Assembly (NCBI GenBank): GCA_030295235.1
Contig: AP026130.1
Coordinates: 1,116,001 to 1,180,000 of the forward strand
DNA length: 64,000 nucleotides
Direction of reading: 5' to 3'
Origin: Fistulifera solaris
Taxonomy: Eukaryota
In this document: positions 1 through 64,000 of the stretch, one piece after another
How positions within the stretch are numbered: position 1 is the first letter of the stretch
Layout of the letters: each line of letters opens with the position of its first letter
Position numbers and translations under genes: made by a program
Notes under the pieces: generated by a model
Databases searched by the model: none
What the model was told of the DNA's origin: nothing
Seen by the model: only the letters and a program-made list of their open reading frames with translations

Positions 1-263
1 ACTACGCGTAGACACTGGACGGTTCGTGAAAGATTTTTTTCTGTGTTGATGATTTGATCGATGGTCATCGAAACGCAACGCATCATTCGCTGCAGGGTCA
101 AACCTATAATCATTAAACCAGACCTTTGAGACAATACATTGGTTTAGAAACGAAATATTAGTTAAAGGTTCACTCTTGATCTATTGGCTTGAAGGTATTA
201 AGCCAGTAGAGTTCGCTTGCAACTTGCAACAATACATCGAGTCGGGTTTCAATAAAGTCAACA

Positions 264-1269
264 ATGTCTGCTTTGGCAAAGAGTCAAAAGGCCAAGGCGG
301 AAACCTTTGTGCAGCAAGCTGAGGCCACCTTGAACAAGAAAAGCTGGTTCAGCAGCAGTAAAGAGCGCAACCAGGAAGATGCCGCGGAGACGTACTTGCA
401 AGCGGCAAACGCCTACAAAGTAGGAGGCTGGCAACAAGAAGCCGGAGACATTTATTGCAAGGCGGGAGAAATTTATCGCGATCTGTTGAAAAATCCGAAC
501 GAAGCTGCTAAGGCTTACAGCAACGCGGGTGAGTAATGATCGGAAGTTTATTTCATTTGTGTGGTCGTGTCTCTAAACATTGCGTATCGAAGGGTCTTGC
601 TACAAAAAGAGCCACCCGGCGGATGCTGTCTCTGCGTATCAGTCGTCGATTTCCCTCCTCACGGATGCTGGTAGGTTGTCGCAAGCCGCCAAATTGTGCA
701 AAGAATGTGCGGAACTGTACGAATCGGAAGAAGTTGGAGGGGACGCGAACAAGTCATCTGTAGTTTATGCGATCGAAATGTACGAACAAGCCGCCGAGCT
801 GTTCACCTTGGAAGATGCGAAAAGCTCCGTCAATCAATGCAACGCTAAAATCGCCGAACTCTGCAGTGCCGCTTTGGACCCTCCCGATTTGCTGCGAGCA
901 TCCCAGTTATACGAAGACTTAGGTCGTAATTGCTTGGATTCCAATTTGCTCAAGTTCAATGCGAAAGGATACTTTTTGCAGGCGGTTTTGTGCCATCTTG
1001 CGAACAATGATGCCGTTGGCGGCCGTGAAGCGCTGTCCCGATTTGAAGGATTAGACTACACCTTTTCCGACTCGCGTGAGGGAAAGTTTGCCACGCAGTT
1101 GGTGGATTGTGTCGAGGGTATGGATGCCGAAACGCTTGCGACAGCCTGCTTTGAGTATGATCGCATATCCAAACTCGATCCATGGAAGACTTCGATGCTT
1201 GTGAAAGTCAAGCGTAGCATCGAAGGTGACGAGGGTGGCAACGACGAAGATGATTTTGATTTGACTTAA
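264..1269 (+). CDS. SEC17: Alpha-soluble NSF attachment protein (alpha-SNAP/Sec17); 2 exons, intron 529-592
   Basis: A GTGAGT...AAG intron joins ORFs 264-536 and 580-1269 in frame. SNAP motifs QAANAYK, LLKFNAKGYF, DYTFSDSREGKF, EYDRISKLDPWKTSMLVKVK and an acidic DFDLT tail. Confidence 0.95.
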
Positions 1270-1546
1270 TGAATTAACCGGCGTTTGAGATTCATTCTAT
1301 AAAAAAGAACATTTTAATAATTGAATATTTATGTGCAAAAAGCTTTTATCGTTTGCGACGTAGGAACGGAGGCAAGCTTCTTACAATTTTCAAATCCCAA
1401 AGACGCCAATTATGGTCAAAGCAGCGTGCCAACTTCGGTGACGACAGTGTTCGAAAGAAACAGCAGGTTATAATTTATGCAAACTATCTAGAATCTTGAA
1501 AACGCAAATCAGCATTGACTACATATTATGATGAAAAGAATTTACT

Positions 1547-3272
1547 TTACTTCTTTGCCCGATAGAAGTTGAGATACGACATGTGCCAGTCTCCACCGCC
1601 CTTTAATTTCAATACATCCTCAGTCTTACACGGACTCACTTCATCGTCATCGTACACATACCAATCTTCATTGTCTACGTCCGTATCGGCGATCTTCTCA
1701 ACCTTCCCGCCGCTGGAATTGTTGTCGGCTTTGACCCAAGCCATGTAATGACCCCCGTCTGCATCACGCCCCTTGTGTGTAACAACGGCGAAAAGCTCGT
1801 AAATGCCTTGAAAGTTTTCAGGCAAACCAGGACCCACCGGTGCCAAGGATTCTTCCATACTCATGGCTAACGCAGACTTGAGCTCGTCATCCATCTCAAC
1901 TTCTTCTTCTTCTTTGGCTTTGTCCTCCACTTCCATTGCGTCGACATTACCATTCTCCAACTGGCCCTTTAACTTTCGGTTGATTCTATCTTCTTCCTCC
2001 GCCAACGCTTTGTCGCGAGAGACTTTCAAAACCTTTTGAATTTCTTCCGTGCAAAATTCATACACATCCAAGGTGGAAGAGAATGCCACCGGCTTCATGA
2101 TTTTGCACTTGACTGGAAAGGGAATGATTGTTAGCAAGACTATATCTATCGATGCAGTCAACAATACAAGTGTGTACGTACCACCAGCATGGTCTTGAGA
2201 ATCAGGCGTCGCCTTCCAATAAAAGCGACCAAATTGCACAGCAATCACGCGCGGAAGGCGAGCAATGCGCTGGCGCCGTGTCCACATAGCGTTACGGCCC
2301 AGGACATCCGAGTGTTTTTCAATCTTTCCTTCGAGCGCCAATTGAATCCCCTCCGCAATGTGTGATACATTCAAGTTTGACTGCATGTCGCTCCCACCTT
2401 GGATGTTACATACCAGCTTACGGTGCAAATCGTAAGAAATGACGGGTGGCTCGGCGTCGGAAGAAGGAAGCTCGTCGCACGTTAGCGTTTCCTTCATTTT
2501 CAAACCAAACAAGGCATCGATCAAGTTATCGGCACCGGATAGCTCGGATTCTGTGACTCCATTTTCGAATCCTGCCTTAATAATTTCTGGTTTGTTCAAC
2601 ACGGACGAAGCGGTTGTCAATACTCCCGAGAAGAATTCTTCGGCATCTTGTTGCATCGGCTGCCCGTGGGGACCTCGTTGCGCAAACTGAGGAAAGACGA
2701 CACGCGTCGCTTGCAGCAACGAGGCAGGATGAACCGCTGTAGCTTGTGAATCCAATTTTTGCAACGTTTCTCGCAACGACGTAACCATCAACGCACTTTG
2801 TGCCTGACCAGGATTCGAGCCGAGCGATGAGTTCACCTGGAATTGTTGCAACGATCGTCGAAGCGGGGGAAACCGCACGCAAGCATTGTACGACGGAGTT
2901 CAGGTAACATGTATTTCCCAAATTGACTAGACCCGAGGGATCTTCGACGGCTGCGGCTTGTTCTGGGGGAAGATCCTCAAGAAACACAGTTTTATTGGTG
3001 GGGGCAGCCACTTGCGTAGCACTCCCCATCAACAAAACTTGAATCGGAGGTTTTAGGCTTTTCCAGTCGACGCTTCCCAAATCGAAATCATCCTTTAGTA
3101 CACCCTTCCAGAGACCTTTGGTTTTCGCCATCAACTTGACGCGCTCAGCAGGGACGCCGGTAAGGTCTTGAATTTCTTGTTTCCAATGCTTCACTCCAGC
3201 GGCGGGGGCACCGCTGTACTCCAACGTTTCCTTGCCCCATTTAATTTCCAGCGTTACACTATCCGCAGACAT
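1547..3272 (-). CDS. USP14: Ubiquitin carboxyl-terminal hydrolase 14 (USP14/Ubp6); intron 2113-2181, 1-nt frameshift near 2871
   Basis: N-terminal ubiquitin-like domain (IKWGKE, LTGVPAERVKLM, LLMGS), Cys box GLVNLGNTCYLNSVVQCL, QQDAEEF, His box VVTHKGRDADGGHYMAWVK, KLKGGGDWHMSY. In-frame 69-nt GTACGT...CCAG intron. An extra T in GTTTCCCCC splits the two ORFs. Confidence 0.93.
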
Positions 3273-4721
3273 TCTTCGAAGCGATTATCACGAAGCAAAT
3301 CTTATGTATTGCTTCTTTACAATCCGTAATCCTTTATTGTTTCGTAAAGGATAAGATCATTGCCATCGTCGTCACAAACGGCCTGCTTCGGAAACTCATC
3401 GATGTGCTGAGAAAACGGGACTGGAAAACATTTCGGTGAAACACGAGCTGCCTACTTTTGGTGTCACTGTAGATCTTCAACTTATTTTGAAGGAGCGATC
3501 AGGTACGGTAGTCTAATCCATCGTGAAAGGTCAAAAACACCAATCGATCTCATTAATTATACGATAATGTTATTTTTAAAATAACATCCTTTCTAGAATT
3601 TGGTTTTAACCGGGCTTCGATGCATGGATGTTCATCCCATAGACAACAACCGAGACTCGATTCGGAAACGAATAAACCGTTGGTTTACCTTAATCAACTT
3701 TGGCCGATGTATCGTCTCGTCTAGATTCGTTCTCAAATGAATGAGTTATAACACTCGTGGGTCAAACATAAAGGTAGCGTTGTCAAGCCGTTCTCTTGTC
3801 TTAATCTTGGTAGCGTTCAATAACTTTCTTGTCCGTCATCGAATGAAACCGAGAGCAAGCGAGAAGACGACGGAAGTGAAAGTCCGATGAAGTGCGCAAT
3901 TAGAACTCCAGTCTAGAGTCTCTAGTTTAAGCCCAACTGGTTCAGCAACTGGTACAAATTTTTTAATCACAATAGGTACGAATTACGCATTCACTTCGTA
4001 AGAGGGAATGAAGGAAATGGAAGCGGTCAGAAGCCAGAATGGCGTTCAATGTAAGGACGTAAAAATCTAGTTCAAATAATGATCAAAAACTCGAGGCTCG
4101 AGGAGATACGGAGATGCAGATACAGTAGATGACGAATGTTGATTGATGGATCGCCCAACTGGGCAACTGGGCTCTTTCTATGATTCCGAATCTCCAAAGT
4201 CCGAAGGGCAAAGGGAGGGGCTATTAACATGAAACATGACTCCATAAATGCATAAGTGCCTACAGTAGGGAAAAACGGAAAACTTGGGAGAGAACGAGAA
4301 GGTTCATAGCAGCACGATTTATGCTCAACTTCAAGGGAACACGAGAGAATGATTGGCATTAATTGGCGTGTCCCATGATTTGAAATGAAAAGGAAATCGA
4401 CTTCTCACACCTTACACCTTACACCTTACTACTGTAGTTCGATAAGGATGACCTCATTCTTCATTCGGCGTTTCTGTGCTCTACCTCCTGTTACCTGTTA
4501 CGGAAGATTTTGATTAAAGTTCAACATAGCCACTGGGATAGGTACTTTTTATCGTATACTAGAGGTACTTTCGACTTGTCCGTGACTCTGACACTGACAG
4601 CTAGAAAAAATCATCGTCCTCTCCTCGAAAAAGAAAAAACGGCGCATGTGAAAAAATTGCGAGAGCGATTTATTAGAAGCATAAAATTTACCATCATCTC
4701 CAACAAATCGACATTGCAGGC

Positions 4722-5392
4722 ATGTTTTCTCCTCAACGCGAGCTTCGTTCTCGTTCACAATGGCAAAGCGATGCAGATATTCATCATAGGCGACAGATGG
4801 TCAAATTCATGTAAGTACGATCGTCCTCTCGTCGCCTTGGTGAACCCCCGTACTAACGCGTTGTCTTCTTCTTCGGTCGTCTTCCCAACAGCCTCAGTAT
4901 TCTCGTATCCGGAACAGGGCCGCGTTCCGCGAACGATATCCGATCAGTTATTGCGGTGGCCAAAAAAGCGGAACTGGATATGTACAAGCATGCAAAAGAT
5001 TTTGATACTTACAGCGATGCATCGACGGTAAAGAAAAGAGTTTCGGAGTTTATACGTCGCTCAAGAAACTCGTCTTCGTGGCAATCCGATAAAAATTTTG
5101 CGGCCCGAAGACGAATGATTAAGTTGATGTAAGTCGATCTTGCAAAACTTTTCCATGTTTGAGTTTATCTCATGGAATTTCCGTCAATGTTTTGATCTAC
5201 AGAACCACGTTTCTGAAAAAAGAACTTCAAGTGCCAGACGACTTGCCAAATAACACGAAATTTATCTACATAGTTGCCAGGCATGTCGAGGCGTCCATGT
5301 ATAGAAACGCACCATGCTTCGAAATGTATGCCGACGACCGCACCGTTGAAAGCCGAATCCGCTCGATGCAAGTATCGCTCCTTGAAAGATAA
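4722..5392 (+). CDS. Small protein (171 aa) of two tandem KIX-like domains; exons 4722-4810, 4892-5128, 5203-5392
   Basis: Manual splicing at GTAAGT...CAG introns 4811-4891 and 5129-5202 gives one open frame: MFSPQRELRSRSQWQSDADIHHRRQMVKFI/LSIL...AKKAELDMYKHAKDFDTYSDASTVKKRV...WQSDKNFAARRRMIKLI/TTFL...ARHVEASMYRNAPCFEMYADDRTVESRIRSMQVSLLER*. The pattern resembles MED15/CBP-type KIX domains (from recall, not searched). Confidence 0.8.
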
Positions 5393-6540
5393 TCTAGATT
5401 GTTTCATTTATTCCATGCTTTACTTTCCAATAAATTCTACTAAAAGCAAGTCATAATTTTGGAGTCTGGCCGTAGCTAGCACTATAAAACTACTGCCCCG
5501 TTCGTTCCGTGAGTTGATACCGTGGCTATTTGCATTCAATCCATCGTCGCAGTAGACTTTTCAGCTACGTATGGTCAATCGATGGGACGGGGGTGATTGG
5601 TAGTTGTGGTGGGGGAGGGTTGAAAGTGGGGTTTTAGTTTGGGGTTGTGTTGGGGGCCTGTTCCAATTGCTGGGCTGGGTATCAAAGTGGAATACTCTTC
5701 GACACAGCTCTTCGCCATGGTTGACAAAAGTCATCCAATCTTCTCGCGGAGTCCTGCCTAGCTTAGAAATGTCATCACAGGTGATATTGATTTCTTATTT
5801 GAGTTAGTCAAATAAGGACAGTACATATATAGAGATTCTATAAAAGTACAGTCATGCTTCCAATCACAGAGGCCAGACGCTTGACGAAACGAGGGCCATT
5901 CGATCAATCATGCGCAGCACGGAAAGTATGTAAATTTATTTTGTAAATCATACAAATTGCTTTAGACTTTTTTAATGCTTGGTTGCGCGAGCCGTATTTT
6001 TTCTAGGCGCGTCAACGGACGAGACGACGTTTCAACGGGCGATGCCAGACAGCTAGGTTCTTGTAACTTGTAACCTTGGTTCTAATAATGGCTGTCAGAT
6101 GACACTAGAAAAAATACTGCTATGACAGATGACCCATCGGTCCATCTCTCAATTCTCAACTCTCAACTCTTACTTCTAAAAAGTACGGAGTAGCACTTAC
6201 CCATTGACCAGGTGATCTATTTCATTGGTTCGACATCGACTATTAACATCCACGGATTTCCCTGTTCTAATCCGTCAAGTTGAATTTCACGCTGCTGTCA
6301 AATCAATAGTTTTATCTTTCCTTCCGATGAGTGGCGGCGAGCGGAGAGTCCGATGGATAGGTTCCGTGAAAAACCTAAACCTCGAGCTAGAGAGCTGCTT
6401 GTGCAATTAATGGACGGCATGGTATGGTAATGGCATTAAAGCTAGACAAATTTCTGTTCAATGATTCGACTATGCATATTTGCAGCTGACTTTTTATGAA
6501 ATAACCAAGTCTAGATTTTATTGTCTACGCTTCCAACTTA

Positions 6541-8052
6541 TTAGCATGAACAGCACAGAAGCCAGTTCCAGGAATCATAGCTGTTACATGTAATCCCTCT
6601 ATCATCAACCAGATGCTCTGCACTTTCCTTCTCTTGCGCTGCCTTACGTGTCCGAAGTTCCTCTTGTAGCCAAGCTAAGGCATCCGACATGAAAATTGCT
6701 TCTAAATACACGACGGAATCGTGTGTCAACGCTAGAGGCATCCGCTTGTATTGGCGGGGTCCGCACGTGTACTGAGGCTGTAAACCGTCCAAAGGAATCC
6801 TTCGTGTTGTCACTAGTCTTCGTTGCTGGCGACGTCGTCTTTCATAGAGCTTGACTTCTAATGTTGTCGGCGCTTGAGTACCTCTCAAATTGCGCGTCAA
6901 GCGCAAACCACGTTCTGCCGGGACAAAGGCGTTTCCGGACGGTCTCAAAACAAAGTTTTCAAGACAATCCTCGTAGGCCAGTTGAATGATCCAAGTAGAG
7001 CGCGGATTCAAGCCAGATGCCGAAGCCACTCTCACCTCTATCGCGCTAGCCGCAAAGACTGCTGGAGTATGTACCAGAAATGGAGGTTGAAGAAGACTAG
7101 CTCTAATGCGGTCGCTTTGTCGCGAGCCGGTCGATGTTTCCGAGCTTGTAGGATAAGACCGCGGAGAAGAAAGGGCCACTGGCTTGCGAGGAAGGAACGA
7201 ATCGTGACACATCTTACGCAATACAACCATTGTTATTTTTGCTGTATTGGCTACGTCCCATCGTAAAAGGACGCCATATTGCATCGACAAGAATCCCATG
7301 CGCAACTCGACTAGTGAACGCGTTTCAACAAAGGTAGCGTTTCGCTCTGAAACTATAGCATTTTTGCGTTTCACGGAAGCCTTGCTTGTTTCACTAAGCG
7401 CGTGTTGAGCCAGTAATCGCATTTTGGCACGAAGCTTTTCCAGACAAGCCTCCCTCCCGAGTGCGCAAATTTTTGAACCAACAGGCTCGCCTAGCCCTTT
7501 GTCTTTTTGCATACGACACTGCGGGTGAAAATACATTGCAGGGTCATTGAGCTGTTTCGTATCCAGCTCAGCAAAAGACACTGTAAAAACCGAAGCTTCT
7601 GTGTTACAAGCCGATATCCGACTGACGCGTGGAGGAGTGCGCCGCCGTGAGAGTTTTATGGGTCTTCTCCGCTTGCGTGAATCCTCTTGGCTTTGATCGA
7701 AGCTCTCGACCGATTCAAATCCTAGACTTCCACTCGCATCATCCTGAAAATCTCGATCCTTTTGTTGCTGTTGTTGCTTCAGTAGTTGTGACTGTTCGTG
7801 AAGCAGCGACTCAATGCAAGCGTCATGCAATGATGAATAATCAACCGAATTTAAATCACCGTTTTGAAAATCACGATGAAGAGCCGAACTGAACGCATCC
7901 CGTGATCCTGTCGCGCAGCTGTCGTCACAGCCGAGCAGTTCCAAACCACAGCTGTTGTCGATCAAATCGGAGAATAACGAGTTGCAATTAGCCGCGCCTC
8001 CGCTGTCCCGTGTTGTCTTTGCCGGCCATATCCGCTTTTGCTTGATAGCCAT
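6541..8052 (-). CDS. Hypothetical protein (~500 aa), possible C2-like beta domain near the C-terminus
   Basis: Long uninterrupted ORF; likely ATG at 8052 (MAIKQK). Conserved-looking block ETRSLVELRMGFLSMQYGVLLRWD. The C2-like call (IEVRVASASGL...LEVKLYE) is weak. Confidence 0.7.
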   Translation of the reverse strand: MAIKQKRIWPAKTTRDSGGAANCNSLFSDLIDNSCGLELLGCDDSCATGSRDAFSSALHRDFQNGDLNSVDYSSLHDACIESLLHEQSQLLKQQQQQKDRDFQDDASGSLGFESVESFDQSQEDSRKRRRPIKLSRRRTPPRVSRISACNTEASVFTVSFAELDTKQLNDPAMYFHPQCRMQKDKGLGEPVGSKICALGREACLEKLRAKMRLLAQHALSETSKASVKRKNAIVSERNATFVETRSLVELRMGFLSMQYGVLLRWDVANTAKITMVVLRKMCHDSFLPRKPVALSSPRSYPTSSETSTGSRQSDRIRASLLQPPFLVHTPAVFAASAIEVRVASASGLNPRSTWIIQLAYEDCLENFVLRPSGNAFVPAERGLRLTRNLRGTQAPTTLEVKLYERRRRQQRRLVTTRRIPLDGLQPQYTCGPRQYKRMPLALTHDSVVYLEAIFMSDALAWLQEELRTRKAAQEKESAEHLVDDRGITCNSYDSWNWLLCCSC

Positions 8053-8677
8053 TTTATCGTGAATGTTTATGCAAGATGGTTTATCAACAAAATATAATTG
8101 ACACAAATACAAGAAGGTTTAATGAATTGCTTCGGAATAAAAGTCATGTCGTTTGATGCTGGCATCTACTGCGTTTGAAGTCAAACAGCAACAACAACAA
8201 CGAAGCACAAAAACGAACGACTGCTCTGTTCAGGATCAGAGTGTGGCTTTTAGTGTAGGGACCTCTGGCGTCAAGAAAATGCACTTCTCCCCCTACTGCG
8301 TCTCTTGAAAAATTCATCCAACGCATTTGCTAAATAAATTTGAATTTCCACTAAGTGACAAACAAGATACTCGGTGTCATTATCCGTTGTAGAACTGTTC
8401 TTAGGGCCAAAGATTACTGCGTGACTTGAGGCTTATACTGTACAGTACGGCATACTGTAGTCGAGCGGCGGACTTAACCTTTAACCCTGATTATGTCCAA
8501 GGATCGTGACTGCGCTATAAAGCAAGGACCATGTGAACCTTGCCATGAACAGCTATGACTATGAAGCCCAATCAGTCATCGTGATCCCAAATCGCATCAA
8601 TTATCCTGATACACACATTTTCGTCTCGGCTGAATTTCAGATCTTTGAAACCTTATCACAAAATCTTTAATCATTTC

Positions 8678-9522
8678 TCAAGACTCGGAAAGAGTAGTTT
8701 CGTCGGCCTTCTGTACTCGCATGCTCGTTATGTACGATAATTCAGGGAATTCCTGTTGTAGATAAATGTTTCCTTTGTTCACGATCTGCCCCTGATTTGG
8801 TCTCTCTCGATATTTCGAACTGATTTTATCGATATATTCCATTCCTTCTATGACTTCTCCGATGGGCGCAAAGCCCTGTTGGTCGAGGGCTGGGTTATCG
8901 TTGAGATTGATAAAAAGTTGTGTTGTTCGGGTGTTCTTCCCAGACGTAGCAAAAGTGAGCGTCCCTCGTTTATTCGATTCTTTTACTGGATCATCTTGTA
9001 AAACTTTTGTTTTCCATTCCGACTGTATACTGGGGTTGCCATTGATTCCAAATTGCACCACAAAATTCGGCAATACCCGAAAGAATCGGCACTCGTCATA
9101 AAATTGTGCCTCGACGAGTTCCAACAAGTGGGCTGCTCCGATCGGAGCCCAGTCGGGACGAACTTCAATTATCACATTATGCGCATCCGTTTCACCGGTC
9201 AGACCAGCTAAAGTCATAACGAGATGCGGGGGTGTTTGGTAACGACCGTGTCATCAGTTCCGCCCGCGTCGTCGGTCTTTTCAGAAGTGTGTCTCAAATG
9301 CTGCTCTTGTTGACGAAGTAATAGTTTCTCAGGCGTGCTGCCGCTTTTGATGCGGTATTGTCGTTTCGTACGAAAGTGATCCATTTCAAAGAGCAATGCA
9401 CAGAAAGCGAGCAGAGCCGTCATCCACGCAATGACTTTTAGCAATCGAACGTACGAGCCACCTGTCGCTCGGGAGCGCCTTATTCGTCGTTTCATCTGCT
9501 GAGGAGGCTTTTGCATTGTCAT
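8678..9522 (-). CDS. Membrane-anchored cyclophilin-type peptidyl-prolyl isomerase; frameshift near 9236
   Basis: Cyclophilin motifs WAPIGAAH, FYDECRFFRVLPNFVVQFG, SNKRGTLTFA, RTTQLFINL, GFAPIGEVIEGM. The upstream ORF has a single TM segment (LLKVIAWMTALLAFCALLF) and joins after one indel. Confidence 0.88.
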
Positions 9523-9612
9523 TAAAATTAATTTACGAAAGGGCTGTGTAGTATAGAGACACACGTTTCAACGATAGAGGTCTTTTGCGAAGAAGACATG
9601 AAAATGAAAAAG

Positions 9613-9794
9613 GTCGAAAATACCACACACCCACATTTTTTAGGAGACGTGAAAAACCACACTCCCATATTTTCTGGATACGTGAAAATACCACCCGCCC
9701 ACATTTTCTGGAGGCGTGAAAATACCACACCCCCACATTTTCTGGATACGTGGAAACCCACTCCCTCACATTTTCTGGAAACGTGAAAAAATCA
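9613..9794 (+). repeat. Minisatellite array A: ~5.5 copies of a 33-34 bp unit, approximately ACGTGAAAA(T/C)ACCACACNCCCACATTTTCTGGNN
   Basis: Units read directly, e.g. acgtgaaaataccacccgcccacattttctggag and gcgtgaaaataccacacccccacattttctggat. Lies between the divergent cyclophilin and helicase starts. Confidence 0.95.
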
Positions 9795-9921
9795 GATGCG
9801 GCCAGAGGCCAAGGCACAATGGGAAAAGAACCGTAAGGTTTACTGATATTCTTTTACTTTGCATGTTGAATTTGTTTACATCCTTTTTATAACCCCATGT
9901 AAAACACATTTTGCTGTCGTC

Positions 9922-12900
9922 ATGGCGCGCAAAAAGGCCAAGGCTAAAGGTTCTGACACGCGGGGATACAATCAACAAAACAACTCGCATCAACTTCCGC
10001 CCAAGCGAAACACACCGTCTCACGAAGCCAAATCATCGTATGATGTCTCGAAAACCCGAACGTGCACGCTCCGTCTTACTGAAGCCATGGAAACAGAATT
10101 GCGGGAATTTTTGGGTGAATTTCCTTTGCCACAAACGACGGCGCTCCCGTCGGATCGCTTTGGAAAACGGCTCACCAACATTTACGATCGACTGATCGAT
10201 CTAGGCTTTGCCTTCCAAGATATCCAACAAGCTGTGTCGCAGTTGCGCTATCACATCACTTTAGAGCTAGCGCTAGACTGGCTGTGCTGGCATGTTGATG
10301 TTTTACCTCCAAGATTCACGGACGAACGACTCGATGTGTCAACAAACTCGTCCTTGGTCTGGGTGGAGCCGATGACGAAAGCAGTAAGGACTTCAGAGAA
10401 CAAATCAACTGTGGAGAGAGATTTCGACACTACAGTCGAGTTCGCTAAGCCCGGCACTCTTTACCAGAAATTCCAAGGAGGAGATCAGTGTGATGAAAAA
10501 GATACTGCCATGTCGGATGCTCAAAAGCAGTGGCTTCTTTCGCAGTATCAATACGAGGAGGAGGAAGACGGAGAAAAAGAAGATGACCATGACTTAAGCA
10601 TGTCATTAGACGATTCTTCACCCGGCACTATACTACGCGAAGATGATGAATTGAACCGGGATAGATTGAGACTGAAGCAACTCAAGGTGGAATTGGAGCC
10701 CCTGGAATCGCAATTGAATGACGAGGCGTCGTGCTATATTATGAGTAAGCACGAGCTCAAGGCGATGCACAGTCGCGTGAAACCTCTCAAAGGTCAGATT
10801 AAAGTGCTAGAAGAAAAAATCGCTGGTCGAGAAAGGAAACTTGAGCTCCAAAGTCCCGTACATGAGCCTTTAGTAGACGGTGATAACGAAGAGGACAATT
10901 TTTGGATATTTTTAGCATGAGCAACGAAGATACCAATTCTAACGTTGATAAAGCAATGTCCTCACAAGTGAAAAAAGATGATGGAGACGAAATCCCGCTA
11001 ACTATCCCGAAAGATTCCGTGCCGAAATCGTGGACGGGGATGAAACCCAAAGCTCTTCTCGAAGATTACTGTCGACGACACAAGCTTCCTCAGCCATCAT
11101 TTCAGCGTACGACGAAAACCTCGTGTACACTAAGATTGAAGGGTTCGACGGGTGAAGCAGAAGTGGGAGTGATTTATCAGAATGGCCCAACGCTTGATGA
11201 TGCGCAGCATTTTGCTGCAACAAAAGCATTGTTTCAATTAGATTCGAAGGCAAACATTCAACACCTCCTACCTCCTTTTCATCGCCAAGTTTGGTCGGAA
11301 TGGAGGAGCACGGCAAAATTGATGGAAGATAGAATTAAAATAGATGAGGGGGCGAAACGTAAAAACGAAATTGATCAGCTTTTGAATCTGTTATCTAACG
11401 ATGACGAGGTGGGTCGCCAAAACAACAAAAGTAGAACACGGGCTAGAGGACATGATGGATATAAACGACCAAGCAGAATATCTATGGAAGGAAGTGAAAG
11501 AATTAAATTTGAGCAGTTCAGCTCGCTTATCTCAAGAGAGCATTCAGCTGAAGAACGAGTTCGAGACCATGGTAAAGTCTGAGCAATATCGAAGGCATTT
11601 AGAACTGAGAGAGAAACTTCCCGTTTACGGCTTTCGAGATTCAATCATAGAAGCTATCGATAATAATCCGGTCACGATCATATCCGCAGAGACAGGAGCA
11701 GGAAAAACTACTCAGGTTTGTTATTGAATTGTTTTCTGCCCAGCACGTGTTTAATTGAGTCTAACGTCTTTCGCAGGTACCACAGTTTCTTCTATCGACT
11801 GCTTTATTACAAGGAAAAGGAGGTCTCACATCAATAATATGCACACAGCCTCGAAGGGTTGCCGCTACATCTGTCGCTGAGCGTGTTGCGGAAGAGGTTG
11901 GAGAGCGGTCTGTTGGCGGTTTGGTCGGCTATCAGATTCGAATGGAAAGTTCCAAATCCAGTCGAACAAAGCTTCTCTTTTGTACAACAGGTGTCATCCT
12001 GCGTCGACTAATCGAAGACCCTATACTGAACGGTGTATCGCACGTGGTAGTTGATGAAGTTCACGAACGCCAGTGGCAAATCGATGTTCTCCTCATGTCA
12101 CTGAAAACACTCATGCAAGGGAGACGACCGGATTTGAAAGTAGTTTTGGTAAGTCATTCCAGGCTCCGTCCTTATTGATTATCAACTTAAAACTCACAAA
12201 AAGACACTAAGATGTCAGCCACACTTGATTCTGGTCTTTTCTCGTCCTACTTTTGGTCTGCCCCTGTGTTGAGCGTCCCAGGGCGGACCTTTCCAGTGAA
12301 GAATTACTTTCTGGAAGATTTGCTCGAAAAGACAGGGCACATCATCGAAGAAGATTCTCGATACGCACATAGAAGCTTTGTACGAATGGACAAGGTTGAT
12401 TTACAGATAACGGAACGCGGGGGACGAAAGAGACGCGATGTCGCCTACTTGCAATCGCAGACAGATGCAGAAGTCTCAAAAGAATTCATGGGTTACTCGA
12501 TGTCTACGCGAAGGTGAATACATTGAATATATTGCGCATTACTTTGTCGCTGTACTAACTCGTTTGTTTTCAAGATCGATGGACAGAGTTGATGAGACGA
12601 TCCTCAACTATGACCTGATTGAAGATGTCTTGGAGCTTCTCTTCTCTCATTCAAACACCTTCACAACAACGGACAATGTTGAAGTAAAGAATGGAGCTGT
12701 ACTAATTTTTCTTCCGGGCTTGCGAGAAATTCGAACATTGATGGATCGACTGTCAGGAAGAACGATCTTCCGCAATAACGATAAGTTAGAGGTGATACCG
12801 CTGCATTCATCATTGTCATCAAAAGATCAACGGCGAGCATTCAAGCCAGCAAACAAAGGGTGCCGAAAAATCATCATTTCAACGAATATTGCAGAAACTA

Positions 12901-14198
12901 GCGTTACAATTCCGGACGTAACATGTATCATTGATAGCGGGCTAGTACGAGAAATTCAGCGCGACCAACGGACTGGAACGCAAAAGCTCGTAACGACATG
13001 GTGTTCGAAGGCAAATACTAAGCAGAGGTGTGGACGAGCAGGCAGGGTACAACCAGGGATATCGTTAAGACTCTTTTCGTCAAAGACTGAAGCTCTGATG
13101 AAGAGCGTCACTGATCCAGAATTGAAGCGAATACCTTTGGAAGAAGTTTGTCTGACGATTTTAGCATCTGGCTTGTCAACTTCGTGCAAATCATTTCTTG
13201 CAAATGCTCCTGAACCTCCATTGGTATCCGCCATCGACGTTTCCTTAGAAGAGTTAAGATGCATTGGTGCTATATCGATTGAAAAACCTGACGGAATTAG
13301 CTCCGATGGTCCTCGCGAAGAGTTGACCGCGTTGGGTGAGCACCTTACAAAGATACCAATCGATGCAAGATTGGGGAAAATGCTTATATATGGCACTATG
13401 TTTCAGTGCCTCGATCCGGCCCTAACTCTAGCTGCGTGTCTCTCTGCATCCCAAACCCCTTTCGTTTTGTCAATTTTGGATGGCGAGGAGGTTAAGGCTG
13501 CGCATTCCTCATTTCTTGATACTTCATCGGACTTTGTTACTTTGCTCAATGTGTGGGAAGGATTTGTGTCTGCCGGGTCCGCAGCGCGCCGATTTTGCCG
13601 TGAAAAGTATTTAAATTACAATGCCTTTCTTGAAATTGCAGATGCACGTGACCAATTCTTATCTCATCTGTGCACCATTGGGTTCGTTGATCGAAAAGTG
13701 CTTCTTGACGGCCAAAGAAATTACAACTTTCAGAGCAAATCACCTGATGTGATTCATTTCGTCATATGTGCCGGACTTTATCCAAACGTGGCCAAGATGG
13801 AATCTGACTTGGGGCTTGTCCACAAGACGGAAAAGGTTTCTATACACAACAGTTCTGTTAACGCGAAATCACTGAAAGATCGTCCGTCAGACTGGGTAGC
13901 ATTCCATGAGAAACTAGGAACCGGGCGCCAGATCACAATTTCAACCACATGCTTTGTACATCCTTTCTCGTTGTTTCTACTTGGACCAATGATTCACATT
14001 GAACACATCTTACGAGAAGTCGAGATAGATAATTGGATCAAGCTTACTTTGTCTGGAAAAACGGCAGTGCTGCTAAAAGGACTCAAACATCGGCTGGAAC
14101 GATCGCTGAAAAATTACATCCAACAAGTGAACGATGATAGCAACGTTTTTGACGTAAAGGTGATTGATAAAATCATCTCTATTTTATGTCAAGTCTAG
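9922..14198 (+). CDS. DEAH-box RNA helicase of the DHX29/DHX57/DHX36 group; introns 11716-11776, 12149-12211, 12514-12574; frameshifts near 10900 and 11411
   Basis: Motifs [75 protein letters not shown] and an HA2 region. N-terminal UBA-like (LELALDWL) and dsRBD-like segments. Confidence 0.92.
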
Positions 14199-14257
14199 AA
14201 AATCATTGTCCCAAAAGATCGTAGCTTCAAAGTACTGTACAGTAAGATCATTTGAAT

Positions 14258-16907
14258 TTACATCGCAGCATTCGGCAGATTACTACCTCTTTGAATTTCA
14301 ATAAGGCGAACAATATTGTCGTAGCCCGCTTCGGAAAGCGACTTCTCTACTTCGTCAAAGAAGTTCGATTCTGGCTTCTCTTGGATTCGTCCCTCATTGT
14401 ACATGGTCCAAAGATCAAGCAAGATGTGACCGGCTTGGGAAACAGCCCCATTCTTCATTTCTGCTCTCGCCCAGAATTCAAAAGAGGTGCAATTTGGAAA
14501 CACATTCTTAATACCCCTTGCGTCCAGCGCCTTCATCTCTTCGACAAGTCCTTGTATCCTAGCTGTTGTGCCCACTTTACCGGATGTTGAGCACGAATAA
14601 ATAAGACTGTTGAAAGCATCGGTATCTGGCACCAGCCCCATTTCTTGCATATTTCGTAGTAAGGTTTCAACTTTTTCTACTCGATATTCATCTTCTGAAT
14701 GAGCGATTTGCCTCATTACTGATTTATACCTTCCAATCCTTGGTACGACGGCAGAACGCTTTTTCAGAAAATCTTCGTGCAATATCAACAGCAGACCGTA
14801 AGCATAGTCAGAGCGATCCTGGCGTTGGAACAGGTTTAATACTCGATCACACAAAATAGCATATAAAGCAAGCGGTTTGCCTTGCTTTAGTCGATGGGTT
14901 CGCATGCTCGTCACCAGGGAATAAGCTCGTTTTGCTGCCGTAGGAAGGGACGATCTCGCCCAACAAGAAAGAAGGGCGTCATAAATCTGTGCATCTGGAG
15001 GAGGAGCAAGACCTGCTCTGTACAAATCTAGCAACGTCTGCACGAGTTCGTCAGCTTTCAGCGCAGCGTCGCGTGCATAGGATCTATCCCAAGCGGAGAA
15101 GACAAGTCCAAAAGGTCGATCCGAACTCTTCCTAATTGCTTTTCCTTGGCTAACGAACAAATTCTCATCAAGACAGCATGCGCAATCTGCGGATCGGCTT
15201 TAGCAAAAGCCAATAGAATAGCTTTCAGTTGCATATGCTCGGGTTGCTGCCCAAATGCATTCTCCCTACAAAGCTCCATTGCTTCCCATACGAGCTCTGT
15301 GGCTCGATGTAATCCATCGTTGTGCAGCAACAAAATCTGTATGAGCATTGTATAAGAGTAAAAATCTGGTGGGGACTTGGTGCTCCTCTTCATTTCTTGA
15401 AACAATGAATCGGCTTCCTCACTTGCATTGACTGCCCTGTTGTTTGCGAAAAACAAAGATGCCAACATAACGTTGTAGGTCGCCGTATCTGGACCCGAGT
15501 CCAGAAATCCGAAATGGTATAGATCTTTTATCCGTTGAAATAACAGGCGTGTTCGGTCTACATTTCCTGCCCTCGACCATGCGTCCATTAAAGTGGTCAG
15601 AAGTGTAAGAGACGGCTTCAAGTCTTTACGACCCTCCATAAACAAAGAGTACACCTCGTCAACTAGGTCTTGAGCCTTCTCAGGCTGTGATGCCTTTGCA
15701 AATGCGTTCGTGACAGTAGCATAAGAGAATAGATCAGGTGGAGACTCTAGCTGTCCTCTGCTATGTAGGTCCTTCATCTCTTGCAGCAAAGATAGACAAC
15801 GATCTGCTTGACCAGCTCGAGCCCAGCAAGATAGAACGGTGTTAAATGTTTTGACATCAGCTTGAACAGGCGGAAAGGTCTTTGGGTCATACATGCGTGC
15901 CAGGAGAGATTGAACGCGTTCGGCGGCATTACTGCCGTGCGACCTCGCCCAAGCCGAGATGACCGTATTCCAACTCACGACGTCCGGCTTGGGTGCACTT
16001 CCTTTCCAATCCAGTAGCGGATATCCTTCCTGAAGTTGCCACTGTTCGCACATGTCTTTCAGCAACTGTTCCGCAGCCTCGCCGTTTCCAACCTTGGCGT
16101 AAGCCGCCAACAAGCAGTTGTAAGACCGAATGTCCAACGGGATAACGTTTTGCGCTCGTTCCAGAGTGCCCGCGCCCGATCCGGTCGCGCACAAGCCGTC
16201 CAAGACGACAAAACCTTATTTAATGCCTTCGTTCGTGGATGAAACGACCCAAGAGACGATGCATTTGGCTGATTTAATTCGGTCATCCGATCTAGCACTG
16301 CCTCGGCAAAGGCAGCCTCTGTGACAGACTTTAATCGCTTCGCCCTTCTTGAAGCTACACCCAAGATGACTTGCAACGAAGAGCCCGAAAGTTCAAGTGA
16401 TGGACTTTCATTACATAACTGGTCGAGTTTTGCGAGGAGCTGTGCCGGCAAGATGACACTCTCGCCGTTATTTTCTTTAATTGAATCATGCACACATTCC
16501 CAGTTTTCCACAAGACGATCAATGATTTGCCAATCCAGAAAATCTGAGGAAATGCTTGCGTTTCCTAGCTTTTGTTCATGTACCAGTCTCGAAAGGAGAA
16601 GTATTGACATCTGTACAGATAATGGTGTCTTTTGATAGGTCCACCATTCGAGTTGGTCTTCAGCGCTATTCCAGATGCTAGAATCGTTCGTACCCGGAGG
16701 AGTCTCTTGCAAAAATCGTTTTGTTCTTTCGAAAATATCGCGATCTTCCGTATAGGTTTGTGAGCTGTATAAACGATAACTCTTCCAAGGCAATGTAGAA
16801 GATATTTTCTGCTGCCATTGACACCTCTGTGCGGATGGAACTGCGAAAGTATTATAATGCGCGCATATCTTCTTAACAACATTCGACGGCAGTCCTTGTC
16901 GAAGCAT
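14258..16907 (-). CDS. Pentatricopeptide repeat (PPR) protein, probably organellar; frameshifts near 16165 and 15112
   Basis: Repeated PPR motifs (DIRSYNCLLAAYAKVG, PDVVSWNTVISAWARS, DVKTFNTVLSCWARAG, PDLFSYATVTNAFAK, PDTDAFNSLIYSC) across three consecutive ORFs. Basic, presequence-like N-terminus. Confidence 0.88.
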
Positions 16908-17349
16908 CTTCTTGTATTCTCTACTTGTAACGGAGCTGATAGGTGTTATTACTACGTATAATCCGTTCTCTCTCTTGCAAATGCGCTTGCTCGATGCGAT
17001 GAAAATCAATGTATATCGGAGGTGCGCAGTACATCCGCATCCGGTTATCATGATGGATTTTATATATGCATCAACATTGTGACTATCATATCAACAAATC
17101 AAATATTTGTCGTAGCATGTCTGAACGCCAGACGAGCCTGAGGTGCACCAAAACATCGCGCAAAACATTTTTCGCAGCAACGTTCGACCGTTGAGAAAGA
17201 AAAACAAAATGAAACTGTTTCCATTATGATTTGTATAAGAAATTGTTTTGCACTTCACCAAAATACTTTTCAAGCTGCAACGCACCATCCGCGTCATTTC
17301 GCAGGAACTCGTATCATTGACGAAGCAGTCGAAATTGTTTACAACAAAC

Positions 17350-17859
17350 ATGACCTATCGTGCCACATCGCCACGAAGGGGGTACAACCCCGAAGTGATC
17401 GATGTCAGTGCCCGCGAGGAAAACGCTCGCCTGCATTATCAGGAACATAACCGGGGATACTCTCCTCGAAGAGATCGCCTTGTCGACAGCGCATCGTCGG
17501 TCTCTGTGGCGAACTTCGTTGCCAGAGTTCGAAATGATATTCACTCGGAGAAAGTTCGCGTTCGAAGCAAGATTCAAGACATTCGTTACAATCGACTGGT
17601 TTATGACAAAACCCAAAATGACATTCACAGAACTGTCTTCGAACAGCACGATGAAATGCTAGCTAGACTCAGAACACTTGAGGACGAGTTGGAGTTTAAC
17701 GTCAACGAATGCATTCGCCTTCAGACCGAATTGGATCGCATTCACCGAAAGGAAGAATGGAACAGCCTGCAGTCCGAATCTCGAAGGTCTGTGTCCAACA
17801 ACAGGTCCAAACGCTCACGTATGAGACGCGGCACTCGTAAACTTCCGATCAGTGTTTGA
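17350..17859 (+). CDS. Hypothetical small coiled-coil protein
   Basis: ORF with ATG at 17350 after an A/C-rich leader; heptad-rich segment ARLRTLEDELEFNVNECIRLQTELDRI. Confidence 0.6.
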   Translation: MTYRATSPRRGYNPEVIDVSAREENARLHYQEHNRGYSPRRDRLVDSASSVSVANFVARVRNDIHSEKVRVRSKIQDIRYNRLVYDKTQNDIHRTVFEQHDEMLARLRTLEDELEFNVNECIRLQTELDRIHRKEEWNSLQSESRRSVSNNRSKRSRMRRGTRKLPISV

Positions 17860-17979
17860 AGTGCAGGCTTCTGTTCATTCTAACTAACTACTACCTTTGT
17901 TGTTTTACACAAAATACTTAACAAGAATAACGTAACTCATCAGGTATCCATGTTCAACATAGATTTAGTCGTTAATGAG

Positions 17980-19176
17980 CTAGTAACTGGCGGATTTCAC
18001 TCCAGCTGACATCGACGGTCTCCTCCTTTTGTTTTCTTTCACCGTTTCTTCTAGATCGGTCATCGAGCCCATGTTTCTGATCGTCTGTTCCAAAGCTTTT
18101 AAAATTTCCTCATCAGCTTTCGTTCGTTTTCCCTTTCCTCGTTTCTTTTTCGGCTTGTCACTTTCCTCTTTTTCTTTTGTTTCGACAACTGGTTGTTCCG
18201 ATGTGTCGCTGCTTTGATTGTCAGTTTCGGTCTTTTCCGAGATTTCGGACACAGCGCTTGTTTCGTTGGCGCTAGACATCTTCTCTGAAGTAGAGCAACT
18301 CTTATCATCGACGACCACCATTTCGGAGGATTCACTTACTGTTGTTTTTGTCACGCTGACGGGCTTTTCCGATGTATTACTGTCTTCTAACGTTTCTTCC
18401 GTGATTTCTGTCACCAGAGTTGCTCCATCTTGCTCGTATTCTTCAAGGATGTTGCACACCTCTTGATTATTCAGAAATACCGATGCATATTCGCGCAAAC
18501 AAGCCAGTTTTTCGCATCGCTCAATTTCCTTTGTTAGCATTTGTACGTGTGCCGTCATGATAGCATGATCCATCCTGTAGGCACGGAGTTCCTCGACATG
18601 TATCGGTTCCTCATTTCCTTTGCTATGCGATAAGAGGAAGCCTCTTTTGCTTGGACGAATTGCGTTTTCAACGTCTTCGTTAGAAGGCAAATCTTCATAT
18701 TGATCGACTGTGTCGTTCAACTGCTCCAAGAAATGAAACCAAGGGAGAGTTTCTTTTTGAAGTGTGTGCACTTTGTCGGCGTACTCTATCTGCTGGGAAA
18801 GTTCTACATGAGTAGCCCTCTGTGCCCGCTTTTCCGCTCGAACGTTTCTTTGAAATGACTCTTCCGATTTTACCAACGACGAGCGAATAAAGTCTCGTTG
18901 CTCTCTCAACTCTCCCTCCAGGTTATCTTTGTACGCCACAATTTCCTTCGCTTCCGCTTGCAACTTCTCGATACGGCATTCTCTCTCTCCTTTCGGTAGC
19001 TTTTCCATTGATTGTTTGAATACGAAGTCTTTCCATGCTTCTTCGAATTTCTTCAGAAAAACAATGTTCTCGTCGTTGCCCTTGAAGGACTCATCCAAGC
19101 CATCAACCGTTACTGGAGCTGCAATCAGATCGTAAAGCATCGATGGATGCGCTGATGGAGCACGCAGCTGCTGCAT
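17980..19176 (-). CDS. Hypothetical coiled-coil protein with low-complexity S/T/E/K C-terminus
   Basis: 398-aa ORF; helical N-terminal domain similar to the C-terminal domain of the neighbouring + strand gene. Confidence 0.75.
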   Translation of the reverse strand: MQQLRAPSAHPSMLYDLIAAPVTVDGLDESFKGNDENIVFLKKFEEAWKDFVFKQSMEKLPKGERECRIEKLQAEAKEIVAYKDNLEGELREQRDFIRSSLVKSEESFQRNVRAEKRAQRATHVELSQQIEYADKVHTLQKETLPWFHFLEQLNDTVDQYEDLPSNEDVENAIRPSKRGFLLSHSKGNEEPIHVEELRAYRMDHAIMTAHVQMLTKEIERCEKLACLREYASVFLNNQEVCNILEEYEQDGATLVTEITEETLEDSNTSEKPVSVTKTTVSESSEMVVVDDKSCSTSEKMSSANETSAVSEISEKTETDNQSSDTSEQPVVETKEKEESDKPKKKRGKGKRTKADEEILKALEQTIRNMGSMTDLEETVKENKRRRPSMSAGVKSASY

Positions 19177-19662
19177 GCTATCTCGAATGGATGGATAGAG
19201 TAAATGTGTTAATAAAGCCTCAGTGGATGATCAAAATGGATTTTGTACTTCTCGATGGTCTCGTAATTCTTGTTTGGTTTTTGTTCTTTGTGGCATCGTC
19301 GCGCCTCGCGCCGCATCGTCGCCAACAGAAAGTTACACTATGACGACCTTGTCATTTCGGTATTGACGAATAGGCACAGAATGTCTTATGACAGGTGGAT
19401 GTATATAGACTTCAACTATACTGAAAGACTGAACCTTAACAAAATCAAGGATAGAAAAGGGCCAATATAAGCATTTGAGTACTTTCTGGCGAGACGTGCC
19501 TCACTTTTTTTGTCGCCAAACAAGGCAAAGTTTGAAAACGAGGAGAACGAAATTGTAATTACCAGGTATTCTTGCCCGGTGGAAGCTGAAGGTGCACATT
19601 ACATTCTTTGCCCCGTCTATGCTTCAAAAGACACAGGATGGGAAACTCACAATCATTTGACG

Positions 19663-22078
19663 ATGAAACAACGTACGGAAAGGATAGCCTTTTGCCGAGA
19701 CCGACGATAGTTCCTTGCTTGTGAACGAACACGGCAGTAAAGCACAGCGCTTTCGGAAGAACAAGAACAGTCCGGCTGCTTCGAGAGCACAGTTTGTCCC
19801 AGAAGAGTTTCGGAGTCGTCACCAACGCGACTTCGGTCGAGGTTATGATTACGAGCGAAGAGAAGACCCGATTAGTGATCAAGTTGAAGTGTATTCCCCT
19901 GATGAGTTAACGGATCGCGACGAGCTAAGCGCAATGACGGATATGGCATGGAAGCACCTGTCAAAGCACATGCGATCACCATCCGATACTATTGAGTTGA
20001 TTAACGCTGACGAAGAATTCTCGCTTCGACAGAGCAGAGACGATGATGGTGGCGACAGAAAAAGCGGATTCACCTCTAGAGTTCGATCACCGATGATTTC
20101 GTCGTCGTTGAGAGAAACGGTAGTCAATGAAAAAGTCCTCGGATACACGTCGCACCTTGCAAGAAAAAGTCAACAATCTGGTAGTGTTAGAAAGAAATCT
20201 GATCAGGACAAATACAACGTACGCACGTATAGCGCTGAAGAGACCTGTACGAGATCATACAGCAAAGATTTCATGATGGAACCACCACCATCACCAGAGA
20301 GTTTCTTCGGGCTTGGCGACATATGGAAAAATGATAGCCTGCAATCAACTAAATCCGATCAAAGCCCAGTTTATTCTCCTCGATCCCCTGTTTCTCCCAC
20401 ATCGCCTCGGAGAAACGAGGGCAAGCAGGATATTGCGATCAGAATGGAAAATATAACGTCGCGTCTTGACGCAATGACAGAAAGTCAGAAATCACCGTCA
20501 ATCCAGCATGAGAAAGTTTGGGAGCACGACACTATTCAAGAAAGTCTGAATTCATTGCTGTTGCAATCTCCTCGATCTCTTCAGCAAGCCAGTGAAGATT
20601 GGAATCTCGATGAAATTTACGCTCGTTTAGATGAACTGAGTAAGAAGGAGCTGGCGGATCATGACGAGACCACCAAAAGTCTCACAGAAGCAACAATTCA
20701 AGAAACTACTCTTCACGACGACGAAATAAATATTGAAAGTGAAAGTGTCATTGAGGTCCAGCAAGTCGACAGAAATGCTTTCCCAATCCGACAGGAAGCG
20801 ATTGAAAGCGAATCCACGCTAAGCTTGATGCAACTCAGCAGTAAGAACGAGGCGCTGGTTGTTGAGATCAGTACCAACGATCAGGAGAAGATTACCTACT
20901 CTCAAAAACAAAGCGACTTCTGTATCGAGACATCTGTTGCGTCACACCATGTCGTACAAAAGCCGGTAGATGATGACTACGTAGCAGCGGACAAGAGAGT
21001 TAGCGCACCTACTACCGACGTCAATATGGTACTTCTTGCCCCCAAAACTGCAGTGGGTGTACTGGTATCCCCCGAGGTGCCCAGCAACGCGGTCGACCTT
21101 CTTATTACGGAGCACTTTCTTGATCAATGCGGAAATTTTGTTACAAAGTTAGTTGAGAATCCTTTGACTAGTCCTTGTAATCGAGACGCTATTCAAGCAC
21201 ATGAAGCCAAGCTCATCGCGGACCACAATGGTCGTGACACATCTCAGCACATACAGAATACAGCAGCCGAAGACAGTCATCAGAAGGAGGCAGAAGGGCT
21301 CAATGTAACGAGCAGAGCTCAAGATGAGTCCTTTCAAGAGATGCCAACTTCACCGGTCATTTCTGCTGATTCACAGTCAGCCGTTTCAGATGAAGTGGAC
21401 GTCGAATTCGTACAAAAGTATGCTAGTTTGTTTGAAGCCTTCCTAACGGAAAACATGGACCTGATGGATCAGAATGCTGATATGATATCTTTCTTGTACG
21501 TTGCCAAACTCACCAAGATAATGGAGGCGTCAGAGAAACTGGAGTCCGCTTTCAAGCAGCGTATCGTAAAACTACGGAGCGACAAGGAATCAGTTCTATC
21601 AAAGTACAGAGAGGACTTGATCAAAGATGCAAAAGAGAAAGTGGTAAAAGGTATTCAGCACGAGCAAGAGTTGAAGACTCTTCAAGAAACAGGTCAAGTT
21701 ATGGAGGGAAAATTGAAATGGAAGCTTCTTATGGAAAATGCAAGCCGAGCTCGAGGCGAATCAATGCTATTACAGACTTTGTGGAAGACAACAATGGACA
21801 TCGATGCACCGTTGGAGTCGCTTCCTGCTGGTCACGAAATGGAAGCTATACGACAAGCCGCTATCGGCGCCCCGTCGTCCACCACTTGTCCAGAACCGGA
21901 TGACGTTCTGCTGAAAGACATACGACGATTCCAAATGGAAAACAACTTTTTAAACGCTGAAATATCTGTTTTGGAGGGCAAATTGAATCAGCGCAAGCAA
22001 ACCGCCAACACTCATTTGTGGGTAGACTCAGTCTTTCGCCGTCTGGGAGCCAAACCAAAGAAGGCCTTGAAAGATTAG
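19663..22078 (+). CDS. Hypothetical large protein: disordered N-terminus, coiled-coil C-terminal domain; probable frameshift near 19690
   Basis: 787-aa ORF starts at a TTG. ATG 19663 (MKQRTERIAF) joins it if one T is removed from GCCTTTTGCC. Confidence 0.75.
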
Positions 22079-22183
22079 AAGTCACCGTGAATACTACTGT
22101 TTTACTAAGCACAAAACAAAGTAATGATTGTGTATCGAAAGGATAAGAAACATAACACTTTAACGTAAAAATGTATTTGTATT

Positions 22184-23282
22184 CTAAATAATACTCTTTC
22201 CCATCAACGATGTGATGATTTGAAGAGTCAATTCCGCTGTTTCATCCGCACCTGCGTCATTCGTAAGAGTCGGATTAAATTCCACGATATCCGCACTGGC
22301 TAGATTTCCAGTCTGTGCGATCGCCTCCGCAACAAAGTGGGCTTCACGGAATGTCAACCCACCGCGAACGGTTGTACCGGTCGCCGGAGCCAGCACCGGA
22401 TCTACAGCATCAATATCGTAGCTCAAGTGCAAGGGTCGATTTGGGTCTTTCTCTAGTAAGTGACCGATGGCCATCTCCATAACATTGCCGATGCCATACC
22501 GATCGATTTCATGCATAGTGAATGCCGAAATTCCCAAATCTCGAATGAGCTCTCGTTCAGCAGGGTCGACATCACGAAGACCAACATAAACGATGGAATC
22601 TGGGGGAAGACGGTTACGAAAGGTCTGATACAGCCAATCAAAACCCGGAACAGGTTCCGAGGGCGCGACCCCTTCCATGAGCAAGCCAACCGGCATTCCA
22701 TGCATATTTCCAGACTCTGACATGGCTGGAGTATTCAAATCAGCATGTGCGTCAACCCATATAACACCGGTGTGTGGTCGAGCACTCAGCACACCTGCTA
22801 AACTGCCGATTCCGATGGAATGATCACCTCCAAGAATCAAGGGAAACCTTCCTTTTTGATGGTATCTGAAACGAGCTTGGCTAGTTTCTCCGTTCCTTAC
22901 CAACAAGCCACGGGTTTCGTACGTTACCGATTCCAGCGGTCGGCTTGTGAGTTGTTGCATCATCGAAATCAAGATCCGGCAAATCTTCGACTCTCCAACC
23001 CAGAGCCGTCAACATGGATCGCAAACCACGTTGACGAAGAATCTCGGGTCCATGATCGGTCCCTACAAACGGCTGACCGTACGTCATGGGAGCTCCAATC
23101 ACAGTGCAAGTATGAGGATGAGCCACAGGACGATACAACTCTTCCCGTTTGACTGTAGGTAATATGCGGTTTCGAACAATACCGGGCCCTGTTGTCTTGA
23201 TGGCCTGGTCGGTGGAGAAGAAACGCAACGATCGGCAGCCGACGCGGTTTTGACGCCAACAAGAGATGGCCGATGAAATCAT
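22184..23282 (-). CDS. ARG: Arginase (urea cycle), likely mitochondrial; two frameshifts near 22898 and 22856
   Basis: Motifs GQPFVGTDHGP, LGGDHSIGIGS, IWVDAHADLNTP, SGNMHGMP, HLSYDIDAVDP, PATGTTVRGGLTFREAH, VEFNP. Arg-rich presequence (CRSLRFFST). Restoring two A residues gives VGKGTEKLAKLVSDTIKKGRFP. Confidence 0.95.
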
Positions 23283-23418
23283 CCTTTGCTTTACAAGTGA
23301 AAGGAAAGCACGGAACGCACTTTGGGAAAAGGTGAAAACTGATAAAGACACTTGGCCTTGATTGTGTAATAGGTGTTATGGGGATGGAGGATGGATGACG
23401 ATTGACGCAGGTTGTGAC

Positions 23419-23452
23419 ACCAGGTACCCAGATTTTCTGGGAATGTGAAATC
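23419..23452 (+). repeat. Single degenerate copy (D) of the 33-bp minisatellite family
   Basis: accaggtacccagattttctgggaatgtgaaatc resembles both ends of array B read on the minus strand (accaggtacgcaatcccagattttctgg...gaaaaatc). Confidence 0.5.
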
Positions 23453-24025
23453 TTTGATCTTTTTGACGCATCACACCAGAATTTCCGTCTGCCTCGAAAG
23501 AACGGCAACCGTATCGACTATAGTTGAAAGTGCAGTATCAACTTCCAAGACTGCACTTCAGTCATGAATCAAAATTCTTTCGACGACAATACTGCCAACA
23601 ATTTGTTCATTCTGCGAAATATTTTGAACTCCATTTCTCGCTGTTGGAATGCAAACGGCTTAAACAGCGTTCAGTACACGGCATTATATCTTACGTCAAA
23701 GAGTTTTGCAAAACTTTGCCTTCTGCAATTACTATGGACACAAAGTGTTGGTTCTACGAGGCCACGACTGCGATTCAGTCATGAGGTTTGCGTCTGTCCG
23801 TCGCCTTATGATGAAAAATGGAAGCGGAACCTGTACATATTAGGAGATAGTAGACAAAAAAAGTCCCAGCAAAAAGTCGTCCAGGGGCTGAGGTCGCGTT
23901 GTCCTTCCGATCTTTTATGCCAGCAAAAACACAAGAATCAATCCAGAAGCATCTACAAACACAAAACGAATCATTAAATCAACAACAAGCAATCAGCAAA
24001 GTGTTGCTGATTCGACTTGAAAACG

Positions 24026-24852
24026 ATGTCCGGTAATAGGGAACGCATCAACACGGGCGGAAGCATGACTTCCCCACATCGGCGTACGCACCGAGAACGT
24101 CGGCCTCGAACGTTTTCGAACAGCAGCGTCGACAGTGGCATATCCAAGCCACACGCACCCAGCACAACCGACACGAGTTTCTCTTTGAGAGAACGAACAA
24201 ATACGATCGAAGCTATTGCACTCACGGCGGATCATGAAAACGAACACGAATTGGATTTGCACATTGGACAAAAACACAACCATCACCTCACGACTCGGCG
24301 GCGAAAAATCGTCAAGTGGATCGAACGTCAAACGGTCCCGATACCGCGACGTCTCAAGAAAAATGCAGAACCTGTCCATTTCATATCGGGACTTGAAATG
24401 GTTCTTTACGGCCCGTCTGCGGCGGCAGACACCGTGCTTCTCATGGGGTTGAAGCCGCCGCGCTATTTGTGGTACATGTGGAGTGGATCGTTTTGCGATG
24501 TCATTCAGCTCGGTTTCGATTACATGCTGCACAAAGTTATGAACGTGCAGGATCCGACGATCTGTTGGACTGTAAGCTTCATTATGAGCGTTGTTTTTCG
24601 ACACACATCGCATCGATACATGGTGTTTGGTGACTATGTGGGAGGATACTGGGTCAGTTTACTTCGAATGTATGCTGGCTATTCGTTCATTATTGTTTTG
24701 AGTACCGTGGTTAACCTTTGTCTTACTCGATTGACCGAACTGAGCCATTATTTGGCTTGGTTCATCACGATCTTTGGAGTGGCATTGCGAATTACTTCAT
24801 TCTAAAGCGCCTTTGGGGACTGGGAGGTCCGTCGGTGAACACCGCTTCATAA
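24026..24852 (+). CDS. Multi-pass membrane protein, GtrA-like C-terminal domain; frameshift near 24773
   Basis: Four hydrophobic segments, FRHTSHRYMVFG. Adding one T gives ...ITIFWSGIANYFILKRLWGLGG...TAS*, a GtrA-like ending. Confidence 0.6.
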
Positions 24853-25241
24853 TGATTTAACTTTATCAAAGAACACTGGTTCATTGTTTTCAATTATTTG
24901 CTAGATGGCTTAGTGATGCTCTTCCATGATGCCTATTTTGTTTGTTTCGTTGAATACACGACGCAAAGTGGCTTGTGCATTGCGAGACCAAAGAAAAGTC
25001 GCTTACTTTAAAAGAGACGACACACTAAATGTACAGTTCTATTGAATCATTCCATATTTTCCAGGGCCTCCTTCGTCCTCCTTAGTTTTTCTAGGGGTAA
25101 CAAAACACACATGGAGAAGTCTTGCGTGATTTTCGTTTGCCGTCATTGAAAAAGGAACTTGGGTCACATTCACATAGGGCGAAAAATTTAACTTTTCTAA
25201 GTACACTAAACCCTCCAATCAATTAGCGTGACATAAAAAAG

Positions 25242-25374
25242 TTTTGGCGCGAAGTGGTTTTGTCACCTAAGTAATCTTATTTGATGGTTCGTTACTTAAG
25301 CCACTCAATGGCGCGAAGAAAAATATTGTATAAAATGACGATTATACATATGAAGTTTCGAGCGCGCCGCGCCA
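25242..25374 (+). promoter_or_regulatory. Cluster of E2F-like sites
   Basis: TTTTGGCGCGAA at 25242-25253, TGGCGCGAA at 25309-25317 and GCGCGCCGCGCCA at 25362-25374, within ~230 bp upstream of ATG 25468. Confidence 0.45.
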
Positions 25375-25467
25375 TTCGCTAATATTTGCTCACAAGACAT
25401 GAGTTCACCACCAAAGACGATCATTAATCATTATCGACGGAAAAATCACAACAAATCCAAAGTCAAC

Positions 25468-26242
25468 ATGAGCCGTGGAAGACCCCGTCAACCCGTATCT
25501 GAGGACAAGCTGATTCGCAAACGATTGGCTGCGAAGCTGCGCCAACGACGATGCCGCGAACGGAAGAAAGGGATTGTAAAGATGGAGACCAACTCAAAGA
25601 ATGTTTCTCATACTATCGCAGATGATTCGGTCACAAAGAACAACCATTCAGTTCCTCCTTCACCTCCTTGCAAATTGAAGATAGTTCATGTTCCTGTGCC
25701 AACATATTTCGGTCTTCCCCCGTACCAAAGTCACCCCATGTATATGCCTCATCCCATCAGCGCCCCAGGGAGTCATCATCCCCATCATCGCCCCCCTGGA
25801 CCCACGAGCTCATCCCGGATACGCCGTGCATGCTCCTTATTACCACCCAATCTATCCGATGATGCCATATCCTAACCGTTCGACCGTTCGTAGTGGTCCG
25901 TATACTGCAGCGACTACTTCAGCGCAGTCCGACAATATTCCACGAACAGTCTCAAGATCTTCATCTGACGCTTCGACCGACGATTCTGTTATTACTTCTG
26001 ATATGCGTCTGAGTAAGCACGAGCCAAAGAAGCAGAAGAAGTCTCTTGCATCTGAGGAGAAAACAGCCGTTGATGCCATCTTATCGCTGAAATCGAATAG
26101 CTCCGATGACGAATCATCCGACGAGACGATATCTACCATAGATGAGGGCCTTTCACTCGCATCGAATAGTATGGAGGAGCATTCAACCATCATTCAATGC
26201 GTTGATAATGCACAGTCAGTATTTCGAGCGGTCTCCGTTTGA
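25468..26242 (+). CDS. Putative transcription factor with a bZIP-like basic region; frameshift in a C-run near 25792
   Basis: RKRLAAKLRQRRCRERKK basic region, P/H-rich middle, and an AVDAILSL short helix. No clear leucine zipper. Confidence 0.65.
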
Positions 26243-27269
26243 AGTGACCCCATTTGCAATATAATCTAACGAGGAGATTGATGATGGCCGAAGGCGCGGT
26301 GCTATTTCCTACATTAATTTGGCATGTAACTAACTAAAACCTGTTTTAACGCAACAAAAAAAGATGAACACGTCTCCTCATCGTGTCAACTTTTGTATAA
26401 CACGTATGGCGAGGCACGGTGTGTGTTTCTTGTGAACTTGTCCGTTGACTGACCATTCAATAAATCGTCGATTAAAGCTATTATTGCGACTGACTATCAG
26501 AAATTGAGGTAGACTATGGAGGGTCTCATCTCGGACGACCGGATTACTGCACTGACACTCCCCTTCGTTAGAGTTTTAAGGCTCACTAGTTGTGTTGGTG
26601 TCCGCACTCATCGCCCTAGTTTTCCAATCCTACCAACGGGAACGGTAGGCGACTTATGACTTGACTCACAAGGAGATTAGAGGAATAATAAAGGATATCA
26701 TGGTAATGATGGATATTAATAGATAATAGCATATTGGACTGATGGGTATATTGTGAGATGAGATGTAATGAAGATAGGATCGAATGATAATGAGATCCGT
26801 TCGCATAATATGAGAACCGTTCGGATAATAAAGATACCGACGACGACAGACCGTAGGTCACTGCATTCTGCCTCCAAAAGTTTATGTCGAAGATGAAGGC
26901 GGAGAGATGAACTTTTGAAATAATGAAGTCGTCGGATTTTTAGAGCAACGGAAAATGAGGGTCCGAGATTCTTCTCTCCGGGTGACACAGAACGTTCGTC
27001 TTCTCGATACGATGTCGTCATCATTCGCGGGCTGCGCGTCGTCGCGCTATGACAAATTATTGTGTTCGAACGAACGACGATTATGATTGGTAGCTTCAAG
27101 CAAAGACTCTTGAAGTAGTTGATGTTAATGAAAACGTATTGAAGCACTCAATACTCGCACTAGAGATCTCAAAGCCAGTTTACAAGTTAAGGGACGCGTT
27201 TGCGGCAACTGAAAGTCGTTTGCATTTGTCATAATCTCGTCGACGACTCTGTCTTTCAAACTTTTCAGC

Positions 27270-28765
27270 ATGCGGAAAGCTTTCTTGGCGGCTGCCTTGC
27301 TTCTCCGATGGTCTTCTGCCTTTTATCCTTGTCACATTATTTATCGGGACGTAACATCGACAATAAGGTTGTCTACAGCTGCGTCTGATGAAGGAACCGG
27401 AGATCTGGAGAAGGAAAACGAAACGTCGTCGCGACGAAGCAACGGCAAAAAAGCCATCGAAGCGCAATCGAAATGTGTTATCGCCCGCCAACAATACTGA
27501 TTCAGAAGCATCGGCGGACTTGGTGAATGCTGATATGCTTAGGAGAATAACACAGCTGGAAGAATTAGTCGCTCGGCAAGCCGTTCGCATAAAGAAATTA
27601 GAGAAAGAATGCATCGATCTGACTCTTGCTGCCGAGTCGTTTGCAAAGGTGATTGAACTGCTCCGACAAGCTGGCTTGCAGACTGATACCGGGGACGCGA
27701 TAAAACTCATGGGGAAGAATTCTTCAAAGGAGGAGGTCTACGAAGTTGTCGTCGAATCGTCCGATGTCGCAGATATTTTTGGCTCGGCTCCGGCAAATGT
27801 AATCGAAGCAGCGGACGCCGCTGGTGCCAGCATTCTAGCCGGACTGCTGGGCGGAAAACAGCGAATGATAGTTGACGTACGTGATGCAGATTTGGCGAAC
27901 GATGTCAATACGCTGGTTCAGTTTCTGGAATTGGCTGTTTTGCCGGTGGCAGCCGGTCTCGAAGGATTGAAGAGCAAACGAAATCGTTTGAAGCTAGTCT
28001 TTCCAACAGTAGGGCAATTACTCCACTACCGAAAGACTATGGCCTTGGCAGCGCCTGAAGTTGTCGCTCTTTCAACACTTGGCTTAGACCCGGTCGAAGA
28101 CCGAGACAATTCTGATAGTCATTATTGCACCCAGTCCTGACGACATTGAAGGGTTAGAAGCCATGAATAATCTCTTGGAGGGTAAAAATTCCCCGCCCAT
28201 ACCGAAGCCGGTGGTAGTAATCAATCATCACATGATTCCAATTTCAGGACCCGCTGCTAAATATGAAGTGGCGTACCACCTGCGGCTGCTTTCCGTTCAG
28301 TATGTATCGGGTGACTTACCCCAGGAGTTTCTGCCCTCACTAAATACTACGGCTAGTGCTCAAGGTAACACATCCGACGATGATCTACTCGAAGCCGCAG
28401 TAAAACACGCACTCGGGCGGGCAACGCACAGCGGAATGACTCGGGCTATGGTGGTTAGAGCATACCCTAGACCATGGCATATTTTCGTTGATACATCCCC
28501 TGATACTGACGCTGACTTTGAAGTGGCCGCCACGTTCGACACAGAACCCGCAATGGATGAAATCAATAAGGCTATAATAGAATGTCTGGAAGGCAGTGAA
28601 CAAGAAGACGAGCTTGTGGCAAAGCAGATGCAAGAAGCTCTCGAAGCAGGTCAGCTGGATAGGGTGAATGAAATGCTAGCGAGAATGGGGATCGATATAA
28701 CTGACGATGATGACGATGAAGACGAAGACGACGAGTGGAGAATATTCCGAACGGATAGTGTGTAA
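27270..28765 (+). CDS. Plastid-targeted DUF1995-like protein; frameshifts near 27450 and 28110
   Basis: Signal peptide plus SSAF-YP motif (ASAFAP-like). LKLVFP, (LIVIIAP), PVVVIN, YEVAYHL and RAMVVRAYPRPWHIFV match the DUF1995 pattern as I recall it. Confidence 0.65.
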
Positions 28766-28967
28766 TAGTGTTTTGAAGGGCAGTAAGTGGCTAAACTAGC
28801 TCCCGAATTAACGGTCAGCAGTAGCGGGCCACATGGTCACTCGTGGTCAACTATTCCACCTATGTTGATATCTAATTACGAAGGTCATTTCAAAGAATAT
28901 TTCGCGGCTTGACTGACATCCTAGAAGATGTAAAGCGTTATCTATGGTAGCTAAACGTTATTTAACG

Positions 28968-31014
28968 CTAATGTTTTTGATTTTTTCGTTCAAGCTCAGC
29001 AACTTGTTGCTTTGCCTGATCTCGTTCCTCCTCGAGCGTTTTCTGACGCTCAAGTGCTTTCTGTAGTGCCATCATCGTCTGGGCTTCTAGCATAACGATT
29101 CCTTCCGTTATCTCTTTATTCTGCGACTGCAGAATGTTGTTTTCAGCTTTTAACAAAAGCAGCTTCTTGTTTTCTTCTTTGAGCTTTGCATTCTGCTCGA
29201 ACACGTCCCGAAAAGGCGTGATGCGCTCCTCGTAATCATGTCGAAACTTGTGCCATTTTGCTTTCAATGATTTGTTTTCCACGGATAGCTGCTCCACTTG
29301 ATCCCTTAGACGGTTGACTTCGTCAAGATTCTGTGGTTCTTCGTGGATTGAGTGTAGGATCGTCCTGCCATTCAACTTCACTGGTTCACGATAGGCTTCA
29401 GCCAACGGTCGATTCAATGAATGTTCTTTAGGTTCATCGCTTTCTGACATATTTGATTCATCACACAAATCTCGGAGCGCGCTGTGCTCAGCTTTGATTC
29501 CATGTTCAACATCGACTTCTCCATGCTCAATAGAGACAGCACCGCTTGGCCAGCCGTCTGTTATATGAAACTTGACGTGCTCTATGAGCGCAATATCCTC
29601 TTCGACAACTAGGGAAGCTTCTGACTTTGGAGAAGGACGAACAGCTGAACCAGATGGTTGACCGTCTATCGGAGGAGACAGTTCGCTCTCGGAAAAGGGG
29701 GAATTTTCAAGCGGGGTCGATTGTTCAGTCTCTGAATCCTCGTAAGCAGGCGTTGATTGATCGTTCATGGTCGAAACTTCCTCGTTTATAGTAATCTCCT
29801 CACGAAGCGACGGAATAGGCAAAAGAAGGGTGGGGGAACTATATCTTCTGCCGCCTTTCATATCTCCTGTAAATCGTCTGGATCTATCGCGCCGTCTCCG
29901 CCGACTGATACATTCTTCAGGGGGAGTACGATGGCGTCGCCGTTGGCGCCGGACCATCCGATTTTCCACTATCATGAGTTGACGCCAGCATGTCGCACGC
30001 TGGGGAAGTGTTATGATCGGGTGGCGTTAGCGTATTGCGGAGTGAAGGAATCGGAAGTAGCAAGCTAACTGAATCAGTTCTTCGTCGTGCGCGAGGAATA
30101 GGAGGTGATACTTCGCGGTCCGGCCATTCTGTGATACAATTGTCCTCGTCGATATTCATGAGTCGATCAGTATTGGATTTCGTTGCGCTGTTATGAGACA
30201 CGGCATTGTCGCTTTCTGGAGTCGCCCGTGTATCGAGTGGACCCGTTCTGGTATCCGTTGCACTGTTTCCAGAGACAGTGTTTTCACTTTCGGGAGTAGT
30301 TAGCGTATTGAGTCGATCACTGATGAAATCCGTCGAGGTTTTTGTAGAAAGATTATTGTTGCTTCCTGGAGTCGTCAATGGTTGGAGTTTTCGATCCAAC
30401 TGCGTTTCGTGAAAACTCTTCCCCGTAGGCGCCACTTCTTGTGCACAAGTGGAGTTCGCAGGCGATACATTTTCCTGGTCGTGTTCGATAGCGGGTGACC
30501 TAGTGGATTGGGTCATGTGCTCTCGTAACGATGGGATTGGCAGCAGGAGAGTCGACGAATCGGTACGTCGACGACGCATGAACTTCGAGTTGTCGCGCGT
30601 CTCGACGCCGCGTAAGTGAGCAGAACCTCGAACAGAACCCTCATCGTAGGGTGAACTTTTGAAAATGGAGGCAAGAGGAGACACGTTGACAAAAGGAGAA
30701 TCAGCGCTTGTCGATGTTGGGACTTCAATTTCTTTGACCGACAAAGTACGAGTGTGCACCCCTTGACGTGATTTAGAGGGTTTTGAGTCAATTGTCCGCG
30801 GGGCATTCAAGTTTCGTGTCATAAAAGGAGCCTTTTGTGCACTCTGTGACCGCGTTGCAGGACCGGCGGCTATCGACGATTTTCCAGAGGAGGATGAAAA
30901 ACAAGGAGACTTTCGTTGAGACTCCATTTTGGCTTTTCTTTTCTCCTCCAGTTTCTTTTCCTTCCACAGCTTAAGTTGCTCTTCGCGCGATAGATTAGAC
31001 ACGTTACGAGACAT
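28968..31014 (-). CDS. Disordered protein with three LLLPIPSLR motifs and a C-terminal coiled coil; frameshift near 29922
   Basis: Two long ORFs join at a C-run (TACTCCCCCTGAA). The same motif occurs in both ORFs. Confidence 0.75.
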
Positions 31015-31477
31015 CTTCGTTACTTTATAATGTAAGGGTAATAGACAAGTAATGTAATGAATGAACAGTCAACATAAAGTGGATCTCCTCGCATCATTAT
31101 TTGCGTGATGCATGCTCGATGCTCGCGATGATCATCGCTAAAAATCACACGTTTCTTACATAAGCACGTTTATACCGCAAACCTAATTCGTTACAAAATA
31201 ATAGATATAAAAACTATTAAGCGGCATTCACAGAATTCACTATAAGAAAAAGTGTGATCCGGATATTTTTACGACTGGATAATCAATCATGAATGAGTCA
31301 CAACCGCAAGTTCATCGCGAATGAATAATTGCGATCGATAGCATGCGTTTATTATCTCGCTTCCCACAATATTATTATCACCGCAATTACACAAATCGTT
31401 CAAAAGTAGAATTGAGACGCATTTGTTTGGCTAGTTGAGAGAAAGACATCCCCATAAAGCCGTATTTTCCCTCCAAG

Positions 31478-32394
31478 ATGGCCGCATCCGCACAGCAAAT
31501 TCGACGCCAAGTGCTACAAACAATGGCCGGCGGTGCCGCCGTCATGTCCCTTCCCATCGGCGGATGGTGGTACTGGGCCAGCAAGGAACGAAGTCGCGTT
31601 GCTGAAGCACACCGGACGAAGATTCGGTTGCCCAATACACAAGATACGTATGATTATTTGATTGCTGAGAAGTGTCAACCAGGGGATGTTTTGCTCTTCG
31701 ATCGACGATGTGAGCATTGTGCGTCGGGACCTTGGGCGGCTTTGGCTTGTCTGGCGAGTAAATTCTTTTTAACAGGAAGCGAAAGTAGTTTCGATCATGC
31801 TGGATTGATCGTCCCGGGCTATGTGAAATCTAAAGCTGATTTATACGAAACGACGAATCTACTGCTGCTCGAAGCGACACCTCAAGGAATTGTCGCGCGA
31901 CCTTTGAAAGATCGTTTGGAGCAATCCTTTTCGAAAACTATAGTGCTTCTCCAGCTCAATTGTCCGGGTGAACGGCGAAACGAAGAGAGTGATCCGGATG
32001 GCGCGCAGCGAGCGAGTGTCGAGCGAACGCGCAAACACGTGGAACGAGAGCTACGTCTCTTCCGAGACCAATGGGTAGCACTCGGAAGTGGAGATGGTCA
32101 AAAGAAGTCCTATTATCCTTGGATACATTCTACTATCAGTCTAGGAGGCGCTTTGCTGTACGGAATGGGATTGCAGGATTATTCGTCGGGGCCCGTATCG
32201 CCTTCGGCATATCTTGTACTGATGGGACTGATCAAGGCATCTGCCGCACAGAGTATTGATGACAAGAGAACCGCAGCATCAAGCCCGAAGATCTGATGCG
32301 AAATTATCAGCTTCTAAACAAAGATGCTGTTCGACTGAGACCGGGATGGAGGTTCCTATCACCCATTACGATCAAAGAGGGACCAAGATTGTAG
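31478..32394 (+). CDS. Permuted papain-like (YaeF/YiiX, NlpC/P60 superfamily) domain protein; frameshift near 32264
   Basis: PGDVLLF...FDHAGLIV...LLEATPQGIVARPLKDRL pattern. N-terminal hydrophobic anchor. Adding one A extends the frame to ...IKPEDLMRNY...GPRL*. Confidence 0.6.
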
Positions 32395-32736
32395 AATTAA
32401 TTAATCAGTTAAACGTAAAAGCGCACTTGTAAAGTAATAGTATTGATGATTCATGACTTACAGCAACACTTTTGATTTATTTTTGTAAAGACTCTAGAAG
32501 ATAAACGATGACTTTAATCAATTACCGTTACGACAGGGATCTTTCCGCTGCGCACGTCCGTTCGAAAATAAACGAAACGGACGCGAAAACGGCGGCACAT
32601 TGCTACATTGCTTTTATTACGTCGTAATTACGTAGTATTACTAATTCTTTGTCTTTTGCAGCAACACACATATAACCGCAAACGCCAGTAAAGGAACTAA
32701 GAAGTGACATCATCTGTATCGGTGGAGCGAACGAAC

Positions 32737-33499
32737 ATGGATATCAAGAAACTGAAAGGTATGCGGAGACGGAAAACGTCGCACATTTTGTCCCTGAATA
32801 CAGCACGAGAGATATCTTCACTGACCACCTCCTTTGATGATCGAAAATAATAGTCGCTGAACTGCAGAATGAACTGAAACGAAGAGGGTTAGCCACAGAT
32901 GGTCTTAAGGCGGATTTAGTTAACCGGTTACAGACGCGCCTCGATGAGGAAGAATTCGGAATGGTAGATCCTCCGCCGGACGAGCCTCCTGTAGCAAGCG
33001 CTACAACAGCGGCTGCAACAACGACAACGACTACCGCTCCTTCACCTCCCAAATCTGCCGCTAAAAGTACCCAGCAAAAAGCCGAGCCGAAAGTGGAAGA
33101 GAAGAAAGAAAAACCAGCCCCTGCATCCAAAGTAGAAACCCTAGTGATTGAGGCGAAGCCAGTCCCCGCGAAACCCATGCCTTCCGGCCTTTCTTTCGAA
33201 GAGCAAAAGAAGCTACGAGCTGCTAGATTCAACATCCCAGTTGTAGAAGTGAAAAAGAAAAGCCAAAGGAGAAAGGTGGTAAACGAGAGCCAAAAGAAAA
33301 ACGGGGCAAGCGAGACAAGAAGAGTGATGCACCGAAGAATAACAAGCGCGCCAAGACAGAGCCAGCAAAGAGCGAAAAAGAGATCTTACCTAAGGAAGAG
33401 ATCGAAAAGTTACTTGCGCGAGCTGAAAAGTATGGCGGCGACCCCAAGCGGACGGAAGAACTCAGGGTTATGCTTCGTCACTACCGATTTAATCCCTAA
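32737..33499 (+). CDS. SARNP: SAP-domain ribonucleoprotein (SARNP/CIP29/Tho1/MOS11-like); intron 32759-32853, frameshift near 33255
   Basis: Spliced N-terminus MDIKKLK/VAELQNELKRRGLATDGLKADLVNRLQ is a SAP domain. KKLRAARFNI and LARAEKYG match the Tho1/MOS11 RxxRFG motifs. Confidence 0.82.
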
Positions 33500-33662
33500 G
33501 GCAACGTAGGATCGAAGGCGCAGCCGACTTATATTTTGCATTCTAAAGAGCAGTAGAAATCGAATTGAAACGGCACTAGGACAACAAACATACGAGCAGA
33601 TCTCTCTCATTTCTTCAAAATGTATCTTTCTATCTATCTTATTTCCAGCATGTCGAATTGAA

Positions 33663-36076
33663 CTACAAGGGACCGTCGACGATAGCAGAATACTTTTCAA
33701 AAAGACGATCCAAGTCATCTCCGCTGGGTCCGAAATCCAAAGCGCGTAAGCTAGTCGCTTTTCGTAGGGTAGCGGAACGACGATAAGAATCTGCTGCTCG
33801 GAAGACTCCAGGGAGTGGCTCGATCACAGGGAGTGCCACCCCTGGTAAAGAAATCTCTTTCGACGATTTTCGTACCGACATAAACGCCTTCCCAGCAAAG
33901 TGTAGTGACTGCGTTCTTTGAGGAGAGTTTCTTGCTCTCCGTTTGTTCAGCACTGGAGAGCAATCGACTCGAGGACTGACTTTGCTTGGGCTTTTGTGAC
34001 TTACGTGTTCTTCATCGCGGCGAGTTACAGGCAGAGCAGCTTCACCATCGCCTTGAGTGGAAATGGAGGACTCCTCAGTGTTAGCGATCGAAGTTATGGG
34101 TACAGCTGAGCTCACAAGAGGTAGCGGTCTCATTAGTGCGAGGCTAGAGTTTCTCCGAGTTGGAGGAATCTTCTTCCAAGAAGACAAGAGGGAGCTGGTG
34201 CGGGTTGGGGACGCGAAGGTATCAGTTCGTCGCTCCGTAGCACTTCCAAATTTCTTGCTATTGTTCTTTTGAAAGGCGAATGAAATTTGTCTGAAAGAAG
34301 AGATCTGGAACGGTTCGGCGAAACAAAACAATCTCCCTGGTTGGAGCTTCGCTCTTTTGGCCTCGCCGCCGAACTCCTTCCATCTTGGGCAGACGTGGGG
34401 TATCGAGCACTTTGAGCTTTTTGTAAGCCTAAACCGGGACGGACGGAAGATGAAAGGGTTCTCGTTGACGCTGCTGTCAAGACTTGCGGCCTTGCTTCTC
34501 CTCCGGTATCTTCCGCTGCGATGATTTTCTCGTACACAGCTAGAAGATCCTCGTGCTTAGTAAACATTTCACGTGCACTTTCAGCCTTGAGCATGGAAGG
34601 ACGTGAAGCTGTCAAATGCTCAGATCTTGATAGAGCGCCCATACTAGTCCGTCGTTTCTGATAAATGTGCTCCGAGCGTGACAACGAATCATGACATGCG
34701 GATCCGACAGCAGACGGATTCTTCTTCTTCTGGCTCATCAAACTTCTTTCGGAGCTCGTACCTTGAAGCTGCGTTTCCTCTTGATGCACGAAGAAGCCGC
34801 TGTTGCCTCTCACCACGCGTCGAGGACTCCGTGGACTCACATCCTCGCCGAGAGAATCTTTCAGGCCAAGTAACATCATAGCTTCTGCAAGTCTGCTTGT
34901 CATCTCTGCTTCTTGTTGCTTTCCTAGATCTCCGCTTCCTGTCCGCACTACACGCCTTGGGTTTGTCGGGCTATTGTATGTCCTGGAGGAGGACTTCGAG
35001 TCGGGATGCTCATCCGCATTATGAGACTGCTGACCAAAGACCAGATCTTGACCGTGCGAGCGTTCGGATACATCAGTTGACCATACACCCCGCTCCTCTG
35101 CTTCTATCGATATATCATCGTCGCTATCATCGTCCGAGTCGTCAAACGAAATGCACCCAAAGCTGTTTGTACTATTCGAACCCAGCAAAATTGCACCACT
35201 GGATGCTACCTTTTCGACGAGTAACTGGTGCTCGAAAGAAGCACCTGCTTGTGTATTGTCACCGCTTTCGGAATTGGGATCAAGATTAATGGGAGCAACA
35301 AACTCGTTTATCGGATGATTCTCAATGACTCGGGCAAGGGGCTTGGTCACGTGTTTCGGAGACAGCGGCCGCCGCGGAGAGCTAGCACCGCTAAAGAGAG
35401 AGCTGATAGGGGGCTGTCGAGTACCGTGCGACAAGGACGAAGCACGTGCTCTACGCATACGAGGCGCACCAAACGTTCCTCCTCCAACGAGATCTTTCAT
35501 CGATCTTTGTTTGTGCGATAAGGAAGTCACACGGCCCGGTTTGATTTCCGATGTCAGAAGGCTATGCGAATCAGAGCTCGTTATTTTGTCGAAAGGCATA
35601 GAAGAAGATCGTGTGCGTGCTTTCGTTCCATTTTCCGCCTCGGGCATCGCGTCGCCGTATCCGTAGACCGCACGGTCGCTGGGAGACGCTTCGTCTACGA
35701 CCTTCAAATTGCTGATGGACACGTCGCTCTCGGATGCGTCAATTGCGTACTCCACCGTAGTCTGCTTTGTCGCTGTGATCGACTGCGAACTCAACTGCGG
35801 GTCTTGATTGAGCGCTAGAGCAACGGGATCTCGTAGCTTAGTCGACCCAGAGGAGCACCCGTCGACCTCGCTTTTCCCCTTCTTCATTATTGTATAAGAA
35901 CTTATGTCAGCAAGCAGTACAAAGTCTTGCTCGTCAGTCCTCGAAGAACATGTTTGATGATCCGTTTCGCTGTTCCCATCCTCCATTTCGGTGTATGTCG
36001 TTTTCGCTGTTCCGCCTCGCTTCGTCGATCTCTTATTCTTCGAAATGAGAGTACTCAAAAAAGTCATCTTGTTCAT
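33663..36076 (-). CDS. Large Ser/Arg-rich disordered hypothetical protein; frameshift near 34325
   Basis: Overlapping 649-aa and 222-aa ORFs. C-terminus DDLDRLFEKYSAIVDGPL. Confidence 0.7.
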
Positions 36077-36906
36077 CTGCAATCGATACCCAACAGCGTC
36101 GAGCCAGTGCCCAAGTGAACTTGCAATGCGACTAAGTTTTGTTTAATCTGTTACGCCACAGTCTCCTTCATTGCATTCCTCTCGAAAACTGCAGACACTT
36201 CACAGTTGCCTTCATCTGTTTTGTTTTTTCTTTTGTTCATGCGAGGCAGAGGCGAAATTGATCCTTGCGGTCGAGTTCCCAACGGGTCACTAACGATAAC
36301 TAATAATCTTCGTATAGTGTAAAGTGTAGTCTCGCGTCCGTTTTTCAGTATAAAAATCAGTCATTTTCGATATCTCGTTCACGATGCAATGAGAATTAGT
36401 ACTGGAAATGACCGCTCGTTCTGCCTCATCCTTCTTCAACGAGTACATTCACTGTATAGTCGAAAAAGATGGCCGTTGTCAATGAGTTTTTGTCAGTATG
36501 CCGTGGTCACGGATCGCATTTTTGGTACTCAATTGCGCGTGAAAAGCTCCGTATGACGTCACCCATTTTCTCGCGTAAATCCGTCCTGTTCCGTCCAAAG
36601 TAACGTGTCGTACTGGTTGAGACTTTACTTGAACAGAAAAAAAATAATAAAATTGGCTAGGTCTAGAGAGAAACTGTGTGTTTCTGACTAAATGTTCCAG
36701 CATTAAGAATACATTTTGCTTGCGTTTTTGCTTGCTTATAAGCAACCTTTGCTGAATTCAGCTTTGGGGACCAAAAGAATTCGAAATAATGTGAACTGGT
36801 CAGCAATTTTACCAGTTTTGGGTGCCAGAAGCAACTTAGTCTATCAAATATCGTAATTACATTATTAAGCTGAGTCGCAAAACTGTTGTGAACGTACTGC
36901 TGAGGT

Positions 36907-38046
36907 CTACTCGTTTGTATCAAACATGAGCTTCTCATATTTTTGCAAAAGTTGGTTGAGCGTATCGTGACATGTGTAGCTTCTTGCGACAGGACTGCAA
37001 ACATCCAATTCGTGTACCGTTTTTCGTGCTGCTTGTTGTTTTTGAACGGATGATCCAGATCCCAAAGCAGAGGTACACCGAGTGCTTCTTGGCCCGGCGG
37101 AAGTCGAATTGGGTTGAAATAACGAAGTGGCCCCCGCCTCCGATATCGCACGTCGGGGTGAACGACGATCACAGCCAATCGCCATCACAGCTTGTTGCGA
37201 TGCTTGTCTCGTGATTACAGGTCCACGCAAAACGGTATTTTCCTTAAGGGGGGATTTTCTTGGAGATTTCCGACTCGGATTACTAACTACTAGGGGCGAC
37301 TGTGCTTGGACCTGTGGCTGAAATGGGTATCTCTGGACTGCGTGGTCACTTTTTGATAAGAAGAGCGCCCTATCACTTTGTTGCTGACGAGATGACGTTG
37401 CGTTATGTGCATGTGCTGGGCTCGTTCGTTCGGAGGTGTATCGCCGTGCGCCTCGAGTATTTGGCATTGATCGGAAATCCGGTGGAAGATAGCCAGTATT
37501 TTCCCTTGCAATACCTCTTCGTGATTGGAGTTGGAATATAGAAAAGGCCGTAGGATTCTTTACGGCAACAAGGGCCATGTCTTGCTCAACGTTCGCTTCG
37601 AGCCCCGTAACGCTCGTAGAGGATGTCAACCTGCTCTCAGTATTTTTGCCGTTCACATTTGACTTTCTTAACACCGCATTGGCTTGATTTTGGCCGATTT
37701 GCGAGTTGTGCGTGTTGACTGTTTTCCGAACTGACTTGAAGTGCCTTCCAGTAAAATTTTTGCCTTTTCTTGCAGATGTAGAAGGACTATCTACAGCAAA
37801 CATCGATCGGCATTCCGATGCCAGTGACTTTCCACTGAGAGAATTCCATGACTCATCACATTTGGTGGTAGACTCAGTGATGTCATCGTCGATATGAACT
37901 TTGTTACCTTTGCCAATCTGAACGGCAGACACACGGAGCGAGGGCGGCTTCAAGATCAAAGTTGGTGACGTCTTCATTGATGTGATTGTCGACTTAGCTC
38001 TGTGCCGGTTGCCGAGAACTTTATCTAACCACGTTGAATGTTGCAA
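36907..38046 (-). CDS. Ser/Arg-rich disordered hypothetical protein (start uncertain; first in-frame ATG 37977)
   Basis: 379-aa ORF ending HDTLNQLLQKYEKLMFDTNE. Confidence 0.65.
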   Translation of the reverse strand: MQHSTWLDKVLGNRHRAKSTITSMKTSPTLILKPPSLRVSAVQIGKGNKVHIDDDITESTTKCDESWNSLSGKSLASECRSMFAVDSPSTSARKGKNFTGRHFKSVRKTVNTHNSQIGQNQANAVLRKSNVNGKNTESRLTSSTSVTGLEANVEQDMALVAVKNPTAFSIFQLQSRRGIARENTGYLPPDFRSMPNTRGARRYTSERTSPAHAHNATSSRQQQSDRALFLSKSDHAVQRYPFQPQVQAQSPLVVSNPSRKSPRKSPLKENTVLRGPVITRQASQQAVMAIGCDRRSPRRAISEAGATSLFQPNSTSAGPRSTRCTSALGSGSSVQKQQAARKTVHELDVCSPVARSYTCHDTLNQLLQKYEKLMFDTNE

Positions 38047-38787
38047 ATGAATTTATTTTTGCTTTTCTTTGCAGGACAGCGTAAACCGAAAGCACTTGTA
38101 AATGATAAAAGGATTGAAAGATTGAAATGGGGGCAAAAAGCGGCTCGTTTTGCCACCGCAAACGCGACAAATGAGAAACAGCATTGAAGAAAGCAGAACC
38201 GCGAGACGTCATTATAGAGCTTTGTGTTGTATCGCACGCATCAAATTCGTCGAATGTTCACAGGAACAATTAAGCCAGACATCATAAGCCCTACAATTTT
38301 TGTGCTTGAAGGAAATGGCTTTAATGATTAAGTACTTTCTTTCTACAAGACATCTCCAAAGATCAAGGCGGAATGGATGCTCGGGATAGGGATAGGATCA
38401 CTATGGATCATGGATTACTGTAGGGATTAGGGATCGTGGATATTGGTTTTAAGTCGTCATTCAATCGTCATCACCTGTCTGGCGTTCAGCTAAGGATTAC
38501 AACCGGAATGGTGTAGTCTATGTTCCGAGCTCCTTCGAAGATCTACGAACAAAGGCATCCACAAGTCGTTATTGAAGCTATCAATTCAACAAAAGGGAAC
38601 ACAAAGGCGCATGCCAATAGCAGATAAACAACTTCCTTCGACTAATGAACGAAGGCACACAAAACATTAGATTGTGACTATGAACCTATAATATTGTGAA
38701 TTTTACAACACCTTAAGGCAGCTTCATTTACGGACAGGTGGTACTTGAGAGCAAGCCATAGGCCGTGAATGTACTTCCTGCGTTTCT

Positions 38788-39533
38788 TCATCTAATGTCG
38801 AGCTCTTCGCCAGATATTTTATTGTATTCATCGATGATGTCCTGCACAGAAAGATCTCTCTGGCTACATTGCATGAAATCAGGGGCAACACGAGAAACTA
38901 CTCGTCGCGGTTGTGAGACACCGGGAAGATTGATCTCTAACTGGAGTGAGCGGCCGCTGTTATGAAGTAGACTGATTTTTTTCGACGGAGTTTGGTTGCA
39001 GGCTTTGCTTTGTAAAGATATGCGAGAACTGGACTTTTTAACTGGAGTAACTGGAGGTTTTCATATCCGCTCTCTCCATTCCGTCGAGATCGGCTCGGCG
39101 TCGCTGCTCTTTGTTTCAGAGGTTGATTTGGTTCATCATCCGGCAGTGCAGGAGAGGAGTCAACGCCCCCAGTCATCCCGAAAAAGGACTTCCTACGAAC
39201 TACCATTCTGCGGCTTCCCTTTGACGGGGTCAGTGGTTGAGATCGTCCTTCTGACTTCTTTTTGATTACCAACCGGGCACGGACAGTCTTGGATTCATTC
39301 TTGTCACGCCCCTCTTGCTTGTCGTCCAATGAACAAGCTTTGATGGCGTCCGCAATCTGTCCAGCCTGAACTCTGAGTGAGCGCAATTTTTGCACGCGAA
39401 CGGCCTGTTGTTGTTCTTGCTCCTGTTCAGTCGAATCAAGGGTTGAACAACTGCCGTGGAGGCAAAGAATTTTCTTTGAAGAGTCGCAGTTCGCCGTCGA
39501 CGAAGGTCGGTTAGATGCTTGCATCAGTCGCAT
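38788..39533 (-). CDS. Basic disordered hypothetical protein; frameshift in an A-run near 38978
   Basis: Adding one A extends the 213-aa ORF with ISLLHNSGRSLQLEINLPGVSQPRRVVSR...DLSVQDIIDEYNKISGEELDIR*. Confidence 0.6.
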
Positions 39534-40283
39534 TAAAAAAGAAGCAATGAAAGTAACAGAGTTCACAGCAACATGCACAGTTACTTGATGAATTGAAGGC
39601 GAGAGTCGAGATGAATGCTTTTTGTTTTCGTGTGTTCACTGGTTCGATGAATGAGAGAAGAGCTGAATCTACTCGTAATTCTTATTGGGAGTGATAAATA
39701 GCCGGGGTAATTTTGTTGGAGACATCTTCTTTTGAATTTGACAAGTCCTTTCGAAGATGGCGGAGTGGCGGAGTAACTTTGACAAAATCACTATTCACTA
39801 TTGATTTTTTAATAAATGACGATTTTAATTCTTTCTTATGCCCTTGTTCGAAAGAGTCATTGGTCATTGTCCGATGTCCGATGTCCGATAGCACGATGGT
39901 ATTCTTTATTTCAATCTGTATAGCTCGGTTTTGGTCTTCTTCGCAGTAGGTAAAATTTGTGGTTTTCAAGTAGTACCTGGTAATGAGTCATACTTCTGCT
40001 CCTTACTTATCTTTGAAAATAATTGAATATCGAATATGTACAGGTGATACGTGATACAGTGCTGTAGTCCCTGTGACTGTAACGCGAAACGCGAGACGCG
40101 AGTGACGATGATGAACCTGTAACCTTAACCTTGAATCGAACGTGACTGATGATTAGTGACTGACTAAAAAGCGTCCGGCATTTATTCGATCTTGCCAAAA
40201 AATGCTTGTCACTGTGTTGGAAGCCAAAGAGCTGTTACAGCTCTTTGTTCGAAGTTTATAATTTTTGATTCACTACTAAGAAA

Positions 40284-42010
40284 ATGCAACAAGTTCGATC
40301 AAGGCATCGATTTCAATTTGAACAACTGCCCCAGACAGTGTCACCCGCGTCAACGAAACAGCCAACCCGAAGGAGGAAACAGGCGGTTTCGTACCGACCA
40401 TGGCTTCTGGTGCGACGCGACGGCACAGTGCCGTACTTGCAATGCTTGGGGCCTTCTTTTCGCGTTATCTATGCTTTCAATGACCAGGGTATTGTCAATC
40501 AGAAGACAATTGGGCGACGCTAATTATCAATCACGAACGACTATCATGTTCCCTCTCCTGCAAAATGAAAGGGAATTTCACAAGCCCACTTCTGTCATTG
40601 ATGCTCATCGTTCACCTAATTTCGGCGATGTAAATGTCAATCTATTTACAATCGACGGCATGGAAAAAGATCCGTCGGATTTACAGGGATACGAGAGCAG
40701 AAAGAGGAGAATCGGCCGACAGTAAGCACCCAGAAAGTGAGCGCTCCTTCTTCGATTATATTTACAACTTCGATGACGACTATCTCCGAAATCCATTGTG
40801 GACATGGGAGGATGATAAGATTCAGGATGAAAAGACATGTCGTCGAAATGCTTGGCATCGGAGAAGTCCCATGGATTGCAACTCGATGCACGAACTGGAC
40901 TTGCAAGGATTACTGACCGAAGGAAAAATGAATGCGTTGGGGTAAGCAGCTATTGTGTTAACTTGTTCACAACTCTTTCCATTCGTCACTGATGACTCGC
41001 ATTTCCAGTAAAGGAGGTTTTCGTGACGTCTTTTTAGTTCGTCACGGTGATGGCAGAAACTTCGAAGAAGTCGTTTTCAAACAATACCATTTTGACTCGA
41101 ATTACGATCATGAAGACTTTGAATACATGCGAGTTGACTCATTAGTGACCGAACTCTTCACGAGCAGCCCCCTCTTTCTCAATATTTATAGGTACGTATC
41201 ATAGGATGACAAAAGATTGGCCGCTTCTCAACGGCAACTCACTTTTGTTGCAGCAACTGCGGTTTATCCACCATGGCAGAAGCTATGGGCGACGGTTGCG
41301 TCGAAGATTACGCAGTGCCATTACAAAAGGAACGAGGCTATATTGAACTAAACGACAAGGATGATGTGGATCCGAAAAACAATCTGACCATCACGCAAAA
41401 GGTCAACTTTGCGCTGGACATGGCCGAATCGCTCGCTATGATGCACAATTATCCGGGTGGGGTGATCGTTCATGATGACGTGCATCTGGAACAGTTCCTC
41501 TTAACAAAAGATCATATGCATGTCAGAATTCAAGATTTCAATCGAGCCGAAATCATGCTGTGGAACAGTGACGATGAGGAATACTGTCGCTATCGAAATG
41601 GACCCGGACACGGCACCGTAAGTGAAACAGACGAGTATCCTGAGTTATTGCTAGTGAAGCGTTCTCAAACATTCACAATTTAGTGGAGATCACCTGAGGA
41701 GTATAGAGACTTGCCATTGAACGAGAAAATTGACGTGTGGAGTTTAGGATCCAATTTATATGCTATGCTAACAGGTCTAAATCCATTTTACGAGATCGAG
41801 TCCGAAAAAGCCGTCAAGCAGAAAATAAAGGAAGGCAAGATACCTTCAATCGATCCTCGGTATCGCAAGCGAAGCCTTGGAGAGCAAAAGTTGGTGGAAG
41901 CTATAGAACACTGCTGGGTAGTGGACCCCAACAAGAGGGGCAACATTTACGACGTAGTGAAAATTCTTCGCGAAGCCGCAAAGAATCCGACTGGCAAAGC
42001 GACATTATAA
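40284..42010 (+). CDS. Type II membrane protein kinase, PKDCC/VLK-like; introns 40942-41008, 41192-41253, 41618-41683; frameshifts near 40452 and 40701
   Basis: Spliced kinase motifs LGKGGFRDVF, VVFK, IVHDDVHLEQFL, IQDFNRAE, WRSPEEY, EKIDVWSLG. N-terminal TM segment (LLFALSMLSM) and a Cys-containing stem (CNSMHELDL). Confidence 0.82.
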
Positions 42011-42155
42011 AAAAATCATACTACGTCGATAATTACGCTTTCATTCAATCACCGAAACGCTTGAACGACGCTGTCTATTAGTTTGAGAATTATTCGTCGT
42101 CAGGCACAGAACTGAAGACTCCGACGAGATTCTAGATGTGATACTGTATCAGTAA

Positions 42156-42297
42156 TGTGATTTTTCGCGTTTCCAGAATATATGGGAATGTGTTTTCACG
42201 TGCCCAGAAAATGTGGGGGTGTGTTTTTCACGTCTCCAGAAAATGTGGGCGAGTGATTTTACACGTTTCCAGAAAATCTGGGATTGCGTACCTGGTA
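42156..42297 (-). repeat. Minisatellite array B: ~4 copies of the same unit, reverse orientation
   Basis: Plus strand reads ccagaaaatgtgggggtgtgtttttcacgt and ccagaaaatgtgggcgagtgattttacacgt, the reverse complement of array A units. Ends in TACCTGGTA. Confidence 0.92.
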
Positions 42298-42471
42298 GTG
42301 TTACCTCGTCGCTCGTCGCAGCATTGCAAATTTGATCTTTTTACATTCTCTTGTTGATGATGATTCATTCAAATGCATCTTGTTCATAACAATTAACTAT
42401 CCAACTCAATACAATAATATACAGGCAATTTGAATCATTATGCATGCACTTTGGTGTCAAGCGTAGCAAAA

Positions 42472-44337
42472 ATGAGTTCTGATGACGATAGCAACGATGA
42501 TCGGTACCTCGTTTCCGGCGGACTGTCGAAGCCTTTGAGAGAAAACCAAAATGAAACGATAATCAAACAGCCACCAATACGATCCAAAATAGCGTATGAT
42601 TCCAGTGACAGCGACGACGAAATTGTGGTAATGCCACCCGTGAAAGGTGCGAAATCGTCAGCATTGCCTTTGGGTCCCAAACTCACTGCTACCGGCTCCA
42701 ATGCGCGCGATCCTGTCAACATGGCAGATGATGAATCGGCGTCGTCTGATGACAGAACTTCTCCGCTCCAATTTACTTTAGCTCAGCGTCTAGCCCGTCG
42801 CAACGAAACAGAGAAACTCACATCGAATGCTATGCAAAATCATGTGAAGCGCAAGGATTCTTCAGAAAAGTCAAACACCTCGAACACAAGCAGTAACCCA
42901 GTGCGAAAAGAAAGTGCCCATTTGTCACAAGAAACAACCTACTCTATCGAAAACAAAGTTGGTCGCCTCAAGATGGCTACCAGTCAACCCGAAAGCTTGC
43001 CATCGCCCGCAAGTCGTAGCGATGAAAGCGTTCGTTTGATGACGAAAGGTATTAGCCAGCGAGCCAGTGAAAACACCACAAGATACGCCTCACTCGAAAG
43101 TGACAGTGACAGCGACGACTCATTGCTGGCGTGCTCGCAATTGAGTAATACTAGACCAGCTTCACAAACAGCACCAAGAATGAATCCCATCTTTGCCAAG
43201 AAACCATCAGCGAAAGCCCAACAAAAGGAATTAGCGAAAGAGATGAGAGAACAAGCCCGTCGGGACAAACAGTTGGCGAAAGAAATGGAAAAGGATATGC
43301 GACAACAGCAACGATTAGCGAAACAAGCTGCGGCTCAGGCGGAGAAAGACGATCGGAAGCGTCGGCGCATCGAATCCGATCAGACACGTGGAAAACGCGC
43401 GATTGACGAACTGGCCGTTCTCATGGAACATTCACTCTGCTATCACGAAGAGCTTACGCTTCGGAACGATTTGCAGGAAACAGGCTTTCTTGTAGATAGT
43501 TATCCTAGCGGTCTGGGGTGTGATGTAGTTCAGTTCATTCGATATGATTATGTCAATGGCGGAGGAACACGAGCGGTCGAAATGCTCAAGCAAAGCAAAC
43601 GAGAAGAGTATCAGCATCTTCCTATTGTTGGCGTTGTATTTCACGATCCGATGGATTTCATTTCGAAGATAGAACGGGATGCACATGACGAAGACGATGA
43701 TTATCCAAAGCTGGAATCTTTTTTGAAAGGTCTCGAAGTCGGATGGCGAGCAGCATGGCGACTTGGTGCAGAACAACGCCCACGATTCATTTTCTATCTG
43801 AATAACGTACACGCGACGCTGGACCAACTTTGGGTGAAATCTCGGAGAAAAGACCAGTCCATGAAAGCTCCTCCAACTGGCGAAGAGCTGCAAGATGCCT
43901 TAATCTGGTTGTCCATTCAATTCTGTGTCGATTGTATTCATTATCTTTGCCCCGAAGACCTGTCGACACAAATAAACAAAATGGCTGTGTGGCTAGCACG
44001 AGAACCTTACCAACGACAAATGACGGACCTGGAATGCGCCAAGAAGACAAAAATGCAGTGTTCCGACATGGATCCGCCTCTGGTTCGGTCGCAAGACTGC
44101 TGGAGACGCCAACTCTGTCAAGTTCCTGGAATTAGCGAAACCATGGCATCATCAGTAGTTAGCTATTTCCCTACCATGCGTTCTTTGTATCTCCGTTACC
44201 AAGACAAAAGTCTGACGGAAGATCAGAAGATTCTTCTTCTTGCCGACTGTTTTGGACGTGAAGGACGGCGAGATGTAAAATGTTCAGATGCTGTTTATCG
44301 AATACTAACTAGCAAAAACCCGAACGAGCTGATCTGA
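42472..44337 (+). CDS. EME1: Crossover-junction endonuclease subunit EME1/Mms4-like (ERCC4 plus HhH)
   Basis: Disordered N-terminus, coiled coil, ERCC4-like domain (EELQDALIWLSIQF). C-terminal WRRQLCQVPGISETMASSVVSYFPTMRSL...LLADC...SDAVYRILTSKNPNELI is typical of EME1. Confidence 0.75.
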   Translation: MSSDDDSNDDRYLVSGGLSKPLRENQNETIIKQPPIRSKIAYDSSDSDDEIVVMPPVKGAKSSALPLGPKLTATGSNARDPVNMADDESASSDDRTSPLQFTLAQRLARRNETEKLTSNAMQNHVKRKDSSEKSNTSNTSSNPVRKESAHLSQETTYSIENKVGRLKMATSQPESLPSPASRSDESVRLMTKGISQRASENTTRYASLESDSDSDDSLLACSQLSNTRPASQTAPRMNPIFAKKPSAKAQQKELAKEMREQARRDKQLAKEMEKDMRQQQRLAKQAAAQAEKDDRKRRRIESDQTRGKRAIDELAVLMEHSLCYHEELTLRNDLQETGFLVDSYPSGLGCDVVQFIRYDYVNGGGTRAVEMLKQSKREEYQHLPIVGVVFHDPMDFISKIERDAHDEDDDYPKLESFLKGLEVGWRAAWRLGAEQRPRFIFYLNNVHATLDQLWVKSRRKDQSMKAPPTGEELQDALIWLSIQFCVDCIHYLCPEDLSTQINKMAVWLAREPYQRQMTDLECAKKTKMQCSDMDPPLVRSQDCWRRQLCQVPGISETMASSVVSYFPTMRSLYLRYQDKSLTEDQKILLLADCFGREGRRDVKCSDAVYRILTSKNPNELI

Positions 44338-44465
44338 TTCAACAACTAAATATTCCTTTCAAGAATGCGCGAGGATGGAGCCGATGATGCCCCTGGTATC
44401 GTACACGATTACATTCTGTTCCCAATATTCTAAAACTAGTAAACGCGATGTTGACAAATTGCGAT

Positions 44466-45817
44466 TTATCTATTATTTATGTCAGTAGAAACTTCTCCGT
44501 TGTCGTCTTCTCGCTCATGGTGCGAGGATGCCTCAACATCCTCCTGCCTTTGTGGCGGCTCTTCGTCATCACTTTCGTGAATTCCTAATCGCTCCTGCTC
44601 TCTTTCCACAAACTTGGCCAACCTTGGAGATAGGGCAGTCCCTATGAGGAGCTGTGTCGGATGCCAAATGAGCAACGGCAGCGTATACAAGCCGACCGAG
44701 GGATTATCTCCGTATATCGAGTTGATCAATGGTATTCCAATCGCTACAGTTTTATGCGTGCATCCAAACAGTCCGAAGACACGCAATTTTGGCTGATTTG
44801 GAAAAGCAAATGAGAGAAGTAACCAGGCGCCCGTCATGAGTGTAACGAGCGAAATGAACTGGAAAGTAACTGAAAAGAGGAATAAGATGTCAATGCGGCG
44901 GAGCTTGAAACTAAGACAAGAAAGCCCAGGCACTTACTCATCAGAAAGATATCGCCGATCGAGCTTTGGGATTCTTTATCAAAGGTTTTGCAAAAGACAG
45001 TGTAGACAATAAACACGAGACCGAATTGTTGTAATTTCGCAAAGAACTTCTTGTGTTTTTTGTAAAACTCCACGACGGGTGGGGCCGTCTTTTGCAACAA
45101 CTGACCAAAGAGGACGGGCACAACAACTCTCAGCGTCAGTTCATAAAAGACTTTTACTAGATCAACATCACCCGACACTCCCAAGTATCCCAATATCAAT
45201 AGAGGAGAGAGAAACACTCCAATTAAATTGCCGAACGCCGAATTGAATACAGCAGAGGCCTCATCGCCGTTCGACGCCTTTGTTAAAATCTGACACCTGG
45301 ATAAGAAAGCAGCTCGTCAGCGACGCTAAAGTGATCAACGAAAACAAACTTGTACGTACATGTTGATTGTCATGGGTAAACTGGCACAAATAACCATCCC
45401 ATTCGCTAAATCCTCGGAGAGAATCGAAGCAGCCTCTAACCCTCGAGAAAGACCATACACCAAGGCAGAGCAGACGCCAAAGCTATACACCTGAACCAGC
45501 ACATTAAATCGAATTTGTTTGAATGCATTCGAAAATTCACTCGTCTTGAGACCCAATCCTGCCATGACAAAAATGAAAATGACGACGAGCCATGTCGCGG
45601 TAATATCGGGGGCCAAATACGTCGCCCCGATGGGCGGATACGCCCGCGCCAACAAAATAGCGATCAGAATGTGTATCAGAAATTCATTTTCCCAGTAAAA
45701 GGCCACAATGCGGTTCCACAATGTAGGTTTAGGTTCATTTTGTTGTTCGTCATGCGAGGCATTCTTATTCGAATCGGCGGAGACATCCAGCGAAGAGGGT
45801 GTCTCTTGAGGGCTCAT
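44466..45817 (-). CDS. SLC10A7: Sodium/bile acid cotransporter 7-like (SLC10A7/SBF-like); introns 45297-45359 and 44870-44937
   Basis: [82 protein letters not shown]. Confidence 0.9.
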
Positions 45818-46654
45818 TATTAGGAAGCGGTTGTTTGATGCACAAACGGAGTTGACGAGGACTTGTTCTTAATCGTCAATACTTCTCGCAATGTCGATGC
45901 TACTTCGCTAAAGAGCTGGGCTCTTGGTTTAATTATGCTTTCTTCGCAGAAACAAGAAGATAAATGAAACGATTGAAAACGAAAACGGTCATGTTTTTTG
46001 CAAAGCAAGAAGCTGACCACGGAATGAATTGGACGTCATTCCGGCAACGGTACTCCAGAGTACTATTTGTTGGACTGCTCAAAAGAATTTTCAGTCCCAC
46101 GTCAGACGTGAGGCCAATATTCAAGACTGCATTTCAAGTCACGAATAAATTCAGTTCATTCTGGACCACCTATCCATGCTCGCTTACTTTTGTATGTTAT
46201 ACTAGTTTATTCACCTTAACGCACAGAACAATTTGTCATTATCATTGGGAACTCCTTCATTCCATGTTTTGAATCAAAATGTTTTTGCGTTTTGTTCCCT
46301 TCCCTATCGAGTACAGTCCCAAAATAATAATGTTGTAGGCTCAACTTTACCACCACCGCATTTCAGTCATGAGTCATAATAAAGTGCATACATTTCGTTT
46401 TATAATTCCACGCATCGACTGTATTCGTCAAAACATCTTGCTGATCTGCATACCAGGTATTCCGTACAAAGTAAGGCTTACCTCTCACTCTCATGTCTCA
46501 TGTTAAATGTCAGTCCCGGGTTGTTGGGTCACGGGTGTGACGCTTTCTCCAGGGAAAATCCCGCAGGCCGCAGGCCGCAGGGGGCTCACGCCTTGAGCGG
46601 CTCTCTACGATGAATTCTCAGTCTTATTCAAATATCGGAATCCGAAATACATTT

Positions 46655-46739
46655 CTAGGTAGATGTACCCACCGGGAGATATACCAAGGTAGATATATCC
46701 CCCGGGGAGATATACCTAGGTAGATGTACCCCCTGGTAG
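46655..46739. repeat. Short tandem repeat: ~30-bp unit built from ~15-bp GG(T/G)AGAT(A/G)TA subunits
   Basis: ctaggtagatgtacccaccgggagatatac / caaggtagatatatcccccggggagatatac / ctaggtagatgtaccccctggtag. Confidence 0.8.
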
Positions 46740-47158
46740 CCGCCTCCCATTGTTATAAAAGTACAGCAGGAGCTAAATTATTGAGGAATCTTACTTTGAG
46801 TTCCCTCATATAACATTGCTACCTATCGCCTTTGAAAAATTTGATAAAGCAACTTCGGTAGCTCGTCTAGTATTCAGCTTTCAGAGCCAGTCTCGAACTG
46901 TCAGCTGACTATAAACCAAGATGTAGGTTATCCGAGACAGTACCACGACTGTAGTTTAGTCATGAAACGTCGTAATTGCGTCGACGATGCTATACGATGA
47001 TGATCGCGAGGCGACGAGGCAATCACAATACCGGTAAAAAATGATTTCAATTGCTTCTTGAGTGACGATTAAGTTGAACCCGCTATTATCAACCGTATTG
47101 AATCAATCCACTGCATACTGCGTTGCTGTTTGCTTTACAGGCATCCTTGGGCTACACG

Positions 47159-48486
47159 ATGATAAAAAGCTTTCTTCGAACGTCGGCTTTTGCGCTGATG
47201 GTGTTACTCATTCGTCCATCGGCACATGCATTTCTTTCTCCCATCCGCATTCATCTGAAGCAAATTTCTACGATTTCACGGTCTAAACAGTCACAGGTAC
47301 TTTTTTCCGCCAGCGAATGGCAGGAAAAGGCTTCTTCTCCGATCTTGTTGTCTTCCGTCAATCCATCAATTGCCACGCCATCGCTCACCAGAAAGACGTT
47401 TACCGATCGACGAGGATCTCAAATGAAGACACTACTTCGTGTCGGCGCTCCGAGTCTCATTATTGGCGCTGTCGCCTGTCTGACCTTTCCCGCACTTTCC
47501 ATGATGATTGCTTCGCTCATACACGACGCGGGTGCCTTCACTGTCCTTTCACAAGATTCCAGTCAGTTTGTGCAAAACTTTCTCAATGTAGCTGGTTTGC
47601 TTTTTAGCATTCTAGTCGGTCAAACGTGTAAGTCTTCATTGTGAAGTCAATTGATCTCAGAAAAAGAATCTCAACTTTTGTCTCGCTTCTAGACTACTTC
47701 CTATACACACAGCAGGAAAGCATCTTCTACGCTTTGTTTGAAGAAGTGACGGAAGCGAAATCGTTGCTCGAACAAGTAGCACTGGTATGTCAAGGACGGT
47801 CCATGTACAATCGCTGTTTAGAAGCGATTTCGCGCTATGTTCAACACGACTTGAAAAAGATTCAATCGGATCCAGCGGTATTGTTGTCCGCGCGACCGGT
47901 GGACGACCCGCTTGAAGCCATCATGTACATGACCTCGGTAGGAGTTCCCGGTTCCGTCTATGATACCGTCAAGTCGCTCCGCGAGGCACGTGCGCGGCGT
48001 TTGGGTGCCCTGCAACGAAAACTCCCTCCCATTCATATGCTCTTGCTGTGGGTATTGGCGGGTGTTCTTTTGGTGAGTTTCCCACTGCTGGGAGCTGGGA
48101 CGCAAACGATCGGGGGATTCAAGCTATTGACGGTGGAAGGTACCCTGTTTGGTGTAATGACATCTGGGATTATTTTGACATTACGAATCATTGGAGAGCT
48201 TTGGAGACCCGCCGGTGGAGCGTACAATGTGGATTCGGTCTTATCCGTCATGGTCAGTGGATTAGAGCAAGAACTCAAGGCACGCCGGGATGGACAGAAG
48301 CTGTTCAAATCAAATCGTTTAGCACCATCAGGACCGAACGAAGACTGGAGACAAGCTAGTACTAGTAAGAAAACGGACGACACGCCGGGTGAAGATTCGA
48401 GCAAACCTTCCGTGCAGCAACAAGGGGCAGACGTTGCGGTGGCGTTCAAACGAGTGAAAGGATGGATCAAACGCTGGACGCGCTAA
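47159..48486 (+). CDS. Probable plastid-targeted membrane protein (DUF4239/bestrophin-like topology); intron 47628-47692
   Basis: Signal peptide plus AHAF-LSP motif. GLLFSILVGQT/YY...EVTEAKSLLEQ, LREARARRL, and ELWRPAGGAYNV after paired TM helices. Confidence 0.65.
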
Positions 48487-48624
48487 TTGTAAATTGCTAA
48501 ATTAATTGCTGTAAAGCTGATGCATTGCGAGATCGACAGTTCTTTTCACGATAACCTACCGACATGAGTACTTCGTAAACACTGGGAACAAAACAAAACT
48601 AGCAATGGTTAACATTCGATTCTT

Positions 48625-50183
48625 TTAGTTTCGCATTATCTTCCGTACCAATTCGTCTGGTAAGCGGTTGTCTTGCATGAATGATCTCATGTAAAGAATA
48701 GACTCGGTTCCCCAATCAATGGCTGGCCGCCCTTGTATAGACTTGCCCTGTAATCTGGCAGGTGGCAAATGTTGCTGTAGTTGTGATTGCACCGACGACG
48801 ATGTGGGCGCTTGCAAAACCATTTCGGCAACTTGCATCAGAGAATCTAAACTGTTCATCTTCATGAAAGGACAAGTCGCGCAACCACCAGATGTACTGCA
48901 ACCCTCGCCTCCTGAGACACCAGGGACGAGCGGCATGTCAATATCACCAGTACCAGTCATAGCCTCGGACGCTACCGGGAAAATGATTTCTGCTTCAATG
49001 CTTGGATTAGGGGCATCGGCCAAGATGTTCTGTACGGATTGTACGATGGATGTGACCATGCCGGCTTCTGTTCCCAATATAAATTTTAATCGTTTCGGAT
49101 CAGGCTTCATCGAAGCGTCCTTCACCTTGCGCGAAACAAATTTCAGTATATCAGAAGTAGAACCAACCACACCTTCATCAGACAGTGACTTTTCCATAGC
49201 CATCTGGAACATTTCTCCAGGGACTTCGAGGTGCGCTGTGATAAAGCAGTCATCGTAATACTTCGATCGAACAGTGTCCACAACTGCATCGCCAAACATG
49301 TGATGAACAATGCAGTTACCGGAGGGGAATACTGCGATAGAGTCTCGTAAGCCCCGTAGCGTTTCGCGATTGTGATTTGGATGTAAATCTTTGGCAATCT
49401 TCTGATCGTTCCACGCCGGATCTTGTAGCAGTGCCGTCAGCAGAATAACCAGATTCTCTCCCATGTAAGTGTCCGGTCCGTACAATATTTTGATATCCGG
49501 AACTTGCGCGTATGCTTGCAAGATGGTAGCGAGAACATTGGATGATGTGCACGTAATAGTAGGTACCAGACTACTGCTGATCGCCTTTGTTTCCAAGCTT
49601 GTGTTAATGTACACAACATGCAGTGAATTGGCGGCTGCCGACTCTTTTCCAACCAAGCTCGATAAACGGCACGTTCCGCTGATTCAGCAAGCGAACATCC
49701 GATTTTGTTAGCAGTAGCTCGATAGACAGGCACCTGTTCAAATCCGTTCTTATGCAATATCGACTGCACCGATTCTGACATGAAATCAACGCCGAGACAA
49801 GCAATTTGTTCTACCCTTCCACTTTGCATCATTTCTACCGCCATATCTCCCATTTTTAGAGAATCAGCAATCCCAACAGCTGGATGACTCCTTTGAACGG
49901 CTTGTAACACTCCTTGTAATTCCACATCCATGTAATAATGAGCGACGACTCCCAATTTGGCCTTTTCTAAAAGTTCCGCCAATTCTTTGACGGCCACTGG
50001 ATCCGGATCAAGATAGAGAGCCTGTGCCTCTGCAAAGGATCCCACCGGCTGTATCGAGCGACCAATTATAAGCGACGGAAACTGATCGACGGACTGCTCA
50101 AAGGCTGTCGTCACGGAAGCAAAACATCGAAAAGGGAAAGTAGTCAGCGTTCTGGATAGCTTAGAAAACAGTGTTCGATGCAT
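48625..50183 (-). CDS. nadA: Quinolinate synthase (NadA, plant/algal type); frameshift near 49648
   Basis: VVAHYYMDVELQGVL, IADSLKMGD, LGVDFMSESV, IGCSLAESA, HVVYINTSLETKA, TCTSSNV, GPDTYMGEN, CIVHHMF, AHLEVPGEMF, GTEAGM, CATCPFMKMNSL. Mitochondrial-like presequence. Confidence 0.93.
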
Positions 50184-50863
50184 TTTAAAAGGGGGAGACT
50201 TCAAGCACTCTCGTTGATGTTACAAGCCAGCGTCTCTAGTTGCTAAATAGGTATAGGCTGTGGCTTTTTTCTTCGGTAAAGGTAAAAGCTGTTGCTTTTG
50301 TTTCTGGATCCGATGCGATGATGATGAAGCAACGGCATTCGTGCGGCGAACATGGTGAGTGGTGTGAAAGTTGTTTGGCAAGCCCTTCGTCCGCTTCTGT
50401 TGCTTGCCAGACGGCCAGACAGAAACAGATGTCACATGTTGTGGGTCATCCGGTCATTTCAATAAACATCCTATTACTTCACTCTGATTCTTGAAGTGCA
50501 GAATGCGGCATTTCTTTTGTCAAGAGTCTTTAGATAGTGTTCCTGTAGGGCCATAATTTGAGTAATGACTATCCTACTACTGCGTTATGTACGAGAAGCT
50601 GACACTGGAAAAGAAAGAAGGAAGAGGACTGGCTTTTCGTTTTCTGGAGGATCTGTATAGCCCCTTTCTGTAAAGGGTAAGACTGCTCGCCTTAACGAGT
50701 TTCGCGGAAACGGCCCATTCCGGCACGCAGTCTCGGCACTGGCACACGGATGAATTTACATAATAGGCGAGAGGTCGCTTATTGGGTGTTGCTCTTTGTG
50801 CTTGCTTCCATTTTGTTCAAAGCACGACCATCCGTGCCAACACAAAAGATATTGATAGAGATC

Positions 50864-51670
50864 ATGACAGTAGCAATCTGCATTCAACAGGAGCCGGAAC
50901 TGGAGACGATCAAGAGTTCTTCCTCGGTAGGCGGAAGCGAGTGTAGCAAAAGCCTAAGCCTTGGAGGGAGAAAATCGGTCCGGTTTTCTTTGAAACGAAA
51001 CGAAATATTCATTCTAAGTGATGACTATGAGGGAGTAGAAATCAGCGAAATTTGGTTTGGTGGCGACGAGTTCATCCGAATCAAAGCGAAATCGCGGGAA
51101 GAATCGAGGCAATGGAGACGTCTGGGTTATAGCGTCCTCCTCAAAGAGTGCTTTCACCGAAGAGATCCGGATGTGCAGCATCAGCTGAATGCCTTTTGTC
51201 AGCTAGAAGATGAACTATGCCGTCGAGGACTCGAGCGGCATTTATCAAAACAGCATGCCGAAGAGCGATCTGACTGCAAAGATATTTCGAGACAGGCTGT
51301 GCTTTCTACTCAAAAGCGAATGAGAAATAAAGATGCTAACAGCGATGAAACAATCAGAATGGTGTCAGAAGCCTATGAACAGCAAACACGAAGCTCCAAG
51401 ATGTTCGCACATCGTATGGGACTTGCTGATGAATATACAGTCAAGAAAGGGTGCAATTCGAGCGCGGCAAGCAAATATCTCGAAGAGGAAGAATACGAAG
51501 GCGGGGGAAGGCGAAGAATGCAGCGACGTCTGAGTAATTACTCGGTGGTGTCGACAAATTCAATGGATTCACGCCGAAGGTGGCTTGCGACAACAGAGCG
51601 GCAAAAACGCCGACCCACACCCGCTTCACCGGCTTCCGTATCCGATGATTTCTACGCAGCGATTGCGTAG
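50864..51670 (+). CDS. Hypothetical protein of a common diatom family (KSVRF...IWF...RGLE...AVL...D motif)
   Basis: KSVRFS, EIWFGGDEFIRIK, CRRGLERH, AVLSTQ, FAHRMGLADE. KSVRF is an RVxF-like PP1-docking motif (inference). Confidence 0.75.
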   Translation: MTVAICIQQEPELETIKSSSSVGGSECSKSLSLGGRKSVRFSLKRNEIFILSDDYEGVEISEIWFGGDEFIRIKAKSREESRQWRRLGYSVLLKECFHRRDPDVQHQLNAFCQLEDELCRRGLERHLSKQHAEERSDCKDISRQAVLSTQKRMRNKDANSDETIRMVSEAYEQQTRSSKMFAHRMGLADEYTVKKGCNSSAASKYLEEEEYEGGGRRRMQRRLSNYSVVSTNSMDSRRRWLATTERQKRRPTPASPASVSDDFYAAIA

Positions 51671-51939
51671 TTTGCATGACTTCTTATATTTCATATTAAG
51701 ACTAATGGTGCTTTTTCATAGAGGGGACAATCAAAGGATAATGATAATGATCATTTGCGCTAGACTATTACTATATCCACGCTCATATGATTATAATGGA
51801 GGGTAGAAAGTAACGACGATCAAATACTGGCTTTAATAACTTACATAATTCTACACGAGATCATGAACGAGTTATCTCCACGTTCAGCCACTATGTTCTT
51901 GGCCGGGGCTACTATTTACAGTGAAGGAGTTCGACAACT

Positions 51940-53160
51940 CTACCGTCTTTTGCGCCGATTTCGAATAGCACAAAATGCGATTACTATCCCAAGGATACCA
52001 AATGCAAGGAGTACCCACGCCCATGGCTCCATTTTCTTCTCTTCCGATATACCCTTCACTTCTACGACAGGGGGGTTTGTTGCTGTCAAATTGGTTTCAG
52101 GGCCTTCATCATCTCCAAAGTCTACGACGTATGACACGTCCACGACGTCGGGGTGAACCGCGTTGAGCAGTCCTTTTTCCATCATCTCTTTTGCCGAGAC
52201 GAATACAAAAGGTTCAGTCCAGTTCAAAGGTAGCGTGTCATCTTGCGACAATATCGTCAAGGCACCAGATACTACAAAACAACGTCTCGCGTTTCCCAGC
52301 AATGACGTTCTGCATCTCACTTGTAAAGGAAGGAAAATGTGAGCCGCAAAGACCTCCATACGTTTCACCACATTGTACAGGATGCTTATCTCACCTCCGT
52401 CTACTCCCGGAAGGACTGTATCCTTTGGTTCAGATAGGAGACCTGATACAGTCGCCCCATCGATTGGTTGATCCACAGAAATGCGTGTCTCTGAAACGGT
52501 GATACTTGTGTCCGAGCAGAGTGAATCGGCAAAGACGTTTGTTATCAAATGCCGAGCGAGAGCTTTTTCCAGAAAAAACAAAACCTCTTCTTCCATTCTC
52601 ACGACGGTTTGATTCAATGTGGTTTGGACCTGATAAAGAAAGGAAATCTGATGTGTCTGCGTCCCTGTTCCGAAGTCACCGTCGGTATTGGTTTCGCACG
52701 ATGGATTTGACGTCGTAGTGGGTGGACTCGTTGCTTCATTTTCCGGAGCAGGATCTTTTGTTGTCGAGGTTTCGTTACCAATTGACGGCGTAGTGGGTGC
52801 GTCAGTTCCTTCACCCTCCGCACTTGGCTCATTAGTTGGAGGGGTTTCGTTACCAGTTGGCGGCGTTGTGGGCGCAGTAGTAGCTTCCTCTTCCGGAGCA
52901 GGTTCACTGGTTGCAGCGGTTTCGTTACCAAGCACATCTTGCTCACCTGGCGTGGAGCAATATCGAGAATCTAAACACAAGGCGTCCAAATTGAGTTGAC
53001 GTGTGGGGTTCTGACGAAGCGATCTTCGCTCATATTTTGTGCCGTCCATGACAGTTCCTGGAGCGATTGCTTGCGTTTCAATAAACTCTTTCTTGACGAC
53101 TGCGTTGCTCTGATTGGGGGAAAGGTGAGTATGCCGAGTCAGTAAGGGACGGGCAAGCAT
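51940..53160 (-). CDS. Single-pass membrane/cell-surface protein with Thr/Pro-rich repeats; in-frame intron 52320-52394
   Basis: C-terminal TM segment WAWVLLAFGILGIVIAFCAI followed by RNRRKRR. Three ~25-aa GNET repeats. GTGAGA...CAAG intron. Confidence 0.7.
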   Translation of the reverse strand: MLARPLLTRHTHLSPNQSNAVVKKEFIETQAIAPGTVMDGTKYERRSLRQNPTRQLNLDALCLDSRYCSTPGEQDVLGNETAATSEPAPEEEATTAPTTPPTGNETPPTNEPSAEGEGTDAPTTPSIGNETSTTKDPAPENEATSPPTTTSNPSCETNTDGDFGTGTQTHQISFLYQVQTTLNQTVVRMEEEVLFFLEKALARHLITNVFADSLCSDTSITVSETRISVDQPIDGATVSGLLSEPKDTVLPGVDGGEISILYNVVKRMEVFAAHIFLPLQVRCRTSLLGNARRCFVVSGALTILSQDDTLPLNWTEPFVFVSAKEMMEKGLLNAVHPDVVDVSYVVDFGDDEGPETNLTATNPPVVEVKGISEEKKMEPWAWVLLAFGILGIVIAFCAIRNRRKRR

Positions 53161-53660
53161 TCATTATTGGTTATTGGTTGTTTGTCGTCAGTTATTGTCA
53201 CGTTTTGCCGTGAAAGTCCAAGTGCCAATAGAGGCGAGCAGAAAGAGAAAAGAGGTGCGAAAAAATGGAACCCGTGTTGTGCCACAAGCCACAAGCCACA
53301 AGTGTGCCATAAGCCATAAGCCATAAGTATCCGAGAAAGGCCCTTTACGATACGTCCATTCTCCAGTCCGTCATAAATCGTCAACTACTATGAATCACGA
53401 AGTATACACTCGATCAAAATTCAAAATGACCCGATAGTCTGTCCCACTGTCCGACTCACGCTATGCACCGTTGCCAGTTGCCATGACCCATGACCCATGA
53501 CCATGACGCGTTTTACAAACTACCAGTATCTTTGACGCTAATGAGGCAAAGGGCTCATTCTTTCGACAATAAAAGTATCAATAAAAACAGTTCGAGTTCT
53601 GCGTAACGTCTTATCCCCTCTTGATATCAAAGTAACTAAGATATTTTCTTTTACTGATTA

Positions 53661-54782
53661 ATGAAGGCAATGTCCGTATTCTTCGCGACCGCGATCGTGG
53701 CCGCCTCAAAGGCATTTTCTTTTCGTTCTTTGAGAACATCATCCACTCGGTTGTTTTCGTCCGTCAGCAAGTCCAGCGCTCCTCCAAGATATAATGAAAA
53801 GGATGTTCAATTGATGAAAAACATCTTATACCGCGTCCGAGCAGTGAATCAAATGCCGGAAGAAGTGCGATCTAGCTTGATAGAATTTCATATTGACGGC
53901 GTTTGTGTCGGAAAGGTCGACCCATCTATTGCGGATCTAGTTTGTTCGGCGGACACTGTTTTTACCATAAATCAAGACAACATGTTGACGCTGACAGCAG
54001 ATGCAGGAACAACATTTGACTCTCGTACACGAGCGGTGGCTAGGGTCATGGAGAAATTACGAGACGATGGAATTGTGCAAGGATGGCGCAATGAGGATTA
54101 TCCGGTGAGCACGGGTTTTTACGATGAACCCTTTTTCGTAATTGAGCGAGCTGCCGCTGCCTTTCTTGGGATACTGGAATATGTAGGTAGACGCTGAATG
54201 GGCTAGTGTTTGTGAATTTCAAGGCGTTCCCACTCATCATTAGTCTTGCTACAGGGAGTGCATATTAATGGCTTAGTCAGCAGCGATGACGGATCACAAC
54301 CTCGTATGTGGATAGGTCGACGATCACCTACCAAATCGAAGTACCCTGGCATGCTAGATCACATTGTTGCCGGTGGGCAACCCGCAGGGCTTTCGTTGAT
54401 GGAAAATGTGGTCAAAGAGTGCACGGAGGAAGCGGGCATTCCGGAGCACCTGACTTTGGCCGGGGTTCGACCAGCCGGAGCTATCAGCTACGAGACCTAT
54501 TCGACAAAGCATAAAGCAGTCTCTCGTGTCGTACTTTTCAATTATGATCTCTATCTTCCAGCTGATTTTGTTCCAAAGCCGGTCGATGGTGAAGTGGACG
54601 AGTTCTTTCTCTGGACTATAGATCAAGTTCTTGAATCGATGGATCCCGACTACCCAGATCCAATCAAGCCGAATTGCTACAGCGTGATCATTGATTATTT
54701 GCTACGTGAAGGTCATATATCTCCAGAAGTCCCTGGCTATCTCGATGTGTTGAAAGAACTTAGGAGCGGAGATTGTAGATAG
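53661..54782 (+). CDS. Nudix hydrolase (plant NUDT20/24, yeast YJR142W-like), probably plastid-targeted; intron 54183-54254
   Basis: GWRNEDYPV, IERAAAAFLGILEY/GVHING, MWIGRRSPTKSKYPGMLDHIVAGG, KECTEEAGI, YDLYLP, DGEVDEF, KPNC. SKAF signal motif. Confidence 0.9.
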
Positions 54783-55072
54783 GGGATAGCGAGCTAGAGG
54801 GGAATCTTAGAGATTAGAGACTCTAAAAGGACTTCTTGGGTTCGCATGCTCGCAAGGCTAGATCTAGAACCACAAGAATTTGAAATAGTAAACAAAGAAT
54901 TTACTGTTATTAATGGTCAGAAAGGAAGATTTGACTTTATCCACCCCATTTATTAAAATATCATTTTACCATACAACAGTAAATGACAACAACCAGATGA
55001 AAAAAGAGACTTGATGAGATAATAGAACGCCGACTACTTCACAGAGATGTAGTGGCCAGTTAGAGCAGAGAT

Positions 55073-55553
55073 TTATTCTCCCTTTTCATCCGCTGGCTCG
55101 GCATCATCACCTTCGGCTTGATCACTGGTCCACAGCGTCAAGTTATCTCGAAGAAGCTGCATGATCAGTGTTGAATCCTTGTATGACTCCTCGTTGAGGG
55201 TATCGAGCTCAGCGATGGCATCGTCGAACGCTTGCTTGGCAATCTGGCAAGCCTTGTCGGGGGAATTCAGAATCTCGTAGTAGAATACGGAGAAGTTGAG
55301 GGCAAGACCCAACCGAATGGGGTGTGTTGGCGGGAGATCGGAGCTCGCGATGCCACTGGCGGCTTGGTAGGCATCAAGAGCCGCGCTGGCACTCTCCTTT
55401 CGGGTGTCACCGACCTGGAACTCGGAAAGGTAGCGGTGATAGTCTCCCTTCATCTTGTAGTAGAAAACCTTGGCCTCCTCCGAAGTAGAGTTGGGGATCA
55501 AAGAGTCTTCGATGATGCTGAGAATGTCGTTGCAGATCTCAACAAGCTCGGTT

Positions 55554-55584
<31 letters not shown>

Positions 55585-55807
55585 TCATCTTGTCCGGGTC
55601 TCCTTTTTGCTCAATGCTGGTGACAACACGCCACGAGGCACGACGAGAGCCAATCACGTTCTTGTAGGCAACCGAAAGCAAGTTGCGCTCTTCGACGGTG
55701 AGTTCTTGCGGTTGACGAGCAACGTCCTTCATGTCGGAGACCATCTCGTCGAAACGCTCGGCTTGCTCAGCGAGCTTGGCCTTGTAAACTAGAGCTTCAC
55801 GATCCAT
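55073..55807 (-). CDS. 14-3-3 protein
   Basis: [85 protein letters not shown]. Strongly C/G-biased third codon positions. Confidence 0.99.
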
Positions 55808-56691
55808 TGTTATCCTATTTTATTATTGCCGAAGTAAGTTGATTCGAACGCAAGTTTTTTATGATCCAAAATGGCTCTGCACGGCGATGGCACTGCGAGC
55901 AGACCGCACACCGCACACGGCTGCCTCACAGCGAATTACTACTTCCGTTGCGACAGTGTTTCCGAATTCCTACACAGTTATTCATAGTTACGTGTCCGAT
56001 GACTGCGGCAATTGTAAGGTGACCCTCTTCAAAACACTATAGTCATTAGAGTCGGCTACTTTCTGAAGGATACACGTCGCACACCGCTCCGCGCGCCTCC
56101 GCAATCGGAAGTCGTCGAATTTTGGAAGGCGGAAGACGAACCTTCGACAAAAAAAAGAGAAAGAGAAGGATCTGGAACAAACAATCGCATCGACAGCCAG
56201 ACGCCAATCGTCGGGTCGTCGACCGTCAATGCGAATTACGTCCACACGCCATACACTTCCTTCCAAACTGCGAGGTCGAAATGCATCCAAGACTGGTCAT
56301 TGTTCCTGTATAGCTCAATGTGTTCTATTTATTCTTGATCTCGCTTGCTGGTTGGCGTGAAAAGTCCGTCCGCTCCGAGTTTCGAGTTGGAGTGGAAAGA
56401 GAGGGGCAAAGATCGGACGGTTCAAGTAATCGCGGAAGGTGTTCTTGCTTCTTGTTGCACTGTACCCTGTCCGACTAATAAACGGGATAGAAGAGCAAGT
56501 GATCCTGTTGGCACTTAACATCCTTTCACGGAATCCAGCTGGAAAATGGGTGCAAGATGCCAAATCTCCACCCACCTTACGCGCGCCTTTATTTTCTACA
56601 ATCTCCCGAAGCGAAAAAACATACACAACTTAAAACGTTTCTTTATCAAAGCTATCTATCTTGCGTAATAATTCATCGAACAAACAAAGGA

Positions 56692-57099
56692 ATGTCATCA
56701 ACAATAATGAATTTCACCGCCGATACTTTCACAGTCGAACAATTGTCATCGACAAGGCGATCAAAAATTCTCGACGACCACAGCTCCGCAACAAGTGTCA
56801 CAGAAATGGAAAACTCCACCAGCCAAAGTGAAGAATTGGGATCATCGTTAGATCTGGGGACTGACGCTCGACATTGTAGGGGGTTGGCGGATTCAAGTGA
56901 ATGGGATGACTCGTTTGCCGGGGAAGATTCATTCGCCGTACACGAAGGGACTGGACCCTATCGACCGGTGGCATTTCGCGAGCTGGTGACCGTTGGTGAA
57001 CACGGAGAAGAGGAAGACGAGGAAGAAGAAGACGACGACGAGAAAAGCAACGGCGACAACAAGTCGAGTCCATTACATTCAGAAAGAAAAACGAATTGA
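56692..57099 (+). CDS. Small acidic hypothetical protein
   Basis: ATG after an A-rich leader; DSSEWDDSFAGEDSFA and a poly-E/D tract. 3' end uncertain. Confidence 0.5.
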   Translation: MSSTIMNFTADTFTVEQLSSTRRSKILDDHSSATSVTEMENSTSQSEELGSSLDLGTDARHCRGLADSSEWDDSFAGEDSFAVHEGTGPYRPVAFRELVTVGEHGEEEDEEEEDDDEKSNGDNKSSPLHSERKTN

Positions 57100-57138
57100 A
57101 TTACTTACAGCTAGCGAACGGCTTTACCAGCCGATACC

Positions 57139-57828
57139 TTACAATACTTGCGTCAGAACCGACTCTGGAACAATTGCACCTTCTTTAATAACTTTTGCAT
57201 ACCATCCGCGAAGCCCGGGCTTTGAATCTAATAAACTTATAAATTCTTGACAGTCTTTGATACGCTCTTTGGGTGTCTTCGAATCATTATTGATGTACGG
57301 TAATTTGCATAGATTAGCGCAAGGAATAACGGGTTCGGTAATCTCTAAAACAACCTCGTTTTCACTGCATTTGAAACGATATTGCTTCCCAGGCTCAAAG
57401 AAAGAATAACAGACTTTATCCAACAACATGTTTTCTCCTAGATCACCGTCCGCCACCGGATACTCATATGATCTCAAAAGTTCCATTGTATCGGTGGTAA
57501 GCAAAGAAACCGCCCGATCGGGTGTTCCCTTCAAGGCAATGCTTCTGTAATGGTTGTAGTCCCCTCGAACGCCTGCCTTGCTAACCCAGATTTCCTCTTT
57601 CTGTTCGTCCTTTCGTGTCGTGTAAAACCGACTCGATGGCCTGGAACTCTCGTCATCGTATTTCCGTGCAGCTAGTCGACAAACGTAGCCAATTGGCAAT
57701 GAATTATCACCGTTAAGTATGGATTTGGACGCCAATAATTTGCGATCGTCCTTTACCCCCATTGAAGCGCAATCGGTCCACTCTCCGACGAACATTACGA
57801 GAGGAACGAAGACTCGCAGGGAAACCAT
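57139..57828 (-). CDS. MOSC-domain protein (YiiM-like)
   Basis: GVRGDYN, DRAVSLL, GDLGENMLL, VLEITEPVIPCANL, GLRGWYAKVIKEGAI. Confidence 0.85.
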   Translation of the reverse strand: MVSLRVFVPLVMFVGEWTDCASMGVKDDRKLLASKSILNGDNSLPIGYVCRLAARKYDDESSRPSSRFYTTRKDEQKEEIWVSKAGVRGDYNHYRSIALKGTPDRAVSLLTTDTMELLRSYEYPVADGDLGENMLLDKVCYSFFEPGKQYRFKCSENEVVLEITEPVIPCANLCKLPYINNDSKTPKERIKDCQEFISLLDSKPGLRGWYAKVIKEGAIVPESVLTQVL

Positions 57829-57939
57829 AATAATAGAAAAAAATCTTCAGGTAGTCATGTAGCTTCCATTTCAAGCATGCCCTCGAACATAAACAGGTGA
57901 TCGATAGAGACGCTCCGAATTTGTGAGAGAGTTCAGTGG

Positions 57940-58225
57940 ACGTGAAAACACCACACCCCCCGCTTTTTCTGGGTACGTGAAAACATTACACCCCCACATT
58001 TTCTGGGTACGTCTAACACCACGCGCCCACATTTTCTGGCTACGTGAAAACATTACACCCCCACATTTTCTGGGTACGTCTAACACCACACACCCACATT
58101 TTCTGGGTACGTCTAACACCACTCACCCACATTTTCTGGGTACGTGTATAAACACCGCACTCCAACATTTTCTGGGTACGTGGAAAACACACGCGCACAT
58201 CATACATTTTGTTTGCACGTGCAAA
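57940..58225 (+). repeat. Minisatellite array C: ~8 copies of the 33-36 bp unit, with ACGTGAAAAC and ACGTCTAAC variants
   Basis: acgtgaaaacattacacccccacattttctgggt occurs twice exactly; acgtctaacaccacNCNcccacattttctgg three times. Lies between the divergent MOSC and SET genes. Confidence 0.95.
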
Positions 58226-58391
58226 GTATCACATTTGGGCGTTGCTTTACTTCGTTCTTCCCTTTACTTTAAGATTGAGGCCTAAGTTTCATCGCATTTG
58301 ACCCGCAACGAAGGAATTTGTGTTACTGGGTCCTCGCCGAATTGCTGGGTTGCGGCGAACGCAAAATTTCATGTTCTTCCCCTCCAAATTA

Positions 58392-58978
58392 ATGCCGATG
58401 GTCAGTAGTATAATAATTATCTGGTTGCTGGACAGAGCGTTTAGTTGGAGCATTCCTTTCCCCGGAGGAGGAAAGGTTTCTTTCAAGATGGTATACTTCG
58501 AATTCAGACTCGAGCAGCTCCGAACGCGACAATTCCTCCGCCAGGTTCTTGCGCGTCGTCACAGACGCTTCACTCAATTGAGATCCGAGATACAGGGACC
58601 GTGAAAGGATATGGAGCCTACTGCATAAGCGATTTACCGCAATGCACATTTTTAGGGTTCTATCCAGATGATTGTGTCATCACAGATCTCAAAGAAAGTG
58701 CCAGCAGCGATTACGTCTTGTCCTTGGACGGGGGTGCCACTTTCTTGGATGGGTATGCCAGAGCACAAAATCGAACCGTTTTTTCGCCCGCCCATCTGAA
58801 TCATGCTGATTCAGATACTTTCGAATGCAACTGTTTCCGATTACTTCAGAATAGAACGGTAGCCTTTTTTACGTCTCGTGACATAAGACAAGGTGAAGAA
58901 CTGTGCTTTGATTACGGTCCTAATTATTGGCGAGGACGGAGAATGAGAAAATATAACCGAAAGTTGCTCCGTGGATAG
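58392..58978 (+). CDS. Small SET-domain protein with N-terminal signal peptide; frameshift near 58473, possibly another near 58940
   Basis: KGYGAY, FLGFY, AHLNHAD, VAFFTSRDIRQGEELCFDYGPNYW. Hydrophobic leader MVSSIIIIWLLDRAFSW is in the preceding frame. Confidence 0.8.
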
Positions 58979-59266
58979 CTCTACCGTGCTTGCTCGTCCA
59001 GTGCTTTCCAGGTCCCAGTCAAATTAGGACGATGCGACAAGAAAAGACTATGTATTAAATTCTAAGCTTGCTTCGGCGCTTTGAATCGCCCCTAGTGTTT
59101 GACATGTCGGAGATATGCCAAATGATAAAAGTTCATCGGTGTACTTTTCAAGCGTAAAAGGAAAACATAAGTCAAACTCGCTTACCCAATCCTTTATCCA
59201 CCTGACCTGTTTCGAAGTCTAAAAGGTCGACCGAACACTGACCATTTGCAAGCATAGGAATAAGCC

Positions 59267-60334
59267 TTAAGATTCTTTGTCGTTAAGCGTTGCGTCTAAT
59301 TCAGCAAAGATAGCTGAAGCTCGTGTCATCATGTTCTTTTGCTTGCTTTCTGGTAGCTTTAAGAGTATATCCTGTTTCATCAACCAGATATCTCGTAAGA
59401 TCAAAGTCTCATACTGACCCGTCAACGGGACAAGCACGCGGCGAAAAATGACCTCTGCTCCATCAAACATGGGAAGTGCTAAGTAAAGCGTAGCAAAGAC
59501 GCAAAGACTGTAGAACCCGCGAATATGACCGACAAAGTTTTCCACGTAGTCCATCGCAACAAAGAGTAACATGTAGGTTGCCCAATACGTCAACCATTTT
59601 GTTACCATCAAACTCTCAGTAGTGACGTTTGCCTGCTTTCGAGTTTTACTAGCGGTATTATTCGTTTGCACGCCCAAGGCCACAATGGAGGCAGCCATAG
59701 GATATGCTGTACCGATGGCAATCACAATGAATCTTCGCTGCTCTTCGGGTAGCCATGTAAACAAATACCAAACGGTCCAAAGATAGGATGTATTGACTAA
59801 TGACAGAAGTAGCTGAATCCAACCTTCCATTTTTATGGCCAGTCTTTGGGCAATGGGTGTCAAATACGGCTTGGTGATCGAGTCATACACGACAGCTGCT
59901 CCATTGGTAAACGGCAAAACAAGCCAGAGTACCGTGAATAGTTCAAATTCATACCAGTGCTCTCCAGCTTGAGGGAGATACGCCGTAATATTGTCCATGA
60001 ACTCGGTCAGGAAGGAAAGACTACCCCAAGTGATCCAATATTGCAACCACACCTCGTCGTCTCTAGAACTGACTGTGCAGAGAGCCACAATACTATTGTA
60101 TACGGGAAGGAAAGTACCAACAAGTAGAACCCCACCAGGAGAGAACAACTCATTTTGCACCCAGTCGGGAATCAGTAAACGACAAATAACGGCAGTAACA
60201 GCTGCGTACAAGGGATGCACCCAAAGAGCTGGCTTTCTCCATCGAGGGATGCGCTGTAGAACGACGCTCAATAGCCCAACCGCCACGAGCGCCGCGCCGT
60301 AGAGAGCCCATTTTTCGGCAGATACTTCCTTCAT
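59267..60334 (-). CDS. Protein with two tandem TB2/DP1/HVA22 (REEP/YOP1) domains
   Basis: Two copies of G-T-x-x-P...S-I-V-A-L...W-L-x-Y-W...L-(W/Y)-L-x-L-P...G-A. Confidence 0.85.
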   Translation of the reverse strand: MKEVSAEKWALYGAALVAVGLLSVVLQRIPRWRKPALWVHPLYAAVTAVICRLLIPDWVQNELFSPGGVLLVGTFLPVYNSIVALCTVSSRDDEVWLQYWITWGSLSFLTEFMDNITAYLPQAGEHWYEFELFTVLWLVLPFTNGAAVVYDSITKPYLTPIAQRLAIKMEGWIQLLLSLVNTSYLWTVWYLFTWLPEEQRRFIVIAIGTAYPMAASIVALGVQTNNTASKTRKQANVTTESLMVTKWLTYWATYMLLFVAMDYVENFVGHIRGFYSLCVFATLYLALPMFDGAEVIFRRVLVPLTGQYETLILRDIWLMKQDILLKLPESKQKNMMTRASAIFAELDATLNDKES

Positions 60335-60734
60335 TGTACGCAGTTACTGATAGATTGAATAGCAACCAAATGGGACTTTATTGGTGTAGATAAGTTGCTG
60401 CTGAGAAAAAAGATCTGCGATCGCAAGAAGAGTTCAAAAAATCATCTTTGAATAACACGTTTTGGATTGCAGATCCCACTGGTATTCATCACGATCTTCA
60501 CATGGCGACACGATCGTTGAGTTTCCTTCCAAATTTTCTTCTACAACGCTCATCGGTTTCCGTTGGCAGGGACACTATCTCATAATCAGCAGAGGGGCGT
60601 TCCGCACCTTTTTTTGAAAACAAGAACTGCACCGACTCACATTTCTGTGCATTCCTTCGGTCAAAGCAGACCATTGTACACCCCAAACGGTGAACCAAAG
60701 CAACAAACCTACCACTTTGTAAACGAAAGACACC

Positions 60735-62300
60735 ATGAGACAGTCTTGGTCAGAACAGCAGTCTTATTACGACGATCAAGATGGTCTTCATCGAACCGAT
60801 GGCGGACTAGGACATCCTCCGTCGCCTTTTTCGGACATTCCCTCGCACATGAGCCAAGAGTTTGACCCAGCGTCCTATGATCCCTATATGATGACTTCAA
60901 CGAGCGGTCGGCCTTTGCGCAGTAGACGAAGCATGTTGTTGGCAGTCGGTGGAATCCTTCTTGTCGCCATTGTGATTATTATCGGCGTCAGCGCAGCTGG
61001 ACACGGACCAGGGGCACTCGCTCCTTTGAAAAGACATCACGAGAAGTCGGGTATGGAGGATCCAGATCAACCGGTTTATGGAACAACAAAGAATGGCCCA
61101 AAACCTCCCAAGGTAGAAGTTACGACGGAGGTCGTCAATGATAACCGTGACGAATTCGGAACGACGCTTGTTTCTCTCTACGACAAGTACGACTTGGATT
61201 GGGCTACTCTTTCCGATGCTGAATCCCCTCAAAGCAAATCGCTACTTTCTGTGACTGGTGCAGCGGCATACGAAGGTATGGCGACCGCCAAGAAGGTTCA
61301 GCGATACGCTCTAGGTGTTTTCTACTATTCGACTTTCATGCGCGCACATGCCGAGTGGACCGACCCTACCGATTGGGTGTCTTCTCATGGCTGGTTGACC
61401 TCTGCCGATGAGTGCGAATGGGAGGGTATTGTTTGCGATAGTGCAACTGGAAAAGTTACCGGTATCCTGCTGTCCAAACATGCACTCTCTGGTTATCTTC
61501 CTCTCGAGCTTGCTCTCTTGGACCAATTGCAAGAGCTCGATCTCGCAAGTAACTTTATTCATATGACTGAAAGTGAGCACCATGGACTCCGTGTCTTTGG
61601 CATGCTGCCGAAGCTTGTCAAACTTCAAATGGACGACAACTACGTCATGACGGAAGGAACTGGACTCCCTTCTAGCTTTTCGAAATTGACTAATCTGGAG
61701 CGTCTGTCTATGTCTTACAATCTTCTGCAGGGAAACATTGATGGTGCTGTCGTGTCTCAGATGCAAAAGTTGACTCATTTAGAGATTGAATCGAACTATC
61801 TTTCGGGAGAAATCCCCGTCGAGCTTGGCCAGCTTCCCAATCTTTTCTACCTTTACTTGCGCCGCAACGCACTCACGATCGACCTGACTGAACTTTTTGT
61901 GAATCAGGTCGGATCTTACAAGGAGATCTTCTCTCTCTGGCTTGATGACAACATCATAACTGGTACTATTCCACCGGCCATCGGTCGCTTGACCGGACTA
62001 GCAAGTTTAAGCATTACGAACACCACACTTGGGGGTTCTATCCCTTCCGAGATCGGTAACCTCTTTGACTTGCAAAGGCTCTGGCTTTATTCGAATGATC
62101 TTACAGGCAAGCTTCCTGATACATTTTCAAGCTTGGTGAACCTGCAAGTCCTCGAGATCTATAACAATGAAATTACGGGAAAAGTACCAGAAGCAGTCTG
62201 CAATGCCGTTCAAAACGCCGATTACGATTTCCGTTCCATGATGGTGGACTGCAGCATGATCGAGTGCCCCGTCGGTACCTGCTGTACAGAGTGTTATTAA
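60735..62300 (+). CDS. Type II membrane leucine-rich-repeat protein (plant-type LRRs, no kinase domain)
   Basis: N-terminal TM segment, QRYALGVFYYST...WLTSADECEWEGIVC cap, LxxLxLxxNxLxGxIPxxLG repeats, and a Cys-rich CCTECY end. Confidence 0.9.
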   Translation: MRQSWSEQQSYYDDQDGLHRTDGGLGHPPSPFSDIPSHMSQEFDPASYDPYMMTSTSGRPLRSRRSMLLAVGGILLVAIVIIIGVSAAGHGPGALAPLKRHHEKSGMEDPDQPVYGTTKNGPKPPKVEVTTEVVNDNRDEFGTTLVSLYDKYDLDWATLSDAESPQSKSLLSVTGAAAYEGMATAKKVQRYALGVFYYSTFMRAHAEWTDPTDWVSSHGWLTSADECEWEGIVCDSATGKVTGILLSKHALSGYLPLELALLDQLQELDLASNFIHMTESEHHGLRVFGMLPKLVKLQMDDNYVMTEGTGLPSSFSKLTNLERLSMSYNLLQGNIDGAVVSQMQKLTHLEIESNYLSGEIPVELGQLPNLFYLYLRRNALTIDLTELFVNQVGSYKEIFSLWLDDNIITGTIPPAIGRLTGLASLSITNTTLGGSIPSEIGNLFDLQRLWLYSNDLTGKLPDTFSSLVNLQVLEIYNNEITGKVPEAVCNAVQNADYDFRSMMVDCSMIECPVGTCCTECY

Positions 62301-62455
62301 GCTGGCTCTGTTTTGCAATTGATTTACATGAAAGTTATGTACTTATGAACGATAAACTAAACATTATGAAACAACTGCTGCTTTGTTAGCTAGCATGCAC
62401 AGCTGCTTCTTTTTTGCGGGCTAAGAAGCGACTTTTTCTAACAGGGAAGCAAGTT

Positions 62456-63784
62456 TTACAGCCATGACGCATCTGGTACTGCTTCCTCTGGTGGAATCTC
62501 ACCACGCCGCTGACTCTGTCCTCCCTTTTGACGCCGAACAATAGGATACAAAATGTCCTTTGCAAATCGTTGTAAAATATACCCGGAAAGGCCCCAAACA
62601 ACATCCGGACCACCCGTAAAAATAGGGGCAAATCCATCGCGATGGATCCACAAAGATCGATCTAATAAATTTGAAAGAGGCACAGTGAATACCTGCGCTA
62701 CTTCCTCTGCATTCGGCAACAAATGCTCGGGCAACTCACCCCAATAGCATACCACGGGAGTAACCTTTAGGTACCAATGAGGTGTGAGAATCACCTTTTC
62801 ACACGTTGTAGTGTAGTATGGTTAATATAAAAAATAAGCACTCACCGCAATGTTCACAAGATGTTGTATATCGCCCCAGTTACACCGTAAAACGCCCAAT
62901 ACATCCACAGGTTCATCCGGCAATCCATTGATTTCTTCTTTCATCTCCCGCAGGCACGTACTCACAATACTCGGATCTTGGACATCACACACCATTCCAC
63001 CCGGTAGAGCGACTTCATCGGGATACGATCGTAAATGCGACGCCCGTTTCTCTAATAGAATACAAGGAACACCATCAACTGTACATAGCGCAATAACAAC
63101 ACCTGCTCGTTTGTCATGCGCTTGTGTAACAGTACGCGGCATTCGCATGAGCGCCTTCCTTATCAACTCCAAGTTGTTCCGATGCAGCGATTGGGTAAGG
63201 TCGAGAATCGGCGGTGCTGGTGCCCCTTTGGATGGCGTTTTCGGTCCATATCTTCGCTCGAGAACATACCTCGGATGATAGACGCGTAAAAAGTCACGCA
63301 AAGCATCCCACTTTTCTTCTTCGCAAAGCATAGCGGCGTATTGAAGGGCATCTTCTCTATCACGGAGCGCCGAAGCAATCGCCTTGACGGTATAGTTTTC
63401 ACACAAAATGAGCATATCCGTAGCGGGATCGGCATGTAGCACCCCCAACCGTTGTTGCGGCATACTTCCTTGCAATTCCTGAGCCTCCATTCGTTTAAAC
63501 AGTCGCGGCAGCTCGTCGCCGTCCATATTGACATTATCAACAACTCGTTCCTTCCAAAACTCGTAATTTCTTTCTTCCGTAGAAGGATGCAACAGTTGAT
63601 CCGGCCAGACTCCTTTCCATAATCTTTGCGCGGTGGGAGTAGTGTTAGAAACTCCCGGAGATTCGTCGAGAGGGTGTGGAGTGTAACTGTTCGAAGAAAA
63701 ACACCGGACGACGATTCTTGCGACATTTCGTTCCGGCAAAGCAAGTCGCCTCATCGCGTGCGAACGTCGCATGAAGGGCATCAT
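62456..63784 (-). CDS. Nudix hydrolase, CoA pyrophosphatase type (NUDT7/NUDT8-like), with N-terminal extension; intron 62765-62845
   Basis: ILLEKRASHLRSYPDEVALPGG, CLREMKEEI, spliced IA/VTPVV, PNAEEVAQVFTVPL, VWGLSGYIL. Mitochondrial-like presequence. Confidence 0.88.
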
Positions 63785-64000
63785 GGTGTCTCAAGCTATA
63801 TAATTGTGTTTTTATCTTGTTCCTGAAGAACGAATCTCTATACAATGTATTCGTACCTGGTATGACAAACAACAACGCAGCAGCAATAACAACAAAAAGC
63901 GCGACGAGCACAATAAAACGCTGTAAAAGAAGCCGTTGCGAAAAGACACGTCGATGACGTCATCAACCATAATGTCGATACTCATGACAGAAATACGGAC

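Follow-up and report, generated by a model that had tools for sequence, protein, structure and literature searches.

Three tandem arrays and one solo copy of a single 33-bp unit (range 31–36 bp) are present in the 64-kb window, i.e., the whole stretch of DNA that was analysed, and all of them lie in intergenic spacers. The sequence belongs to Fistulifera solaris, an allodiploid, transformable and industrially used oleaginous diatom, and a rough estimate based on contig depth gives several hundred units in its genome. Our best explanation, which is proposed tentatively and with somewhat less than even confidence, is that the four loci are members of a genome-wide family of dispersed minisatellites sharing one core.

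The three arrays were called by Tandem Repeats Finder at 9616–9789 (array A; period 34, 5.1 copies, 83% matches), 42156–42283 (array C; period 32, 4.0 copies, 80%) and 57947–58181 (array D; period 33, 6.9 copies, 81%), with higher-order periods of 67 and 100 also present in array D. The pattern CACATTTTCTGGNNACGT, allowing up to two mismatches, gave 15 matches in the window, every one of them at the four loci, when 0.06 were expected by chance and the maximum across 100 shuffles was 2. Successive unit starts among the pattern matches are separated by 32–36 bp. In addition, a profile made from 16 units of the window recovered all its source units (E ≤ 3.5e-7) and picked up the solo copy, hereafter B, at 23425–23450 (E 4.9e-5). 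The next profile match (16549–16534, E 0.18) is inside the ORF of a PPR protein and was attributed to chance. The three approaches together confirmed the arrays and the single copy of one unit at the places reported in an earlier note on this DNA. The array extents given there also held, and were refined at two edges: array D reaches ~58245 through two degenerate units, and the reverse array C, described as covering 42156–42297, has one further degenerate unit that takes it down to ~42125.

Array A (9613–9794, plus strand) consists of ~5 units of 33–34 bp, the first of which is degenerate, and its end is ACGTGAAAAAATC. It is placed in a 400-bp divergent spacer between a cyclophilin gene (8678–9522, minus strand), which comprises a Pro_isomerase ORF (8678–9217) and an ATG-initiated upstream ORF (9214–9522) and starts 91 bp from the array, and a gene for a DHX29-like DEAH helicase (9922–14198, plus strand), whose ATG (9922) is separated from the opposite edge of the array by 128 bp. 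Solo copy B (23419–23452, plus strand) presents, in this order, ACCAGGTAC, the dyad box CCCAGA-TTT-TCTGGG and GAATGTGAAATC, and also appears in the repeat pair I20 (24 nt, 88%). It lies 137 bp from the ATG of an arginase-family gene (22184–23282, minus strand), this ATG (23282) being in frame in ORF 22881–23351. Array C (42125–42297, minus strand) comprises a 5′-terminal unit with ACCAGGTAC (42288–42296) and three good units, after which come degenerate 3′ units. In its head-to-tail spacer of 461 bp, the stop codon of a kinase-like gene precedes it by ~146 bp, and 175 bp separate it from the ATG of an EME1/MUS81_C-domain gene (42472–44337, plus strand). Finally, array D (57940–58245, plus strand) contains seven good units with a 67-bp higher-order pattern, followed by the two degenerate units. 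Its 616-bp divergent spacer separates a MOSC-domain gene (57139–57828, minus strand; ATG at 57828, 112 bp from the array) from a SET-domain gene (58371–58978, plus strand), whose likely first ATG, at 58371, is ~125–180 bp away according to the array end chosen. Pfam searches confirmed the cyclophilin, arginase, EME1/MUS81_C and MOSC assignments, and the four ATGs that had been noted near the loci (9522, 23282, 42472 and 57828) each open an ORF on the indicated strand.

The unit is composed of two conserved boxes, CCCACATTTTCTGG (box 1) and ACGTGAAAA (box 2), with a free 2-nt linker between them, and of a hypervariable C/A-rich spacer. Box 1 agrees with the consensus in 201 of 210 cells (96%) and box 2 in 126 of 135 (93%), whereas linker and spacer are nearly free, with eight different linker dinucleotides found in 14 units. 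Box 1 has dyad symmetry, which is perfect (6+6) in solo copy B. Units 2 and 4 of array D are identical at 33 of 34 positions, and the sole difference among units 3, 5 and 6 of the same array is in the spacer, CAC[GCG/ACA/TCA]CC. Each array carries its own signature: six of the seven D units have the linker GT, GAAAA is followed by T in array A, and the spacers of array C are shorter. Homogenisation is nonetheless weak, as identity within arrays (0.81) barely exceeds that between arrays (0.77; label-permutation p 0.0026). Degenerate units border arrays C and D. The array-specific signatures, the 67-bp repeat of array D, the higher identity within than between arrays and the degenerate flanking units all point to growth of the arrays in place.

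Contigs of two sequencing runs, X1 and X2, pile up 5–10-fold on arrays C and D. Summed contig depth over the two array bins was 356 and 437 in X1 and 253 and 189 in X2, in comparison with ~20–50 in 27 of the 28 other bins; the one further raised bin (46088–46671) had depths of 91 and 60. Local depth was 2045 at 42224 and ~840–905 at 58012–58112, and that of single-copy contigs was 14–20. Translated into unit equivalents, which are rough and refer to copies at least 80% alike, these depths correspond to ~340 + 420 units (X1) and 370 + 260 units (X2). At the array edges, the loose contig ends agreed with their consensus at merely 0.51–0.63, indicating many different continuations. The depth pile-up and the many differing loose ends thus bear out the proposal of the earlier note that the loci represent one dispersed family, which reaches well beyond the window. 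As regards variation in unit number between strains, which would be expected of a minisatellite, contigs break inside the arrays, and joints going back 33, 34, 41, 57 and further may belong to other loci. In run X6 (organism B), coverage was limited to the 14-3-3 gene and some other short stretches and did not extend to the arrays. The 64-kb window holds 16 units where the depth estimate predicts ~1, but a regional enrichment was considered and rejected: copies below 80% likeness do not enter that estimate, and choosing the window for its several arrays made it a biased sample.

The ends of the loci gave further information about how the family may have spread. Solo copy B is best fitted by the 5′-terminal unit of array C, with an alignment score of 45 versus 24–35 for the other units and at most 25 in 2000 shuffles. 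Both of these loci open with ACCAGGTAC, and array A, solo copy B and array C close with GTGAAA(AA)ATC or GCGAAAAATC, three of the four loci terminating in one unit phase. Part of the argument from shared termini holds, namely the kinship between the solo copy and the 5′-terminal unit of C and this end phase. ACCAGGTAC is missing from the 5′ end of array A and from that of array D. The match between the solo copy and the 5′-terminal unit of array C, together with the common end phase, favours a model in which a short seed of defined extent was dispersed and then expanded in situ.

The anatomy of a Helitron/Helentron element, with which the earlier note compared the arrays, or of a MITE was not found: the loci have no 5′-TC or 3′-CTRR ends and no terminal inverted repeats, the 5′ end with ACCAGGTAC giving no match to the reverse complement of the 3′ end. 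Instead, the locus ends read ACCAGGTAC... and ...GAAA(AA)ATC, with flanks GAC...TTT and ACT...ACA. None of 12 pairwise comparisons of 200-bp flanks was significant (z from −0.65 to 1.85), and inverted-end flank scores (11–15) were within the range of the flank-pair null (null means 16.3–16.8). Directly outside the ends of B and C there are imperfect direct matches, ACACT/ACATT (4/5) and TGTGAC/TTTGAT (4/6), which depend on where the ends are placed. Two palindromes are found towards the 3′ ends of arrays: TGATAC-N-GTATCA (13 bp, 42139–42151), just past the 3′ end of array C and within a degenerate unit, and, where array D degenerates at its 3′ end, the perfect TTTGCAC/GTGCAAA (14 bp, 58212–58225), which includes CACGTG. 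The two are mutually unrelated and differ in their distance, and at A and B such palindromes are weak or missing. No transposase or Rep/helicase domain was detected in the 48 window ORFs scanned. Nothing in the analysis shows this family to be a classical jumping element.

The distance to an ATG is 91–175 bp at all four loci, and the earlier note described the family as promoter-proximal. Of the 17,358 intergenic bases on a rough ORF map, 12,966 (~75%) belong to spacers that border a gene start, 13 of them divergent and 7 tandem. Given this spacer composition, four of four loci would stand beside a gene start with a chance of ~0.3, as calculated from the rough map, and the placement of so few loci is not distinguishable from the null. 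A consistent orientation toward the genes, also claimed, is likewise indistinguishable from the null in the window: three of the four loci are in divergent spacers and arrays A and D are nearly centred (91 vs 128 bp and 112 vs ~125–180 bp to the two ATGs), so at most two orientations are informative. The suggested phasing of the ACGT cores at three helical turns proved to be approximate only, the mean period of ~33.4 bp being equivalent to 3.2 turns, and successive sites therefore rotate around the helix. Nothing in the analysis shows that the arrays control the adjacent genes.

According to the minisatellite explanation, a seed of ~35–45 bp, made up of ACCAGGTAC, the dyad box CCCAsA-TTT-TCTGG, a 2-nt linker and ACGTGAAAA(A)TC, would have spread by copying to numerous intergenic positions. 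Replication slippage or unequal exchange would then have expanded it locally at most of these, in a 33–34-bp register and, in array D (57940), in a 67-bp register, the outcome being arrays of 4–9 units with decaying edges. In a compact genome with alternating gene strands, most of the non-coding DNA that is tolerated would be promoter-bearing spacer and, as part of the same tentative reading, this would be the main reason why the arrays are near gene starts. The boxes may persist because a protein recognises them, either a host factor or the copying machinery. As in minisatellites, the units are arranged head to tail (periods 32–34 bp, 4.0–6.9 copies) and the same core recurs at many loci, as evidenced by the four loci in the window and the 5–10-fold depth pile-up. 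Several points count against this explanation: conservation confined to the boxes is not what neutral decay would leave, yet it is predicted by a regulatory role; homogenisation is weak; arrays A and D lack the ACCAGGTAC end; and the analysis yielded no mechanism that would copy a 35–45-bp seed.

Such a regulatory role, which we regard as unlikely although deserving more weight than the other alternatives, would make the arrays copy-number-variable cis-regulatory cassettes with the unit as a composite binding site. The dyad box CCCAsA-TTT-TCTGG would accommodate a dimeric factor and, 2 nt on, an ACGTG half G-box would be bound by a bZIP/bHLH factor, as ACGT cores are; the arrays, as homotypic clusters of such sites located shortly before transcript starts, would place many promoters under one regulator. 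This agrees with the restriction of conservation to the boxes (201/210 and 126/135 cells), with spacers that differ even in otherwise identical neighbours such as units 3, 5 and 6 of array D, with the dyad symmetry of box 1 and with the position of the four loci 91–175 bp from an ATG. In addition, every unit has an ATG on the strand of the adjoining genes, so the arrays would be unlikely to lie within 5′ UTRs and would instead be upstream of the transcript start. However, placement and orientation match the null in the window, a period of ~33.4 bp does not hold the sites on one helix face, and the four adjoining genes have no obvious common function. Furthermore, the accessible part of a homoeolog-bias study of F. 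solaris contains nothing similar among its promoter motifs, and ACGTG, CACGT, CCAGAA and TTCTGG have 0 occurrences in one supplementary file of the same study. Matches of the boxes to the consensus sites of HSF, STAT, KLF and the evening element were also considered and dropped, since the fit failed in spacing or half-sites. A more elaborate proposal, which we consider improbable, is that the unit is a diatom-specific composite operator (dyad box plus ACGTG half-site) that mobile or repair-driven copying would have spread through hundreds of promoters and slippage would have amplified, the number of units setting promoter strength or timing across a regulon.

The possibility that the family is a non-autonomous transposable element, MITE-like or derived from a Helitron/Helentron (DINE/HINE), with an expandable internal array and a preference for open promoter chromatin, is in our opinion slightly less probable than the regulatory cassette. 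A dispersed multi-copy family would be expected from it, and it could explain the specific 5′ end that solo copy B and array C share (ACCAGGTAC plus a G-variant box), the 3′ phase ..GAAA(AA)ATC common to A, B and C, the short palindromes just beyond the 3′ ends of C and D, and the imperfect 5–6-nt direct matches outside B and C, which may be weak target-site duplications. Nevertheless, these duplications are imperfect and depend on end placement, the palindromes of C and D are non-homologous and inside degenerate units, and the ACCAGGTAC end is missing at A and D. The absence of terminal inverted repeats, of 5′-TC or 3′-CTRR ends, of significant similarity in the 12 flank comparisons and of transposase, Rep or helicase domains among the 48 window ORFs also argues against an element of this kind, and 35–45 bp is below the size of typical MITEs, which are larger. 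Very improbable, finally, is a role of the arrays as transcribed RNA, whether in gene leaders on the unit-sense side or in a non-coding RNA with repeated CCCA-loop-UGGG hairpins. Compared with its shuffles, the CCAGAAAATGTGGG strand folds better (z −3.07; equalled by 2 of 200), and the arrays contain no ATG on the unit-sense strand, a feature consistent with a 5′ leader of the DHX29-like and SET genes. But the stems are merely 3–5 bp, the opposite strand is unremarkable (z −1.00), and no Rfam match was obtained in the window at gathering thresholds.

Searches for relatives were extended to other collections. A metagenome scan with an 18-nt pattern (16 specified bases) found at least 117 loci with one match each, none of them tandem among the matches listed, and these matches were attributed to chance. 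The unit profile, applied to the metagenome loci listed, found none with more than one match, and two loci among the matches listed (L041 and L102), with two core-like matches 62 nt apart, proved to be unrelated sequence. A two-unit pattern matched nothing in either viral contigs or the contigs of prokaryote genomes. To see whether such arrays are miscalled as genes, the open frame that spans array D was used as a protein query; of 189 candidates, none had E ≤ 0.001. Within the window, a weak 40-nt similarity between 23746–23785 and 46334–46373 failed on alignment.

If the boxes are protein-binding sites, the loci would offer a natural series of 1, 4, 5, 7 or more units for tests of promoter tuning and could be one reason why homoeologs differ in expression. 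Should the composite-operator proposal be true, homoeolog expression bias would be due in part to differences between subgenomes. A neutral family would still supply strain markers and would warn that short-read assemblies break at these promoters. To our knowledge, publications on the dispersed tandem repeats of diatoms or on the architecture of their promoters are few, and a literature search that included strings of the unit yielded no description of it, with unrelated primer matches only. Non-coding repeated motifs have been reported from the same genome, namely centromere/ARS consensus motifs and, in the part of the report available, “highly repeated elements” between LPAAT genes (bioRxiv 10.1101/2021.11.10.468027). 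The three centromere motifs printed there, of ~40–50 nt each, bear no resemblance to the 33-bp unit.

Among known systems, Helitron/Helentron-associated elements (DINE-1, HINE and the bivalve pearl/CvA-type elements) are likewise dispersed and non-coding and have a tandem core of variable number, but they possess a subterminal hairpin, in place of which unrelated short palindromes follow arrays C and D here, as well as defined termini and conserved modules to the left and right, which were not found at the present loci. Promoter tandem repeats such as the 27-bp repeats of Toxoplasma SAG1 and the unstable repeats of yeast are short units 100–300 bp from a gene start, and the number of units in repeats of this type could tune output. 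The function of those repeats is established by reporter assays, whereas the present unit is known from its sequence and recurs at hundreds of places. Unlike the hypervariable minisatellites of Jeffreys type, which include the 33-bp repeat of a myoglobin intron, the unit described here has two boxes, dyad symmetry and an ACGT core, and its loci occupy very short spacers of a compact protist genome. Features common to both are units of tens of bp, from few to many per array, at dispersed loci that have one core in common, with the rest of the unit variable and the edges of the arrays degenerate.

Tandem Repeats Finder recovered array A, in the spacer between the cyclophilin and DHX29-like genes, at 9616-9789 (period 34, 5.1 copies), array C, upstream of the EME1 gene, at 42156-42283 (period 32, 4.0 copies), and array D, in the spacer between the MOSC and SET genes, at 57947-58181 (period 33, 6.9 copies, with higher-order periods of 67 and 100). 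All 15 matches to CACATTTTCTGGNNACGT with at most 2 mismatches in the window fell at the four loci, 0.06 being expected, and a profile of 16 units searched over the 64 kb found the solo copy B, near the arginase gene, at 23425-23450 (E 4.9e-5). The four-locus family claimed in the earlier note is therefore real. The profile detected no other credible unit in the 64 kb, the next-best match (E 0.18) lying inside a PPR ORF. The edges of arrays C and D fade out through degenerate units.

On the unit strand, four parts were distinguished: a free linker of 2 nt (8 different dinucleotides among 14 units), box 2 (ACGTGAAAA, with the consensus in 126 of 135 cells), a C/A-rich spacer of 6-10 nt and box 1 (CCCACATTTTCTGG, consensus in 201 of 210 cells). 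Where one unit meets the next, the two boxes together make up a single conserved stretch about 25 bp long. The spacer differs even among otherwise identical neighbours, three D units being distinct only at CAC[GCG/ACA/TCA]CC. Box 1 is dyad-symmetric, without a mismatch in the solo copy (CCCAGA-TTT-TCTGGG) and with a single mismatch in most units. The strand of the arrays reading CCAGAAAATGTGGG gave a somewhat better fold than shuffles (z -3.07), the opposite strand no better one (z -1.00); Rfam gave no match in the window.

Units were only slightly more alike within arrays than between them (identity 0.81 vs. 0.77, permutation p 0.0026), although every array has its own signature; the 67-bp higher-order duplication in array D is recent. 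The solo copy B best matched the 5'-terminal unit of array C, scoring 45, whereas none of 2000 shuffles exceeded 25 and eight other array segments scored 24-35, and both have ACCAGGTAC and a G-variant of box 1. Moreover, A, B and C end in one unit phase, directly after box 2. Of the shared ends proposed previously, a common 5' end in B and C and a common 3' phase in all three of A, B and C held up. They speak for the copying of a defined short sequence from site to site; that the arrays arose independently is less likely.

Logan contigs from four runs, including X1 (the likely source run), X2 (a wetland metagenome) and X7 (a sediment metagenome), were aligned to 42000-59500 at a likeness of at least 80%. 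Summed contig depth in the bins of arrays C and D was 356 and 437 in X1 and 253 and 189 in X2, and about 20-50 in 27 of the 28 other bins, the exception being 46088-46671 (91 and 60). At 42224 the local depth rose to 2045, and at 58012-58112 to about 840-905, against 14-20 in single-copy contigs. Many contigs linked C-like and D-like units in different orders (going back 33, 34, 41, 57, 58, 85 or 105, or joining opposite strands), and loose contig ends at the array edges agreed at only 0.51-0.63. The depth excess, the mixed orders and these heterogeneous ends therefore indicate that the family is dispersed, multi-copy and genome-wide. The copy-number part of the genome-wide check suggested in the earlier note, run through contig depth, gave several hundred unit equivalents: roughly 750 (X1) and 630 (X2), a rough estimate taking single-copy depth as about 16.5 and 11, respectively, and covering only copies at least 80% alike. 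One 191-nt contig from X7 also aligned to array D, from which it differed at 25 positions and by 5 gaps.

A second repeated stretch occupies 46088-46733, in the 1.3-kb divergent spacer of the SBF-like and bestrophin-like genes, with a depth about twice the background (91 in X1, 60 in X2), loose ends of 8 contigs at 46341 and a tandem repeat at 46655-46733 (31 bp x 2.6). Between the bestrophin-like and NadA genes, one X1 contig skipped 76 nt at 48510-48587 (ends GT..GG), X2 being without the skip, which could be a subgenome indel or an intron-less form. The quinolinate synthase (NadA) gene (48625-50204, minus strand) is spread across two overlapping ORFs, likely owing to an intron or frame change. 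At 42676-43493, in the EME1 gene, X2 shows two versions (50 and 118 differences per about 820 nt), unlike elsewhere in the window, where its kb-long contigs match at 100%; they would be alleles, a homoeolog or related environmental strains.

The window is eukaryotic nuclear DNA (46% G+C) with densely spaced genes, most of them poor in introns, that alternate between the strands. Three of its proteins are present in public collections by exact look-up. The LRR protein at 60735-62297 has FisN_3Lh112 of Fistulifera solaris as cluster mate at 90% identity or more, which makes this allodiploid diatom the most probable source of the window, possibly through the subgenome partnering the one with that gene. 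A rough ORF-based map gave 13 divergent (8305 bp), 7 head-to-tail (4661 bp) and 14 convergent (4392 bp) spacers; on it, strand alternation is near-perfect across the whole window and the shortest convergent spacers measure 39-59 bp. The ORF at 25399-25875 has a basic stretch (…RKRLAAKLRQRRCRERKK…) like a bZIP basic region and no Pfam match; a 406-codon ORF (51940-53160, minus), without Pfam hit, contains three in-frame 75-bp repeats at 52707-52931, 72-77% alike.

The account that we consider best, quite possible if short of probable, is a dispersed minisatellite family sharing a core, in which a short seed would have spread by copying into many spacers and then grown in situ into arrays. A non-autonomous transposon, which the copying argued from the shared ends would also suit, is unlikely. 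The 200-bp flanks outside the units are unrelated (12 comparisons, z from -0.65 to 1.85) and the ends of the loci are neither inverted repeats nor Helitron-like, so that the Helentron/DINE-type anatomy proposed earlier was not upheld. The palindromes located beyond array C (42139-42151) and array D (58212-58225) are short, mutually unrelated and within degenerate units, and none of the 48 window ORFs scanned has a transposase or Rep/helicase domain. At B and C, candidate target duplications match imperfectly (4/5 and 4/6) and depend on the chosen end positions.

That the arrays function as a regulatory cassette is also unlikely, if less so; the contrast between conserved boxes and a variable spacer is the strongest argument that a protein recognises the unit. 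An ATG does lie 91-175 bp away on the named strand at all four loci, as had been noted. However, divergent and head-to-tail spacers hold about 75% of the intergenic bases on the rough map, and therefore the placement of all four loci near gene starts (about 0.3 by chance) is unremarkable and the promoter-proximal claim does not exceed the null. Divergent spacers house A, B and D, with A and D nearly centred (91 vs. 128 bp and 112 vs. about 125-180 bp to the two ATGs). Array C lies in a head-to-tail spacer, a stop codon preceding it by 146 bp and the EME1 ATG following it by 175 bp; the orientation of C, and perhaps that of B, is informative. On the strand that encodes cyclophilin, arginase, EME1 and MOSC, every unit introduces an ATG, which suggests that the arrays are upstream of these transcripts, outside their leaders.

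The preprint on the F. solaris chromosome-scale assembly (10.1101/2021.11.10.468027) prints three centromere/ARS motifs, all unrelated to the ~33-bp unit, and mentions "highly repeated elements" between LPAAT genes, unexplained at that point and shown in a supplementary figure. The homoeolog-bias paper (PMC5935921) gives a list of promoter motifs, and ACGTG, CACGT, CCAGAA and TTCTGG had 0 occurrences in one of its supplementary files. A literature string search for the unit sequence returned unrelated primers only, and literature searches on diatom minisatellites, MITEs and Helitrons gave nothing relevant at listing level. Systems with which this family may be compared are Jeffreys-type minisatellites, DINE/HINE elements and the Toxoplasma SAG1 repeats.
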